Positions 1 through 64,000 of a stretch of 64,000 bases of DNA are shown one piece after another. Under the pieces are notes generated by a model. The model was not told the origin of the DNA. It made no database searches and saw only the letters and a program-made list of their open reading frames with translations. The translations under genes and the position numbers were made by a program. The stretch is from Candidatus Eiseniibacteriota bacterium (GTDB taxonomy: Bacteria > Eisenbacteria > RBG-16-71-46), in the NCBI GenBank assembly GCA_963717935.1, contig CAVQXP010000004.1, positions 1,632,001 to 1,696,000 on the forward strand, written 5' to 3'. Position 1 is the stretch's first letter. Each line of letters starts with the position of its first letter.

Positions 1-109
1 GGTCGCGGACCTGCGCGGCGAAGACCCCGGACTGGAGTTCGCGGCGGTGGATGTAGTCGAGCCAGACGCTCTGGCCGAGGTCGAGCAGTTGCTGGGCGCG
101 ACTGGGCAT
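1..109 (-). CDS. tal: Transaldolase (or Tal-Pgi fusion), N-terminus only; gene runs off the window start
   Basis: My translation from ATG at 109: MPSRAQQLLDLGQSVWLDYIHRRELQSGVF, matching the GQS(V/I)WLDY N-terminus of long-type transaldolases. AGGAG RBS upstream. Not in the ORF track. Confidence 0.75.
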   Translation of the reverse strand, partial: MPSRAQQLLDLGQSVWLDYIHRRELQSGVFAAQVRD

Positions 110-252
110 GGGATCTCCTGTGGCATGGCTTCGGGAGACCGCGCCGCGCGGCGCGGAACCCGGATGGAGGTCGGAGCATCAAAGGGCACTGATTCACGGC
201 CAAGATGCGCCCGGGCAAGGGCCCGATGCAAGGAGGCGCGCTGCGGAACGGC

Positions 253-323
253 GCGGTCCCCGGGAGTGGTGGAGGGCGAGCAGAGGCACCATGCGCTCGC
301 CCCGCGCCACTCCCGGGGACCGC
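253..323. repeat. Intergenic hairpin element, copy 1 (29-bp imperfect stem, 13-nt loop AGAGGCACCATGC)
   Basis: Arms 253-281 and 295-323 are complementary apart from a 4-nt internal stretch. Core CGAGCAGAGGCACCATGCGCTCG (277-299) is identical to copies at 7994-8016 (reverse) and 40408-40430. Confidence 0.9.
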
Positions 324-491
324 TTGCGCTGTGCTTCGCACCCCCACTGCCGTTTGATGCCCCGGCGAGCGGACGCTACCATGCCCGCGTGATTCGAAGG
401 GCCGAGTCGAGGTCATCCCGAGGCCGCCCACCCCAGTCTCCCGCCGCCAGTTTCCTGGCCGGCCCGGGGGCGTCACCGTAGGACGGACGAC

Positions 492-2285
492 ATGGTTGCC
501 AATCGCAAACTCGAGGCCTGGGTTCAGGAAGTCGCCGCCATGTGCCAGCCGGAGAAGGTGGTCTGGTGCGACGGCTCGGCCGCGGAGTACCAGACCATGC
601 TGCGCCTCATGGTGCAGGCGGGCACGGCCCAGTGGCTCGATGCGGGGACGCGCCCCAACAGCGTCTTCGTGCGCTCCGACCCGGCCGACGTCGCGCGGGT
701 CGAGGAGTTCACCTTCATCTGCTCGAAGAGCCGCGAGGACGCCGGACCGACCAACCACTGGCGCGATCCGGACGAGATCCGCCGGACGCTGACCGGGCTC
801 TTCACCGGCTGCATGGCGGGCCGCACGCTCTACGTGATCCCCTACAGCATGGGGCCGATCGGCTCGCCGATCGCCAAGATCGGCGTGGAGATCACCGACT
901 CGCCCTACGTCGTCGCGAACATGCACATCATGACCCGCGTCGGCACACGCGTGCTCGACGTGCTCGGCCCCGAGGGCGAGTTCGTGCGCGGGCTGCACTC
1001 GGTCGGAGCGCCGATCGGCTCGCCCGCCGTGGCCGACGCGCCCTGGCCCTGCAACGCGCAGAACAAGTACATCTGCCACTTCCCCGAGACGCGCGAGATC
1101 TGGTCGTTCGGCTCGGGCTACGGCGGCAACGCCCTGCTCGGCAAGAAGTGCCACGCGCTGCGCATCGCCTCGGTGCAGGCCCGCGACGAGGGCTGGCTGG
1201 CCGAGCACATGCTGATCCTCAAGCTCACGAACCCCGAGGGCAGGAGTCTCTACGTCGGAGCGGCGTTCCCCTCGGCCTGCGGCAAGACCAACCTGGCGAT
1301 GATGGAGCCGACCGTGCCGGGCTGGAAGGTCGAGACCATCGGTGACGACATCGCCTGGATGAAGTTCGGCCCCGACGGGCGGCTCTACGCCATCAACCCC
1401 GAGGCCGGGTTCTTCGGCGTGGCGCCGGGCACCAGCATGCAGAGCAACCCGAACGCCCTGCGCACGCTCGCGAAGAACGCCATCTTCACGAACTGCGCGA
1501 TCACGCCCGAGGGTGACGTCTGGTGGGAGGCGATGACCGACCCGCCGGCGAACCTGATGGACTGGCTGCGGCGCCCGTGGACGCCGCAGAGCGGCCGCAA
1601 GGCGGCGCACCCGAACGCCCGCTTCACCGTGCCGGCGCGGCAGTGCCCGGTGATCGCGTCCGAGTGGGAGGACCCGAAGGGCGTGCCGATCTCGGCCTTC
1701 CTCTTCGGCGGCCGGCGCGCCACCACGGCGCCGCTGGTCAACGAGGCGTTCTCGTGGCAGCACGGCACGTTCCTCGGCTCGATCATGAGCAGCGAGACCA
1801 CGGCCGCCGCGGCCGGCGCCCAGGGCCAGTTGCGCTTCGACCCGTTCGCCATGCTGCCGTTCTGCGGCTACCACATGGGTGACTACTTCGCCCACTGGCT
1901 CGAGATCGGCGGGGCGAGCGCGCCCGAGAAGCTGCCGCGCATCTACTACGTGAACTGGTTCCGCCGCGGCGCCGACGGCGGCTTCCTGTGGCCGGGTTAC
2001 GGCGAGAACAGCCGCGTGCTCAAGTGGGTCTTCGAGCGCGTCACCGGGAAGGCCCAGGCCGTGGACACGCCCATCGGCCGCCTGCCGGCTCCGGGAGCGC
2101 TCGACCTGACCGGTCTCGCGGTGCCGAAGGCGGATCTCGAGGAACTGCTGCGCGTGGATGCGGAGCGCTGGCTCGCGGACCTGCCGCTGGTGCGCGCACA
2201 CTACGAGAAGTTCGGCGCGCGCCTGCCGGCGGCGCTGAAGGAGGAGCTGGCCACGCTCGAGCAGCGGCTGCGCGCGGTGAAGTGA
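492..2285 (+). CDS. pckG: Phosphoenolpyruvate carboxykinase (GTP)
   Basis: 597 aa with [28 protein letters not shown] (P-loop), [23 protein letters not shown]. Confidence 0.97.
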
Positions 2286-2325
2286 GCGGCGGGCCGACGC
2301 GGTCGCGCGGCCCGCAGGAGAACGA

Positions 2326-2364
2326 GAGACGACGCCCGCGGCGGATGGTCGCGGGCGTCGTCTC
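2326..2364. terminator. Hairpin between convergent pckG and glk (probable bidirectional terminator)
   Basis: 15-bp inverted repeat GAGACGACGCCCGCG / CGCGGGCGTCGTCTC. Confidence 0.6.
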
Positions 2365-2366
2365 GT

Positions 2367-3344
2367 TCAGGCGCTCGAGCGGGCCAGCTGGGCGGCGCCC
2401 CAGAGCGCGGCGCGGTCGTCGCGCAGGACCGTGACGGGGATGTGCGCCAGCAGCGGGCCCAGGCGGCCCTTGTCGTGGAGGGCGTCGAGGAAGGCGCCGG
2501 AGCGCAGGAGCGGCAGGATGCGCGGGGCGATGCCGCCGCCCAGGAAGATCCCGTTCACGGCGAGCGCCTTGAGGGCCAGGTTCCCGGCCTCGGCGCCGTA
2601 GATCGAGACGAAGCGCTCGAGCGCCAGCCGGGCGCGCTCGCAGGAACCGTCGAGCGCGGCCGTGCTCACGACCGCGGCGGGGTCCGCGGCGGCGGCGAAG
2701 CGGGCGGCTACTTCGCCCGATGCGGTCCCCCGGCCGGTCTCGGCGAGGAAGCGGTAGAGGTCCGCGAGTCCGGGTCCCGAGAGGACGCGTTCATAGCTCA
2801 CGCGCCCGTAGCGTCCGCGGAGCCACTGCAGCAGCTCGTCCTCGAGCGCGTCGCGCGGGGCGAAGTCGGTGTGTCCGCCCTCGGAGGCGGACGGCCACCA
2901 GGTCTTTCCGTCCCAGACGAGCAGGGCCTCGCCCAGACCCGTGCCGGCCGCGATCAGGACGCGGTTGCCGGGCCGGGGCGTGCCGGGATGCAGCGTTTCG
3001 ACCTCGTGCCCTCCCAGCAGCGGCAGCCCCCAGGCGGTGGCCTCGAGGTCGTTGACGAGCAGCACCGGGGCGCCGTCGAGTTCCGCGCTGAGCGCCGTCG
3101 CGCCGATCCTCCACGGCAGGTTGGTGGCCTCGACGTGCTGTTCGACGACGGGTCCGGCGATGCCCAGGACGGCGCGGGTGGGACGCGCGGGCGCGCCGGC
3201 CAGGAATTCGCGCACCAGGGCCTCGATCGTGGCGTACTCACGGCTGGGCAGGCGGCGCTCGAGGACGGGCTCGCGCACGGAGGAGGCGGGCTCGTAGAGG
3301 GCAAGGTGGGTCTTGGTCCCACCGACGTCACCAGCGAGGATCAC
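2367..3344 (-). CDS. glk: Glucokinase
   Basis: 325 aa; ILAGDVGGTKT, NDLEA, AGTGLG, SEGGH, ERVLSGPGL, GGGIAP. Confidence 0.95.
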   Translation of the reverse strand: MILAGDVGGTKTHLALYEPASSVREPVLERRLPSREYATIEALVREFLAGAPARPTRAVLGIAGPVVEQHVEATNLPWRIGATALSAELDGAPVLLVNDLEATAWGLPLLGGHEVETLHPGTPRPGNRVLIAAGTGLGEALLVWDGKTWWPSASEGGHTDFAPRDALEDELLQWLRGRYGRVSYERVLSGPGLADLYRFLAETGRGTASGEVAARFAAAADPAAVVSTAALDGSCERARLALERFVSIYGAEAGNLALKALAVNGIFLGGGIAPRILPLLRSGAFLDALHDKGRLGPLLAHIPVTVLRDDRAALWGAAQLARSSA

Positions 3345-3417
3345 GGTGGCATCCTAAGGAGTGCCGGGCGGGTGGGCAAGCCCGGACGGTTCGTGACCCG
3401 CGTCCCGGCCGGGGCGG

Positions 3418-3446
3418 TTGACGCCGCGCGCCGGGGCGGACAGTAT
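3418..3446 (+). promoter_or_regulatory. Putative sigma70-type promoter of the M48 peptidase gene
   Basis: TTGACG-N17-CAGTAT upstream of ATG 3494. Confidence 0.45.
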
Positions 3447-3493
3447 CGGTCACGTCGCGCGGGGTTTGCGCTCATCTCACCGGGAGAGACGTC

Positions 3494-4945
3494 ATGAAAC
3501 GCATCCCTCATCTGGTGCTGCCGCTCGTGGTGCTGGGGATCCTGGCCCCGGGTTGCGCGATCAATCCCGTCACCGGCCAGCGCGAATTGTCGCTCGTGAG
3601 CCCTGCGCAGGAGCTGCAGATCGGGAGCGAGGGCTACAAGGCGGTGGTCGCGGAATACGGGCTCTACGATGACCCGGCGCTCCAGGCGTACGTGAACGAG
3701 GTGGGGCAGAAGGTGGCGCGGGTCTCGCACCAGCCCGGCCTGGTGTGGCACTTCGCCGTGCTCGACGATCCCACGGTGAACGCCTTCGCCATGCCGGGCG
3801 GCTACATCTACATCACCCGCGGGATCCTCGCCCACCTGAACTCCGAGGCGCAGCTGGCGGGCGTGCTGGGCCACGAGATCGGCCACGTCACCCACCGTCA
3901 CACGGCCGAGCGCATCACGCAGCAGCAGCTCTACGGGCTGGGCCTGGGCGTCGCCTCGGCCTTCTCCGAGACGATGCGCCGCTACGGTGACCTGGCCCAG
4001 CAGGGCCTGGGGCTGCTGTTCCTCAAGTACAGCCGCGACGACGAGCGGCAGGCCGACGAGCTGGGGGTCGCCTACGCGACCGGGGCCGGCTACGATCCGC
4101 GCGAGGTCCCCTCGACCTACGCCACGCTCAAGCGCGTGAGCGATCAGGCCGGGCAGCGGCTCCCGGGCTTCCTCTCGACCCATCCCGACCCGGGCGACCG
4201 CGAAGTGACCACCGCGGCGCTGGCGAGGCGGGCGGTGCAGGGGAAGACGGGCCTCACCGTCAACGGGCGCGGCTACGTGCAGCGCCTGGACGGCGTGGTC
4301 TTCGGCAGTGATCCGCGGCAGGGCTACTTCGCGGGCGACGAGTACATCCATCCCACGCTGCGCTTCCAGTTGACCTTCCCGGCGGGCTGGAAGCACCAGG
4401 ACACGCGCTCGGCCGTGGCGGCGCAGGAGCCGGGCCAGCAGGCGGTGCTGCAACTGACGCTGGCCGACGCCGGCACGCTCGCGCCGGCTGCATTCGTCCA
4501 GCAGTTGGGCGGCCGCGGCACCTTCGCGGACGTCTCGGGCAAGCCGGAGACCATCGGCGGCTTCGCGGCCTGGGTGGGACGGGTCTCGCTCCCGCAGCAG
4601 CAGGGGGCGGCGGTGGCGGCCACGGCCGGCTACATCCGCCGGGCCGACTCGCTGATGTTCCAGTTGCTGGGCCGCAGCCAGCAGCCCGGGGACGCCAACG
4701 ACGCGAAGATCCATGCGAGCCTGCGCTCGTTCCGCGCCCTGACCGACCCCGCGCGGCTCGCGGTCCGGCCCGACCGGGTGAAGGTGGAGAAGGTCGCCAC
4801 GACGGCTACCCTGGAGGCGACCCTGCGCAGGCTGGGAGCGACGGAGAGCCTGTTCCAGACCGACGCGCTCCTGAACAACCTCGAGACCGACGAGACGGTG
4901 ATGGCGGGCACGCTGCTCAAGGTGGTCGTGCCCGGGAAACGTTAG
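3494..4945 (+). CDS. M48 family zinc metalloprotease, probable lipoprotein
   Basis: Lipobox-like LAPGC, then AINPVTG; VNAFAMPGG, HEIGH, YSRDDERQAD, LSTHP. Confidence 0.9.
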   Translation: MKRIPHLVLPLVVLGILAPGCAINPVTGQRELSLVSPAQELQIGSEGYKAVVAEYGLYDDPALQAYVNEVGQKVARVSHQPGLVWHFAVLDDPTVNAFAMPGGYIYITRGILAHLNSEAQLAGVLGHEIGHVTHRHTAERITQQQLYGLGLGVASAFSETMRRYGDLAQQGLGLLFLKYSRDDERQADELGVAYATGAGYDPREVPSTYATLKRVSDQAGQRLPGFLSTHPDPGDREVTTAALARRAVQGKTGLTVNGRGYVQRLDGVVFGSDPRQGYFAGDEYIHPTLRFQLTFPAGWKHQDTRSAVAAQEPGQQAVLQLTLADAGTLAPAAFVQQLGGRGTFADVSGKPETIGGFAAWVGRVSLPQQQGAAVAATAGYIRRADSLMFQLLGRSQQPGDANDAKIHASLRSFRALTDPARLAVRPDRVKVEKVATTATLEATLRRLGATESLFQTDALLNNLETDETVMAGTLLKVVVPGKR

Positions 4946-5020
4946 CGGGGCGCGCGGGCCGACTCTTTCGCGCGCACCGGGGCGCCCGGGTCCAGGATGG
5001 GCCCGGGCGTTTGGAGCGCC

Positions 5021-5108
5021 GCCGGGGTGGCGGAACTGGCTAGACGCGGCGGACTTAAAATCCGCTGGGCTCACGCCCGTCCGGGTTCGACTCCCGGCCC
5101 CGGCACCA
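5021..5108 (+). tRNA. tRNA-Leu (anticodon UAA)
   Basis: Acceptor stem GCCGGGG/CCCCGGC, anticodon arm GCGGA-CTTAAAA-TCCGC, long variable arm, T-arm CCGGG-TTCGACT-CCCGG, encoded CCA end. Confidence 0.96.
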
Positions 5109-5132
5109 GGCGCGGCGCCCGTGGGGGGCTGG

Positions 5133-6707
5133 CTACGGCTCCGGGGCGACCTTGCAGATGATCGCGGTCAGGTCGTCGGTCTGGGGGCCGCCCTCCGCGA
5201 AGGCCCGCGCGCCGGCGATGAGCCCTTCGAGCACCTGCCGGGCGGACCCCGCGAGGTGGGCCCTGACGATTCGCAGGGCCCCTTCGGCGCCGAGGAGGCG
5301 GCCATCGGGTGCCTGGCTCTCCGTGATCCCGTCGGTCATGAGGACGACGGTGTCGCCGGGTTCGAGCGCGATGGGCGCGGCGTCCGTGACGCCCCAGGCC
5401 GCGGAGACGCCCAGCGGAGTCCCGCTGCTCTCGAGCGCGGCCCGCACCCGGCCGTCGCGCCCCAGGACGAACCCGGAGGGATGGCCGGCATTCGCGTAGG
5501 TCAGGGACCGGGTGCGCGCGTCCAGACGCGCCAGCAGCATGGTGACGAAGCGCCCGTCCTCCAGGTCCGCGATCAGCGTCCGGTTGAGGGCGCGCAGCAC
5601 GTCGCCCGTGCCGGGGAGCGTGCGCACGAAGGCGCGCAGGTACGCGCGTGTCGCGGCCATGACCAGGGCGGGGCCCAGGCCGTGCCCGCTGACGTCGCCG
5701 ATGACGATCTCGAGCCGGCCGTCCTCCGTGACGACATAGTCGAAGCAGTCGCCGCACATCGCGGCGGCCGGGTGCGCGGCGCCGGCGATGTCGAACCCGG
5801 GGAACTCGGGTGCGCGCGCGGGGAAGAGCCCCTGCTGCACCCGGCGGGCGATCTCCAGCTCGAGTTCGTGCTCCCGCCGCAGATGGCGGTCGGTCATGTC
5901 CTTGCCGACCGCCACGAAGTGCGTGACCGTCCCGGTCGGGTCCTTGATCGGCGTGATGGTCATCTCGGCGTAGTAGATCTCCCCGCTCTTGCGCCGATTG
6001 ACCATCGTGCCGCGGAAGACCTCGCCGGCGAGCACCGTGCTCCACAGTTCGCGATAGTGGGCCGCGTCATGCCGGCCCGAGCGGAGCAGCCGCGGTGTCC
6101 GGCCGAGGATCTCGTCCTTCGAGTAGCCGGTGATGCGCTCGAAACCGGGGTTGACGTATTCGACCACGCCGTCGCGGTCCGTGATGTAGATGGCGTCGGC
6201 GGTCTGCTCCACCGCGTTGGACAGGCGACGGACGGCGTCGTCGGCGTTCCGGTGGGCGGTGATGTCCCGGAAGACCGCGACCCCGCCGAGGAGTTCTCCC
6301 GAGGGGTCCCGCCAGGGCATGGCGGTAACGCTGATCACCGCGCCGTCCGGCCGGTGCGGACCGCGCACGTAGATCTCGGCGTCGCGCGCGGCCTCGCCCC
6401 TGGCGGCGCGGACCAGGGGCAGCTGCTCGGGTGGATAGGGCGTGATCCGGTCGGGGAGGAAGAGGCCGTAGGCGTCGGACCAGGCGCCCGGGGGCGCGTC
6501 CAGAGAACCGACGCCGAGGATCCGTTCGGCGGCCTCGTTGAAGACCAGGAACACGCCCCGGCGATCGACGACGACGATGCCGTCGGAGACGGTCTGGAGG
6601 ATGGGTTCCAGGGCCCGCGACCGCGCGCGCACCGAGGCGCGGCCGGCACCGGACCGATACGAGCGTGTCCCGGGATCGCTGCGGGTCCGTTCCCTGGCGG
6701 TCGGCAT
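5133..6707 (-). CDS. PAS/PAC sensor fused to SpoIIE/RsbU-type PP2C phosphatase (start uncertain; ORF open to 6890)
   Basis: Two PAS domains (VNPGFERITGYS..E..G), then GDCFD, GDVSGHG, NAGHP, TDGITE, DDLT. Confidence 0.88.
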   Translation of the reverse strand: MPTARERTRSDPGTRSYRSGAGRASVRARSRALEPILQTVSDGIVVVDRRGVFLVFNEAAERILGVGSLDAPPGAWSDAYGLFLPDRITPYPPEQLPLVRAARGEAARDAEIYVRGPHRPDGAVISVTAMPWRDPSGELLGGVAVFRDITAHRNADDAVRRLSNAVEQTADAIYITDRDGVVEYVNPGFERITGYSKDEILGRTPRLLRSGRHDAAHYRELWSTVLAGEVFRGTMVNRRKSGEIYYAEMTITPIKDPTGTVTHFVAVGKDMTDRHLRREHELELEIARRVQQGLFPARAPEFPGFDIAGAAHPAAAMCGDCFDYVVTEDGRLEIVIGDVSGHGLGPALVMAATRAYLRAFVRTLPGTGDVLRALNRTLIADLEDGRFVTMLLARLDARTRSLTYANAGHPSGFVLGRDGRVRAALESSGTPLGVSAAWGVTDAAPIALEPGDTVVLMTDGITESQAPDGRLLGAEGALRIVRAHLAGSARQVLEGLIAGARAFAEGGPQTDDLTAIICKVAPEP

Positions 6708-7057
6708 GGGGGATGTGCACTCCTGAGGCGAAGGGCCGGTGAAGTGCGCCGCCGCGGCGAACGGTGCGGGTGCGTCCCTGCGGGGGGATGCCGGTTTCTC
6801 GAATCCGGAGGGCGCGCGATCTGGAACGCGATCCCACCGTGGCCGAGAGGTTGTGTCCGGAGCGGGCGACAGTTGTCCGGGGGAGGACAATCATCCCGGG
6901 CCGGCGTCACAGCGGGCTCTGGTGTGGTGCCCGCGTGCGGCGGGCCTGAACTTCCGGGCCGCTCCGGCGGCGTCTGCGGCTTCGGGCAGGCGACGCGCTC
7001 TCATGCTATCCTCGGCGCGCCTTCGTCACGCCCAACCTGCCTTCCAGGGGAGCCGCC

Positions 7058-7963
7058 ATGCCGATCACCAAGCTCGACCAGATCGTCGAAACCGTGAAGT
7101 CCCGCCCCCGCAAGCGCCTCATCGCCGTCTGGGCCAACGACTCGCACACCATCGCCGCCGTGGGGCAGGCCGTGAGCCTGGGCCTCGTGGAGGGCACGCT
7201 GGTAGGCGACGAGGCCGCCATCCGCTCCGTCTGCAAGAGCGAGGGGCTCGACCCCGGGATGTTCGCCATCGTGCAGGAGTCGTCCGACACGAGCGCGGCC
7301 GCCCGCGCCGTGGCCATGGTGAACGCCGGTGAAGCGCAGATCCTGATGAAGGGGCTGGTCTCGAGCGACAAGTACATGCGCGCCATCCTCCACAAGGAAA
7401 AGGGACTCATGGATGCCGGCGCGATCCTGAGCCACGTGACCGTGATCGAGGTCGAGCGCTATCCGAAGCTCATTGTCTGCGGCGACGTGGCGGTCCTGCC
7501 GGCGCCGGAGCTCAAGGAGAAGATCGCGATCACGCGCTACCAGATCGCGGTGGCCCACGCGCTGGGCATCGAGCGGCCCAAGGTGGCGATCATCGCGGCC
7601 ACCGAGCAGATGCTCTACAAGATGCAGGCCTGCGTGGACGCGGCGATCATCGCGAAGATGGCGGATCGCGGCGACATCAAGGGCGCGCTCGTGGACGGTC
7701 CGCTCGCCCTGGACGTGGCGGTGGATGCCGAGGCGGTGGCGATCAAGGGGCTGAAGAGCGCGGTGGCCGGAGACGCGGACTGCCTGGTGTTCCCCAACAT
7801 CGAGTCGGGGAACGTCTTCTACAAGACCTGCACCAAGCTGGCGGGCGCGGAACTGGCGGGTCTGGTGGTGGGCGCCCGTGTCCCGTGCGTACTGACCTCG
7901 CGGGGCGACACGGCGAAGAGCAAGATGTACTCGATCGCCCTGGCGGCCCTCACGGCGCGCTGA
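7058..7963 (+). CDS. ptb: Phosphate butyryl/acyltransferase
   Basis: 301 aa; LMKGLV, LSHV, DGPLALDVAV, AGDAD, PNIESGNVFYK, VLTSRGD. Confidence 0.9.
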   Translation: MPITKLDQIVETVKSRPRKRLIAVWANDSHTIAAVGQAVSLGLVEGTLVGDEAAIRSVCKSEGLDPGMFAIVQESSDTSAAARAVAMVNAGEAQILMKGLVSSDKYMRAILHKEKGLMDAGAILSHVTVIEVERYPKLIVCGDVAVLPAPELKEKIAITRYQIAVAHALGIERPKVAIIAATEQMLYKMQACVDAAIIAKMADRGDIKGALVDGPLALDVAVDAEAVAIKGLKSAVAGDADCLVFPNIESGNVFYKTCTKLAGAELAGLVVGARVPCVLTSRGDTAKSKMYSIALAALTAR

Positions 7964-7966
7964 CCG

Positions 7967-8040
7967 GTAGCGGCTCCAGCGAATCGACCCCGGCGAGCGC
8001 ATGGTGCCTCTGCTCGCCGGGGTCGATTCGCTGGAGCCGC
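7967..8040. repeat. Intergenic hairpin element, copy 2 (perfect 29-bp stem, same 13-nt loop, GTAG foot)
   Basis: 7970-7998 is the exact reverse complement of 8012-8040; loop GCATGGTGCCTCT; GTAG at 7967-7970. Confidence 0.92.
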
Positions 8041-8124
8041 AGCCCCCCGGGCCGGTTCCGCGGCTCCGGTGGGCGATGGTCGGAAAGGGTGCCCCGGGCT
8101 CGAACCCGGATCGCCTTCGTTCGT

Positions 8125-10377
8125 CTACCCGCCCTGGCCGGACGCCGGCCGGGACGCCGGCTGCCGGGGCTCCGCCACGTACTGGCGCGCTTCCTCCTTG
8201 CCGTCGAGGACGCGCAGGACGCCCTTGACCAGCGCGGAGAGTTCGTTCTCGCCAGGGTAGAGGCTCACGCCGCAGCCCATGGCCGCGACCATCCGCGTGA
8301 TCTCGCCCACGAGGCGCTGCGAGCGGGCCATGCCACCCGTGAGCAGGATGCGATCGACCGGCTCGCCGTCGAAGGCCGGGACGAGCGAGGCGATCTCCTT
8401 GGCGATCTGGTAGACCATCGCCTCGAAGACCTGCGCCGCCTCCTGGTCGCCGGCATCGATGCGGCGCTCGACCTCGCGCAGGTCGGCCGTGCCGAGCAGA
8501 TCGATGAGCCCGCCGCGCCCCTTGTTGAGCAGCTTGAGCTCGGGCTTCGTGTAGCGGCCCGAGAAGCACAGCTCGATCAGTTGGCCGGTGGGCATGCCGC
8601 CCGAGCGCTGCGGCGAGAACGGCCCTTCGCCGTCCAGCGCGTTGTTGACGTCGATGTAGCGGCCGCGCTTGTGCGCGCCCACGCTGATGCCGCCGCCCAG
8701 GTGGCAGACGATGACGTTCACCTTCTCGTAGAACGTCTCGTGCTCCTCGGCGTAGCGGCGTGCGGTGGCGATCTGGTTGAGGGCGTGGCTGATGATCTTG
8801 CGGCGCACGGCCTTCATGCCGCTCACGCGGACGCGCTCGGGTGCCTCGTCCACCACCACGGGGTCCACGATGAAGGCGGGCTTGCCGAGGCCGGTGGTCA
8901 GCTCGCGGGCGATCAGCGCGCCCAGGTTCGAGGCGTGCTCGCCGTAGCGTGCCGTGCGCAGGTCGGCCACCATGTCGTCGGAGACGGCCAGCGTGCCGTG
9001 CGGGATGGGGTGCAGGATGCCGCCGCGGGCCGCGATGGCATCCAGGTCCGCCACGCTCAGTCCGTGGTCGGCCAGGGCCTTCGTGATGATCTGCTTGCGG
9101 AAGGCGTATTGCTCGGTGATGCCCTTGCCCTCGAAGGGGAGCAGCTCCTCGGCCGTGTGCTGCAGTTCGAGCGTGAAGCGCTCCTCCTCGCCCTCGAAGA
9201 CGCCGATCTTGGTCGACGTGGAACCTGGATTCAGGGCCAGCACGCGGTGGCGGTGGAAGAAGGTATCGCGCGGCGTGCGGTCCCACTCGCCGAAGCGGTA
9301 CATGCGGAGCACCGAGGCCTTGACCGCGAGCCGGATGTCCTCGGGCGCGCAGTCCATGGGAAGGTCTACGCCGCGGAACCGCAGGCCGAACATGGCGGGG
9401 AACTTCTTCGCGTCCGGGAAGCGCGCCGCGTAGAGGTGGTAGAGCAGGTTCCCCATCTCGAGGTTCGGGCAGATGATCACGTTGGGGCTGCCGCCCCACG
9501 TCGACTCGCGGTTCCCGTCGTAGTACATGGCCGAGCGCTGCGACAGCGCCACCGAGACCTTGACCTCGCCCTGGATGCGGATCGTCGCGTAGCGCTCGTT
9601 CTTGTCCACGCGCTCGGCCAGCACGCGGGGGATGAGCGCCATGGCCTGCCGGACCAGTTCGGGCGAGGGGCCCTCGTCCGAGCCGCGGTTCGAGTAGGAG
9701 ACGATGACGCCGTGGATCTCGGGCAGCACCTCCACCGGGATCAGGTCGCGCGCGATCACGCAGGTGCCGACCGCCACGTGGGCGAGCGCCTCGGGCGTCA
9801 TGGTGGCGTTCACGCCGACGTCACCGAAGACCACGATGCCGTGCGGGAAGACATCGGGCGTCGTGTCGTCGGGGAGCACGAAGACCCCCGCCTCGCAGCG
9901 CACCGGCTGCCGGGCGAGCAGCCGGACCATGGGCCGGAAGTAGTCCCTGGGTGCGTGTGTGGCGCCGCCCACGACCGTGTCGGCGTGGCCGAGGCGCACG
10001 GCCCAGATGCCGAAGCGGGCGGGCTCCATGACCGTGCGCCGCGCCTGGTCGAGCGGGATCTCGGCATCCTGCTCCTTGCAGAATTCGAACTGTGCGCGCG
10101 CGAACTCCTCGACCAGGTCGGTGCGCCCGGGGATGTCCACGAAGGCGCTCTCCGACAGGAAGAAGTCCACGCGGTCGGCATCCACGTGACCGAGGCTCCG
10201 GGCGATCACGTCACGCACCTGCGGCTCGGAGGCCAGGAACACGGGGCGCACGAAGCGGACGAGGTGGCAGACCGCCTCGATGACGCGCGGGTCGAGGGCC
10301 TCCGGGAAGACGACGGTGGGGCGGGCCTTGGTGAAGCCCTGGATCTGCTGGTCGAAGGTGTCTTCGATATCGAACAT
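8125..10377 (-). CDS. buk: Fusion of a phosphotransacetylase-like domain and butyrate kinase
   Basis: 750 aa from MFDIEDT with GGAG RBS. N-half VVFPEA..PRV, FGDVGVN, SYSNRGS, PNLEMGN (Pta fold). C-half NPGSTSTK, ARGG, HASNLGA, VDPVVVDE, HALNQ, HLGGGIS, LTGG, YPGENE (butyrate kinase). Confidence 0.88.
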   Translation of the reverse strand: MFDIEDTFDQQIQGFTKARPTVVFPEALDPRVIEAVCHLVRFVRPVFLASEPQVRDVIARSLGHVDADRVDFFLSESAFVDIPGRTDLVEEFARAQFEFCKEQDAEIPLDQARRTVMEPARFGIWAVRLGHADTVVGGATHAPRDYFRPMVRLLARQPVRCEAGVFVLPDDTTPDVFPHGIVVFGDVGVNATMTPEALAHVAVGTCVIARDLIPVEVLPEIHGVIVSYSNRGSDEGPSPELVRQAMALIPRVLAERVDKNERYATIRIQGEVKVSVALSQRSAMYYDGNRESTWGGSPNVIICPNLEMGNLLYHLYAARFPDAKKFPAMFGLRFRGVDLPMDCAPEDIRLAVKASVLRMYRFGEWDRTPRDTFFHRHRVLALNPGSTSTKIGVFEGEEERFTLELQHTAEELLPFEGKGITEQYAFRKQIITKALADHGLSVADLDAIAARGGILHPIPHGTLAVSDDMVADLRTARYGEHASNLGALIARELTTGLGKPAFIVDPVVVDEAPERVRVSGMKAVRRKIISHALNQIATARRYAEEHETFYEKVNVIVCHLGGGISVGAHKRGRYIDVNNALDGEGPFSPQRSGGMPTGQLIELCFSGRYTKPELKLLNKGRGGLIDLLGTADLREVERRIDAGDQEAAQVFEAMVYQIAKEIASLVPAFDGEPVDRILLTGGMARSQRLVGEITRMVAAMGCGVSLYPGENELSALVKGVLRVLDGKEEARQYVAEPRQPASRPASGQGG

Positions 10378-10571
10378 GCGGTCTCCGGCTCCCGCGCCGG
10401 CCGGGGAAGAGGGTCGGTCCGTGCGCACGGCGGTACTTGGTTAAGCCATCGGACGACCGGCGACGCCGGTCGCAACGGGGCATTCTAGCAATGGAACGGC
10501 CCCACGTCGCGCAACGCGCCCGCTCGAGCGCCGCGGCCAGGCTGGCGGCGCTCGAGGGGACGATCCCGGCC

Positions 10572-11183
10572 TTACACGGATTCCCTGGTCCCGCCCTCCG
10601 GCTCGATGCCCTCCGGGGTCCGTTGCCTGCATTCGGTGCAGAGCTCGTCCGCGAGCAGGAAGTCAGGGTGCTTGCGCAGGAAGATTCGCACCTGGCCGAG
10701 GGGATCGGACGCCTTGCGGTCCGCGCCGCAGCCCGGGCAGAGGGGGAGGAGCTCGCGCAGCTCGACGAGCTGGGTGGCGTCCTCCAGCACGACCAGCACG
10801 AGCTTGCGGCCCTCGAGTGCCAGCGGCGAGGCGCTGACCAGGAACCAGCGGTCCTCGGGCGGTCCCGTCGCGCCGAGGATCATGTGCGCCATGCGGCGCG
10901 GCGCCGGCCGTCCCGACACCACCGCCTCGATGGACTGCCGCAGGACACAGGACGGGCAGAAGTCGGTGGTGCCGCAGCCGCCGCGGGAGTCCTGCGGGAA
11001 GATGCAATGGAGCACGTCTCCGGGATGCAGGCTCAGCCGCGTTCCGACTCCGTCGCCCAGCCACTGCCGGGCGGCCCGGTTCGCTTCGAGGATCGTCGCT
11101 TCGCCATCCGCGACGAAGGCCAGGGAAGGGAGCGCATCGAGCAGCGCGAGCAGGCTGGAGCCTTCCGGTAGCACGTGTTCCAT
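10572..11183 (-). CDS. PAS-domain protein with Cys clusters and a C-terminal LLPLCxxC...CxxC tail
   Basis: 203 aa from MEHVLPEG; PAS-like ILEANRAA, PGDVLHC..GCGTTDFCPSCVLR, VVLEDAT, LLPLCPGC, LCTEC. Confidence 0.65.
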   Translation of the reverse strand: MEHVLPEGSSLLALLDALPSLAFVADGEATILEANRAARQWLGDGVGTRLSLHPGDVLHCIFPQDSRGGCGTTDFCPSCVLRQSIEAVVSGRPAPRRMAHMILGATGPPEDRWFLVSASPLALEGRKLVLVVLEDATQLVELRELLPLCPGCGADRKASDPLGQVRIFLRKHPDFLLADELCTECRQRTPEGIEPEGGTRESV

Positions 11184-11389
11184 GGTGGCAACCTCGCAGC
11201 GAGCGATGGAGGGCAGCGGGACAGCGGCGGGCCCGGGTGGTGGACGCCGTTTCGGAAGGTGGGCGCTCCGGCACCGAAATCGGGTCGAGCCTGCCACAGG
11301 CCCGGACCCCAGGCAAACGGTCCGGCCTGCCGGGGGCCCGCGCCACCCCGCACTCGTGGTCACATCCGTCACGTCCGGGGTCTGGGTCT

Positions 11390-11418
11390 TTGACGCGGGG
11401 CCGCGGGGGGCGGACGAT
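11390..11418 (+). promoter_or_regulatory. Putative sigma70-type promoter of the S46 peptidase gene
   Basis: TTGACG-N17-GACGAT. Confidence 0.35.
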
Positions 11419-11561
11419 AGGGCCGCGAGCGCGCCGCGTGGCCGCGCGGCCCGTCCTGCGGACGGGGCCGTGCGGCGGGGAGTGCCCGACCAGACTCGCG
11501 TCCTGTCCCATCCCGGTCCTCCGGCCCCTGCCGGTCGGGCCGCGTCCCCGGGGGAGAACTC

Positions 11562-13678
11562 ATGAGCCGCACCGCCACGCTCCGGCGCGGAACCCGCGCC
11601 TTCGCCGCCTCTGCGGCACTCTTCGCCATCCTGGTCGCAGCCGTTCTCCTGCCGGACGCCGTCCGAGCGGACGAGGGCATGTGGACCTTCGACCACCTGC
11701 CGCTCCAGCGGCTGCAGGAGCGCTACGACTTCACGCCCACGCCCGAATGGGTCGAGCACGTCCAGAGGGCCTCGATCAACTTCGGCGGTGGTTCGGGTGC
11801 CTTCGTGTCGCCCGACGGGCTGGCGCTCACGAACCACCACGTGGCGCTCGGCCAGATGGCGAAGATGTCCTCGCCCGGGCACGACTACGTCCGCGACGGC
11901 TTCTTCGCGCGCACTCGCGCCGAGGAGCTGCCCTGCCCCGACCTCGAGCTCAAGGTGCTGATGACCAGCCAGGACGTGACCGCCCGCGTCCTGGGGGCGG
12001 TGGACTCGGCGGCCGTCGACCAGCGAGCAGAGCGCCCAGCGCAAGGTGGCCATGGCCCGCATCGAGCAGGAGGGGAGCCGCGACGGGCTCAGGGGCGAGG
12101 TGGTCGAGCTGTACCGCGGTGGCGAGTACTGGCTCTACCGCTACAAGACCTACAAGGACGTGCGCCTGGTGTGCGCGCCCGAGGAGCAGGCCGCCTTCTT
12201 CGGCGGCGACCTCGACAACTTCTGCTATCCCGCGCCACGACCTGGACTTCGCCTTCTTCCGCGTCTACGAGGACGGCCGGCCGGTCCGCCCGCAGCACTG
12301 GTTCCGCTGGAGCAAGGAGGGCGCGCGCGAGGGCGACCTCGTCTTCGTGGCGGGCAATCCGGGCACGACCAAGCGACTCTACACCGTGGCGCAACTCGAC
12401 CACGAGCGGAACCTGCGATCTGCCGCTGCGGATCCGCCTCAACGAGCAGCGCCTCGCGGCCTACCGGGCCTACGGGGCGCGCGGGCCCGAGCAGGAGCGC
12501 CAGGCCCGCGACCGGGTCCGCGGCCTCGAGAACAACCTCAAGCGCCAGCACGGTTTCCTGGAGGTGCTCTCGGACTCCGGCGGTGATGAAGGCGCGCCGC
12601 GACCGCCGAGGCGGCCCTGCGCCAGCGCATCGCCGCGAACCAGGCGGTCTCGGGGCTGGCGAGCCTCGCCTGGGAGCGCATCGCCGGCGCCATGAAGGAG
12701 ATGGGCCGCCGGCACACGGAGCACGTGGTGCGCGATCTCTCGCGTTCGAGCCGCCTGCTCGACATCGCGAACGGCATCGTGCGCTACACCACCGAGGTGG
12801 TGAAGCCCAACGAGCGAGCGCTTCAAGGAGTACCGCGACGCGAGGCTCGACTCCGAGCGCTTCCGGCTCTTCTCGCTCGCGCCCGTCTATCCCGAGATGG
12901 AGGAGATGACCCTCGGCGTGGTCCTGAGGCAGTGCCGCGGACGAGCTGGGCGCGGACGATCCGTTCGTCCAGGCTGGCGCTGGGCGGACGCACGCCGCAG
13001 GAGTGTCGCGCACACGCTGATCGCGGGCACGAAGCTGGGCGACCTCGCCGTGCGCACGGGCCCTGATCGAGGGCGGTGCGCAGGGCCGTGGCCGCCTCGA
13101 AGGATCCGCTCATCGTCTGGGCGCGTAGGCTCGACGCTCCCTACCGCGAGCTGCGTGCCTGGCACGAGGACCGCGTGCAAAGCGTCGAGACCCTGGACGG
13201 CGGGAGGATCGCGCGGGCGCGCTTCGCGCTCGAGGGCCGGGCGCTGCCCCCGGATGCCACCGGCTCGCTGCGGCTCTCCTACGGGAAGGCGGTCGGCTAC
13301 CCGCAACTGAGCACGCTGGTGCCCTGGGCCACCACGTTCCACGGCCTCTTCGACCGGGCGCTGAGCTTCGGTGGCCAGCCGCCGTTCGACCTGCCGGCGC
13401 GCGTCGCCGAGCACGAGAAGGACCTCGATCTGGCCACGCCGCTGAACTTCGTCAGCACCGACGACATCATCGGGGGGAACTCGGGCAGCGCGGTGCTGAA
13501 CCGCGCAGGCGAGTACGTGGGCCTGGTGTTCGACGGCAACGTGCAGGCCTACGCCTGGGACTACTACTACACCGAGGAGCAGGCGCGCTGCGTCTCGGTG
13601 CATTCGCGGGCGCTGATCGAGGTGCTGCGGAAGGTCTACGACCTGGGCGCGCTGGCGGACGAGGTGGAGGGGAAGTAG
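11562..13678 (+). CDS. S46 family dipeptidyl peptidase (DPP7/DPP11-like); several frameshifts, probably sequencing indels
   Basis: Signal peptide then [77 protein letters not shown], spread over alternating frames. Confidence 0.88.
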
Positions 13679-13890
13679 CCCCCGGGCACGGCGCCAGAGG
13701 CGCGGCGGGGACCAGCGGAGGGCGAGCGTGTCCGTACTTAGCCGCCTTCCGCTGGTCCCCGCCGCGCCTCTGGCGCCAGGGCAGGTCGGAGGGCGAACGT
13801 GCGGACGATCAGCCGCCCTCCGGCTGGCCCCGCCTCCGTCGCGCCCTGTTGGAGTCCCGGACTCGCCCTGTGGCATAGTGCGGCCCGACC

Positions 13891-15386
13891 ATGACCTCCA
13901 CCCGCGCATCCGGTCTCCTGCTGCATCCGACGTCGCTCCCCGGACGCTTCGGCATCGGCGACCTCGGGCCCGAGGCGTCGCGCTGGGTGGACTTCCTCGC
14001 CGCGGCAGGGCAGAGGCTCTGGCAGGTCCTGCCGCTCGGTCCCACCGGATACGGCGACTCGCCCTACCAGAGCTTCTCGGCCTTCGCCGGGAACCCGTAC
14101 CTCGTGAGCCCCGAGCGGTTGTCCGAGGACGGTCTGCTGGGGCCCTCGGACCTCGCGGGAGTGCCAGCGTTCCCCGCCGACCGCGTGGACTACGGTCCGG
14201 TGATCGAGTGGAAGCTCGCGATCCTGGCGAAGGCCCACGCGCGCTTCTCGGCGGGCGCCGTCCCCGTGCTGCGCGCGGAGTACGATGGCTTCTGCCACGC
14301 ACAGGCGGACTGGCTCGAGGACTTCGCCCTCTTCATGGCGCTCAAGGAAGCGCACGGCGGTGCGACCTGGACCTCGTGGGAGAAGGGCCTGGTCGCGCGG
14401 GAGCCCGGGGCCCTCGCCGCCGCGCGCGAGCGCCTCGCGTCGGCGGTGGACTCGCAGCGTTTCCGCCAGTTCCTCTTCTTCCGCCAGTGGAGGGCGCTGC
14501 GCGCGCGCGCGCGCGCGGCAGGGCGTGCGCATCATCGGCGACCTGCCCATCTTCGTCGCGCACGACAGCGCCGACGTCTGGGCCCATCCGGAACTGTTCC
14601 AGCTCGACGCCCGGGGCGCGCCCGACGGTCGTGGCCGGCGTGCCGCCGGACTACTTCGCGAAGACCGGGCAGCTCTGGGGCAACCCGCTCTACCGCTGGG
14701 ACGACGCTGCGCGCGGGACGGCTACGCCTGGTGGGTGGAGCGGCTGCGCGCCACCTTCGAGGTCGTGGACGTCGTGCGGCTCGACCACTTCCGCGGCTTC
14801 GAGGCATGCTGGGAGGTGCCGGCGGGGCATGCCACGGCCGAGAACGGGCCGCTGGGTGAAGGGGCCGGGCGCGGCACTTCTTCGAGAGCGTGCGCGCCGC
14901 GCTGGGAGCGCTGCCCATCATCGCCGAGGACCTCGGCCTGATCACCCCCGAAGTCTTCGCGCTGCGCGACCGCTTCGATCTGCCGGGGATGAAGGTCCTG
15001 CAGTTCGCCTTCGAGAAGGACGCGCTGCACCCGTTCCTGCCGCACAACTTCCCGCACGAACTGCGTGGTCTACACCGGGACCCACGACAACGACACCACG
15101 CGCGGCTGGTACGCGAGCGCGCCCGAGAAGGAGCGCCACTTCGCGCGGTCCTATCTGGGTCGCGGAGGGCAGCGACATCACCTGGGACCTGATCCGCGCC
15201 GGCATGGCCTCGGTGGCCGACACGTTCATCGTGCCGCTGCAGGACGTCCTGGACCTGGGGCCCGAGGCGCGCATGAACCTGCCCGGCCGGCCGGGCGGCA
15301 ACTGGGGCTGGCGTTTCCGGCACGAGCAGGTGACGGACGCCGAGCGCGACCGGCTGCGGGGGCTCGTGGAGACCTACGGGCGATAG
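13891..15386 (+). CDS. malQ: 4-alpha-glucanotransferase (amylomaltase, GH77); frameshifted
   Basis: GLLLHPTSLPG, WQVLPLGP, SPYQSFS, IIGDLPIFV, AGVPPDYF..TGQLWGNPLY, RLDHFRGF, IAEDLG, YTGTHDNDT, MNLPG..GNW.WR. Confidence 0.92.
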
Positions 15387-15467
15387 CAGACCGCGGAGTT
15401 GGAGGCGCGTGGCCCTCTCCCGGTGTATATTCCCGGATTCCATGACCTTCCACCCGAGGCCCGCCGC

Positions 15468-17540
15468 ATGAATCCAGTCCCCGACTCGCCTGCCCTCCAG
15501 CCGCCCTCCGATCTCAACCCCCGGCACGAGCCGGTGCTCGACTTCCCCGACCGCGAGCTCGGAGAGATGACGCCGGCGGACTACCAGGCTCTGGGCTTCA
15601 TGTCGGGTCTCGAGGTGCACCAGCAGATCGTCACCCGCGGCAAGCTCTTCTGCCGCTGCCCGGCCGGCCGGCGCGTCACCCGCGTGGACGCCGAGGTGCT
15701 GCGTCACATGAGGCCCACGCTCTCCGAGTTGGGCGAGTACGACGGCTGCGCGCTCATGGAGTTCAAGACCCGCAAGGAGATCGTCTACCTGCTCGAGCGG
15801 GGCACGGTCTGCACCTACGAGATCGACGATACGCCGCCCTTCCCCATGGACGACGAGGCCGTGCGCGTGGCGCTCGAGATCGCGCTGCTCTTCGGCCTGA
15901 ACCTGGTCTCCGAGCTGCACGTGATGCGCAAGCAGTACCTGGATGGCTCGATCCCGACGGGCTTCCAGCGCACGGCGATGATGGGGCTCGCCGGGTGCAT
16001 CCCCTTCCGCGTGCCCGAGCTGGGCGTGGACCGCGAGCTGCGCATCCGGCAGTTCTCGCTCGAGGAGGACTCCTGCCGCGAGGTCTCGGACGTCGGGCAC
16101 CGCATCACCTTCCGCACCGACCGGCTGGGGATGCCGCTGATCGAGACGGTGACCGAGCCCGATCTCCTCACGCCCTACGAGGTCGCGGCGGGCGGGCGCC
16201 TCCTCTCCCGCGTGGCGCGGGCTTCGGGCAAGGTGCGTCGCGGGGCGGGCGCGGCGCGTCAGGACACGAACGTCTCGGTCGCGGGCGGCCGGCGCGTCGA
16301 GATCAAGGGCGTGGGCAACCACCGGCACCTGCCGCTGCTCACGCATAACGAGGCCTTCCGGCAGTTGAACCTGCTGCGGGTGCGGGCCGAGCTGCGCAGC
16401 CGCGGGGTGGAGGCGAAGGACCTGGCCGTCCCCGACGGGCCGCGGCCCTGGGAGCGCTCGCCACTCGTCGTGCACGCGGGCCCGATGCTCAGGCGCTGCG
16501 ACTACATGCCGCTGCGCGAGGCGCGCGAGCGCGGCGACACGGTGGTGGCGCTCGCGCTGCCCGGCTTCGGCGGCCTGCTGACGCGGGGCACCCAGCCGGG
16601 CGTGACCTTCGCGCGCGAGTTCGCCGACCGCGTGCGGGTGATCGCGTGCCTCACGGCGCGGCCCTTCATGATCCACTCCGACCTGTCGGACTACGGTCTG
16701 ACCCCGGCCGAATGGCGGTCGCTGCGGAAGAGCCTGCGCGCGGGGCCGTCGGACGCCGTCCTGGTGCTGTGGGGCACCGAGCAGGATGTGGAGACGGCGG
16801 TGCGCGAGGCGTTCCTGCGGGCGCGTGACGCGCTGGTCGGCGTGCCCGCGGAGACGCGGCAGTCCTTCCTGGACGGGACCACCGGATTCGAGCGCATCCT
16901 GCCCGGGGCCGATCGCATGTACCCCGACACCGATACACCCCCGAAGGCCATCCCGGAAGCGTGGGTGGCCGAGATCACCGCGCGCCTGTCCGAGCGCCCC
17001 TGGGAGCGGGAGAAGCGCTACCGCGCCCTCGGGTTCGCCGTGGTGCTGGCGGGCCGGCTGGCCGATGCCACCGAGACCGCGGATCTCTTCGACGCGCTCG
17101 CCGTGCCGGCAGGACCGGCTGCGGCGCGCGTGGCGGGCGCGCTGCTCAAACGTCCTGCGCGCTGGCGCCGCAGGCGGGCGGGCGAATCCCCGGCGAATCC
17201 GGAGCGGTTGAAGCCCCTGGTGGATGCCTTCGTGCAGGGCGAGTTACGGCCGGAGGGCTTCGAGCGCGCGCTCGAGCGCGCGCTGGCCGAGCCGGAACGG
17301 ACGGTGGCGGAGCTGCTCGACAGCGTGCGACCGCGAGCGGGCGATGTCGAAGAGGCCGGGCGGAGCATCGCCGCGGCGGTCGAGCGCTGCCGGGCGCTGC
17401 CGGACCGTCCGCGCGCGAGCCTGGTGCGCTGGGCCATGGGACTGGTGATGCGCGACCTGATCGGGCGCGTGGACCCGCGCGAGGTGCAGGCGCGGCTCGA
17501 GCGAGCGCTCGCGGCCCGGAAGGAGGGGGTGGGGCGATGA
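15468..17540 (+). CDS. gatE: Glu-tRNA(Gln) amidotransferase subunit E (archaeal type)
   Basis: GLEVHQQ..KLFCRCP, RPTLSELGEYD, MRKQYLDGS.PTGFQRT, LEEDSCR, DRLGMPLIE, RQD.NVSV..G.RVEIKGV, AspRS-like insertion (IHSD), PGADRMYPDTD, C-terminal MG.VMR. No frameshift. Confidence 0.93.
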   Translation: MNPVPDSPALQPPSDLNPRHEPVLDFPDRELGEMTPADYQALGFMSGLEVHQQIVTRGKLFCRCPAGRRVTRVDAEVLRHMRPTLSELGEYDGCALMEFKTRKEIVYLLERGTVCTYEIDDTPPFPMDDEAVRVALEIALLFGLNLVSELHVMRKQYLDGSIPTGFQRTAMMGLAGCIPFRVPELGVDRELRIRQFSLEEDSCREVSDVGHRITFRTDRLGMPLIETVTEPDLLTPYEVAAGGRLLSRVARASGKVRRGAGAARQDTNVSVAGGRRVEIKGVGNHRHLPLLTHNEAFRQLNLLRVRAELRSRGVEAKDLAVPDGPRPWERSPLVVHAGPMLRRCDYMPLREARERGDTVVALALPGFGGLLTRGTQPGVTFAREFADRVRVIACLTARPFMIHSDLSDYGLTPAEWRSLRKSLRAGPSDAVLVLWGTEQDVETAVREAFLRARDALVGVPAETRQSFLDGTTGFERILPGADRMYPDTDTPPKAIPEAWVAEITARLSERPWEREKRYRALGFAVVLAGRLADATETADLFDALAVPAGPAAARVAGALLKRPARWRRRRAGESPANPERLKPLVDAFVQGELRPEGFERALERALAEPERTVAELLDSVRPRAGDVEEAGRSIAAAVERCRALPDRPRASLVRWAMGLVMRDLIGRVDPREVQARLERALAARKEGVGR

Positions 17541-18925
17541 CGGACGACCGCTACAAGGGCTACCGCGAGCCCTGCCTGTCGGTCCTGAAGCGGTTCGACG
17601 TGACCGTGTGGTGCGAGGTGCGGGCCCGCACCTCGCGCGGCGATTTCGAGGGCCTGCTGCTCCCGCGCTCGGAGACCGCCGACCCGCTCCACCTCGTGCT
17701 CAAGCTCACCACCGGCTACAACGTGGGGCTGCGCCACGACACGGTCACCGGGCTCGAGAAGATCGGCTACCGCGAGGCGCACTACCAGATCCCCGAGCGT
17801 GAGTTCCCGGTGAACCCGGCCATGCCCCGCGTCAAGCTCCTCGGCACGGGTGGTACGATCGCCTCGCGGCTCGACTACCGCACCGGGGCGGTCATCCCCG
17901 CCTTCAGCCCCGGCGAGCTCTACGGCTCGGTGCCCGAGCTCGCCGACATCTGCAACCTCGAGACGGAGAAGCTCTTCGGGGTGTTCTCGGAGAACATGGG
18001 GCCGGAGCAGTACATCGTGCTGGCGGAGCGGATCGGCGAGGCCATCCGAGACGGCTGGGACGGCGTCGTGGTCGGGCATGGCACCGACACCATGCACCAC
18101 ACGGCCGCGGCGCTCTCGTTCATGGTCCAGCGCTCGCCGGTGCCCGTCATCATGGTGGGCAGCCAGCGTTCCTCGGACCGGCCTTCCTCGGACGCGGCGC
18201 AGAACCTCATCAGCGCGACGTGGGCCGCCGCGCACGGGCCCATCGCCGAAGTCATGGTGTGCATGTTCGGCCCGACGTCTGACCGCTACAACCTGCTGCA
18301 CCGGGGGACGCGCGTGCGCAAGATGCACACCTCCTACCGCAGCACCTTCCGCACGCTGGGGGACATCCCGCTCGCGATGGTCGAGCGCGGGAAGCTCACG
18401 CCGCTCAAGGAGGACTGGGCACCCCGGCGCAAGGACCGGGACGTGACGGTGCAGGCGGTCTTCGAGGAGCGCGTCACGATCGTCTACTACTATCCGAACA
18501 TGAACCCCGACCTGATCGACGCGCTGGTGGAGAAGGGCTACAAGGGGATCGTCATCGCGGGCACGGGCCTGGGGCACGTGAACCGCAAGATCTATCCGGC
18601 CCTCGATCGCGCCCGCAGCGCCGGGGTGCTGATCTTCATGGCCGTGCAGACGCTCTGGGGCTTCGTGCAGATGTACGTCTACGAGACGGGGCGGGAGATC
18701 CTGGAGCTGGGGGTCACTCCGCTCGCGAACATGCTGCCCGAGGTGGCCTACATCAAGCTGGGCTGGGCGCTCGGCGTGCATCCCGACGATCCCGAGGCGG
18801 CGCGGCGGCTCATGGTCACGCCGATCGCGGGCGAGACCACCGAGCGCGAGCCGCACGACGGCTACCTGGTGTTCCAGGGCGGTGTTCCCGAGATCCAGGA
18901 GTTCCTGGGCAAGGTCTGGAAGTGA
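17537..18925 (+). CDS. gatD: Glu-tRNA(Gln) amidotransferase subunit D (archaeal type, asparaginase-like)
   Basis: ATGA overlap with gatE stop; GatD N-domain FEGLLLPR..VLKL.TGYNVG; GTGGTIASRLDYRTGAV, HGTDTM, GSQRSSDRPSSD, HRGTRVRKMHTS. 462 aa. Confidence 0.94.
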   Translation: MTDDRYKGYREPCLSVLKRFDVTVWCEVRARTSRGDFEGLLLPRSETADPLHLVLKLTTGYNVGLRHDTVTGLEKIGYREAHYQIPEREFPVNPAMPRVKLLGTGGTIASRLDYRTGAVIPAFSPGELYGSVPELADICNLETEKLFGVFSENMGPEQYIVLAERIGEAIRDGWDGVVVGHGTDTMHHTAAALSFMVQRSPVPVIMVGSQRSSDRPSSDAAQNLISATWAAAHGPIAEVMVCMFGPTSDRYNLLHRGTRVRKMHTSYRSTFRTLGDIPLAMVERGKLTPLKEDWAPRRKDRDVTVQAVFEERVTIVYYYPNMNPDLIDALVEKGYKGIVIAGTGLGHVNRKIYPALDRARSAGVLIFMAVQTLWGFVQMYVYETGREILELGVTPLANMLPEVAYIKLGWALGVHPDDPEAARRLMVTPIAGETTEREPHDGYLVFQGGVPEIQEFLGKVWK

Positions 18926-18947
18926 ACCGACGAGGACGGATGACCGC

Positions 18948-20407
18948 ATGAAGCCGACGACGATGGCACCGACCGAAGCGAAACCGGCGCGTGGAGCGGG
19001 AGCGGTGGCTGCCGCGAGTCCCGGGTCCCCGAGCCTGCCCGCCTGTCTGCTCGAACGCCTGATCGGCCGCCCGGCCGCCACCTGGACGGTGGACGACCTG
19101 GTGACGCTCGCCGCCGGGCGCGGCGTGCGTCTCGTGAGCCTCATGCACGTGGGCGGCGACGGCTGGCTCAAGGTCCTGGACTTCGTGCCACGGAGCCGCG
19201 AGCACCTGCGCGACATCCTCTCCGGGGGCGAGCGCGCCGACGGCTCGAGCCTGTTCGCGGGGCTCGGGCCTCGAGGTGGGGGCCTCGGACATCCTGTTGC
19301 GGCCCCGTGTCGAGACCGCGTTCCTCGATCCGTTCGCGGTCCAGCCGACGCTGGTGCTGCTCTGCGGCCACGCGGGGCGCGACGGCGCGCCGCCTGCCGC
19401 AGTCACCCGACACCATCGTGCGCCAGGCCGGCGAGCGGCTGGTGCGCGAGCTGGGCGTCGAGTTGCACGCGCTGGGCGAGGTCGAGTACTTCCTCGGCCG
19501 GCGCGCGGGCGAGGAGGATGTCTACGGCGCGAACGACCGGGGCTACCACGCCACGTCGCCGTTCGTCTTCGGCGAGGCGCTGCGGCGCGAGGCCATGGCC
19601 CTGCTGGCCGAGATCGGCGTGCCCGGTCAAGTACGGGCACAGCGAGGTGGGCTACGTCCAGGCCACCGAGGCGGACGGGCTCATCTGGGAGCAGCACGAG
19701 ATCGAACTGGGACTCGCTCCGCTGCGCGGCCGCCGCCGACGCGGTGGTGCTCACCCAGTGGGTGCTGCGCAACCTCGCGCACCGGCAGGGCATGCGCTGC
19801 AGCTTCGATCCCATCCTGCGACGCGGCCACGCCGGCACGGGCCTGCACTTCCACTTCTCGCCGGTCCGCGACGGGGAGCACCTCGGCGGGCGCGGCGCGG
19901 ACGGGAGCGCTGAGCCCGCCGGCGCAGTGGCTCATCGCGCGGGCTGGTGCGCATGGGCGGGGCGCTCATGGCGTTCGGCAACCGCACCGAGGGCTCGCTC
20001 ATCCGCCTGACCCAGGCCAAGGAGGCGCCCAACGCCATCGTCTGGGGCGAGTTCGACCGCAGCGCGCTGGTGCGGCTGCCGATCGTGGCGCGCACCGAGG
20101 ACGGCCGGCCGGTGAGCCCGCCGACCATCGAGTTCCGGCTGCCCGACGGCTCGGCCCACCCGCACCTGCTGCTCGCGGGCGTGGCGCAGGTGATGGTCGA
20201 GGCGACGGGCGAGCGCGGACGTCGAGGCGCTGCTCGAGCGCACGTCGGTGACGGCGCTCAAGCGCGGAGCGGGGACGGTCGACACCCGTGCCGACACGGT
20301 TCCTCGAGGTGGCGGAGGCGCTGACGGCCAGCCGCGCCGCGCTCGAAGCGGGCGGGGTCTTCCCGCCGGTGCTCCTCGACCGGCTGATCGAGCGCCTGCG
20401 GGCGTAG
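18948..20407 (+). CDS. Glutamine synthetase family protein; frameshifted
   Basis: GERADGSSLF, FLDPF, LGEVEYF, KYGHSEVG, EQHEIE, GHAGTGLHFH, RL....EAP, RSALVRLP, TIEFRLPDGSA across frames; stop TAG at 20405-20407. Confidence 0.85.
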
Positions 20408-20416
20408 CGCGCCCGC

Positions 20417-21768
20417 TCAGGCGGTGGTCGCCAGCGCCTCGTCGATGGTCGTGCAGTCCACCAGCCCGCTGCAGCCGTAGAGCACGGGCAGCAGCTTCTC
20501 CGGCGGATGATGGCGCCGCAGCTCGGCGACGAGATCGGTCCCCGCGCGGTAGCACGGCAGGTACATGCGCCCCATCAGCGGGTGCCTGCCCCAGGCGCCG
20601 GCGAACTTCTTCGCCCGCTCCTCGGAGACCAGGAAGTCGCGCCGCAGCACCGGCGCCACGTCCGCCTCGGCCGCGCGCTCCTGCCAGGTGAGGTACGAGG
20701 CCTGGTTCTTGGCGTCGTCCTGCAGCAGCGCCAGCAGCAGCCCGATCTTCAGGTCGTCGTCGGGGATCTGGTCCAGCTCGGTCACGCCGTGAGCGATGAG
20801 GATGGCGTTGTTGGCGATGCCCTCGAAGAGCGTGGCCGCGCGGGTGTTCATGGTGAGCACCGAGGCCTCGAAGCCCACCTGGCCGCGCCAGTAGAGGTCC
20901 TGCAGGAAGGCGAAGGTGGTGACGTGGCCGGGCACGACCTCGTGCGAGACGAGCTGCTCGAACTCCGGCACCGTGATCTGGAGCGACGCGTTGATCTCGT
21001 AGGAGGCCTCGTACTCGGGCCGGCCGCCGGGACGGCGCCTGCGGCCGAGGTAGTTCATCGAACCCGAGAACCAGGCGTCCTTGATGGGCAGGAACTCGAT
21101 GTTGTCCATGGGCACGTCGCCGAGTTCGGCTCGGCAGGAACGGGCGCAGGTTGCGCTCGGCCAGCGCGCGATAGTGGGCGATGTAGGCGCCGCCCACGGA
21201 GCGCACGCAGGCCATCGGGCACGTAGCGCGTGCCGCGCCAGGCGTCCACCGCCGCGAGCAGGTCGGCGTCGCTCGCCGACGGGTGGCCCGCGCGCGCCAG
21301 CAGTTCCTGCACCTGGCGGCGCTTCGTCGCCGGGTCCGAGGGCGAGGGCGGCTGGCCGGTCGAGGCCAGCACGCAGCGCTCGTAGGGGACGGGCTCACCC
21401 TTGCCGAGGATCTCCAGCCCCAGGTCCAGCATGACCTCGAAGCACAGGGCGAGTCCCGCGACGTAACGGCCGCGCAGGCCGCTCATGCTCTTCGCCTCCG
21501 TGCCGAGGGCGGCGATGGCGCCGCGCACGTCCACCGCGGCGAGGTAGGTCTCGACGGCGGCGCGGTCGGGCTCCTTCGCGGACACCCCGCCGCTCTCGCG
21601 CACGCGCGCGGCCGCCGGGTGCGTGTAGGCGGGTGGCAAGGGGGCGTCGGAGAACCAGGAGTCGGCGATGAAGCGCCCGAGGCCGGAGGGGTTCATGACG
21701 TCGCCGCCCCAGAGGGTGTCGATGCCGAGGACGGCGTTGGCGACGTGCTCGTCGAAGCGCTGGCTCAT
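20417..21768 (-). CDS. Conserved hypothetical protein with HExxPGH motif (DUF885-like, possible metallopeptidase); frameshifted around 21100-21220
   Basis: ORFs 21055-21768 and 20417-21115 join; SHEVVPGHV followed by FEGIAN; GAGG RBS before 21768. Confidence 0.6.
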
Positions 21769-21926
21769 GGAGCCTCCTCATGCCTGGCCCGGGACACGAG
21801 CGCGGGCCGCGCAGGGCTGGATGGACATGCGATCGGGCCCACCCGCGCGGACGCGGATGGTGGAGCGGGCAGTCTAGCGCAAGATGTGCCCGGCTGCCGC
21901 CCGGGGAGCGGTCCGGCCTGGAAACG

Positions 21927-21962
21927 AACGCGCCCGGACCGCTTCACGGGTTCGGGCGCGTT
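21927..21962 (-). terminator. Terminator-like hairpin downstream of the small ORF
   Basis: AACGCGCCCG...CGGGCGCGTT stem followed on the minus strand by CGTTTCC. Confidence 0.5.
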
Positions 21963-22000
21963 GCTTGAGGCGGGGAGGCCCCGCCCATGTTCCGCCGAAG

Positions 22001-22057
22001 CTAGCGGCGGATCCACCACAGCAGATCGATGAACAGAACGATCAGGCCGACTTCCAC
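22001..22057 (-). CDS. Putative 18-aa hydrophobic peptide MEVGLIVLFIDLLWWIRR
   Basis: GGAGG RBS 6 nt before the GTG; GC3-biased codons; TAG stop at 22001-22003. Confidence 0.5.
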   Translation of the reverse strand: MEVGLIVLFIDLLWWIRR

Positions 22058-22162
22058 GGTCCACCTCCGGTGGGAGAGTGGCGCGCTCTTCGCGCGGTCA
22101 ACCGTCTGGATCGGCCGTCCGTGGGTTGGCATCACGGACGGGGGAAGCGGCTTCCTGTCGCT

Positions 22163-24634
22163 TCACCTCGTAGTGTCGGCAGCCTCGGGCTGGAACTTTA
22201 GCTCTTCCTGGCGGGGCCCGGGACGCGCGTGGGCGGGCCGGGTGACCTGCTTGAGCACCACCACGGTCACGTCGTCCAGGGGTCGATCGGTGAAGGCCTG
22301 GACCGCGGCCAGCAGCGCCCGCAGGATCTCGGCCGCGCCCTTGCGGGCGTGGGCCTCGAGCACCCTGCGGACCCCCTCCGGACCGAACTCCTCCTCGCCG
22401 TGCCGTGCCTCCGTGAGCCCGTCCGAGTAGAGCACGATGATGTCTCCGGCATCGAGCTCGACGCTGCAGTCCTCGTACTGCGCCCGGGGGGAGACCCCGA
22501 GCAGGACCCCGCTCTGGCAGAATTCCTCGAAGCGGCCGTCGCGCCGGCGCAGCAGCGGCGGGGTGAGCCCCGCGTTGGCGAAGGTGAGCGAGGCGCCTCG
22601 CACGTCGACCCGGGCGCAGAGCAGGGCCACGAAGGCCTCCGGCTGGTTCAGCGCCACCAGGTCGTGGTTCAGGGCGGAGAGCAGCTGGCCCGGCGCGGCG
22701 CCCCGGCGCGCCCGGTCCCGGAAGGCGGCGTGCGCCCAGGTGCCCATGAGCGCGGCGGGGATGCCCTTGCCGGCCGCGTCCCCCACGGCCAGCGTCACCA
22801 CCGGGCCGGGGCTGCGGACGAAGTCGTAGTAGTCGCCCCCGATCGATTCGGAGGAGAGTGCGGCCGCCGCGCAGTCGAGTGAGCGGAAGACCGGCACCCG
22901 CCGGGGAAGCAGATGCGCCTGGATGACGCCGGCCTTCGAGAGCTCGCGATCCCTGACGCCGTGCGTGCTCGCCGCCTCGCGCAGGCGTGCGTTCTCGAGC
23001 AGCACTTCGAGGTGCCCGGCAAAGCGCCTCAGCTCGCGCTGGTCCTCGAGCCCGAACCAGGAGCCGCCCAGACGCCGGCCCAGCATCAGGCAGTGCCGGA
23101 CGGCCCCGCCCACGGGCAGCAGCCACGCCACGCCGGCGCGCTCCAGCGCGCGGCGGTCAGGCGCGCGCAGGCACAGGTCCTCCAGCGCCACGACCCCGCC
23201 GCCCTCGGGCAGGGCCGCGCTGAAGTCGGTCTCCGGCGATGGGCTCACCGTCACGCCGGCGCACGCCGCGGTCCGCAGTCCCCCGCGGGCGAACTCGAGC
23301 GCCAGGCAGCCGTCGAGGTGGAAGGCCCCGGCCAGTGCCCGGCAGGCCGCCTCGATCACGTGGCTCGGGGGGCCGTGGCGTGCGCCGGGGTCGGCGTCCA
23401 GCCGTTCGGTGGCCGTGGCCACGTCGGGGACGAAGCGCGCCCCGAGCGAGCGCAGCCAGCGGCTCGCGGGTCCGGCGACCGCGGCGGTGAGGGCCACGAA
23501 CGTCAGCGCTCCGCCGGCCAGGCCCGAGCCGAGATCCCGGTGCCACGCGGCGGCGAGCCATTCGCCCGCGACGTAGACGAGCCCGCCCAGCGTGGCGAGC
23601 ACCACCAGTACGACCGCAGCCCGCATGGCGACCTTGAACTCGAAGACGCGGTGCACACCGGTGGCCCAGGCGAACGACGCCGGCACGAGCAGGGTGAGGA
23701 GCACGGCCAGGCGCTCGCCGGGGATCGGTTCACCGGGCGAGAGGTTCCGCACCGCGACCAGCGTGGCGAAGGGCAGGGCCCCGAGCGCGGTGCCTGCCAG
23801 CGCCACCCGCAGCCGCCGCCGCGCGTCCGTGGAGCGCGCGCGGCGATAGGAACCCGCGAACACGTAGAGCGCGGCCAGCAGCCCGAACGCGAACCACAGT
23901 CCGGCCATGCCCTGGATCAGGGACTGCGCGGTCGCGGCGATGACCCCGAAGACCGGTTCGGCCAGTGTGATGAGGAACGAGGCCCCGAAGAGACCCGTGG
24001 CCACACCGTAGGCGATGGTGGTGGCCGAGCGCAGACGGCCCCTCGGCCGGCCCGACTCGGGGAAGAGGGCGAAGAAGTGGATGAACAGCGCCGGCAGGTA
24101 GAGGCCCACGCCGGTGTAGAGCGCGTCGTACAGCACGCCCGAGGCCTCGCTGCGCCAGCGCGGCAGCGGCGCGAGGAACCAGGCGAAGGCCAGGCAGAGC
24201 AGGAAGAAGGTCCGCGTGAGCCGGTCGCGGCGCTCGCTCCAGACCCAGCCGCCGATGAGCACGAAACCCGACGCCGCGGCCAGCAGGGCGGCCATCATGC
24301 GGCGCTCGCCGTCGGGGAGCGCTATCGGCACCACGCGGATCGTGGCCAGGTCAGGGCCGCGCTCGCGCAGCAGGACCATGGGCACGCCCGGGACCGCGGA
24401 GGCGAGGGGGGAGCGCGCGAAGGGCGGCTGGCCGGGTTGCGGGAGCAGGTGGTCCCCGGGGGCGAGCCCGGCGCCCTCGGCCGGGCCGCCGGGAACGACC
24501 GCCACGACGCGGTCCCCGCGCAGGACGAGCCCCGCGTATGGCTGGAGGGGCAGGCTCAGGGCCGACAGGATCAGCGCGGCCGCGACGGGCAGGAGCAGCC
24601 AGGACAGGAGGGAAGACGAAGTGCCGCGATCCAT
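22163..24634 (-). CDS. Membrane-bound SpoIIE/PP2C phosphatase (PDZ, multiple TM segments, GAF-like region, phosphatase)
   Basis: Start MDRGTSS with GGAGG RBS; PDZ-like VVPGGPAEGAGLAPGD; several TM segments; GGDYYD, GDAAGKG, NAG..PP, YSDGLTE, DDVT. Confidence 0.85.
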   Translation of the reverse strand: MDRGTSSSLLSWLLLPVAAALILSALSLPLQPYAGLVLRGDRVVAVVPGGPAEGAGLAPGDHLLPQPGQPPFARSPLASAVPGVPMVLLRERGPDLATIRVVPIALPDGERRMMAALLAAASGFVLIGGWVWSERRDRLTRTFFLLCLAFAWFLAPLPRWRSEASGVLYDALYTGVGLYLPALFIHFFALFPESGRPRGRLRSATTIAYGVATGLFGASFLITLAEPVFGVIAATAQSLIQGMAGLWFAFGLLAALYVFAGSYRRARSTDARRRLRVALAGTALGALPFATLVAVRNLSPGEPIPGERLAVLLTLLVPASFAWATGVHRVFEFKVAMRAAVVLVVLATLGGLVYVAGEWLAAAWHRDLGSGLAGGALTFVALTAAVAGPASRWLRSLGARFVPDVATATERLDADPGARHGPPSHVIEAACRALAGAFHLDGCLALEFARGGLRTAACAGVTVSPSPETDFSAALPEGGGVVALEDLCLRAPDRRALERAGVAWLLPVGGAVRHCLMLGRRLGGSWFGLEDQRELRRFAGHLEVLLENARLREAASTHGVRDRELSKAGVIQAHLLPRRVPVFRSLDCAAAALSSESIGGDYYDFVRSPGPVVTLAVGDAAGKGIPAALMGTWAHAAFRDRARRGAAPGQLLSALNHDLVALNQPEAFVALLCARVDVRGASLTFANAGLTPPLLRRRDGRFEEFCQSGVLLGVSPRAQYEDCSVELDAGDIIVLYSDGLTEARHGEEEFGPEGVRRVLEAHARKGAAEILRALLAAVQAFTDRPLDDVTVVVLKQVTRPAHARPGPRQEELKFQPEAADTTR

Positions 24635-24714
24635 GCGGACCTCCCGGTGCAGTTCGGGTGCTGGTGCGGTGTCGGGGCGGACTTGCGCAGCCAACGCCAC
24701 GTACAGACATTGGC

Positions 24715-24742
24715 AGGCTATCAACAGCGAGACGGCTGTCAA
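24715..24742 (-). promoter_or_regulatory. Putative sigma70 promoter of the membrane phosphatase gene
   Basis: TTGACA-N16-TAGCCT on the minus strand, in a locally AT-richer patch. Confidence 0.45.
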
Positions 24743-24900
24743 CGCCTGATTTTGCGCCTGATTCCACGCCGGCCGGGACCGGCCCGGGCCCGGACACGGC
24801 GACGCGGCCCCGGTGAAGCCGGGGCCGCGTCTTCGCCACGCCCCGGGCCGGGACCTTGCGGCCGGTGGAGCGCGCCGGGTGCCCGGCGGGGCCGGTGGAG

Positions 24901-25797
24901 CTAGGTGCCGGACTCGACGCGTCGCTTGAGCAGCTCCCAGCGCGTGTCGACCTCGGCCTGGACGTGGCGGACCTGCTCGGGCGTCAGGTGCCGGAAGCGC
25001 CCTTGCCGGCGGATGTAGGGTTCGACCGGGTCGCCCGGGTGGTCCGCGGTGAAACGCCAGCGCTGCCCGTTCTCCACCTCGAAGAGCGGGAACACGCGGG
25101 TGCGCACGGCCTGGCGTGCCAGATCCACGGTTTCCTCGTCGGGGACGTTCCAGCCCGGTGGGCAGGGCGCGAGTATGTGCAGGAACTTCGTGCCACGGAT
25201 CGTCCCGGCCTTCCGCACCTTCTCGATGAGGTCCACCGGGTGGGCCACCGTGCTCGTCGCCGCGTACGGGATGCGGTGCGCGGCGAGGATGCCGATCATG
25301 TCCTTCTTCGCGTGGGGCGTGGGAGTACCGCTCGAATCGGCAGCAGCCGGCAACTCCAGCGGCCCTGCCGGGGGACACGGGACTCCGACGTTCAGGCCTG
25401 CTCCGGCATCATGGCAGACGTAGAGGATGTCCTCGTTGCGCTCGGCGGCGTCCGACAGATCCTGCAGGCCGGTGCCGGACGTGTCGCCGGCCTCCGCCCA
25501 GGCCAGCACGGTCGTCTCCCGGTCGCCGCGCCCGTCGAGCGCAGCGCGGATGCCCGAGGCCGCAGCGGCTGCGGCCCCGGGAGTGACGCGCAGATGCGGT
25601 ACGCCGAGCGCCGACCGCGGTTCCGAGCCGCTGAGGATGGTCCAGGCGTACGCCGGCGAGGCGATGATGGTCTCGGGCCCGAGCGCCTTGAGAACGAGCC
25701 GCATGGCGATGCTGCCGCCGCAGCCCGGGCAAGCCAGGTGCCCTGACGCGAGCCACTCCTCGGGAGGGATCCGGTCCTTGATCGTGGATTGGCTCAT
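24901..25797 (-). CDS. 2-oxoacid:ferredoxin oxidoreductase beta subunit-like protein with degenerate TPP motif
   Basis: GHLACPGCG, ERNEDILYVC, KKDM..I..AH.IPYAAT, LAPCPPGW, FPLFEVENG; the GDG motif reads AEAGDT. Confidence 0.8.
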   Translation of the reverse strand: MSQSTIKDRIPPEEWLASGHLACPGCGGSIAMRLVLKALGPETIIASPAYAWTILSGSEPRSALGVPHLRVTPGAAAAAASGIRAALDGRGDRETTVLAWAEAGDTSGTGLQDLSDAAERNEDILYVCHDAGAGLNVGVPCPPAGPLELPAAADSSGTPTPHAKKDMIGILAAHRIPYAATSTVAHPVDLIEKVRKAGTIRGTKFLHILAPCPPGWNVPDEETVDLARQAVRTRVFPLFEVENGQRWRFTADHPGDPVEPYIRRQGRFRHLTPEQVRHVQAEVDTRWELLKRRVESGT

Positions 25798-25871
25798 GAC
25801 CTCGCTCCCATCCGGGGGTCTGCGGGCCTGCCACACGCGAAGGCCTGGTTGCCCAGGAAGCCCTTCTTCAC
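25794..25871 (-). pseudogene. Remnant of the oxidoreductase alpha subunit (porA-like), internally deleted
   Basis: 25-aa ORF MKKGFLGNQAFACGRPADPRMGARS; GTGA overlap with the upstream stop and ATGA overlap with the beta subunit; begins like a PorA N-terminus (GNxAxAxG). Confidence 0.55.
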
Positions 25872-27707
25872 CGGCCCTCCCTCGTCATGACCATGGCGCC
25901 GCGCGGGCATTCCTCCACGCAGATGCCGCAGCCCTTGCAATGCTCGTAGGAGAGCAGGAAGCCGTGCCCGTCCGGGTGGCGCTCGATGGCGATGTCGGGG
26001 CAGAAGATGAGGCACAGTTCGCACTGGTTGCAGACGCCACAGTCGAAGCAGCGGCGTGCCTCGGCGAGCGCCTCGTTGGTGGTGAGGCCGAGGTTGGCCT
26101 CGGCGAAGCTCGAGCGGCGCTCCTCGAAGGAGCGGTGCCGGTCGGGCTTGCCGGACCCGCTCGTGAAGTGCGCCATGTTGAGACGCTCGAACGGCACCAC
26201 CTCGTTCACCTCGCCGGTGCGGTGGACGGGGTCGTCCTTGCGCCAGCGGGTGATGCTGAAGTTGCCAGCGCCGCCGTAGCGCAGCGCTTTCGGGCCGGCT
26301 TCGGCGACCGGCTCGCCGGCCTTCTCGCGCAGGTGGCGGTCGATGCCGATGGCCGCCCGCTTGCCCGAGCCGAGCGAGTGCGCCACGGTGCGCGCCTCGC
26401 CGGTGATGTCGCCGCCGGCGAAGAAGCCGGGGTGGCTCGTGCGCCCGAACTCGTCCACCTTGACCACGTAGCCCTTGCGCGTGATCTCGGACGGCAGGAA
26501 ATCGAGGTCGGGCTCCTCGCCCAGCGCGGTGAGCAGAGTGTCGGCCGGGATGAGGAAGTTGCTCCCCTGGATCGGCAGCGAGCGCCGCTCCCCGGACGGG
26601 CCAGGCTCGCCGGCGCGCATGCGCACGCACTCGACGCCCACCAGCCGTGTCCTCGGCCGGTCGCCCTCGCCCTCGACGTACATGGTGCGGATGGCCTCGA
26701 TCGCCTCCTCGTTCTCGGCGTGCTCGGAGGTCTGCACGGCCACCGGCCACACCTGGAACTCGAAGCGCACGCCCTCGCGGACGGCCTCCTCGAAGGCCTC
26801 CGCGCTGGCCGAGAGGTCGGCGCGCGAGCCCTGGCAGAGGACCACCGGGCTCCGCCCCGAGCCTCAGCGCGGTGCGGGCGCAGTCCACCGCGGTGTCGGT
26901 GCCGCCGACCACGACCACGCGGTGCCCGACGGCGCCACGGTCGCCGACCTTCGCCTCGCGCAGGAACTCGAGACCGGGCCGCACGTCCGCCGGGTCCTGG
27001 CCGGCGAGCTCGAGCGGCCGGTTCACGCGCGCGCCGCTCGCGAGGAAGATGGCGTCGTGCGACTCCAGTTCCTTCCACGGGAGGTTGCCGCCCACGCGCA
27101 CGTCGCACTGGAAGTTGACCCCCTGCGAGCGGATGTGCTCGATCTCGCGCGCCAGCACGTCGCGGGGCAGGCGATACTCGGGGATGCCGTAGCGCAGCGC
27201 CCCGCCCGGCTCGGGCTCCGCCTCGAACACGTTGACCGCGTAGCCGAGGCGGGCGAGGTGGTAGGCGCAGGCCAGGCCGGCCGGGCCCGAACCCACGACG
27301 GCCACCTTCTCCTTGCGGGTGCGCGCCGGGACGGGCACGCGGACCTCGGGCTCGAGGTCTCCCAGCATGCGCTCGACGGCGTGGATGTTCACGGCGTCGT
27401 CGAAGAACGCGCGGTTGCAGGCGGTCTGGCAGGGATGGTCGCAGACCCTCCCGGTCACGGCCGGCATGGGGTTCTCGCGCAGCAGCAGGTCGCGGGCCTC
27501 CGCGACCCTGCCCTCCCGCAGCAGGTTCATGCAGCCCTCGACGTCCGTGCCCACCGGACAGGCCGCGTTGCAAGGCGCGACCATGTCCTGGTAGGTGGGC
27601 CGGGTGCACTTCGACGACCCGGTCCGCTTCGCGCGGGTCGATCCGGCGTCCGCCGCGATGGACGGCACGCCGTGCTGGATGCCGCCCTCGGCCTGGTCGT
27701 CACGCAT
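25868..27707 (-). CDS. FAD/NAD(P)-dependent Fe-S oxidoreductase (GltD/SudA-like) fused to a PorD-like ferredoxin; one frameshift near 26850
   Basis: APCNAACP, GRVCDHPCQTACNR, VVGSGPAGL, YGIPEYRLP, FAGGD, CFDCGVCNQCELCLIFCPD, CKGCGICVEECP. Confidence 0.85.
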
Positions 27708-28105
27708 GCTGCACCTCCCAGTCCCCGACCTTCACCACAGCCTCGCGGGTTGCTTCACTCCGGCTGGCAAGGGGCACTCCATCCAAGGAAGCATGGTCGC
27801 GAGCGCATGGTTCGTGCCAGCGCTGTCCCGAGCAACCACGGCCGGGGGGCGCGGGAATCCTGCGCCCGGATGCGCGAAATCATGCACCGGAGCCGGGTTC
27901 CCAGTCCACCCGTGCGGGAGCGTCCGGACCCTCCGCTGCCAACCTGTCAGGCCGATGGCTCGGGCTGTCAGCCCTCCGGCTGCGGTCCGTCGGCGCGCGA
28001 GCGCGATGGGGGGTGGTCGCGGCCGGGGTTTGCGCGGTGCCGGGCACCTGCCTAGAGTGGGTTCGGGAGGCCGGAAGCGGGGCCTGCACCACCACCGAGG
28101 AAGCC

Positions 28106-28699
28106 ATGATCACGTTCACCGACGTCGCACGCGGGAAGGTGCTCGAGCTGTTGGCGGGCGAGGGCCGCGAGGGCTCGGCCCTGCGTTTCTCCATCAGCGG
28201 GCGGATGGGCGGCGTGTTCCAGTACCGGCTGGCCTTCATGAAACCGGAGGAGCGCGAGCCCGGCGACGTGCTGGCCGACGCGGGCGGCTTCCAGGTCGTG
28301 GTGGACGCGCGCAGCGCGCCGTACCTGGCGGGCACCGTCGTGGACTACGTCGAGGCCCCGTCGCAGAGCGGATTCAAGATCGACAACCCCAACCCGCTCT
28401 GGAGCGACCCGCTGGCGACCGCGGTGCAGCGGCTCATCGACGACGAGATCAACCCGGCCCTGGCCTCGCACGGCGGCTTCGTGCACCTGCTGGAGCTGAA
28501 GGAGGGCGTGGCCCACGTCGAGCTCGGCGGTGGCTGCCAGGGCTGCGGCATGGCACATGTCACCCTCAAGCGGGGCATCGAGGCCCGCATCCGCGAGGTC
28601 CTCCCCGAAGTGAAGGAAGTGGTGGACGCGACCGACCACTCCGGCGGGGCGAATCCGTATTTCCGCGGGTCGGAGTCCCGCGAATCCCCCTACGCCTGA
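28106..28699 (+). CDS. nfuA: Fe-S biogenesis protein NfuA (degenerate A-type domain plus Nfu domain)
   Basis: MITFTD.A; GFKIDNPN; EINPALASHGG; GGGCQGC; VVDATDH..G.NPYF. Confidence 0.88.
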   Translation: MITFTDVARGKVLELLAGEGREGSALRFSISGRMGGVFQYRLAFMKPEEREPGDVLADAGGFQVVVDARSAPYLAGTVVDYVEAPSQSGFKIDNPNPLWSDPLATAVQRLIDDEINPALASHGGFVHLLELKEGVAHVELGGGCQGCGMAHVTLKRGIEARIREVLPEVKEVVDATDHSGGANPYFRGSESRESPYA

Positions 28700-28752
28700 A
28701 TCGCAGCGGCGCCCCGGAGCATCCCAACCTCCGCGACCCACGAGGAGGCATC

Positions 28753-29178
28753 ATGCAACGCAAGGCGACGGCGGTATGGAAGGGTGGACTGAAGGATGGC
28801 AAGGGCACGATCTCGGGGGAGAGCCGGGCCTTCCACGATCTGGCCTACGACTTTCGCAAGCGCTTCGAGAGCGATCCCGGCACGAACCCGGAGGAGTTGA
28901 TCGCCGCGGCCCACGCGGGTTGCTTCTCGATGGCGCTCTCGGCCGAGCTGGGCAAGGCCGGCCTCGTGCCCGAGAGCATCCGCACCACGGCGGGCGTGAC
29001 GCTCGAGATGCTGGAGACCGGCCCGACGGTGACGGCCATCCACCTCGAAGTGGCGGCACGCGTCCCCGGCGCGGCCCCCGCGGCGTTCGAGCAGGCCGCC
29101 CTGGCCGCGAAGGACGGCTGCCCCATCTCCCGGTTGCTCCAGGCGGCGCGGATCACGCTGGCGGCGAAGCTCGAGTAG
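28753..29178 (+). CDS. osmC: OsmC family peroxiredoxin
   Basis: A.WKG.LK.GKG, RFE..PGTNPEELIAAAHAGCFSMAL, AK.GCPIS; GAGGAGG RBS. Confidence 0.93.
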   Translation: MQRKATAVWKGGLKDGKGTISGESRAFHDLAYDFRKRFESDPGTNPEELIAAAHAGCFSMALSAELGKAGLVPESIRTTAGVTLEMLETGPTVTAIHLEVAARVPGAAPAAFEQAALAAKDGCPISRLLQAARITLAAKLE

Positions 29179-29205
29179 CGGCCGCGGCCGGTCCGATGGG
29201 CATGG

Positions 29206-29239
29206 CGAAGCCCCGTTCCCTGCCGGGAGCGGGGCTTCG
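29206..29239. terminator. Hairpin between convergent osmC and the Omp85 gene
   Basis: CGAAGCCCCGTTCCC-TGCC-GGGAGCGGGGCTTCG. Confidence 0.55.
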
Positions 29240-29267
29240 TCGTGCGTGCCGCGGGCGCGGCCCGGGC

Positions 29268-32200
29268 TCAGAAGCCGGGTTGGAGCGAGAGTTCCCAGTA
29301 CCAGCCCTGGCCGGGCCGGTCGTTGGGGTGGACGAGGTCGACCTCGCCGATGGCGAAGCCGAGCAGGTTGGCACGCAGGGCGACGCCGTAGCTCGTCACG
29401 GGACGGCGCGGGCCGCCAAGGATCCGGGTCCTCTCCTCCCGCGTCCAGGCGGTGCCGGCGTCGAAGAAGATCGCGGTCTCGATGGGCGGCACGGCCGGCG
29501 TGGGGTAGAGCCCGAGGGCCCCGAGCAGTGGCACCCGCAGCTCGAGGTTGGCCACGGCGAGCCGGCTGCCATACAGGCGATCGTAGGCAGTGGCCGCGGC
29601 CTGGTCGCCGTCGGTCAACTGGGTGCTGAAGGAGGCGTAGTCGTAGCCGCGCATCAGCCACGGGTCCCCGAGGTAGAGCCACGAGAGCCGCGAATCCTCG
29701 GCGCCGGGGCCATAGCGGCCGTAGTGGAGCGCCCGCCCGGCCAGGATGAAGGAGCGGCCGAGCCGCAGGTAGCGCCGGTAGTCGGCGAGCACGTCGTGAT
29801 ACTGGATGCTGCCCCCGAGCCCCGAGACCTCGAAGCGGTAGCGCTGGCCCATCACCGGGCTCGTGCCGCCGAAGACGCCGCTGTCGTGGACCAGCGCGAC
29901 CCCGCCGCCCGCGAGATTCAGCGAGGGCGGGTTGCCGTACGGGTTGTTCAGGGTCTCGTCCACGTACGTGGTGTTGTTGTCGTACACGATCCTGCGGACC
30001 CGGTTGGCGAAGGAGATGTTGCGCACCCCGGCCGAGAACTCCACGCGCGAGAAGCGGCTGAACGGGTAGGAGACGCTGCCCATCAGCGCCCGCTCGATCT
30101 GCCAGACGGTGTGCTCTTCCTCGCGCCACACGTCCTGACCGCCGGCTAGGGTGTCCACGCCCTGGAGGTAGTACTGCGTGATGTAGGGGATCTGGCTGGC
30201 CTGCAGCCCCCAGTTCCAGCGCGCGCGCAGGTCCTGGTACGCGACCGCTGTCGCCGTGTTGTTCAGGATGTTGCCGCCCACGTTCGTGATCTGAAGCAGG
30301 GTCACCAGCTCGTGATCGCCCAGCATGTCGCTCCAGTAGAGCCCCGCGCCGCCGCCCACGCCGACCCCGGCGGAGCCGGCCGCCACGCCCAGGCTCGGCT
30401 GGGAGACGTAGTCGAGCGAGAGCCGCGGACGGTAGCGCGTGGACGAGAAGCGCATGGTGTCCACGGCGGCGACCGCGGTGCGCGCCGAGTCCATCCAGGC
30501 CGCGCGGGCCCGCGGCGAAGGAGGCAGCGTCGCGGGGGCGGCTGCCGAGGAGTCGTGCCCGGCCGCTTGTGATTCGGCGCCGGCCACGGGCGCCACCGGC
30601 AGCGAATCGCGCACGGTGGCCAGCGCGACGGACAGCGAGTCGCGCACGGTGGCCGACACGACCAGAACCGAGTCGCGCACCGGGGTCAGCGCTGCCGGCA
30701 GCGAATCACGCACGGTGGCCAGCGCGGCGGGCAGCGAGTCGCGCGGCAGCCCGCCGGCACGGCGCGCCTCGTCGAGGCGGAAGAGCCCGAAGCTGCCGGC
30801 GTCGTAGGCGCTGAACACGATCTGGCCGGACTGGCGCGCCACCGTGAGGGCCGGGCTGAGGTGCGTCAGGCCCGAGACGCCGGTGAGCAGGTTGGTGAGC
30901 GGCTCGAGGTGTCCGCCCTCCAGGTCGAGGCGGTAGAGATTGGAGATCCCGTCGGGGTCGGCGATGAAGCAGAGGCTGCGCCCGTCGGGGGTCCACTGCG
31001 GGTTGATGTTCTTGCCGGTCGCGAAGGTCTCGAGCGCGCGGACGGCACCGGTCTCCGGGTCGATGAGGGCGAGGCGGTAGCTGCCGTAACGGGCGCCGTT
31101 CACCGCCGGGCCGAAGCGGTCGGTGACGAACGCGATGCTCTCTCCGTCGGGCGACCACGCGGGCTGCAGGTCGGCCCAGTCGTCGTGCGTGAGGCGGCGC
31201 GCGACCTTGCTCTCGAGGTCGAGCACCCAGAGATCCGTCACGCCCCGGCCGAGGGCGGAGAAGGCGATGCGCCGGCCGTCGGGGGACCAGGTCGGACGGA
31301 AGACCTCGCCGAGGTCCGCGAAAGGCACCCGCCGCACGATGCGGCCGCTCGCCACGTCCATCACCGAGAGCATGGGGCGGCCACGGCTCGCGCTGGAGAA
31401 GGCGAAGCGCTTGCCGTCGGGGCTCCACTCGCCGCCGGAGTTGATGAAGCCGAGATTCTGCATCTCGGGGTCCACGGTGCTCCGGGTGATGGCCCGCAGT
31501 ACCTTCCCGCTCACCGCGTCCGCGAGGTACATCTCGATCGAGAGCTGGCCGCGCTCCGAGAAGAAGACGACCTTCCGGCCGTCGGGCGAGAGTGCCGGAC
31601 CCAGGTTCATGCGGCCGATGCCGCGCTTCGCGATCACGAGCGGAGCGGCGGCCTTCAGGGTCGGCTCGGTCCGGCGGGCGAGCGGGCCCTCCCAGTCGCG
31701 CAGGGCCTGGTGCCAGCCCATGATGACCGAGTCGGCCGGCACGCCGAGCGTGCCCTGCAGCGCCTGGCGGACGTCGCCCGAGCGGCCCGCGGCCTTGAGC
31801 ACGCGGGCGACGGCATCCTCGCCGAAGCGGCCGGTCAGGTAGGCCCACAGCGACTGGCCGAAGCGGTAGGGGAAGTAGCGTGAATCCTCGAGCCGGCCGT
31901 AGTTCGGGAGCTTGTTGACCTGCGCCGCGTCGCGCATCCACATCGCGGTGTGCGGGTCGTCCGCACCCAGCGTCAGGTACTCGGCCATGCCCTCCATGAA
32001 CCACAGGGGCAGCCGCGCCGCCGTCATGAGCCCCATGGTCTGCGAGCGGCCCTGGCCGACGATGTCGTACTGGAACGCGTGCACCAGCTCGTGGCCGATG
32101 ACGTGGTCGGTCTCCGCCAGCGGACCGGCGAAGGGGACGACGATGCGGCGCTTGAGGGCCTCGGTCACGCCGCCCACGCCCTCGCCCAGGTCGCCGTAGA

Positions 32201-32516
32201 TGGCGTTGGTCTGTTCGAAGGCCGGATGGCTGGCGTAGAGGACGAGAGGCTGGCGGCGCGAGAGGTCGTGCTGCAGGGCCTTCGAGAGCCGTGCGTACCA
32301 GCGCTCCGCCATGCGCGCGGCCTCGGGTACGACCTCCTTCGTCTCCGAATAGTAGTAGACGTCGAAGTGCTCGGTCGTGAGCACCTGGAAGTCGAAGGGC
32401 TGGTAACGGACCTTGTTCTGGCCGAAGTACTCCTGGGCGCTGGCCGGTGGGGCGAGAGACGCCGCCAGCGCGAGGCAGGCAAGGACAGGCGTGACCGAAC
32501 GACGCCACGAAGACAT
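29268..32516 (-). CDS. Omp85/BamA-TamA family outer-membrane protein with N-terminal zincin-like domain and PD40/TolB-like repeats
   Basis: Signal peptide, QEYFGQNKVRY, HELVHAFQ..EGMAEY, repeated P.WSPDG, C-terminal barrel with (M)RGY, FFDAG and terminal Phe. Confidence 0.85.
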   Translation of the reverse strand: MSSWRRSVTPVLACLALAASLAPPASAQEYFGQNKVRYQPFDFQVLTTEHFDVYYYSETKEVVPEAARMAERWYARLSKALQHDLSRRQPLVLYASHPAFEQTNAIYGDLGEGVGGVTEALKRRIVVPFAGPLAETDHVIGHELVHAFQYDIVGQGRSQTMGLMTAARLPLWFMEGMAEYLTLGADDPHTAMWMRDAAQVNKLPNYGRLEDSRYFPYRFGQSLWAYLTGRFGEDAVARVLKAAGRSGDVRQALQGTLGVPADSVIMGWHQALRDWEGPLARRTEPTLKAAAPLVIAKRGIGRMNLGPALSPDGRKVVFFSERGQLSIEMYLADAVSGKVLRAITRSTVDPEMQNLGFINSGGEWSPDGKRFAFSSASRGRPMLSVMDVASGRIVRRVPFADLGEVFRPTWSPDGRRIAFSALGRGVTDLWVLDLESKVARRLTHDDWADLQPAWSPDGESIAFVTDRFGPAVNGARYGSYRLALIDPETGAVRALETFATGKNINPQWTPDGRSLCFIADPDGISNLYRLDLEGGHLEPLTNLLTGVSGLTHLSPALTVARQSGQIVFSAYDAGSFGLFRLDEARRAGGLPRDSLPAALATVRDSLPAALTPVRDSVLVVSATVRDSLSVALATVRDSLPVAPVAGAESQAAGHDSSAAAPATLPPSPRARAAWMDSARTAVAAVDTMRFSSTRYRPRLSLDYVSQPSLGVAAGSAGVGVGGGAGLYWSDMLGDHELVTLLQITNVGGNILNNTATAVAYQDLRARWNWGLQASQIPYITQYYLQGVDTLAGGQDVWREEEHTVWQIERALMGSVSYPFSRFSRVEFSAGVRNISFANRVRRIVYDNNTTYVDETLNNPYGNPPSLNLAGGGVALVHDSGVFGGTSPVMGQRYRFEVSGLGGSIQYHDVLADYRRYLRLGRSFILAGRALHYGRYGPGAEDSRLSWLYLGDPWLMRGYDYASFSTQLTDGDQAAATAYDRLYGSRLAVANLELRVPLLGALGLYPTPAVPPIETAIFFDAGTAWTREERTRILGGPRRPVTSYGVALRANLLGFAIGEVDLVHPNDRPGQGWYWELSLQPGF
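30598..30748 (-). repeat. Five tandem 33-nt (11-aa) intragenic repeats, RDS(L/V)
   Basis: RDSLPAALATV RDSLPAALTPV RDSVLVVSATV RDSLSVALATV RDSLP. Confidence 0.85.
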
Positions 32517-32920
32517 GAAACGGACCTCCCACGGATGGGGATGGGTGGATCTGGCCCTGGGCAGAAGACGCGAGGGTTGCTCCCGGCGCGCTCATTCTAT
32601 AACGCGGGGGGACTCCGGACACCAGCGGCTCCCCGCGGGGGAGTGACCGCCCCGGTGGAGGGCGCTGCCGTGGAGTCAGGAGACCGTCAGGTCGCCGCGG
32701 CGGCACGAGCCGCTCGGTCACGGGGGGCGCCGCGTGGAATCGTCCCGACCGTGGGGCGCATCTCATCCTGCGTACCCATCACCGGGGTGTCTGCCCCGGC
32801 CGCGGCCCGAACACCCTGTCGGCGTGTCCGGGCCGCGGGCTTCGTGGTAGTCTGCGGCCCGTCTCTGCACCGGAGAGGAGCGGCTCTGCCACCGGCCGCG
32901 GGGCAGCCATCGAGGGACAC

Positions 32921-35697
32921 ATGGCCTCCAGACTCGATGCCATCCAACGCGCCAGCGCCTCGTACATCGAGGAACTGTACGCGCGGTACCGGGAAGACCC
33001 GGGCTCGGTCTCCGAGGATTGGGGCATCTTCTTCGCCGGCTTCGAGCTGGCGGGCCCGCCGCGGCCCGGTGGGGGCGTGCCGGGCCAGCCTTCGGGCGAG
33101 GTCTTCGGCCTGGTGCAGCACCACCGCATCTTCGGGCACCTCGCGGCCTGGCTCGATCCGCTGAGCGACCGCCCGCGGCTCCTGCCGTTGCTCGACCCGG
33201 TGTCCTTCGGCTTCCAGGAGGCCGACCTCGAGGCCGTGGTCTCCTGGGAGCCCTTCAAGGGCGGCGCTCGGGGCCCGTTGCGCGAACTGATCGCCGCCCT
33301 GCGCCGGACCTACTGCGACACGATCGGCGTCGAGTTCATGCGCCTGGCCGACGAGGAACGGCGCGTCTGGCTGCAGGAGCGCATGGAGCCCGTGCAGAAC
33401 CACCCGGCGATGGAGCCGGCCGAGCGCCTGCGCATCCTGCGGCAGTTGACGCTGGCGGACGGCTTCGAGGAGTTCCTGCACACGCGCTACCCGGGCCAGA
33501 AGCGCTTCTCGCTCGAGGGCTGCGGCGCGCTCATCCCGATGCTCGACGGGCTCGTCGAGGCGGCGGCCGCTTCGGGCGTGGAGCAGATCGTGCTCGGGAT
33601 GCCGCACCGCGGGCGTCTCAACGTGCTCGCCAACCTGATGGGCAAGCCCTTCGAGGACATCTTCCACGAGTTCGAGGCCACCGAGCTGCCCGAGGAGATC
33701 CAGGGACACGGCGACGTGAAGTACCACCTGGGCTACTCGACCGACCACCCGACGCGCGGCGCGGGCTGCATCCACCTGGACCTCTACTTCAATCCGAGCC
33801 ACCTGGAGTTCGTGAACCCGGTCGTGCTCGGGGCGGTGCGGGCGAAGCAGGATCGCATGGGGGATGCCGGACCGATGCGCTGCCTGCCGGTGCTGCTCCA
33901 CGGCGACGCCGCCTTCGCGGGCGAGGGTATCGTGACCGAGACGCTGGCCATGGCCGCGCTCCCGCACTACGACACGGGCGGCACGGTGCACGTCATCGTG
34001 AACAACCAGGTGGGGTTCACCACCTCGCCCGCGGACGCGCGCACCTCGCGCTATCCGACCGACGTGGCGCGGGTCGAGGACGCGCCGGTGTTCCACGTGA
34101 ACGCCGACGACCCCGCGGCGGTCGTGCACGTCATCCGGCTCGCGGTGGAGTACCGGCAGCGGTTCAAGCGCGATGTCTTCGTGGACCTGGTGTGCTTCCG
34201 CAAGCACGGGCACAACGAGCTGGACGACCCGACCTTCACCCAGCCGGTCATGTACCGGAAGGTGGCCGGGCACCCCGCGGTCTCGCGGCTCTACGCGGAG
34301 CGGCTCAAGAGCGAGGGCGTCCTCGACGACGCCGGGCTCGAGGCCCTGCGGGGCGAGCTCGCGACGGTGTTCCAGGCGGCCCACCAGCGCGCCCGTGGCC
34401 GGCGGCCCGTGCCGCCCTCGCGCGCGCTGGGCGGCGCCTGGAAGGGGTTCGAGTGGGCCGGCGAGGACTGGACGGCCGAGACGGCGCTGCCGCGCGAGCG
34501 GCTCGAGCAGGTGGCGCGCTCGCTGGCCGAGGTGCCGACCGGGTTCCATCCTCATCGCAAGGTCGCGGCCCTCGCGGCCGAGCGCGTGAAGATGCTGGAG
34601 CAGGACCGCGTGGACTGGGGGCTGGGCGAGGCGCTCGCCCTGGGCACGCTGTTGCTCGAGGGGCACCACCTGCGCCTGAGCGGGCAGGACACGGGGCGCG
34701 GCACCTTCAGCCACCGCCACGCGGTGCTGCACGACGCCGAGGACGGCCGCCTGCACGTCCCGCTGCAGCACCTGGCCGTCGGGCAGGGCCGCTTCGAGAT
34801 CTTCGACACGCCGCTCGCCGAATCGGCGCCCGTCGGCTTCGAGTACGGCTACAGCACGGCCGACCCGCAGACGCTGGTGGTCTGGGAGGCGCAGTTCGGG
34901 GATTTCGTGAACGTGGCCCAGGTCTACCTGGACCAGTTCCTGGCGAGCGCCGAGTCCAAGTGGCGGCGCATGTCCGGCCTGACGCTGCTGCTGCCCCACG
35001 GCTACGAAGGGCAGGGCCCGGAGCACTCGAGCGCGCGGCTCGAGCGCTTCCTGGAGCTCTGCGCGCGCTGCAACCTGCAGGTCGTGAACCTCACCACCCC
35101 GGCGCAGTTGTTCCACGCGCTGCGGCGCCAGATGCACCGGCGCTTCCGCAAGCCGCTGGTCATCATGAGCCCGAAGAGCCTGCTGCGGCACCGCTCGGCG
35201 GTCTCGCCCGTCCTGGACTTCACGGACGGGGCACTTCCGCACCGTGATCGACGACGCGAAGGTCGCAGGACCCCGACGCGGTGCGGGGGATCCTGCTCGC
35301 CTCCGGCAAGATCTGCTACGCCCTCGAGGAGGCACGCGCCGCGCGGCCGGACCTGCCGGCGGCGCTGGCGCGGGTCGAGCAGCTCTACCCGTTCCCGCGC
35401 GCGGAGCTCGACGCGCTGTTCCGCCGCTACCCGAACGCGCGCGAGGTGCGCTGGGTGCAGGAGGAGCCGGCCAACATGGGGGCCTGGCGCAGCACGCGTC
35501 ACCGGATCGAGGTGGCCCTGCCGCCGGGCTGGCGCCTGCGGCTCGTGGCGCGCAAGGCCTCGCCCACCCCGGCCACCGGCAATTACCATGTCCATGTCGA
35601 GCAGGAGCGCGCGCTGCTGGAGCGCGCCCTCGCGGAGTTCGGGCCCGCGCGCAAGGCGCCCGCGCCGGCGGGGCGCCGGGAAGGAGGAGCGCCGTGA
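32921..35697 (+). CDS. sucA: 2-oxoglutarate dehydrogenase E1; one frameshift near 35230
   Basis: [87 protein letters not shown]. Confidence 0.95.
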
Positions 35698-36929
35698 GCG
35701 TCGAGGTCAAGGTCCCGCGGCTGGCCGAGTCCATCGCGGACGCCACGCTCGTCGAATGGCTCAAGGGGGACGGCGAGGCCGTGCGTCTGGACGAGCCCGT
35801 CGCCACGCTGGAGACCGACAAGGCGGCGGTGGAGATCTCCGCCACGGAGAGCGGCGTGCTGCGCCACGCGCGGAAGGTGGGCGACGTGGTGCGGATGGAC
35901 GACGTGCTGGCGCGCATCGAGCCCGGCGCGGTCCCCGCTGCCGCTGCGGCGCGGCCTGCCGCGCCCGCCGCCCGCCCGTTCCCGCCGGGGGTGGCTGCGG
36001 CCGCCCCGCCGGCCGCCGTTCCCGGGGTCCCGTTCGGACCTGCCGTGCGGCGCCTGGTCGAGGAGCACGGGCTCGACCCGGCGTCCGTGACGGGGACGGG
36101 CCCGGGCGGGCGGTTGCTCAAGGAGGACGTGCTGCGGCACCTCGAGGCGGCCGCCTCGTGCCCCGCCATACCCGCCCGCCCCGCCGCGCCGCCCGCGCCG
36201 CCGCCGTCCGGCCCCGCCGCTCCCGCGGAGGCTGGCGAGCGCGTCGTGCCGATGAACCGCATCCGCCAGCGGATCGCCGAGCGTCTCGTGCAGGCCCAGC
36301 ACACGGCCGCGATCCTGACCACGTTCAACGAGGTGGACATGAGCGCGATCGTCGAGTTGCGGGCGCGACGGCGCGAGAGCTTCGAGCAGCAGCACGGGTT
36401 GAAGCTCGGTCTCACGAGTTTCTTCGGGCGCGCCTGCGTCCAGGTGCTGCGCGAGGTCCCCGAGTTGAACGCCAGGGTCCGCGGCACCGACGTCGTCTAC
36501 CACGATTTCGTCCATCTCGCCGTGGCGGTGCAGACCGACCGGGGCCTGGTGGTGCCGGTCATCCACGACGCGCACCGGCTCTGCTTCGTGGAACTCGAGC
36601 GCGAGATCGCCCGCCTGGCCGGGAAGGCCCGCGACCACCGGCTCTCGCTCGACGACCTGGCGGGGGGCACCTTCACGGTCTCGAACGGCGGCATCTTCGG
36701 CTCGCTGTTGTCCACGCCCATCCTCAACCCGCCGCAGAGCGGCATCCTCGGCATGCACAAGATCGAGAAGCGCCCCGTGGTCGTGGCCGACCAGGTCGTG
36801 ATCCGGCCCATGATGTACGTCGCGCTCTCCTACGACCACCGCATCGTGGACGGCGAGCAGTCGGTCAGCTTCCTGGTGCGGGTGAAGGAGCGGCTCGAGG
36901 ATCCCGAGCGCCTGTTGCTGGACGTCTGA
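35694..36929 (+). CDS. sucB: Dihydrolipoyllysine succinyltransferase (E2)
   Basis: GTG overlapping the sucA stop; lipoyl domain ETDKA, E3-binding [29 protein letters not shown]. Confidence 0.95.
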
Positions 36930-37022
36930 GCGGCGGGCCCTCGCCGGCGGACCCACCCTCGGCCGGTGGCCGCCTGCGCGCGACCGCCGCGCATCCCGTG
37001 GGACATAGAGGAGACCCGCTTC

Positions 37023-38424
<1,402 letters not shown>

Positions 38425-38536
38425 CCGGTCCACGGTGTGCCCGCCCCTCGCCGGATGCCCCCGGCGGGTGCCGCCCGGCGCTCATCGCGGGTGGATCCTT
38501 GTCCCGGGCCGGGCATCTCAGGGTTTTGGGGCAGGA

Positions 38537-38565
38537 TTGACTGCCCGGTCCTCCATTGGTAGGAT
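38537..38565 (+). promoter_or_regulatory. Putative sigma70 promoter
   Basis: TTGACT-N17-TAGGAT, about 140 nt upstream of ATG 38708. Confidence 0.55.
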
Positions 38566-38707
38566 TATTGCGAATGGTCCATTGAGATAAGGGTTCTGCG
38601 CTTCCCCTTCGGCCCCCCCTTGGAGCGCGGAACGAGGCCGTGTAGCTGCCAGGTCGACTCCCAAAAGGTCCGGCGCTTTGCTTCCACCAGCTCGGGAGAG
38701 ACAATCC

Positions 38708-39478
38708 ATGCGTGGTCTGATCGGGTGTCTGTTCACCCTGTTCATCGGCACCGCACTTTGTGCAGCCGTTCCGTCTCAGGCTGCCGTGGAGGTCGTCTTC
38801 GGGGATTCCTGGGATGGCCCGAGCCAGAACCTCCAGGTGATCGTGGATGGTCTTTACGGGGTGGGCCGGATCGACGTGAAGCGCGACTACCTCGGTGCGA
38901 AGGCCGATGAGCCAGACCCATGGTTCTGGGTGGACAACAAGTTCGCGGCGCTGCTCGTGAGAGAGGTGGCCGGGAACGCGGGTGCCAACCAGGTCGGCTG
39001 GTACGAGGAGACGGGCTCGATGCCCGTGCTCACGAACGACGGCGTGCGCGACGGGCTGGTGTTCGACGGCCCCGCGGGGGCGGGCGCCAGCGCGATCCTG
39101 ACCTTCACGAAGCCCATGATGCGGTTCGGCTTCTACCTGAACCCCAACGGCCCCCTCGACGCTCTCAACGCTCCCGAGCCGGAGAAGTTCTTCACGAACC
39201 GCACGTTCAACGACATCGGTCCCGACGGGAGCGGTGCGCTGCACTCGCCCACGGGCGGCGACATGCAGGTGCTGGTCTTCGACCTCTCGAATATCACGGA
39301 GGCGAACACCTGGCTCGTGTGCTTCGAGGACCTGGACTCGGGCGCCGTGCCGGGCCCGATCGGCCAGGCGCAGACCGACAACGATTTCAACGATTTCATC
39401 TTCGAAGTCAAGGCCTTCGGCGCGACGCCGGTCCAGCCGCTCTCCTTCGGCGGGCTCAAGGCGAAATACGCGCGCTGA
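38708..39478 (+). CDS. Secreted protein with DUF4114-like C-terminal region and ATP...SFGGLKAKY tail
   Basis: Signal peptide; FGFYL; CFEDL...DNDFNDFIFEV; ends ATPVQPLSFGGLKAKYAR. Confidence 0.7.
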   Translation: MRGLIGCLFTLFIGTALCAAVPSQAAVEVVFGDSWDGPSQNLQVIVDGLYGVGRIDVKRDYLGAKADEPDPWFWVDNKFAALLVREVAGNAGANQVGWYEETGSMPVLTNDGVRDGLVFDGPAGAGASAILTFTKPMMRFGFYLNPNGPLDALNAPEPEKFFTNRTFNDIGPDGSGALHSPTGGDMQVLVFDLSNITEANTWLVCFEDLDSGAVPGPIGQAQTDNDFNDFIFEVKAFGATPVQPLSFGGLKAKYAR

Positions 39479-39491
39479 CGGTTCCCTCCCG

Positions 39492-39531
39492 GCACGGCGG
39501 GCGCGCCCCTCAGGGAGCGCGCCCGCCGTGC
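39492..39531 (+). terminator. GC-rich hairpin after the secreted-protein gene
   Basis: GCACGGCGGGCGCGC...GCGCGCCCGCCGTGC inverted repeat. Confidence 0.5.
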
Positions 39532-39643
39532 GTCGGGAGCGGGGCCCCGTGGTGCGTGAGCGAGGTCCAGCCGTTTGACGCCCGCGCGGCCTCTGCGACA
39601 TCCTGCGCGATCATGACGACCGCACCCATCGGGTCCGCCTGAG

Positions 39644-40303
39644 GTGTTCCACTCGCTCCTGACCGTCTGGTTCGACCTCACGCTGAGGTGGGGCTACGCA
39701 GGCGTGTTCGTGCTCATGGCGATCGAGTCCACCGTGTTCCCGCTGCCGAGCGAGGTCGTGATCCCTCCGGCGGCCTACCTGGCGACGCAGGGGCACATGC
39801 ACTTCTGGGGCGTGGTGGCCGCAGCGACGCTGGGCTCGTGGGCGGGCTCGGCGCTCTCCTACTGGGTGGCCCGGGCGGTCGGGCGCCCGCTGCTGCTGCG
39901 CTACGGCCGCTACGTGTTCGTGCCCGAGAAGAAGTGGCTGCTGGCCGAGGGCTGGATCAACCGCTATTCCGCGGCCGGCATCTTCTTCGCGCGTCTGCTG
40001 CCGGTCGTCCGGCACCTGGTCTCGCTCCCCGCGGGGGCGGCGCGCATGCGCTTCGGGGTCTTCACGACCATGACGCTGCTCGGCTCCTTCGTGTGGTCCA
40101 CCGTCCTGGCCTGGTTCGGCGCGCAGGTGCTCGGCGAGGAGAAGCAGTTGCTCCAGGACCCGGACGCGCTGGTGCGCGTGCTGAAGCACAAGCTGGTCTG
40201 GTTCATGGCTGCGGCCGCGGTCCTGCTCCTGCTGTACGTCCTGGTGGACGTGATCGGGCGCCGGCTGCGGCGCGACGCCGCGGGCGCGGCGAAGACCTCC
40301 TGA
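39644..40303 (+). CDS. DedA family membrane protein
   Basis: MAIES..FPLPSEVV.PPA, GRP...RYG, FFARLLPVVRHLVSLPAG. Confidence 0.9.
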   Translation: MFHSLLTVWFDLTLRWGYAGVFVLMAIESTVFPLPSEVVIPPAAYLATQGHMHFWGVVAAATLGSWAGSALSYWVARAVGRPLLLRYGRYVFVPEKKWLLAEGWINRYSAAGIFFARLLPVVRHLVSLPAGAARMRFGVFTTMTLLGSFVWSTVLAWFGAQVLGEEKQLLQDPDALVRVLKHKLVWFMAAAAVLLLLYVLVDVIGRRLRRDAAGAAKTS

Positions 40304-40382
40304 GAGGCAGGCCGGGCGCACCGCGTTCGGCCGGTGCGCGACGCTCGCCGGACTCCTGGCCCCGGGCTGGCGCGTGGCCACT

Positions 40383-40511
40383 CAGGGAGCCAGCGTGCAG
40401 CGGGGGCCGAGCAGAGGCACCATGCGCTCGGCCCCCGCTGCACGCCGGCTCCCTGGCTACGATGGCAGGCCCATGCGCTCGGCCCCTGCTGTGCGCCCGC
40501 TCCCTGACTAC
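40383..40511. repeat. Intergenic hairpin element, copy 3 (30-bp stem, one mismatch), plus a tandem degenerate half copy
   Basis: Arms 40383-40412 and 40426-40455 with the same 13-nt loop; CTAC (GTAG on minus) at 40457-40460; 40471-40511 repeats 40420-40460 at 36/41 identity and also ends in CTAC. Confidence 0.9.
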
Positions 40512-40513
40512 GG

Positions 40514-42929
40514 TCAGTGGATCAGGGCGAGTCTCGAAACGAAGGTCCGGCCCTCGGTCATGAGCCTCACGAAGTAGAGTCCGGCGGGCAGCGTGCGCCC
40601 GCTCTCGTCGCATCCATCCCAGGTGAGCGTGCGCTCGCCCGCGGGCTGCGTGCTGGCGACGAGGCTCCGCACCCGGCGCCCCTGCTGGTCGTAGAGCGCG
40701 AGTTCGACGTGCGCCGCGCGCGGCAGGCCGAAGCGCAGCGTGGTCGCGCCGCGCGTGGGGTTGGGCGCGGGCGGCGCCAGGGAGACCGCGCGCGGCAGCG
40801 CGGGCCCCGGCACGTCCGTGGTGCCCGAAGGCAGCAGCGTGCTGAAGCTGCTCACGTTGCCGTGCAGGTCCAGGGCGCAGAGCTTGTAGTAGTACGGCGC
40901 GCCCGCCACGTCCACGTAGCCGGTGTTGGACTGGGCCGCCACCAGGTTCGCGGGCTCCGGCACGAAGTCGGCCGTGCTGCCGCGGTAAAGCCGGTACCCG
41001 GCCAGATCGACGGCGGGATTGACCGCCCACTGCAGGATGGCGGTGCCGTCCGTGTACTCGCCGGTGAAGGGCGCGGGTGCCGGGGGCGCGAGGTCGTCCA
41101 CCGAGTAGCCCGAGTCGGGAGCGGAGGACCACCACTGGGTGCCGCCGACCGCCCAGGCCTGGACCAGGAAGGCCGTGACCGGATTGGAGTCCGCGATCGA
41201 GTCCCCGGTGGTCGGCGCGACCATGCTGTAGGCAGGCAGGTGGTAGGCCTCCTGGGCCCCGACGTACTCCCAGTAGTAGGTCAGCATGCCGGAGGTCGTG
41301 ACGAGCAGCCGACCCGGCAGGCTCGCGGCCTCGCCCGGGTCCTGCGTGAGCGTGGCGCCGCTACGGATCGCCCGGGCCGCGAGGTTGGGGGGGGCCGAGC
41401 GGAAGACGAGGTAGTTGTCTACGTTCCGGAACAGCGGGTCCACGTCGAGCGGGCTCGCGTTCCAGGAGACCTTGACCAGGCCGCCCTCGTCGTTCGGGAT
41501 GTCGCGCACGCTGGCGATGGCCGGCTCCGCGCCGAGATAGCCCCACTCGTCCACGCGCTGGGCGTAGATGTCGGAGTTGCCGCTGCGCCCGTCGTGCCAG
41601 GTGACGATGGCCCCGCACGCGCCGTCCGAGACGAGCGTGGGGTACATCTGATCGAGGATGGCGGTGCAGAGGGCCACGCCATTGGCCGTCCACTGGACCG
41701 CGCCGGTGGCCGAGATCCGCTGGGCGTAGATGTCGGAGTTGCCGCTGCGGTAGTCGTGCCAGGTGACGATGGCCCCGCCCGTCCCGTCCGAGACGATGGT
41801 GGGGTGGTACTGGGCGGCGACGCTGGTGCAGAGGGGCACGCCGTTGGCCGTCCACTGGACCGTGCCGGTGGCCGAGATCCGCTGGGCGTAGATGTCGGAG
41901 TTGCCGCTGCGGTAGTCGTACCAGGTGACGATGGCCCCGCCCGCGCCGTCCGAGACGAGGGTGGGGTAGTACTGATCGCCGGTGGCGGTGCAGAGGGCCA
42001 CGCCGTTGGCCGTCCACTGGACCGCGCCACTGGCCGAGACCCGCTGGGCGTAGATGTCGTAGCTGGTGCCGCTGCGGTAGTCGTACCAGGTGACGATGGC
42101 CCCGCCCGCGCCGTCCGAGGCGAGGGTGGGGTAGGACTGTTCGCTGGCGGCGGTGCAGAGGGCCACGCCGTTGGCCATCCACTGGACCGTGCCGGCGGCC
42201 GAGATCCGCTGGGCGTAGATGTCCCCGTTGCCGCTGCGCTGGTCCTGCCAGGTGACGATGGCCCCACCCGCGTCGTCCGAGGCGATGGTGCAGGCGTACT
42301 GATCGCTGGTGGCGGTGCAGAGGGGCACGCCGTTGGCCGTCCACTGGACCACGCCGTTGGCCGAGATCCGCTGGGCGTAGATGTCGTAGTTGGTGCCGCT
42401 GCGGTAGTCGTACCAGGTGACGATGGCCCCGCCCGCGCCGTCCGAGACGAGGGTGGGATCGTACTGGGTGGTGACGCTGGTGCAGAGGGCCACGCCGTCG
42501 GCCGTCCACTGGACCACGCCGTTGGCCGAGATCCGCTGGGCGTAGATGTCGTAGTTGCCGCTGCGGTAGTCGTACCAGGTGACGATGGCCCCGCCCGCGC
42601 CGTCCGAGGTGATGGTGGGGCCATCCTGCTCGCCGGTGGCGGTGCAGAGGGCCACGCCGTCGGCCGTCCACTGGACCGCGCCGTTGGCCGAGATCCGCTG
42701 GGCGTAGATGTCGTAGCTGGTGCCGCTGCGGTAGTCGCGCCAGGTGACGATGGCTCCGCCCGCGCCGTCCGAGGTGATGGTGGGGCTGTACTGAGAGCCC
42801 GATGGCGGTGCAGACCGGCACGTTGACGGCCGGCTCGTGGGGCCAGGCGCTCCATGCCGGGCGCGGGGCTGCTGCAAGGGCGGTGGCAAGGAGCGCGATG
42901 GCGAGCAGGGGGACTGGGGTCCGGATCAT
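40514..42929 (-). CDS. Secreted repeat protein (eight 54-55 aa repeats, FN3-like region, FlgD-Ig/T9SS-like CTD); frameshift near 42795
   Basis: Signal peptide MIRTPVPLLAIALL (ORF 41361-42929) joins ORF 40514-42889; repeats SDGAGGAIVTWxDxRSG..DIYAQR; C-terminus PAPNP..LYD..GRRVR..WDG.D..G..AGLYFVRL. Confidence 0.85.
41550..42795 (-). repeat. Intragenic tandem repeats of 162-165 nt, seven full and one partial
   Basis: Near-identical blocks such as CGCTGGGCGTAGATGTC and CCAGGTGACGATGGCCCC recur at this period on the plus strand. Confidence 0.9.
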
Positions 42930-43087
42930 GGTGCACCTCCCGAGGGACGCACGCGGAACCGCCTGGCCTGGGACGACCTGCCCGTGTTTCGATCGAGGAA
43001 GGCGGCACCAGTGCGGCCGAAACGCAGTGAAGTATGCACCTGCGGGGCAGGGGATTCAACGATCGAGTTCGATGGATGCGCGCCCGC

Positions 43088-46064
43088 TCACGCCCCGGGC
43101 TTGTAGATGACGCCGCGGTTCTGGCGGCCGTTCATCTTCACGAGCAGCGGCTGCTCGAAGCGCAGCAGGCGCACGTGCCCGTCCACGGCCTCGGCCGGCT
43201 GTGCGGCGAGCCAGTCCCAGTCCACGAAGCCTTCGCCATGTTCCGGGTTGGCGGTGAAGTAGCCGATCTGGAACGAGGTCAGGTTCTGGAAGAAGTGGCT
43301 GCCCTGCGAGGGCGTGACGCGGAAGTCGCGGAACCCGGCCTCGACGATGACGCGCGCTCCGGAGATCTCGTCCCAGGTGACGGGGATGCCGAGCCACGGG
43401 TCGGTCGAGCCCCAGCGCCCCACGCCGATCAGCAGGTAGGGCGCGCCGCGCGCGAGCAGCTCGGCGTTGAAGCGCGCCACGGCGCGGGCGGCCTGGGGGC
43501 TCTGGGCGCGGTCGAAGCGGTGGAAGTCCACCACCACGACGTGCCGCAGGTCGTCCACCTGGCCGTTGCCCAGCACCTTGGGGCTCAGGCACAGGAGCCG
43601 CGCGGGATCCGTGTCGTCGATCTCGAGCGCGGCGGTCTCGCGCGCGAGCACGAGCGGGCGCATCTGCAGGAAGCCGAACTCGCGCGGCGCCCCGGGGGGC
43701 ACGTCGAGGCGCACCGCGAACTCGATCTCGGTGGCGCGGTTCATGCCGTGTCCAGCCATGTCGAGCAGGGCCTCGAGGATCTCGGCGAGCGGGAAGACGC
43801 CGTGCTTGAGCACGGGCGCGAAGGAGACCAGCCGCACGCCGGGCCGCGACAGCCCGTCGTAGACGACGCTGTTCTCGTGCGAGTAGGTGGAGCCGAGCGC
43901 GAAGAGCGTCCCGTCCGCCTCGGCGACCTCGAGGTCGAAGCGGCTCTCCCGCAGTTCCCGCTCGGGGTCCCCGCTCGCGGCGGGGTCCAGCTCCAGCGCC
44001 CAGAACTGGCGCTGCGAGTTCCTGACCATGTCCTTCACGGACGAGAACTGCAGCAGGTGCTGCGGGTAGCGCGGGCAGAAGGTCAGGCACTTCTCGCCCT
44101 CGACCACCGAGCGGCCGAGTCCGAGCGCCACGGCGGCCACGCCGTCCTCGGACTTGAGCGGGAGGGTGGGATAGAAGTTGAAGGAGCGGGCCACCCCGGA
44201 GAAGATCCGGATAGAAGCGCCCGCCGTGCGGCGCGCCGACGACCTTCTGCAGGATGACCGCCATCTTCTCTTCTTCGAGCCGGTAGGGCGTGGCCCGCAG
44301 GTAGCCCCGCGCGTGACGGCTGAAGGTGGAGGCGTACACGCGCCGGATGGCGTCCAGGAGCCGCTTGAGCCGCACGCGCGGGTCGGGGTTGTGGTTCGGC
44401 AGCATGAAGGTCTCGTAGACCCCGGTGAACGGCTGGTACTGCGAGTCCTCGAGCAGGCTCGACGAACGCACCGCCAGCGGGCAGCGCACGGCGTCGAGGA
44501 ACGCGGTCAGGTCGGCGAGCACGTCGTCGGGGAAGCGGGCGGCGAGGAAGCGCCGCTGGATCTCGCCTTCGTCGTTCGAGTGCAGGGCCAGGTCCAGCAG
44601 GTCGTTCTCGACCAGGAAACGGTCGAACACGTCGGTGGCCAGCACCACCGCCGCCGGCACGCCGATGTGCACGTCGGGGAAGCGCCGGTTCAGCTGGCGC
44701 AGGCCGAGCAGCCGCCGCACGAAGGCGAGGCCCCGCGCCTTGCCGCCGAGCGAGCCCCCGCCGATGCGAAGGAAGAAGGGGGCCGCGGGGTCGAACGTCC
44801 TGGGGTCGAAGTCCCCGACCAGCGATTCGGCCTGCTCGCGCCGGTACCCGGCGATCGAATCGATCAGGTCCTCGCGCAGCTCTTCGAGGCTGGCGTAGTC
44901 CGGGACCTTGCGCGGGCGCAGCCGGTGGGCCAGCGCGAACTCGGTGCGGGCGGTGAGCCAGTTGGAGAAGTGGTTGCGCTCGGCGTGGTAGCCGACGCTC
45001 TCCGCGGGCACGGTGTGCAGCTTGGCTTCGAGCGACTTGAGGTCGGCGGCGCGATCCACCTCGCGCCCGTCGGGCAGCCGGAAGACGAAATCGCCGAAGG
45101 CGAACTGCTCGACCAGGAAGCGGCGCAGGTCCTGGAGCATGGCGTCCGAGCCCTTGAGCAGGAAGGGCATGCCCGCCGCCTGCGCGCGCGCGGCGAACTC
45201 CACGCGGCCGGACTGGATCAGGATGGGCAGGTCGAACGCGTGCTGGCGCGCCATGCGGGCCAGCTCGAAGCCGGCCTCGCGGGACAACTCGCGGCCGCGC
45301 GGGAACTCCACGTCGGTGATGATGCCCAGCAGGTGGTCGCGGTGGGCCAGGAAGCGCTCCCAGGCCTCCTCGAAGGTCGTGCACAGGAGGATCTTGGGGC
45401 GGGCGCGCAGCCGCACCAGCTTGTGGGAGAGGTTCACGCCCTCGCTGATGAGCCGCTCGGACTGGCGGATGATCTCGGTGTAGATGGTGGGCAGGAACGA
45501 GGAGTAGTAGCGGATGTTGTCCTCGACCAGGAGGATGACGCGCACCCCCGTCGCGCGCGTGTCGTGCGCCGCGTTCCGCTGGTCCTCGATGGTGTTGACG
45601 ATGGCGAGCAGGATGCGCGCATTGCCCTGCCACAGGAAGCAGCGCTCGATGCCCGTGGTGTCGGCGCGCGCGACGAAGTCGCCGAGTTCCCGGTCGTCGT
45701 AGGCCAGCACCACGACCGGCACGTCCAGGCCGGCCGCGCGGACCGCGCGCGCCAGGTCGGTCGCGTCCATGTCGCCGGTCTGGATCGTGGTGACGATGAG
45801 GTTGAAGCGCGGTTGCTCGCGGGCCAGGGCCAGCGCCTCGGCGCCGCTCGAGACGTGGGTGATGCCCGGCGTGCGATGCAGGTTGAGGTCGAGGTACTCG
45901 CTCAGGATGAGCTCGTTCAGCCGCCCGTCCTCCTGCAGCGTGAAGGCGTCGTAGAGGCTGGAAACGAGCAGGATGTCCTGCACCCGCCAGGGCATCAGGT
46001 CCTGGAAGCCCTGCAGGGTGCCGCCCGGCGCAGGGTCCGACAGGCGGGGCGCCGCGTCATCCAC
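43088..46064 (-). CDS. Receiver-like domains plus PEP/pyruvate-binding (PPDK_N, ATP-grasp) domain protein; frameshift near 44200
   Basis: ILLVSSLYDAF, ILLVEDNIRYYS, IITDVEFP, GGGSLGGKARGL, LAVRSSSLLEDS, EKMAV.LQ, FLQMRP, SQGSHFFQN; GGAGG RBS. Confidence 0.85.
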
Positions 46065-46076
46065 GGGTCACCTCCG

Positions 46077-46114
46077 AAGAAAAAGGCGCGGAGTGGAAGC
46101 CTCCACCCCGCGCC
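46077..46114 (-). terminator. Intrinsic terminator after gdhA
   Basis: Minus strand GGCGCGGGGTGGA-GGCT-TCCACTCCGCGCC followed by TTTTTCTT. Confidence 0.75.
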
Positions 46115-46135
46115 CGTGCATCGTGAAGATCCGCT

Positions 46136-48575
<2,440 letters not shown>

Positions 48576-48632
48576 CGGGCCATACATCGCATGCCGGGCC
48601 CGCGGCCGCAAGTGCGGACCGTGGGCCCGGCA

Positions 48633-48661
48633 TTGACCGCCCCGGCCCGGGCGGGGATACT
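48633..48661 (+). promoter_or_regulatory. Putative sigma70 promoter of the GWxTD gene
   Basis: TTGACC-N17-GATACT just upstream of ATG 48684. Confidence 0.5.
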
Positions 48662-48683
48662 GCGCGCGGCCGGGACGGCGACC

Positions 48684-50603
48684 ATGCCCTTGAAACGGAT
48701 CTCATCGCTCATTCTGCTGCTCTTCCTCGCCGGGATCGCGGGCGCCGCCTCCGATCCGGCCATCCCCACCCGTGCCCGCGAGCAGGCCGCAGCGCTCTAC
48801 CAGCGCTCGCTCGGGTGGCTCGCGCACGACACGGTCGAGACGCGCCGCCAGGCGGTGCAGGCGCTGGAGGAGGCCACGGTCCTCGATCCCGGAAACGCCA
48901 CCTACGAGCTGGCGCTGGCCCGGGCCTACTACCACGGCGGGCAGCTGAGGAACGCGCGCCAGCGCTTCGAGCGGGTGGCGCGGATCCAGCCCGGGGACGC
49001 GGCCGGCCACCGGGGCCTGGGCCTCATCTGGCGGCGGGACTGGCTCAAGTACCTCGACCGCCGTTCGCTCGACCGGGCGGTGGAGCATCTCGAGACGGCG
49101 GCCCGGCTCGACTCCGGGAACACGGATGCCTGGCTGACGCTGGCGCCGCTGCGCGTCGAGCAGGGCGACCTTGCGGGCGCCTTGCGGGCCGCCTTCCGCG
49201 CGCTGCGCTCCGATCCCGGCCGGTCCGAGGCCCGTCTCGCCGTGGCGCACGCGCTGTACCGGAGCGGGATGCTGCGCGAGGCCGACAGCGTCTTCGGCGC
49301 CACCATCCCGCGGCTCGGGACCAGGGTGCGCGAGCGCTACGAGGACATCAGCCCGGTCGCCACCGAGCAGGACACGGCCCTCCTGCGCAGCCTGCCGCGG
49401 GCGGACAAGGCGGCCTTCGTCGAGCGCTTCTGGCGGGAGAACGACCCGGATCTCACCACCGCCGAGAACGAGGCGCGCCTGGAGTACTGGTCGCGCGTGA
49501 CGCAGGCCTACTTCCTGTTCTTCGACGTGAAGCGCGGCGGCTGGGACGAGCGCGGCGAGGTCTACGTGCGCTACGGGCCGCCCGCCGAGATGCAGTACAA
49601 CCCGCTGGGCGGGAAGCTGAGCTGGGCCTTCGGCACCGGACCGGAGTCCGCCGCGCGAACCTGCTGGTGTGGAACTACCCGGAGCTGGGCATGCGGTGGC
49701 CCTGCGAGGACCGGCTGCTCTCCGAGCACTACCTGCTGCCGGTCTCGCGTTACTCGGACCCCGACCCGCTGCCCGATCCCGACTCGCTGGCGAGGTGCGC
49801 GGACGCGCTCGGCACGCGCGGCGGGCGCGGCGTGTTCCACCTGCTTCCGCCGGGCACGAAGCCGCTGCCGCTCGAGGGCCTCGTGGCCCGCTTCGAGGGC
49901 AGCGCCGGCCCGCGCGTGCTCGTGCAGTTCGAGATGCCCGGAGGGCCGGCCGACAGCGTGTGGGCCGACTGGGCCGTGCTCGACTCGGCGCGGGTGGTGC
50001 GCGCGCGCGCCTCGCTCCTGCTCGGGCCCTCGGCGTGCGCGGCCGCGACCCGGCGCGTCGGCGACTTCGCGGCCGATCTCGAGCCCGGCCCCTACGTCGT
50101 CAGCGTGACCGTGCGCGACGGCGCGGGCCGGCCGCGGCGTCCTGCGCGCGCCGGTCGAGCTCGCAGCCGCGCGGCCGGTGCTGGCGCTGAGCGACGTGGT
50201 CATCGCCTGCGGCGTCCCGGAGAACGGGCGCCGGCCCGGTGCGCATCGAGCCCAACCCGGGCGCGCGGGTCGCCGGGGCCGGGCCGCTCACGGCCTACTT
50301 CGAGATCTACCACCTGCAGCCCGAGAGCGACGGGCTCGCGCGCTTCGAGTACGTCTACACCGTGCGGTCCACGACGCCGGACGACTCGCGCCACTGGATG
50401 GCGAAGCTCTTCTCGCCCGCGCCGCCGCCCGGCCGTCTCGGTCTCGCGCGAGGAACAGCACCTGGGCGCGCTGCGGCGGCAGTTCATCTCGGTGCCGGTG
50501 GGCTCGCTGCGCGCCCGGGCGCTACCGGCTCGAGATCAGCGTGCGCGACCTGGTCGCCGAGACCTCGGTCGCGAGGAAGCTGGGGTTCGTCAAGACGCGG
50601 TAG
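48684..50603 (+). CDS. TPR plus GWxTD domain protein; frameshifted
   Basis: Signal peptide, TPR-like helices, FW...DPD..T.ENE..LEY..RV..A...F, GWDERGEVYVRYGPP; C-terminal YFEIY.L and PGRYRL.I.V.D. Confidence 0.8.
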
Positions 50604-51458
50604 GTGGCGCGGGGCCCGCCGCCGGACGCGGGCCTCGGCTCCCGGCCCACCCGCGCCACGGGCGATGATCGCTTCCATCGTCGTGGACGTCGGCCGTTGC
50701 TGGCGAGGATCTCGCGGCCGTCGAGCCGCGAACTCGCCGCCGTCGTAGGCGGTCACGAGGCCGCCCGCCTCGCGCACCAGCAGCATGCCCGCCGCCACGT
50801 CCCAGGGCGAGAGGGACGTCTCCCAGAAGCCGTCGAAGCGCCCGCAGGCCAGGTAGCAGAGGTTCAGCGCGGCCGAGCCGTCGCGGCGGACGGCCTGCGC
50901 GCGCACCAGGAAGGCCTCGACAGGGGGCAGCGAACGCTCCGGGTGCTCGCGCACGTCGTAGGGGAAGCCGGTCACGAGCAGCGCGTCCTCGACGCGCGCG
51001 ACGTCCGAGACGCGGATGGGCGCGGCCGTTCAGCGTTGCGCCGTGTCCCGGCGGCCGCCGCGAACAACTCGTCGCGCACTGGGTCGTAGACCACGCCCGC
51101 GGCCAGGCCGGCCCGCGACCTCGGCGGCGATGGAGACGCAGAAGAACGGGTAGTTGTGCGTGAAGTTGGTGGTGCCGTCGAGCGGGTCCACGATCCAGCG
51201 CAGCGCCCCCGGCGCGCCCGCCGGGTCGCCGGCGTGCGCGCCCGACTCCTCGGCGAGGATGGCGTGGCCGGGGAAGCGCTGGCGGAGGCCGTCGAGCACC
51301 AGACGCTCCGAGCGGCGGTCGTACTCGGTGACCAGGTCGATGCGGCCCTTGCGCTCGGGGACGTGCGCGCGGCCGTGGCCCTCGCGCAGGATGGCGCCGG
51401 CCGCGCGGGCCAGCTCCACGGCGGCGTCGCGCAAATCGCGCGGATCGGTCGCGCTCAC
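50590..51458 (-). CDS. suhB: Inositol monophosphatase family protein; frameshifted, 3' end approximate
   Basis: DLVTEYDR..E, ILAEE, WIVDPLDGTTNF, TGFPYD, GSAAL.LCY.A.GR.DG, PWDVAAG.L.V.EAGG. Confidence 0.88.
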
Positions 51459-54433
51459 GCCGGCCCCCGCGCGGCGCTGTGGATGCAGAAGCGCGAGTAG
51501 GGGCAGTAGCCGCAGTTGCGCTGGTCGGGCTTCGGCGGGAACTGGGCGCTGCGGATGCCAGCCGCGGCCTTCGCGACGCGCTCGCGGGCGCGCTCGAGGT
51601 GCTCGGGCTTCACCTCGCCCGAGCCCACCGTGCCGGGCCCGACGAAGTGCAGCTCGGTGCGCGCCGGCAGCACGCCGAGCGTCTCGCGGTAGGCCAGGGC
51701 GTAGAGCCCGAGCTGGCCGTCGCTGCAGGTCGGTCTTCGCGCGCTCCGCGGCCTTCTCGGGGTCGCCCGACCTCGGAGGTCTTGTAGTCCACCAGCACGA
51801 TGCCCTCCGGGCGCTCGTCGATCGCGGTCCCAGCGGCCCACCACCAGGTCGTCGCCGAGCTTGAAGCGGAAGTCGCGCTCGATGGCGAGCGGCGCCTGCC
51901 GGCGTGCCTCCTCGCGCGCGACGAAGCGACGCAGGGTGTCGCGGCCCTCCTCGAACCGGCGCTCCTCGTGCTCGCGCGAGTAGAAGCCCTCGCTCGACCA
52001 CGCGCCGGTCGAAGGCACCGAGACCACGTCGTCGACGGTGATGGGCAGCCCCTTCATGCGGTGCTGGTGGTAGACGCGGATGGCATGGTGGATGGCCATC
52101 GCCGTACATCACAGTCGGGTTCGAGCCGAGCGGCACCTGCGCGACGTGGGCGTAGCGGTACTTGAGCGGGCAGGTGAGGTAGTCGTCCACCTGACCGAAC
52201 GAGATGCGCAGCGGCTGCTCCGGCGGCACGGGCGCGATCTCGGCGGCGGTGCGTCCTCGGGCGCCGGCGCGTAGCGCGCGATGGATTCGAGCGCCGAGGC
52301 CGCCGCACCGCTCCTGGGCGGATTCGGCAGGTCGAGCGCCTCGATCACGAAGCGGCTCGGCTTGTGCGCGCGCTGGCCGCCGTAGTCCGCGGCGTGGGTG
52401 AGCACCAGCCGGTCGCGCGCGCGGGTCATGCCTGACGTAGAAGAGCCGCCGCTCCTCGCGGTAGTGCTCGCCGGCGTCGTCCGGCGACGCCCTTGCGCAG
52501 TTCGGGCGGGAAGGGCAATGGGTCGCCCTGCGGAAGCGCGGGAAGCGGCCCTCGACCAGGTGCACCAGGTAGACCACCGGGAACTCGAGACCCTTGGCGT
52601 TGTGGACGGTCAGCAGGTGCACCGCGTCCTCTTCGTTCTCGATCGCGGCCGCGGCCGGATCGTCGCCCATCTCGATGAGCAGGTCGAGGTGCCCCATGAA
52701 GTGCAGCCACGCGATCCTGCTTGCAGCAGCGGCCCGACGCGGGCCACGATCGAGAAGAGCCGGTTGAGGTTCAGCACGCGCTCGGCGGCCTCGGCGCTGT
52801 CGTCGGCGGCGAGCCGGCCGAGCAGTCCGCTCTCGGTCACGAACTCGTAGAGCACCTCCGAGGTCGGGCCGGCGCAGCGCGCTGGCGGCGAGCCGGCGGT
52901 GCAGGTCGGAGAAACGGCGGACGGCCTCGCGGGTGGATTCGGCCAGACCGGCCTCGCCGTCGCGCCGCCTCGCGCGGCGAGGGCGAGGAGCCCGCGGTGG
53001 CTGCGCCGGGCCGCGGCCCCGAGGCGCGCCAGGTCCACCGGGTCGGCCCCGAACACGGGATCGCCCAGCGCCAGGTAGGTGGCCGCGCCGTCGTCGGGGT
53101 CGGCCAGCGTGCGCAGGACGTTGAGGCACAGGTGCACCTCGGGCCGCGCGTAGAGTCCGCGCAGCCCGACGCGACGGAAGCGCACGCCGACGGACTTGCA
53201 GCGCGAGCGCGAACGCGTCGAGGCTGGAGTGCGCGCGCGCCAGCACGGCGAAGTCCTGCGCCTGCCGTTCCGCCGGCCGCGATCGCGGCGGCGATCTCGG
53301 CGGCCACGGTCTCGGCCTCGTCGCTGGCGCAGGCGAAGGCGCGGTGCTCGACCGGCGCGTCGATGCCGCGCCAGGCGAGCAGGCGCTTGTCGTAGCCCAG
53401 CCGCGCCTCGAGGCGGGCCGGGTTGTTGGCCTGGATGAGGCGGTGCGCCAGGTCGAGGATGCGCTGCCCGGAGCGGTAGTTCTGCGCGCAGCAGCAGCAC
53501 GCGCGCGCCGGGGAAGACCTCGAGGAAGCCGAGCAGGTTCTCGACCTTGGCGCCGCGGAAGCGATAGATGCTCTGGTCGTCGTCGCCCACCACGGTGAGG
53601 TTGCCGCGACCCTCCGGCCAGCAGTCTTCACCAGCTCGAACTGGACGTGGTTGGTGTCCTGGAACTCGTCCACCAGCACGTAGCGGTAGCGCTCCTGGAG
53701 CTCGCGCCGCAGGTAGGCGCGCTCGCGCAGCAGGCGCAGCGCGAGGCTGATCTGCGAGCCGAAGTCCACGCGCCCGCTCTCGAGCAGCAGCTTCTGGTAG
53801 GCGCCGTAGGCGCGCGCCTTCTCGAGCTCGGCTTCGGCGCGGTCGCGCAGGGCCGGGTCGTCGCCGGCGTCCGCGGCGAGCTGCGCGGCGAAGGCGGCGT
53901 ACTCCGTCCGGGCGTCACGTCCTCGTCGCGCGCGCGGTCGAAGCAGGCGACCAGGGCCTTCAGGTGCTCGTCGGGGTTGCCCAGCGGCAGGTAAGCGCTC
54001 GAGCCCCAGGTCGAAGAGCCGCTCCCGCAGGAACACCAGGATCTCGGCCGGCGTCTCGACCCGCAGCTGCGAGGTGAGTCCCAGCTCCACGGCGTGCTCG
54101 CGCACCAGCCGGTCGCAGAAGGCGTGGAAGGTGGAGAGCGTCGCGCCCACGAACCCGTAGGGCACGAGCACGTCGACGCGCGCCTCCATCTCGGCGGCGG
54201 CCTTGTCGGTGAAGGTGAGGCCGAGGATCTCCTCGGGGCGGGCGCGCTTGGTGGCGATGAGCCAGGCGATGCGGCGCGTGACGACCTGGGTCTTGCCCGT
54301 GCCCGCGCCCGCCACGATCAGGAGCGGGCCCTCGCCGTGGGTGACGGCTTCGAGCTGCTCCGGGATTGAGGCCTTCGAGGATGCGCTCGACCCCCGGTGC
54401 CGGGGCGGGACCCGGAACGGCGCCCGCGCTCAC
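51455..54433 (-). CDS. UvrD/PcrA-like SF1 helicase with C-terminal PD-(D/E)XK nuclease (AdnA/AddA-like); many frameshifts
   Basis: [76 protein letters not shown]...VDYKT...QL.LY...[10 protein letters not shown]. Confidence 0.88.
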
Positions 54434-54567
54434 GATGCGAGGCCGTCGGGAGAAAGGGAGGGGCTCACGGCCGGACGCTAGCATGGCCCGAGGCGGCACG
54501 GGCACCGGCTCGTCCCGGCGCCGGCCGCTTCCGCCCGGCGCCGAAGCCGTCTAGACTGCGCCCGCCC

Positions 54568-56155
54568 ATGAAACGTCGTGCGCGTCTCTCGCCCCGGCTG
54601 CCCTGCTCCGCCGTTCGCCGCGCTCTCCTGCGCCGGCTGCGCGGACCGCGCCCCGACGCGCGGCACGACCTGCGTCTGGATCGCGGGACGGCTGGAGCCT
54701 GCCTTCGACCCGCAGGGACCGCCCGATCCCCTGCGCTGGTCCCTCGAGCGGCTGCTCACGCGCGGTCTCGTCGAGGAGGACTCCAGCGGCGCGCTCGTGC
54801 CCGGAGCCGCGGAGCGCTGGGAGTGGTCGCCGACAGCCTCGACGCTCACCTTCCACCTGCGGCCGGGACTCGTGTTCGCCGACGGTTCCCCGTGCGGAAG
54901 CGCGGACTTCCGGCGCGCGCTGACCACCGGGCTGGGGCGCACCGACCACGGCTCGTGGGCCTGGCTGCTGGGCGCGGTCTCCGGCGTCGAGCGCGTGCGC
55001 GCCGGCAGGCCGCTGCCGCCGCTCGGCGTCGAGACGCCCGACTCCCGCACGCTCGTGCTCCGGCTGGCGCGCCGCGACCCGCTGCTGCCCGCGAAGCTCG
55101 CGCTCCCCGGCGCTGAGCGCGCCGTGGTCGGCTTCGGCGTCCGGCGGGTGGCGCGACGCCGCGGGGCTCGGACCGTACCGGGTGCTGGGGGAGGAGCCCG
55201 GGCGCGCGCTCACGCTGGTACGCCGGCGCGCGGGCGCGGCCGGTCCCGACACGATCGTGGTGCGCTTCCAGCCCCTGGCCGCGCGGGTGCTGACCTTCCT
55301 GCGGGCGAACGCCGCCGACCTGGTCTGGCCGCTGCCCGCCACGCTGGAGGCGGCGGCCGCGCCGCCGGGCTTCCGGCTCGGGGTGCGCGCGGCCGCGCCG
55401 CCGGCGCACGCTGTTGCTCGTCATGCGCGCCGATCTGCCGCCCACCTCGCGCCTGGCGACGCGGCACGCGCTGGCGCACAGCGTGAACCGGGACCGGGTG
55501 CTGGAGTTGCTGGGGCGGCGTGCGGGGCGGTTGGGGAGCTGGTTGCCGGGGGCGGGGCCGTACGACTTCCCCGCGCTGGACGAAGGGCAGGCCCGGGAGT
55601 GGATGGGGCGTGGGAAACTCGGCCAGGCCTTCCACGTGGTGATGGGCTACGACGCGGATGGCGTGGGCGCCACGGTGGCAAGGGCCTTGCAAGGGGATTG
55701 GTCGAGGTTGGGGATTTACGCGGAACTGCGCCCGCTGCGCGGACGGAAGCTCGAGCGCGAGTTGCTCGGCGGTCTCTCGCATCTCGTTCTGGTCGAGGAG
55801 CAACCCTGGACGGACGATCCGGCGGGTACCGCTGGCCTCGCTCGTCATGCCCCTGCGCGGGCCAGCCGTGGGCGCGTTCCGCACGGGATGGCGGACGCGG
55901 GAGTTCGATGGTCTGCTCGGCCCGGCGCGGGGCTCGACCTCGCCCGGCCCGGATGCGGCGCAGGCGCGCCTGCGCGAGGACCTGGCCGTACTTCCCCTGG
56001 CGCGGTTGCCGTGGGTCTGGCTGGCGCGGGAGAAGGGTGCGCCCCTGTCCTTCCACCCGCGCTTCGGGCCAGGTTGCGCAGGGTTCGGGTGGTCCGCCCC
56101 GGCGGGGTCAGCCGCGACGGAGTCCCCCGGCGGCCCACCCCCGACCCGGCGTTAG
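54568..56155 (+). CDS. ABC transporter substrate-binding protein, family 5 (peptide/nickel type); frameshifted
   Basis: Lipobox-like AGC; GLV....G...PG.AE.W..S....TLTFHLRPGL.F.DG, GPYR, R.AL.HSVNR. Confidence 0.7.
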
Positions 56156-56336
56156 GCAGGGATCCCGCCGCCGGGTTATCATGTAGGTCGGACACGCCTC
56201 TTGCGAAGCTCTCCGGGCCCGCTCGAACATCCGAGATGACCACATCCATGCCCGTCCCCACCCCGCGTGTTGTCCCGGCCGATCTCTCGGCCGCCCAGGC
56301 TGCCATCACGCTCTGTGCAACTCCCCGGGAGAACCC

Positions 56337-59300
56337 ATGAAGAAGTCCCTCTGCCTGGCCCTCGCCATCCTGCTCGGTTCGGTCATCTGGACGGTTGTGG
56401 CGCCCGGTGCCGCATCGGCCTCGACGACGATCGAACGCGAGTTCCGCTATGGCCGGGACCAGTTCGAGCTGACCCGGAATGCCGACGGCACGACTCACGT
56501 GGAGATGAGCTCGGCCACGCGGGAAGGCACCGCCGGCCGTCCGGACCTGCCCCTGGTGGGTGAGCGCGTGGAGCTGCCTCTGGGGTTGCGGCTCGCAGCG
56601 GTGGAGATCGTCGGGCTCGAGACGGTCCCGCTGGCGCAGGGCGTGCGGTTGCCGAGCGCGATGCTCATGCGCCCCGGGGTGGACGGTCTCGAGCGCTCGG
56701 CGCCGGACCCGGCGATCTTCGGGCATGCGGGCTTCGTCCCCGAGCAGATGGTGCAGGTCGGTGCGCAGGGGTTCGAGCGCGGGCGGAATCTGGCCTACGT
56801 CGTGGTCGCGCCCGTGCGCTGGAACCCGGCGACGGGCGAACTGGAGCGGGTCGAGCGGGTGCGCGTGCGCCTGGTGCTCGAGTCCACCTCGGAGCGGCCG
56901 CTGGAGCGCGAACGCGTGGTGCCCGAGTGGGAGGACGGCGGCGGCGGTGGGGCTGCTCCCGGCTCGCGCGCGGCGCGGCCGACGGCCCTGGTGGATGGCA
57001 CACGTCTGGCGGAGCCCTTCAAGGCCACGCAATTGCCCTCGTTGCTGGGCAGCCCGGTCGCCTATGTCATCGTCACGAACGACGCGATGGCTCCGGCCTT
57101 CCAGCAGCTCGCGGACTGGAAGACGCAGAGCGGCGTCCCCGCCGTGGTGCGCACGATCTCGTTCATCAAGCAGGAGTACCCATTCGGCGCCGATGACGCC
57201 GAACGCGTGCGCTCCTTCATCCGAGACGCCTACTCGCGCTGGGGCGCGAAGTGGGTCCTCCTGGGGGGCGATACCGACGTGGTTCCCACGCGTTTCGCCC
57301 ACACCACCTTCTACGGTGGCGAGTCCATCTCCACGGACCTCTACTTCTCGTGCCTGGATGGCAACTGGAACGCCGACGGGGACAGCCTCTACGGCGAGGG
57401 CGCCGTCAGCTACCCGGTGGCCGCGGGCGACTCCGCCGACCTGCTGCCCGAGGTCTATGTGGGGCGCGCCCCCGCCAGCACGCTCGCCGAGGCGCAACTG
57501 TTCGTGGACAAGGCCATGAAGTACGAGCGGGAGCCCGTAGCCGACTACATGAACACCATCATATCCTTCGCCGAGGTGCTCTTCCCGCAGACCTGGTACC
57601 CGGGCATGGCGACCCAGCTCGACGGGGCCGAACTCATCGACTACGACTTGCTGCCCATCCTGGACACCGTGCCCTGGGTCCACTCCGCGCGGCTCTACGA
57701 GAACTACACCGACGCGCGCTGGCGCCCGGGCGCGCTCCCCGAGTCGCGGGCCCGGGCGATCGATTCGCTGAACGTGGGCTACAACATCGCGGTGCACGTC
57801 GGGCACGGCTACCGCAACACCATGAACATGGGGGACATCGGTCTCACCAACACCGAGGCGATCGCGCTCACGAACGGCGACCGACTGACGAACCTGTACG
57901 CCATCAACTGCAACTCCACGGCAATCGATTACCCGTGCGTCGCCGAGGCGTTCATGAAGGCCCCCAACGGCGGCACCGTCACCGTCGTCGGTTCCACGCG
58001 GTACGATTTCCCGACCTACGGCCGCCAGTACAAGAAGGAGTACTTCGAGCTCCTGTACCAGGAGGATGTCACCGCCGTCGGCGAGGCGCAGGCGCGGCAG
58101 AAGCTGCCGTTCGTGAGCCTGTCCGCCTACGATGGCGCGCACCGCTGGACGCAGATGTCACTGGTCCTGCTGGGTGACCCGGAGCTGCACATCTACACGG
58201 CCACGCCGCGCACGCTCAGCGTCGTGCACCCGGCCTCGATGCCGGTGAGCGATTCGACGCTGGCCGTGAACGTGGCGGTGGACGGCGTGCCGCTCGACAG
58301 CGCGCGGGTGACGGTCTACCGGGCGGACCACGAGTTCGCGAGCGCCCTCACCGACGCGGCCGGGAACGTGACGCTGGCGGTCCGGCCCGACACCCTCGGC
58401 GCCCTGACCCTGACGGTGACCGGGCTCAATTGCCGGCCCTACCAGGCCTCGGTTTCCCTGGTGGCTGGCGCCTACCCCGCGCTGGCGGGGTGCGCGGTCC
58501 TCGTCGACGACAGCGGCGCGGACGGCACCTCCGGCAATGGCAACGGGATCTGGGACGCCGGGGAGACGGTCGCCCTGTACCCGATGCTCCGGAACAACGG
58601 CGGCGCGGACGCGACGTCCGTGTCGGGCGGGTTGCTGACGACCGACGGGCTGGTCACCCTCCTGCAGCCCGCCGCGAGCTACGGCACGATCGCCGTGGCG
58701 GACAGCGCGAGCCCGTCTCCGGGCCTGCTCGTCGGCCTTCCGTTCACGGCGGAGGACCAGCGCGAGGTCCCCTTCGATCTGTACCTGACCGATGGCACGG
58801 GGCGCACGTACCTGGAGCGCTTCCAGCTGACGGTTCGGGCTCCCGAGCTGCGGCACTCCGCGCACGTCATGGTGGACGTGGGCGGGAACCTCGACGGACG
58901 CCCCGACCCGGGCGAGACGGTGGCCTGCTACATCAAGCTGCGCAACCTGGGCACCGGGGTCGCCCAGGGCGTGTCGGCCCGGCTGCGCAATCTCGACGGG
59001 CTCGCCACGGTGACCGATAGCATGGCATCGTGGGCCGACATCCAGCCCGGCGAGGAACTGACGGGGGACGCGTTCAAGTTCACGCCGACGAGCACCGCTG
59101 CCACACTCCTGCTGGTGGTCTCGGACCAGTACGGGGAGCGGCTGCAACAGACGCTGGACATCCTGTACCCGTCCATGCCACAGGGGCTGCTGAGCCTCGG
59201 TGCGGGGGGCAGGATCTCGCTCACCTGGGCGAAGGTCGGGGACACGGGACTGATGGGCTACAACGTCTACCGCGCCACCGCGTCCGCCGGGCCCTTCGTC

Positions 59301-61064
59301 AAGGTGACCCCGGTGCCCACCGACCGCACGGCCTACTTCGTGGACGACGGGCTGGCGCCGCTGACGCGCTACTACCACAAGGTCACGTCCGTGGACCTGT
59401 CCGGCAACGAGTCGACGCCCTCGGCGGCGGTGTCCGCCTGGACGAACCCGCCGGCGCATCCCAGTTTCCCGATCCAGACCCGCCGCCTGTCGCCCGCCCC
59501 CGTGGCGGTGGACCGCATCTACGACGGCTACCCGATGGACATCGTGGCCGGTGCCGACGTGCTCTACCTGTGGCATCCGGACGGCAGCGCCCCGGTGGAC
59601 GCCGACGGCTCCGCGTTCACTTCGGGGGATTTCACGACCCAGGGCAGCTACTACGCGGGCGGTCCCACGGTCGCCGACCTCGACGGTGGCGACAAGGAGA
59701 TCCTCGGGTCCACCTGGGATAGCCACACGATCTACGCGTTCGACCTCGAGGGCCAGGCGAAGCCGGGTTGGCCGGTCACGGTCGCCGACGCCATGTACGC
59801 GGCCGTGGCCGTTGCCGACCTGCAGGGCGACGGGCCGAAGGAGGTCGTGGTGGGCTCGAACGGGTACGACATCTACGCGCTGCAGGCGAACGGTGCCGAG
59901 CTGATGGACGGCGACAACAATCCGGCGACCGTGGGCGTGTTCAAGCACACGGGGGCCATGTACAACTACGGCTCGCCGGCGCTGGCGCCGATCCAGAACG
60001 ACGGCACGAACGCGATCGTCTACGGTGCGTCGGACGCGCGCCTCTACGTCTGGCGGTACGACGGCAGCAACGTGCCCGGCTTCCCCGCGACCCTCGGGGG
60101 CGGCGTGCGCAGCTCGCCTGCGGTGGGCAGCCTGGACGGGCCCGCTGGCCAGCTCAGCATCGTGGTCCCTGCGATGTGCGACTCCCTCTACGTGTTCGGT
60201 GCCGACGGATCGCGCCGGCCGGGCTTCCCGGTCTACTGCCGCATGGAGGCGAACGGCCGGAATCCCTCGCCCGCATTGGCCGACATGGACGGTGATGGCT
60301 ACCTCGACATCGTCCAGGCCAACACCATCGGCGGTCTCTACGTGTGGGACCGCAACGGGGCCATCGTCCCGCCGTGGAACAACATCCGCTACAGCGCGCT
60401 CACGAGCTGGGCGACGGATTGCAGCCCGGTGGCGGCCGACATCGACGGTGACGGCCATCCGGACGTCCTGATGGGCGAGGCGAGCGGCCAGCTGACCGCG
60501 TTCTCCGGCGCTGACGCCAGCATGCTGCCCGGGTTCCCCATCCAGCTCGCGGGCGACGTGTGTGGCTCGCCCGCACTGTGTGACTGTGACGGTGACGGGA
60601 AGACCGAGATCGTGGTCGCCGGCCTGGACCTGACGGTCTACATGTGGGACTACGACTTCCCGTTCTCGCCCGGGCAGGTCCCGCCGTGGCCGCAGTTCCA
60701 CCACGACCCCGCGCGCACGGGCTATGCGGCGACCCCGATCGTGGTGGGGACGGAGGAGGAGACCCCGGTCCTGCCGCGCGCGCTGGAGCTGGCGGCCCCC
60801 GCGCCGAACCCGGCGAGGGGCGGAACGCGGCTCTGGTACGGCGTTCCTGCCGACCGCGCGGGAGACGTGCTCGAGCTGGCGATCTACGACCTCGCCGGCC
60901 GCCGGGTGCGCACCCTGCAGAGCGGCCGGGCCGAGCCGGGGCGGCACTCCGTGTCCTGGGACCTGCGCGACGCGGCGGGGGCGCCGGCGCATGCCGGGGT
61001 GTACTTCGCCCGCTTCTCGCTGGGCGCGGAGGCCTGTTCGCGGAAGCTCGTCGTGGTCCGATAG
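56337..61064 (+). CDS. Secreted C25 (gingipain-like) cysteine peptidase with propeptide, FN3, FG-GAP repeats and FlgD-Ig/T9SS-like CTD
   Basis: 1575 aa; G.PDLP propeptide, YVIVT..WKTQ.G, VLLGGD..VP, DLYF..LDG.W, VGRAP, HVGHG (His), INCNS (Cys), LLGDP; AD.DGDG..(D/E) repeats; WPQFHHD; PAPNP..IYD.AGRRVR..GVYF. Confidence 0.9.
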   Translation: MKKSLCLALAILLGSVIWTVVAPGAASASTTIEREFRYGRDQFELTRNADGTTHVEMSSATREGTAGRPDLPLVGERVELPLGLRLAAVEIVGLETVPLAQGVRLPSAMLMRPGVDGLERSAPDPAIFGHAGFVPEQMVQVGAQGFERGRNLAYVVVAPVRWNPATGELERVERVRVRLVLESTSERPLERERVVPEWEDGGGGGAAPGSRAARPTALVDGTRLAEPFKATQLPSLLGSPVAYVIVTNDAMAPAFQQLADWKTQSGVPAVVRTISFIKQEYPFGADDAERVRSFIRDAYSRWGAKWVLLGGDTDVVPTRFAHTTFYGGESISTDLYFSCLDGNWNADGDSLYGEGAVSYPVAAGDSADLLPEVYVGRAPASTLAEAQLFVDKAMKYEREPVADYMNTIISFAEVLFPQTWYPGMATQLDGAELIDYDLLPILDTVPWVHSARLYENYTDARWRPGALPESRARAIDSLNVGYNIAVHVGHGYRNTMNMGDIGLTNTEAIALTNGDRLTNLYAINCNSTAIDYPCVAEAFMKAPNGGTVTVVGSTRYDFPTYGRQYKKEYFELLYQEDVTAVGEAQARQKLPFVSLSAYDGAHRWTQMSLVLLGDPELHIYTATPRTLSVVHPASMPVSDSTLAVNVAVDGVPLDSARVTVYRADHEFASALTDAAGNVTLAVRPDTLGALTLTVTGLNCRPYQASVSLVAGAYPALAGCAVLVDDSGADGTSGNGNGIWDAGETVALYPMLRNNGGADATSVSGGLLTTDGLVTLLQPAASYGTIAVADSASPSPGLLVGLPFTAEDQREVPFDLYLTDGTGRTYLERFQLTVRAPELRHSAHVMVDVGGNLDGRPDPGETVACYIKLRNLGTGVAQGVSARLRNLDGLATVTDSMASWADIQPGEELTGDAFKFTPTSTAATLLLVVSDQYGERLQQTLDILYPSMPQGLLSLGAGGRISLTWAKVGDTGLMGYNVYRATASAGPFVKVTPVPTDRTAYFVDDGLAPLTRYYHKVTSVDLSGNESTPSAAVSAWTNPPAHPSFPIQTRRLSPAPVAVDRIYDGYPMDIVAGADVLYLWHPDGSAPVDADGSAFTSGDFTTQGSYYAGGPTVADLDGGDKEILGSTWDSHTIYAFDLEGQAKPGWPVTVADAMYAAVAVADLQGDGPKEVVVGSNGYDIYALQANGAELMDGDNNPATVGVFKHTGAMYNYGSPALAPIQNDGTNAIVYGASDARLYVWRYDGSNVPGFPATLGGGVRSSPAVGSLDGPAGQLSIVVPAMCDSLYVFGADGSRRPGFPVYCRMEANGRNPSPALADMDGDGYLDIVQANTIGGLYVWDRNGAIVPPWNNIRYSALTSWATDCSPVAADIDGDGHPDVLMGEASGQLTAFSGADASMLPGFPIQLAGDVCGSPALCDCDGDGKTEIVVAGLDLTVYMWDYDFPFSPGQVPPWPQFHHDPARTGYAATPIVVGTEEETPVLPRALELAAPAPNPARGGTRLWYGVPADRAGDVLELAIYDLAGRRVRTLQSGRAEPGRHSVSWDLRDAAGAPAHAGVYFARFSLGAEACSRKLVVVR

Positions 61065-61078
61065 GGCGCGGTGCGGAC

Positions 61079-61110
61079 GGAGGCCGCCCGGGCAGTCCCG
61101 GGCGGCCTCC
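61079..61110 (+). terminator. Hairpin after the C25 gene
   Basis: GGAGGCCGCCCGGG-CAGT-CCCGGGCGGCCTCC, perfect 14-bp stem. Confidence 0.55.
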
Positions 61111-61225
61111 TCGCGTCCGGCGCGGTCGGTCACCACGGGGTCGGTCACGGACCGCGCCGCGCCGCGCTGTGCTAGAGTCCGCCATGTCCATCCTGATCGC
61201 GTGAAGCTCAACCCTCAGGGACGCC

Positions 61226-64000
<2,775 letters not shown>

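Follow-up and report, generated by a model that had tools for sequence, protein, structure and literature searches.

The window, i.e., the whole stretch of 64,000 nt that was analysed, belongs to a 3.0 Mb genome related to Ca. Eisenbacteria (93% complete, hereafter G000) and contains three hairpins that share an exact 23-nt core (Table 1), as the original prediction had stated; this core was absent from 100 shuffles of the window, even when three mismatches were allowed. Copy 1 separates a transaldolase-like gene from PEPCK, the two being divergent; copy 2 lies between convergent phosphate acyltransferase genes and copy 3 between convergent genes. The stems measured 29, 29 and 30 bp with each arm pairing with its own partner, which bears out the constant stem length that had been claimed, and the DNA-fold z-scores of the three hairpins ranged from -6.6 to -10.9. 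The GTAG reported at the stem foot of copies 2 and 3 is likewise real. A hairpin with a second type of loop, which was overlooked in the first reading, was found together with a decayed partial copy of the same loop type. Half-copies such as the one that follows copy 3 were also found in L030, L032, L037, L162 and L164, and the CTAC-containing tail of copy 3 is common to the copy at G000:C4:1902605. A count over all 158 copies gave 28 with the tail motif 3' of the hairpin and three with the mirrored arrangement. In the contigs of run X1, which represent a related population, all three hairpins of window positions 1-15000 were skipped, among them copy 1, at whose unit a net 96 nt were missing, and the loop-type 2 copy.

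Table 1. Complete and partial copies of the hairpin repeat in the window.
Feature	Position	Strand	Structure
Loop-type 1 copy 1	253..323	+	29-bp arms round a 13-nt loop; core 277-299
Copy 1, probable full unit	238..334	+	~15-nt 5' flank, hairpin and ~11-nt 3' tail; predicted ends
Loop-type 1 copy 2	7970..8040	-	Perfect 29-bp arms; core 7994-8016
Loop-type 2 copy	13690..13777	-	30-bp outer arms; core 13723-13744
Decayed tandem partial copy, loop type 2	13780..13836	-	Adjoins the loop-type 2 copy
Loop-type 1 copy 3	40383..40455	+	30-bp arms; core 40408-40430
Tandem half-copy after copy 3	40471..40511	+	3' loop portion with 3' arm and tail

A genome-wide search for the 23-mer revealed that the element is not limited to the window, as 25 copies of loop type 1 were found in G000 at zero or one mismatch, all of them intergenic; across all loop types there were about 45 copies. 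Three loop types were distinguished, of which types 1 and 2 are related and have the same design, and two of the cores that were seen are 13-nt loops, besides which there were a hybrid and a branched core of about 100 nt. All three types have arms of 28-31 bp, and the 3' loop half RCGCTCG is common to all of them. The tandem units had a median period of 92 nt (n = 39). The element is a palindromic intergenic DNA repeat of about 95 nt and appears to represent a previously undescribed family of hairpins, in which length is constrained and the loop conserved. It was carried by five of the seven other genomes of the genus and by one of the 53 other genomes that were searched, and no copy was found in two genomes of the genus that were 54% and 81% complete. 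In the genomes searched, the repeat is restricted to a single genus of uncultured Eisenbacteria. The single copy in G019 has flanks that are 92% identical to those in G000, and its contig may be misplaced. An Acidobacteriota match (L041) was rejected as a chance match that lies inside an ORF and forms no hairpin; the covariance model also gave five weak matches in other genera, which, to judge from their hairpins, do not belong to the family. There were no matches in the viral contigs, and the weak partial matches in plasmids (nine) and phages (two) never covered 80%. The RNA runs X19 and X20 contained short pieces of relatives only.

The comparison of orthologous loci, which had been proposed as a check, showed presence/absence variation: 80 of the 107 copies of the relatives could be mapped to G000, where a hairpin was present at 21 distinct sites and absent from 26. 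Copy 1 was found in G005 with three core changes and was absent from G004, while the orthologues of copy 2 had the same orientation in G005 and L171, the opposite one in L170 and were absent from G004 and G003. In G005, G004 and G001, no counterpart of copy 3 was found behind the orthologous gene. Of 28 orthologous pairs with a single copy each, 13 had their loops in opposite orientations; these pairs represent six of 17 sites, one of which has a different loop type. Several relatives agreed among themselves against G000, both orientations occurred side by side at one site in G004 and, at one orthologous site, the loop was flipped while GTAG stayed with the flank. A clean insertion junction was not recovered among the sites compared. 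The cleanest empty site resembles a deletion between short direct repeats, and therefore some of the absences are losses. An inverted target-site duplication was considered and rejected, because the empty sites do not contain one arm and the arms share a consensus across loci.

According to the original prediction, the arms differ completely between copies. This was wrong; the window copies are pairwise alike at 9-14 of 24 arm positions, and arm identity among the 25 copies of G000 averages 49% compared with 38% for shuffled arms. An arm consensus is visible (GCGGGNCCCGG...TGGG), the arm columns are mostly 45-80% conserved with the conservation peak in the loop, and pairing stops sharply at about 29 bp. 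All arms descend from one consensus, and the supposedly interchangeable stems are more plausibly homologous arms, which diverge about neutrally and are re-symmetrised on the DNA. Among 12 orthologous arm pairs (the alignable ones of 18), 61 base pairs had changed on both sides, 51 of them being Watson-Crick in both, 31 had changed on one side and 196 were unchanged; at the neighbouring four-fold sites, 606 of 3173 differed. In an alignment of 64 copies, two-sided changes occupied 539 cells and wobble changes only 22, and the covariation score was 0.69 compared with 0.16 after shuffling, a score that is partly circular because the copies had been selected for good pairing. An ancestral asymmetric bulge was kept in 17 of 198 copies, mirrored from left to right in 12, which rest on a loose pattern, and from right to left in one. 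The bulge was lost when one arm was copied over its partner. Excerpts from two studies of template switching describe arm homogenisation and spacer inversion as its products (PMC8604942, PMC5941160). Since arm copying and loop flips are known outcomes of template switching on DNA, the covariation says little in favour of an RNA. The repeat is a clear natural case of massive stem covariation that arises from DNA copying, which calls for caution in covariation-based ncRNA screens. On the loop strand, A.C mismatches (89) exceeded G.T mismatches (50) among copies that are not independent; this excess equals a mild wobble-pair bias on the other strand.

A RAYT or IS200-like HUH gene flanked by the hairpins was searched for and not found in G000, nor was any catalytically intact HUH-Y1 gene. 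The sole Y1 gene of this genome follows lexA, is without the catalytic Tyr and lies 5.4 kb from the nearest copy. A RAYT role for this gene was rejected, as it is family-wide (37 of 40 genomes) and Tyr-less and does not track the repeat. NF047646 was under its cut-off in five of five genomes, and a regex for the HUH motif across the frames of G000, a crude test, returned nothing. GTAG marks only six of the 25 copies and G000 has no intact HUH-Y1 gene, and the suggested link between GTAG and a RAYT was not supported. Moreover, G000 contained no GIY-YIG gene of Ssn size, no TnpB and no reverse transcriptase; its single GIY-YIG match is a 692-codon frame that was read as UvrC, and its only two tyrosine recombinase matches are putatively XerC and XerD. 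The search for an IS91/Y2 transposase gave no match in any of five genomes, and the control genomes were likewise without a match. Of the 419 genes that were called beside the copies, 68 had no close homologue in G000; 50 representatives were read by eye, and one IS256 transposase was recognised. An origin as a MITE or IS end was rejected, since the ends of the element vary and the adjoining IS110 and IS256 are absent at orthologous sites or unrelated in sequence; for an IS110 bridge RNA that would be directed at the hairpin, there was one 9-nt match to the junction and a single copy. Integron attC sites have RYYYAAC...GTTRRRY ends and are positioned in cassette arrays. They were rejected because these ends are not in the consensus and the copies are dispersed.

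The element works like a REPIN and fails REP membership. As with the REPINs and their RAYT/TnpA-REP studied by Bertels and Rainey (PMC3337134; excerpts of PMC3116915), it is a long extragenic hairpin of about 90 nt that is lineage-restricted, multi-copy and arranged in tandem arrays, and its variable part is never identical in two copies while pairing is kept. However, in REPINs conservation falls on the two REP ends and variation on the middle, whereas the Eisenbacteria repeat has a conserved middle and variable arms; neither two conserved terminal palindromes around a variable spacer, a REP palindrome in each arm nor a copy-flanked RAYT gene with HUH and Tyr was found in G000, and about 45 copies compare with hundreds for REPINs. 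It is thus a REPIN-like element with a reversed conservation pattern and no recognisable transposase. Excerpts on the GTAG- and CGTC-tagged REPs (Di Nocera et al., PMC3733652; Corneloup et al., PMC8266576) describe intergenic palindromes whose stems change in a complementary manner, a stem bulge in the group 2 REPs like the ancestral one found here, and conserved spacers in some dimers. In the same excerpts, the stems are 5-13 bp long and the tag is found in more than 90% of the members of most families, unlike the 29-bp stems described here, where GTAG occurred on one side in 10 of 158 copies overall and mirrored in four. The correction of quasi-palindromes by template switching, as outlined in parts of Lavi et al. 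(PMC5941160) and Abraham and Hazkani-Covo (PMC8604942), resembles the arm homogenisation and spacer inversion at the orthologous loci; it accounts for the arms and flips but leaves unexplained how the copies were dispersed, why the loop is conserved and why loop decay differs between lineages. The Ssn nucleases with their NTS/SRM repeats (excerpts of PMC11893778) also involve dispersed ssDNA hairpin repeats, which are read by a small nuclease. Ssn, however, ignores loop identity according to these excerpts, and its gene is flanked by the repeats; a small, repeat-flanked GIY-YIG gene was not found in G000.

We consider it fairly probable that the hairpins are a palindromic repeat of about 95 nt that is gained and lost between relatives, i.e., a non-autonomous mobile DNA which travels in the form of a single-stranded hairpin and depends on an enzyme that was not found in G000. 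The arms would act as structural spacers with a near-neutral mutation rate, whose pairing would be restored by polymerase template switching, a process that would also flip the loop. Recognition by the mobilising protein would take place at the conserved loop, in particular at its 3' half (RCGCTCG), and this protein, by analogy with RAYT and the IS200/IS605 TnpA, is probably an HUH-type single-strand nuclease. As predicted originally, a putative loop-specific binding or nicking site is a reasonable inference.

Passive template switching leaves unexplained the near-frozen cores in G000 compared with the decayed cores in G005. At eight shared sites, there was one private core change in 184 positions in G000 and 14 in 184 in G005 (Fisher p = 0.0008), and the silent sites neighbouring these copies differ by 9% and 8%, respectively; an initial core divergence of 7/276 is biased, as the relatives had been found through near-exact cores. 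This pattern would suit a loop-reading enzyme that spreads the element with its exchangeable cores and actively maintains it by nicking intact copies, using one arm to rebuild the other at a fixed length of 29-30 bp, flipping loops and purging or restoring copies with damaged loops, and that is active in the G000 lineage and off in G005. We regard such a system, which would be transposase-independent or depend on an enzyme yet to be found, as unlikely. The unpaired arm positions are also more frequent in G005 (27 of 144 compared with nine of 144, p = 0.002, with two of the eight sites dropped), but its assembly is fragmented and mixed strains could create one-sided mismatches. Core edits correlate with arm pairing across 59 copies (Spearman -0.37), a correlation that is confounded by genome, and G004 has old shared copies with two and five core edits and yet well-paired arms. 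The 28-31-bp arms of all three loop types fit a fixed length, although arm length can simply be inherited, and no candidate enzyme was found in G000. If such a system is real, comparing the gene sets of G000 and G005 could reveal the enzyme, which makes the contrast in loop decay a direct route to the responsible protein. A co-opted cruciform binding site of a host protein, with the loop being kept by selection at each locus, seems quite improbable. Orientation-free placement and the low core divergence in G000 fit reading from either strand, and one site is occupied in at least six relatives with both orientations present. Nevertheless, the same copies are missing from close relatives, copies decay in G005 and the two genomes of the genus mentioned above contain none.

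Compared with the mobile repeat that we favour, a structured RNA with stems that covary because pairing is selected for, be it a small RNA, a ribosome decoy or an mRNA stabiliser, is very improbable. The stable folds, the covariation, the A.C over G.T bias and an AGAGG plus ATG/GTG motif in the loop, which resembles a ribosome-binding site, would agree with it, but wobble changes are scarce, loops are flipped at orthologous sites and the gene contexts of 100 copies are equally used (29/26/24/21, with 21 being divergent). Loop type 2 has no ATG, and the ATG of the loop shows no frame preference (13/18/16 of 47). MIRU-like repeats carry a small ORF in a fixed frame that bridges neighbouring genes; a coupling mini-ORF of this kind was rejected on account of these frames and of a stop near the next start in five of 47 cases. 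The only Rfam match in the window was one tRNA, and eight matches at six loci (E up to 5) were all far under the gathering score. From the proposal of an undescribed REP/REPIN-like or ncRNA family, the REP/REPIN-like behaviour (intergenic, tandem arrays, presence/absence) stands along with the lack of an Rfam match, whereas the flips and even contexts speak against the ncRNA. It was also rightly noted that plain termination is inadequate: no T-tract (at least four T in 8 nt, either side) accompanies any of the 25 copies of G000, and seven of them lie between divergent genes. That the repeat is an ordinary GTAG-tagged REP/REPIN whose RAYT gene was lost or lies outside the assembly, which is 93% complete, is highly improbable. 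Its GTAG foot is never mirrored in G000, the ancestral foot on the 5' side is similar to one half of the GI/GIII REP palindromes of SBW25 (PMC3337134, Table 1) and the motifs are intact in two RAYT-like genes of G007; on the other hand, no hairpin was seen beside either gene, NF047646 stayed under its cut-off, neither end has a short palindrome and conservation peaks in the loop, whereas in REPINs it is the spacer that varies (PMC3337134). Fold-back chimeras can be dismissed almost entirely. The core lies at most 40 nt from the locus end in 26 of 98 metagenome loci, which indicates that short-read assemblers struggle with it, but the same arms recur at orthologous sites of independent genomes with lineage-specific changes and the element is also present in a single-contig genome. 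An assembly artefact is thus refuted for the element itself, while single orientation calls could still be wrong. The placement of the repeat is indifferent to replication direction, with 11 copies leading and 11 lagging on C4.

The hairpins form a repeat family that is real, apparently undescribed and REP/REPIN-like. As predicted from the sequence, the window (G000:C4:1632001-1696000) contains three exact matches to the 23-nt core around the 13-nt loop, against 0 in 100 shuffles, and the stem lengths, predicted at 29-30 bp, were borne out. The three hairpins had DNA-fold z-scores of -6.6 to -10.9, with the loop folding into a 4-nt bulge, a 3-bp stem and a triloop. A whole-genome search of G000, the genome studied, found 19 exact cores; allowing one, two or three mismatches gave 25, 25 and 27, respectively. 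Based on the gene calls made in this analysis, 25 of 25 copies were intergenic. The GTAG foot that had been noted in copies 2 and 3 is indeed there, but it occurs in only 6 of the 25 copies. The claim that the arms differ completely was wrong: they are homologous, with a mean identity of 49% vs 38% when shuffled, and the window copies have 9-14 of 24 arm positions in common pairwise.

Positions of the repeat copies and of the gene after lexA (window coordinates unless a contig of G000 or a locus is named)
Feature	Position	Strand	Remark
Copy 1 core	277-299	+	exact 23-mer, 29-bp stem
Copy 2 core	7994-8016	-	exact 23-mer, 29-bp stem
Copy 3 core	40408-40430	+	exact 23-mer, 30-bp stem
Loop-type 2 copy	13690-13777		one of the loop-type 2 copies of G000
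Third-family sites	G000:C2:364171; C4:124013, 251377, 732220, 955414, 867386; C1:52507		loci L326, L329, L331, L333-L335
IS200-TnpA-like gene	L001:1447-1905 = G000:C4:653507-653965	-	directly after lexA

Among 158 distinct copies, arm pairing was 70-90% up to bp 29 and about 30% past bp 30; the stem length was 28-31 bp in 81 copies, and a short tail lay 3' of the stem in 28 vs 3 in which it was mirrored. Because of this tail, the tandem periods centred on 92 nt (n=39) and the net 96 nt that are missing at copy 1 in a related population, we infer that the full unit spans about 95 nt. The asymmetric bulge seen near the foot in distant members of the genus, and in some G000 copies too, is taken as ancestral. 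A census of long hairpins revealed a second loop type (13 pattern matches in G000) with arms as in loop type 1; a relative, G007, has a hybrid loop joining both types, and the 3' RCGCTCG half is common to all three. A third family in G000 is built around a branched core, about 100 nt long, whose two CAGGATG loops resemble CsrA sites; its arms of 28-31 bp are variable and complementary, and its four matches in the relative G005 have paired changes. In another genus, a hairpin with 30-bp arms (L233:1503-1568) has arms that contain the loop-type 1 core at two mismatches, an arrangement resembling two inverted cores separated by a 6-nt loop.

Of the 7 other genomes in the genus, 5 carry the core pattern; among 53 further relatives, one does. 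A search of one genome per species gave 29 matching stretches, 27 of which were titled Ca. Eisenbacteria; an Acidobacteriota match was rejected, as it lies inside an ORF and has no hairpin. Metagenome contigs had 98 matching stretches and the viral contigs searched had none. The covariance model had matches in 12 of the 89 family genomes, and these were strong only within the genus and on one contig of G019. Sufficient flank was available for 107 copies in relatives, and 80 of them could be placed on G000, where 21 of the mapped sites hold a hairpin and 26 do not. Copy 1 is present in G005 and absent from G004; copy 2 is present in G005 and at loci L170 and L171 and absent from G004 and G003; in none of G005, G004 and G001 was copy 3 found 3' of the orthologous gene. 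Contigs of sequencing run X1, from a related population, skip all three hairpins within window positions 1-15000. No clean junctions were readable at the divergence of the relatives compared, and the cleanest empty site resembles a deletion between short direct repeats; therefore, gain of copies is what we infer from their dispersal, with loss also at work. At the site of one G004 loop-type 1 copy, G000 has a 28-bp perfect hairpin with an unrelated short loop (C4:986138-986197), and similar hairpins lie at C4:976819 and C1:102047.

The matching of the arms probably takes place at the DNA level. Of 18 orthologous pairs, 12 could be aligned. Double-sided changes affected 61 of their arm pairs, 51 of which are Watson-Crick in each genome, and one-sided changes affected 31; 19% of the nearby 4-fold sites differ. 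In an alignment of 64 copies selected for pairing (59 of 78 listed copies and five others), 539 cells were altered on both sides vs 22 via a wobble change. The length-asymmetric bulge was overwritten by the left-arm mirror in 12 copies and by the right-arm mirror in one, most clearly at loci L066 and L060. Of 28 single-copy orthologous pairs, 13 have loops in opposite orientation; these fall at 6 of 17 sites, which include copy 2 and one site with a different loop type. A random choice during assembly would also give opposite orientations, but the sequences appear to argue against it, because at two sites several relatives share an orientation against G000 and in G004 both orientations are adjacent at one site. 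Template switching is reported (PMC8604942, PMC5941160) to yield both arm homogenisation and spacer inversion. Gene contexts are evenly used (29/26/24/21 of 100 copies), as are the replication strands (11/11). Stem mismatches on the loop strand, with A.C (89) exceeding G.T (50), count against matching on DNA. Known DNA copying explains most of the element's oddity; the conserved loop, the fixed arm length and the missing enzyme are what it leaves over.

An earlier core-divergence figure (7/276) was biased by the search and was replaced with a relaxed scan, in which 16 of 22 well-paired G000 copies had no core edits and six had one, while 13 of 19 copies in G005 had 2-4 and 5 of 19 in G004 had 2-5. 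At the eight sites common to G000 and G005, private core changes numbered 1/184 and 14/184, respectively, against private 4-fold changes nearby (189/2105 and 159/2105); thus, on these few sites and with the fragmented G005 assembly, the core decays neutrally in G005 and not in G000. In G004, which has only two shared sites, it has decayed at both. Repair of a loop is beyond passive template switching; the low core decay in G000 falls outside that explanation and is the basis of the case for novelty.

The single Y1_Tnp match in G000, the post-lexA gene, lacks the catalytic Tyr and one His and has no hairpin copy beside it. It was rejected as the mobiliser since, being present in 37 of 40 family genomes and mostly single-copy, it does not track the repeat. 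HUH is kept in most aligned copies (L071-L100) and the catalytic Tyr is absent in all. The gene product has the look of a domesticated ssDNA-binding protein with a possible SOS link; PMC6006769 makes no mention of lexA. The RAYT model scored below cut-off in 5 of 5 genomes, and G000 has two tyrosine recombinases and no RT, TnpB or small GIY-YIG. A search for an IS91-type transposase had no match in 5 genomes, and none in the control genomes either. G007 has a pair of RAYT-like genes whose HUH and Tyr motifs are intact, one on each side of another transposase (L205 and L210, contig C93), with no family hairpin seen beside them. G004 (L006:246-1433; L203 and L204) has an IS256-family transposase some 40 bp away from one copy of the hairpin, along with two reverse transcriptase genes that score equally and have no hairpin beside them. 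Because these searches gave no suitable gene, an HUH-type mobiliser would be an analogy and not a result.

The predicted REP/REPIN likeness holds for the similar size, extragenic position, tandem arrays and variable yet paired sequence (PMC3337134, PMC3116915). Membership among REPs does not: unlike REP/REPIN as presented in PMC3733652 and PMC8266576, the Eisenbacteria repeat has no tag, terminal REP palindromes or flanked RAYT. An intrinsic terminator, an attC site, known Rfam families and the Ssn/SRM system (PMC11893778) were each tested and each failed. In the literature covered, with supplements and most subscription journals outside it, no account was found of an Eisenbacteria hairpin or extragenic repeat, or of conserved-loop variable-stem repeats.

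Other elements were also noticed in G000. In this genome only, an inserted IS110 separates the lon stop codon from the foot of one hairpin (L199, C2:234576-236020), with GATAC at both ends; it is missing from the site in four relatives, and the gene beyond the hairpin is truncated in G000. An IS end with GGGGACAC has four copies (C2:65838, 181481, 455230; C5:45493), two of which adjoin a two-ORF IS3-like transposase. A fourth small intergenic repeat with a CGCTCGCCCGGAGCGC core occurs in four places (C4:282435, 338776, 340732, 447819). In the window, a gene at 8125-10377 (-) encodes a fusion of phosphate acyltransferase and acetate/butyrate kinase domains and is convergent with a second acyltransferase gene.

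Follow-up and report, generated by a model that had tools for sequence, protein, structure and literature searches.

Why would a bacterium with a gene for GlnRS also carry the archaeal-type amidotransferase GatDE, and is the latter a genuine part of its genome? Reviews published between 2008 and 2022 describe GatDE as archaea-only, and textbooks likewise treat it as confined to archaea. GlnRS is absent from all archaea (review PMC9499178), which reviews explain by GatDE having co-evolved with archaeal tRNA-Gln (excerpts of PMC2330236 and PMC9499178). The question is raised by a gatE-gatD pair in a stretch of 64,000 nucleotides from a Candidatus Eiseniibacteriota bacterium (hereafter, the window). 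The host of gatDE is a soil-type bacterium. The features that we discuss are given below with window coordinates; L001 is a locus from a 3.6 Mb Eisenbacteria chromosome.

13885..15386, plus strand: malQ (4-alpha-glucanotransferase), next to gatE on its upstream side; broken into 5 pieces in the window, whole (497 aa) in L001
15468..17540, plus strand: gatE, 690 aa; predicted tRNA-dependent kinase/transamidase subunit with cradle domain, predicted AspRS-like insertion and YqeY-like tail
17520..17540, plus strand: gatE/gatD junction, read from the sequence; AAGGAGG at 17520-17526, ATGA start/stop overlap at 17537-17540
17537..18925, plus strand: gatD, 462 aa; predicted asparaginase-fold glutaminase subunit with GatD N-terminal domain
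18948..20404, plus strand: glutamine-synthetase (GS)-family gene directly downstream of gatD; in 8 pieces through 1-nt insertions, intact (480 aa) in L001
61226..63063, plus strand: glnS (GlnRS); one frameshift between 62908 and 62929, C-terminus readable to 63063 in a second frame
63111..64000, plus strand: gltX (bacterial-type GluRS), N-terminal part, running off the window; frameshift at ~63274-63311

Structure of the gatE-gatD gene pair

The original prediction described gatE and gatD as translationally coupled, free of frameshifts and host-like in their GC-rich codon usage, and each of these points was confirmed. The ATG of gatD and the TGA of gatE share the letters ATGA, with AAGGAGG 10 nt upstream of the gatD start. 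Both reading frames are intact in the window sequence, and a comparison with L001 shows no net frameshift across the 3.46 kb of the pair. The GC content of the two genes is 0.71-0.74 (0.67-0.76 window-wide), and their GC3 values of 0.91-0.95 resemble those of adjacent genes. Both genes are under purifying selection, with dN/dS ratios of 0.044 (against L001) and 0.169 (against L002) for gatD, and 0.169 and 0.299, respectively, for gatE.

Family assignment and functional residues

GatD passes at the equivalog level in the NCBIfam models TIGR02153 (485.9 bits, cut-off 324) and NF003217 (479 bits, cut-off 310). The Pfam GatD_N domain (37.7 bits, cut-off 25.7) lies ahead of the Asparaginase N and C domains, and this N-terminal domain sets GatD apart from asparaginase, as had been claimed. 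The protein scores 384 bits against GatD of P. abyssi (1zq1_A) and 371 bits against that of M. thermautotrophicus (2d6f_A). The TGGT, HGTDT and RKMH motifs noticed originally, together with SDRPSSD, align with both structures, and the Thr nucleophile and the Thr-Lys-Asp triad are retained in these alignments. The roles of catalytic residues in GatD and GatE follow the excerpts of PMC2330236. Beside the catalytic Lys, bacterial GatD shows clade-specific changes from MHG to MFG and from SRRD to SYRS; the His of MHG is invariant in all 56 other archaeal GatD representatives and is replaced by Phe in the bacterial clade.

GatE passes at the equivalog level in TIGR00134 (391.1 bits, cut-off 319.55) and scores slightly below the cut-off of NF003107 (451.3 bits, cut-off 456). 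Pfam detects GatB_N in this protein, and the GAD (AspRS-like) domain is sub-threshold at 22 bits (cut-off 23.4). Residues 38-680 align to P. abyssi GatE (1zq1_C), a span that takes in the AspRS-like domain region and extends into the YqeY-like tail; residues 501-682 weakly match the YqeY part of NF011291 (E 3.6e-4). GatE models match over profile positions 3-619 of 622. GatB models cover just ~127-307 and match the cradle domain at 1e-38. An N-terminal extension of 36 residues has no match in the archaeal models. The sequence matches to solved GatDE are decisive for the predicted fold of the pair.

In the alignment with M. thermautotrophicus GatE, residues His51, Glu199 and Glu226 of the window protein fall on His15, Glu157 and Glu184, which bind Mg, and all 75 bacterial GatE proteins keep these columns. 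It had been proposed that sequence variants of GatE mark a distinct bacterial clade, and the wider comparison bears this out: RKQYLDGSIPTGFQRT is identical in 71 of the 75 bacterial proteins and Y[ED]xDD[TA]PP occurs in all 75, whereas the two solved archaeal GatE read RKQVIDGSNTGGFQRT and RKIVIDGSNVSGFQRT at the RKQYLDGSIPTGFQRT site. In RKQY..IP, an invariant motif of bacterial GatE, the Tyr and the Pro agree with GatB structures but differ from both solved archaeal GatE.

Distribution among bacteria and integrity of the contig

We found at least 583 relatives in species-representative genomes and used the best 80 of these for locus analysis. All 80 are MAGs with bacterial labels, including 44 from Bacteroidota and 13 from Gemmatimonadota. 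Thus neither the archaea-only distribution nor the isolated oddity implied by the original prediction was upheld; confinement to archaea describes where GatDE was known to occur and is no feature of the enzyme itself. The bacterial branch includes Eisenbacteria, Gemmatimonadota, Krumholzibacteriota, Bacteroidota, Ignavibacteriota, Calditrichota and others. A gatD gene follows gatE in 70 of the 80 loci, and in eight of the remaining ten the sequence ends there; in the other two (L024, L072) no gatD was found within 2.2-3.0 kb after gatE. An apparent 1120-aa GatE-GatD fusion in L021 was rejected as an ORF-calling artefact in a GC-rich frame, and Pfam GatB_N was not found in this ORF. When neighbouring ORFs were clustered (903 in all, across the 80 loci), the outcome beyond gatD and glnS/gltX was just Bacteroidales-specific housekeeping neighbours (LptD, MlaD, amidase, RidA).

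The descriptions of GatDE as archaea-only in the reviews would speak for archaeal DNA misjoined into a bacterial contig, and a chimeric contig had indeed been named as a possible refutation. However, composition is uniform across the window, positions 11392-26425 are syntenic with L001 on its independent 3.6 Mb chromosome, and gatDE is borne by hundreds of independent bacterial contigs, some of them 1.1-5.7 Mb long. Besides that of L001, the complete or near-complete chromosomes with gatED include Bacteroidales records of 4.1 and 4.9 Mb (L052 and L073) and a Holophagaceae contig of 5.7 Mb (L078). Moreover, the closest archaeal GatD proteins, which are from Asgard archaea, are merely ~47-49% identical to that of the window. 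We consider chimerism or contamination refuted for practical purposes, with hardly any probability left to it. The family scores and the synteny with L001 agree with the central claim of an intact archaeal-type GatDE in a genuine bacterial context with a GlnRS gene.

Phylogeny of GatD

The suggested comparison of GatD with archaeal proteins yielded a distinct bacterial clade with Asgard affinity. In an unrooted tree of GatD only, all bacterial proteins form one clade (SH-aLRT 100), and bacterial GatD together with 17 named Asgard GatD are separated from 56 other representatives with an SH-aLRT of 99. The support for grouping bacteria with Asgard archaea is 98 under LG+G4 with 143 rows. The Asgard set comprises GatD proteins from Sigyn-, Loki-, Hod-, Thor-, Hel- and Odinarchaeia and Promethearchaeota MAGs, and the comparison with them is one of GatD. 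Among the non-Asgard representatives, P0133 was anchored as Thermococcales-like (773 bits to 1zq1_A), and no close anchor was found for P0144. Bacterial GatD shares eight signature residues with the Asgard set, as well as a C-terminal extension, and only one signature residue is common to bacterial GatD and other archaea alone. A single old transfer from an Asgard-related archaeon, followed by mostly vertical descent, would best account for the bacterial GatDE branch.

GlnRS and GluRS genes in the window

The glnS and gltX genes start ~42 kb from gatD, at 61226 and 63111. Their presence and distance had been predicted correctly, although a frameshift had been suspected in glnS alone and both genes proved to be frameshifted. 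The GlnRS profile scores are 773 bits (cut-off 681) and 635.1 bits against TIGR00440 (cut-off 425.8), and the match to P. aeruginosa GlnRS reaches 665 bits. The protein has LHIGH and VMSKR motifs and a lineage-specific insert of 38 aa (61529-61648). It retains the Cys and Gln aligned to Cys229 and Gln255 of E. coli GlnRS, which we take to be the positions for the choice of Gln. By all these marks it is a genuine GlnRS. A Glu-charging enzyme under the guise of GlnRS, feeding GatDE, was also considered; it was rejected given the best matches to bacterial GlnRS and the kept equivalents of Cys229 and Gln255.

The glnS frame is interrupted once, ~50 codons before its end, which would fit a gene that is truly dead, leaving GatDE and a non-discriminating GluRS as the sole route to Gln-tRNA(Gln). 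We regard this as improbable. The frameshift is the single defect of the gene, and both of its halves are ~90% identical to orthologues of 606-611 aa, which are intact in close relatives and stand at 90-92% identity to it. One such intact orthologue (P0411) lies on a contig of 3,623,634 bp, equal in size to the L001 chromosome. In addition, one-base insertions break gltX, uvrD, gdhA, malQ and the genes for an S46 peptidase, an inositol monophosphatase and the GS-like protein in the window, and those of the broken genes that were tested are intact in L001. The three genes flanking gatED have ~32 one-base indels in ~5.3 kb relative to L001. An assembly artefact is most likely the cause of the glnS frameshift, the more so because the loss of GluRS as well would be non-viable.

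Proposed role of bacterial GatDE

The proposed check of co-occurrence was positive for glnS linkage, as glnS adjoins gatDE in five of the 80 loci. In four Gemmatimonadales loci (L010, L012, L014, L023) glnS directly follows gatD and gltX lies upstream, and in L017 glnS is divergent beside gatE. The gatE-gatD-glnS clusters of Gemmatimonadales with gltX nearby speak for a putative function in the charging of Gln- and Glu-tRNA rather than for an unrelated substrate.

We lean towards a working Glu-tRNA(Gln) GatDE, derived from one Asgard-like archaeal acquisition and acting alongside GlnRS, and on the sequences at hand we rate this as rather probable. GatE would bind Glu-tRNA(Gln) and phosphorylate its gamma-carboxyl with ATP/Mg2+ through His51, Glu199 and Glu226. 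GatD would hydrolyse Gln or Asn, with the Thr of TGGT as the nucleophile and the Thr-Lys-Asp triad, and the ammonia would pass through an internal tunnel to GatE to give Gln-tRNA(Gln). In a GatDE of the known kind, the glutaminase of GatD would be turned on once GatE has bound Glu-tRNA(Gln). With both routes presumably active at once, GatDE would make or repair Gln-tRNA(Gln) from the Glu-tRNA(Gln) of an incompletely discriminating GluRS.

The archaeal GatDE of known structure reads the A1-U72 pair of tRNA-Gln (PMC2330236), and the D-loop is also part of what defines its specificity for Glu-tRNA(Gln). Bacterial tRNA-Gln normally has a U1-A72 pair, so that tRNA recognition by bacterial GatDE would have had to change. 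A search for tRNA genes in the window and in 60 of the 80 loci found none for tRNA-Gln.

The counterpoint to this role is that a Glu-tRNA(Gln) amidotransferase seems superfluous in an organism that has GlnRS. Also against it, GatCAB in other bacteria with GlnRS and an amidotransferase is tied to questions of AsnRS and Asn, not Gln (abstract of PMC4206432). The redundancy of a Gln-only enzyme beside a canonical GlnRS is an argument for bacterial GatDE as an Asp-tRNA(Asn) or dual Glu/Asp amidotransferase in the role of GatCAB; GlnRS would then charge Gln, and GatDE would supply Asn-tRNA(Asn) where AsnRS or asparagine synthetase is missing. Several observations point the same way. Bacterial GatCAB reads U1-A72, common to tRNA-Gln and tRNA-Asn (PMC2330236), so that GatDE, once adapted to the acceptor stems of bacterial tRNAs, could accept both. 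The GatB-like Tyr and Pro of RKQY..IP are in line with this, and the same paper describes Asn as almost as good an amide donor as Gln for M. thermautotrophicus GatD. On the other hand, the synthetase genes clustered with gatDE are glnS and gltX rather than aspS or asnS, and archaeal GatDE is Gln-specific according to PMC2330236. We therefore consider an Asn or dual role unlikely. A bolder and tentative possibility, to which we give somewhat more credence, is that GatDE of this clade has adjusted to the acceptor stems of bacterial tRNAs and either works concurrently with GlnRS on one tRNA-Gln pool or replaces GatCAB as a dual Gln/Asn amidotransferase. If true, it would provide a living exception to the argument that co-evolution with tRNA-Gln makes GlnRS and GatDE mutually exclusive, and the gatE-gatD-glnS clusters would be a snapshot of GlnRS taking over the indirect route, with an Asgard-related donor of the amidotransferase.

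The same redundancy might also suggest recruitment beyond ribosomal translation, for example to making amides on tRNA for some metabolite or for the envelope, and the MFG and SYRS changes beside the GatD catalytic Lys and the GS-family gene that follows the pair in both the window and L001 could be read in this way. However, the tie of the GS-family gene to GatDE is weak, as a homologue occurs near gatE in just three of the 80 loci (L001, L035, L073). The neighbourhood consists of housekeeping genes and shows no biosynthetic cluster, none of the kinase and glutaminase residues has been lost, and GatD is 60-97% identical across phyla, which is the strength of conservation that a core translation enzyme would show. 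Given the linkage to glnS and gltX as well, such recruitment seems very improbable, and a Glu-tRNA(Gln) amidotransferase beside GlnRS remains our preferred reading.

Comparison with known systems

Our literature searches found no report of bacterial GatDE. The bacterial clade, which is large, strongly conserved and found next to GlnRS, offers natural material on how the tRNA identity rules of amidotransferases change, whether direct and indirect routes to Gln-tRNA can coexist, and how the indirect route gave way to GlnRS. With the Asgard affinity of its GatD, it would also be an instance of an old transfer of a core translation enzyme from an archaeon to a bacterium. GatD and GatE are henceforth unsuited as archaeal markers in binning or contamination screening.

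The bacterial pair resembles archaeal GatDE (P. abyssi 1zq1, M. thermautotrophicus 2d6f) in its two subunits, domain order, passing of the equivalog HMMs and conservation of the GatE Mg-binding and GatD catalytic residues. It differs in its bacterial host, in the N-terminal extension and divergent tail of GatE, in RKQYLDGSIPTGFQRT as opposed to RKQVIDGSNTGGFQRT and RKIVIDGSNVSGFQRT, in the GatD changes beside the catalytic Lys, and in the co-occurrence of GlnRS. In the GatD tree, the Asgard proteins stand closest among archaeal ones to bacterial GatD, with which they have the signature residues and the C-terminal extension in common, whereas the bacteria form a clade of their own and identity to the window GatD is modest. 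Like bacterial GatCAB, the system would combine a tRNA-dependent kinase, a glutaminase and an ammonia tunnel, and the GatE cradle is homologous to GatB. Unlike GatCAB, it has an asparaginase-fold GatD instead of the amidase GatA, it lacks GatC, and its GatE has the predicted AspRS-like insertion. Finally, direct GlnRS and a tRNA-dependent amidotransferase also coexist in Deinococcus, Thermus and Bdellovibrio (abstract of PMC4206432); their amidotransferase is GatCAB, whereas that of the bacteria described here is GatDE, known solely as a Gln-specific enzyme.

The gatE-gatD genes and their products

The window encodes an archaeal-type GatDE amidotransferase in two genes:

15468-17540, + strand, gatE, 690 aa
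17537-18925, + strand, gatD, 462 aa, overlapping gatE

The TGA of gatE and the ATG of gatD overlap as ATGA, and AAGGAGG lies 10 nt upstream. Among NCBIfam models, GatE scored 391.1 bits with the equivalog TIGR00134 (cut-off 319.55) and 451.3 bits with NF003107, slightly below the cut-off of 456; GatD scored 485.9 bits with the equivalog TIGR02153 (cut-off 324) and 479 bits with NF003217 (cut-off 310). GatB models reached at most 133 bits on GatE, mainly over residues 127-307, and the top asparaginase subfamily model for GatD was type I. Pfam detected the GatD N-terminal domain in GatD, and a match of the AspRS-like GAD domain in GatE below threshold.

Against the solved subunits of P. abyssi and M. 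thermautotrophicus, GatD scored 384 and 371 bits and GatE 301 and 269 bits, respectively, with the P. abyssi alignment covering GatE residues 38-680. According to PMC2330236, M. thermautotrophicus GatE cannot act as kinase or transamidase without its Mg-binding His15, Glu157 and Glu184; the aligned residues of the window GatE are His51, Glu199 and Glu226. Alignment to the solved subunits also shows TGGT, HGTDT, SDRPSSD and RKMH retained in GatD. GC content and GC3 of both genes are like those of the remainder of the window. The original prediction of intact, overlapping genes with host-like composition, and of a GatD with its N-terminal domain and the TGGT, HGTDT and RKMH catalytic motifs, is borne out by these data.

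The dN/dS values were 0.044 for gatD and 0.169 for gatE in comparison with L001, the sister locus on an Eisenbacteria chromosome, and 0.169 and 0.299, respectively, in comparison with another bacterial locus (L002). Across phyla, identity to the window proteins is 60-97% for GatD and 46-91% for the first ~520 residues of GatE (best 80 of at least 583 loci). The GatDE of this bacterium is real, intact and under selection.

In GatD, bacteria-only substitutions occur at residues 244-246 and 267-269, beside the catalytic Lys motif. MHG is replaced by MFG in bacteria, and SRRD by SYRS. All 56 of the 56 non-Asgard representatives have the His of MHG, whereas among Asgard sequences Leu is the most frequent residue at this position (10 of 20 rows).

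Host and genomic context

The gene content of the window is that of an ordinary bacterium: GTP-PEP carboxykinase, glucokinase, phosphate butyryltransferase, butyrate kinase, SucB, LpdA, a type IX secretion sortase of the PorU type, and proteins bearing T9SS sorting domains. Features near gatDE, and the only tRNA gene, are as follows:

5021-5108, tRNA-Leu(UAA), sole tRNA gene in the window
6950-7963, phosphate butyryltransferase, separate gene adjoining the 771-aa ORF
8125-10440, - strand, single 771-aa ORF with a phosphotransacetylase-like N-terminal half and a butyrate kinase C-terminal half
18948-20404, divergent glutamine-synthetase-family gene directly downstream of gatD (13481-14923 in L001)

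Positions 11392-26425 are syntenic with L001, whose 3.6 Mb chromosome bears the label Candidatus Eisenbacteria, with 91% identity for GatE and 97% for GatD. An IS481-family transposase and two unnamed ORFs lie between malQ and gatE in L001 (6234-9940), and the malQ-gatE gap in the window is only 81 nt. Database relatives of GatD number more than 8000. Identity is 81% or higher for the top 120, and those of them that bear names are MAG proteins of Eisenbacteria or Gemmatimonadota. The database places the window's own GatD on a contig of 2.14 Mb. A chimeric contig, the concern attached to the original prediction, is excluded for practical purposes by the bacterial gene content, the L001 synteny and the GatD relatives on bacterial contigs.

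Compared with L001, the S46 peptidase region has ~15 one-base indels, malQ has 9, and the glutamine-synthetase-family gene just 3' of gatD has 8; the L001 counterparts are intact (731, 497 and 480 aa, respectively). The insertions, scored against L001 where the two can be compared, form patches at 10.8-15.4, 18.9-22, 44-56 and 62.9-63.5 kb, occur also outside homopolymer runs, and break these three genes as well as gdhA, uvrD, inositol monophosphatase, glnS and gltX. By Pfam, malQ is in five pieces, gdhA in three, uvrD in at least three, and inositol monophosphatase and gltX in two each. Long genes without insertions include pckG, pta-buk, gatE, gatD and those for proteins of 1108 and 1626 aa. 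The 3.46 kb of gatE-gatD, where ~20 frameshifts would be expected at the flanking rate, carry only one compensating indel pair relative to L001, 4 nt apart. Since the pieces of broken genes are 77-94% identical to L001 proteins and essential genes such as gltX are hit, the insertions are probably local assembly or consensus errors and not decay.

Distribution among bacteria

A scan of species-representative genomes with GatE as query gave at least 583 confirmed relatives, of which we kept the best 80 loci.

Labels of the best 80 GatE loci (of at least 583). Labels are the submitters' and MAG labels can err, so the counts are read only as many bacterial lineages, mostly of Bacteroidota-Gemmatimonadota kind.
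Bacteroidota, 44
Gemmatimonadota, 13
Acidobacteriota, 3
Myxococcota, 3
Krumholzibacteriota, 3
Eiseniibacteriota, 2
Pseudomonadota, 2
Chlorobiota, 1
Calditrichota, 1
Planctomycetota, 1
Ignavibacteriota, 1
Bacteria without phylum label, 3
'uncultured bacterium', 3

None of these 80 carries an archaeal label. In 70 of them gatE is followed by a same-strand gatD; eight of the other ten are truncated by the end of the available sequence, and the remaining two (L024, L072) show no gatD in the 2.2-3.0 kb after the GatE match.

Phylogeny of GatD

The phylogeny against archaea envisaged in the original prediction was built for GatD, following a search of 1.84 billion cluster representatives, as two unrooted quick-search trees. 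The first (LG+G4, 143 rows) comprised 119 of 150 listed representatives (400-500 aa; 31 dropped for length), 23 locus GatD and the window. Every bacterial row fell in one clade (SH-aLRT 100), which joins four representatives with support 98. A search with one of these four (P0127) identified the sister group as Asgard proteins, with source names Sigynarchaeota, Lokiarchaeota, Hodarchaeota, Thorarchaeota, Helarchaeota, Odinarchaeia and Promethearchaeota, and one protein labelled Bathyarchaeota. The second tree (LG+C20 PMSF, 97 rows) comprised the window, 17 loci, 6 representatives, 17 named Asgard proteins and every second of the other 112 representatives. It again recovered the bacterial clade (100), and a split with support 99 separated bacteria, all 17 named Asgard and three other representatives from 56 others, the branching within the former side being without resolution. 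The entry P0133 is on the non-Asgard side in the first tree and scores 773 bits against P. abyssi GatD, which places at least Thermococcales-type GatD there.

Independently of the trees, bacterial and Asgard GatD have eight signature residues and a C-terminal extension in common; bacterial GatD and other archaea exclusively have one residue in common. By sequence, the window GatDE belongs to a large clade of bacterial proteins whose GatD has Asgard affinity. We read the GatD data as one old transfer from an Asgard-related archaeon to bacteria, after which inheritance was probably mostly vertical. The unrooted trees are also compatible with a root on the bacterial stem, but this would make Asgard the earliest archaeal branch.

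Fusions were also observed. P0124 (943 aa) joins the GatE N-terminal catalytic domain to a full GatD, the latter 59% identical to that of the window. Among relatives of Asgard GatD, P0303 is a GatD-archease fusion by Pfam scan, and the database's precomputed listing gives P0317 the same Pfam domains.

GlnRS, GluRS and their link to gatDE

The ORF at 61226 scored 773 bits with the GlnRS/YqeY model (cut-off 681) and 635 bits with the glnS model (cut-off 425.8); its product scored 665 bits against GlnRS of P. aeruginosa and 608 bits against that of E. coli. It retains the Cys and Gln aligned with E. coli Cys229 and Gln255, which we take to mark the choice of Gln over Glu. A single frameshift at 62908-62929 leaves the normal C-terminus in another frame, to 63063, and glnS is followed by:

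63111 onward, gltX, frameshifted, running off the window

The glnS-gltX pair lies ~42 kb from gatDE in the same window, as predicted; both genes are frameshifted here. GlnRS relatives with 90-92% identity are intact (606-611 aa, e.g. the database entry P0411), and the data suggest that the sister genome behind L001 carries an intact glnS beside intact gatED. A 38-aa insert in GlnRS (61529-61648), with coding-like GC3, occurs in no Gemmatimonadales or solved GlnRS compared. It is common to ~611-aa proteins of 78-92% identity, several labelled Thermoleophilia, Gaiellales or Actinobacteria MAGs, and this GlnRS type looks to have been exchanged between phyla.

We compared neighborhoods over 64 kb of this genome and ~20 kb per relative. 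In four Gemmatimonadota loci (L010, L012, L014, L023; about 10-16 kb) glnS directly follows gatD and gltX lies upstream on the opposite strand; in Gemmatimonadota-labelled L017 (0.6-6 kb) a divergent glnS adjoins gatE. The clustered GlnRS of these five are 54-59% identical to that of the window. GatDE coexists with GlnRS in the window, and in some lineages is clustered with glnS. Compared with solved bacterial GluRS, the 437-aa GluRS of L012 is ~40 residues short between its positions 97 and 100.

Proposed function

By homology, GatDE would phosphorylate and then amidate a misacylated tRNA with ammonia from GatD. The substrate is most likely Glu-tRNA(Gln), which would arise from a GluRS not fully rejecting tRNA-Gln, and GatDE would be a parallel or repair route beside GlnRS. 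A substrate unrelated to Gln/Glu charging is argued against by the clustering of glnS/gltX with gatDE, seen in 5 of the best 80 of at least 583 loci; it speaks for a role of GatDE in one process with GlnRS and GluRS, and for direct and indirect routes that are co-expressed and not alternatives. The main rival is that GatDE might act on Asp-tRNA(Asn), or be a dual enzyme replacing GatCAB. The U1-A72 pair read by bacterial GatCAB is common to bacterial tRNA-Gln and tRNA-Asn, according to PMC2330236, so both might be accepted by a GatDE that has adapted to acceptor stems of the bacterial type. The glutamine-synthetase-family protein, which scores 137.7 bits with the GlnA model (cut-off 429), could supply the amide donor; the link is weak, homologues lying near gatE in 3 of the best 80 of at least 583 loci (L001, L035, L073).

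Comparison with archaeal GatDE and bacterial GatCAB

PMC2330236 (2008) describes GatDE as an archaeal signature protein, and PMC7373986 (2020) and PMC8007984 (2021) place it in archaea only. The review PMC9499178 states that no archaeon has GlnRS, an absence that the literature explains by co-evolution of GatDE with archaeal tRNA-Gln. Public annotation already calls bacterial proteins of this kind GatD and GatE. A search of the full-text literature, with subscription journals outside its coverage, found no report of bacterial GatDE.

The bacterial GatE signature suggested by the original prediction stands against the two solved archaeal GatE, to which the comparison extends. Among 75 bacterial GatE (that of the window and those of 74 loci whose 3' end is complete), RKQYLDGSIPTGFQRT (window GatE residues 154-169) is identical in 71 and Y[ED]xDD[TA]PP is present in all 75, whereas both archaeal proteins have RKQVIDGSNTGGFQRT or RKIVIDGSNVSGFQRT in place of the former and DEEPP in place of the latter. 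GatB structures (RKxYFYPDLPKGYQ) have the same Tyr and Pro as the bacterial GatE motif, unlike archaeal GatE, and these residues may relate to the reading of bacterial acceptor stems. The window GatDE belongs to a known family but occurs in a domain and a context where it was not expected, with a substrate and a relation to GlnRS that are directly testable.
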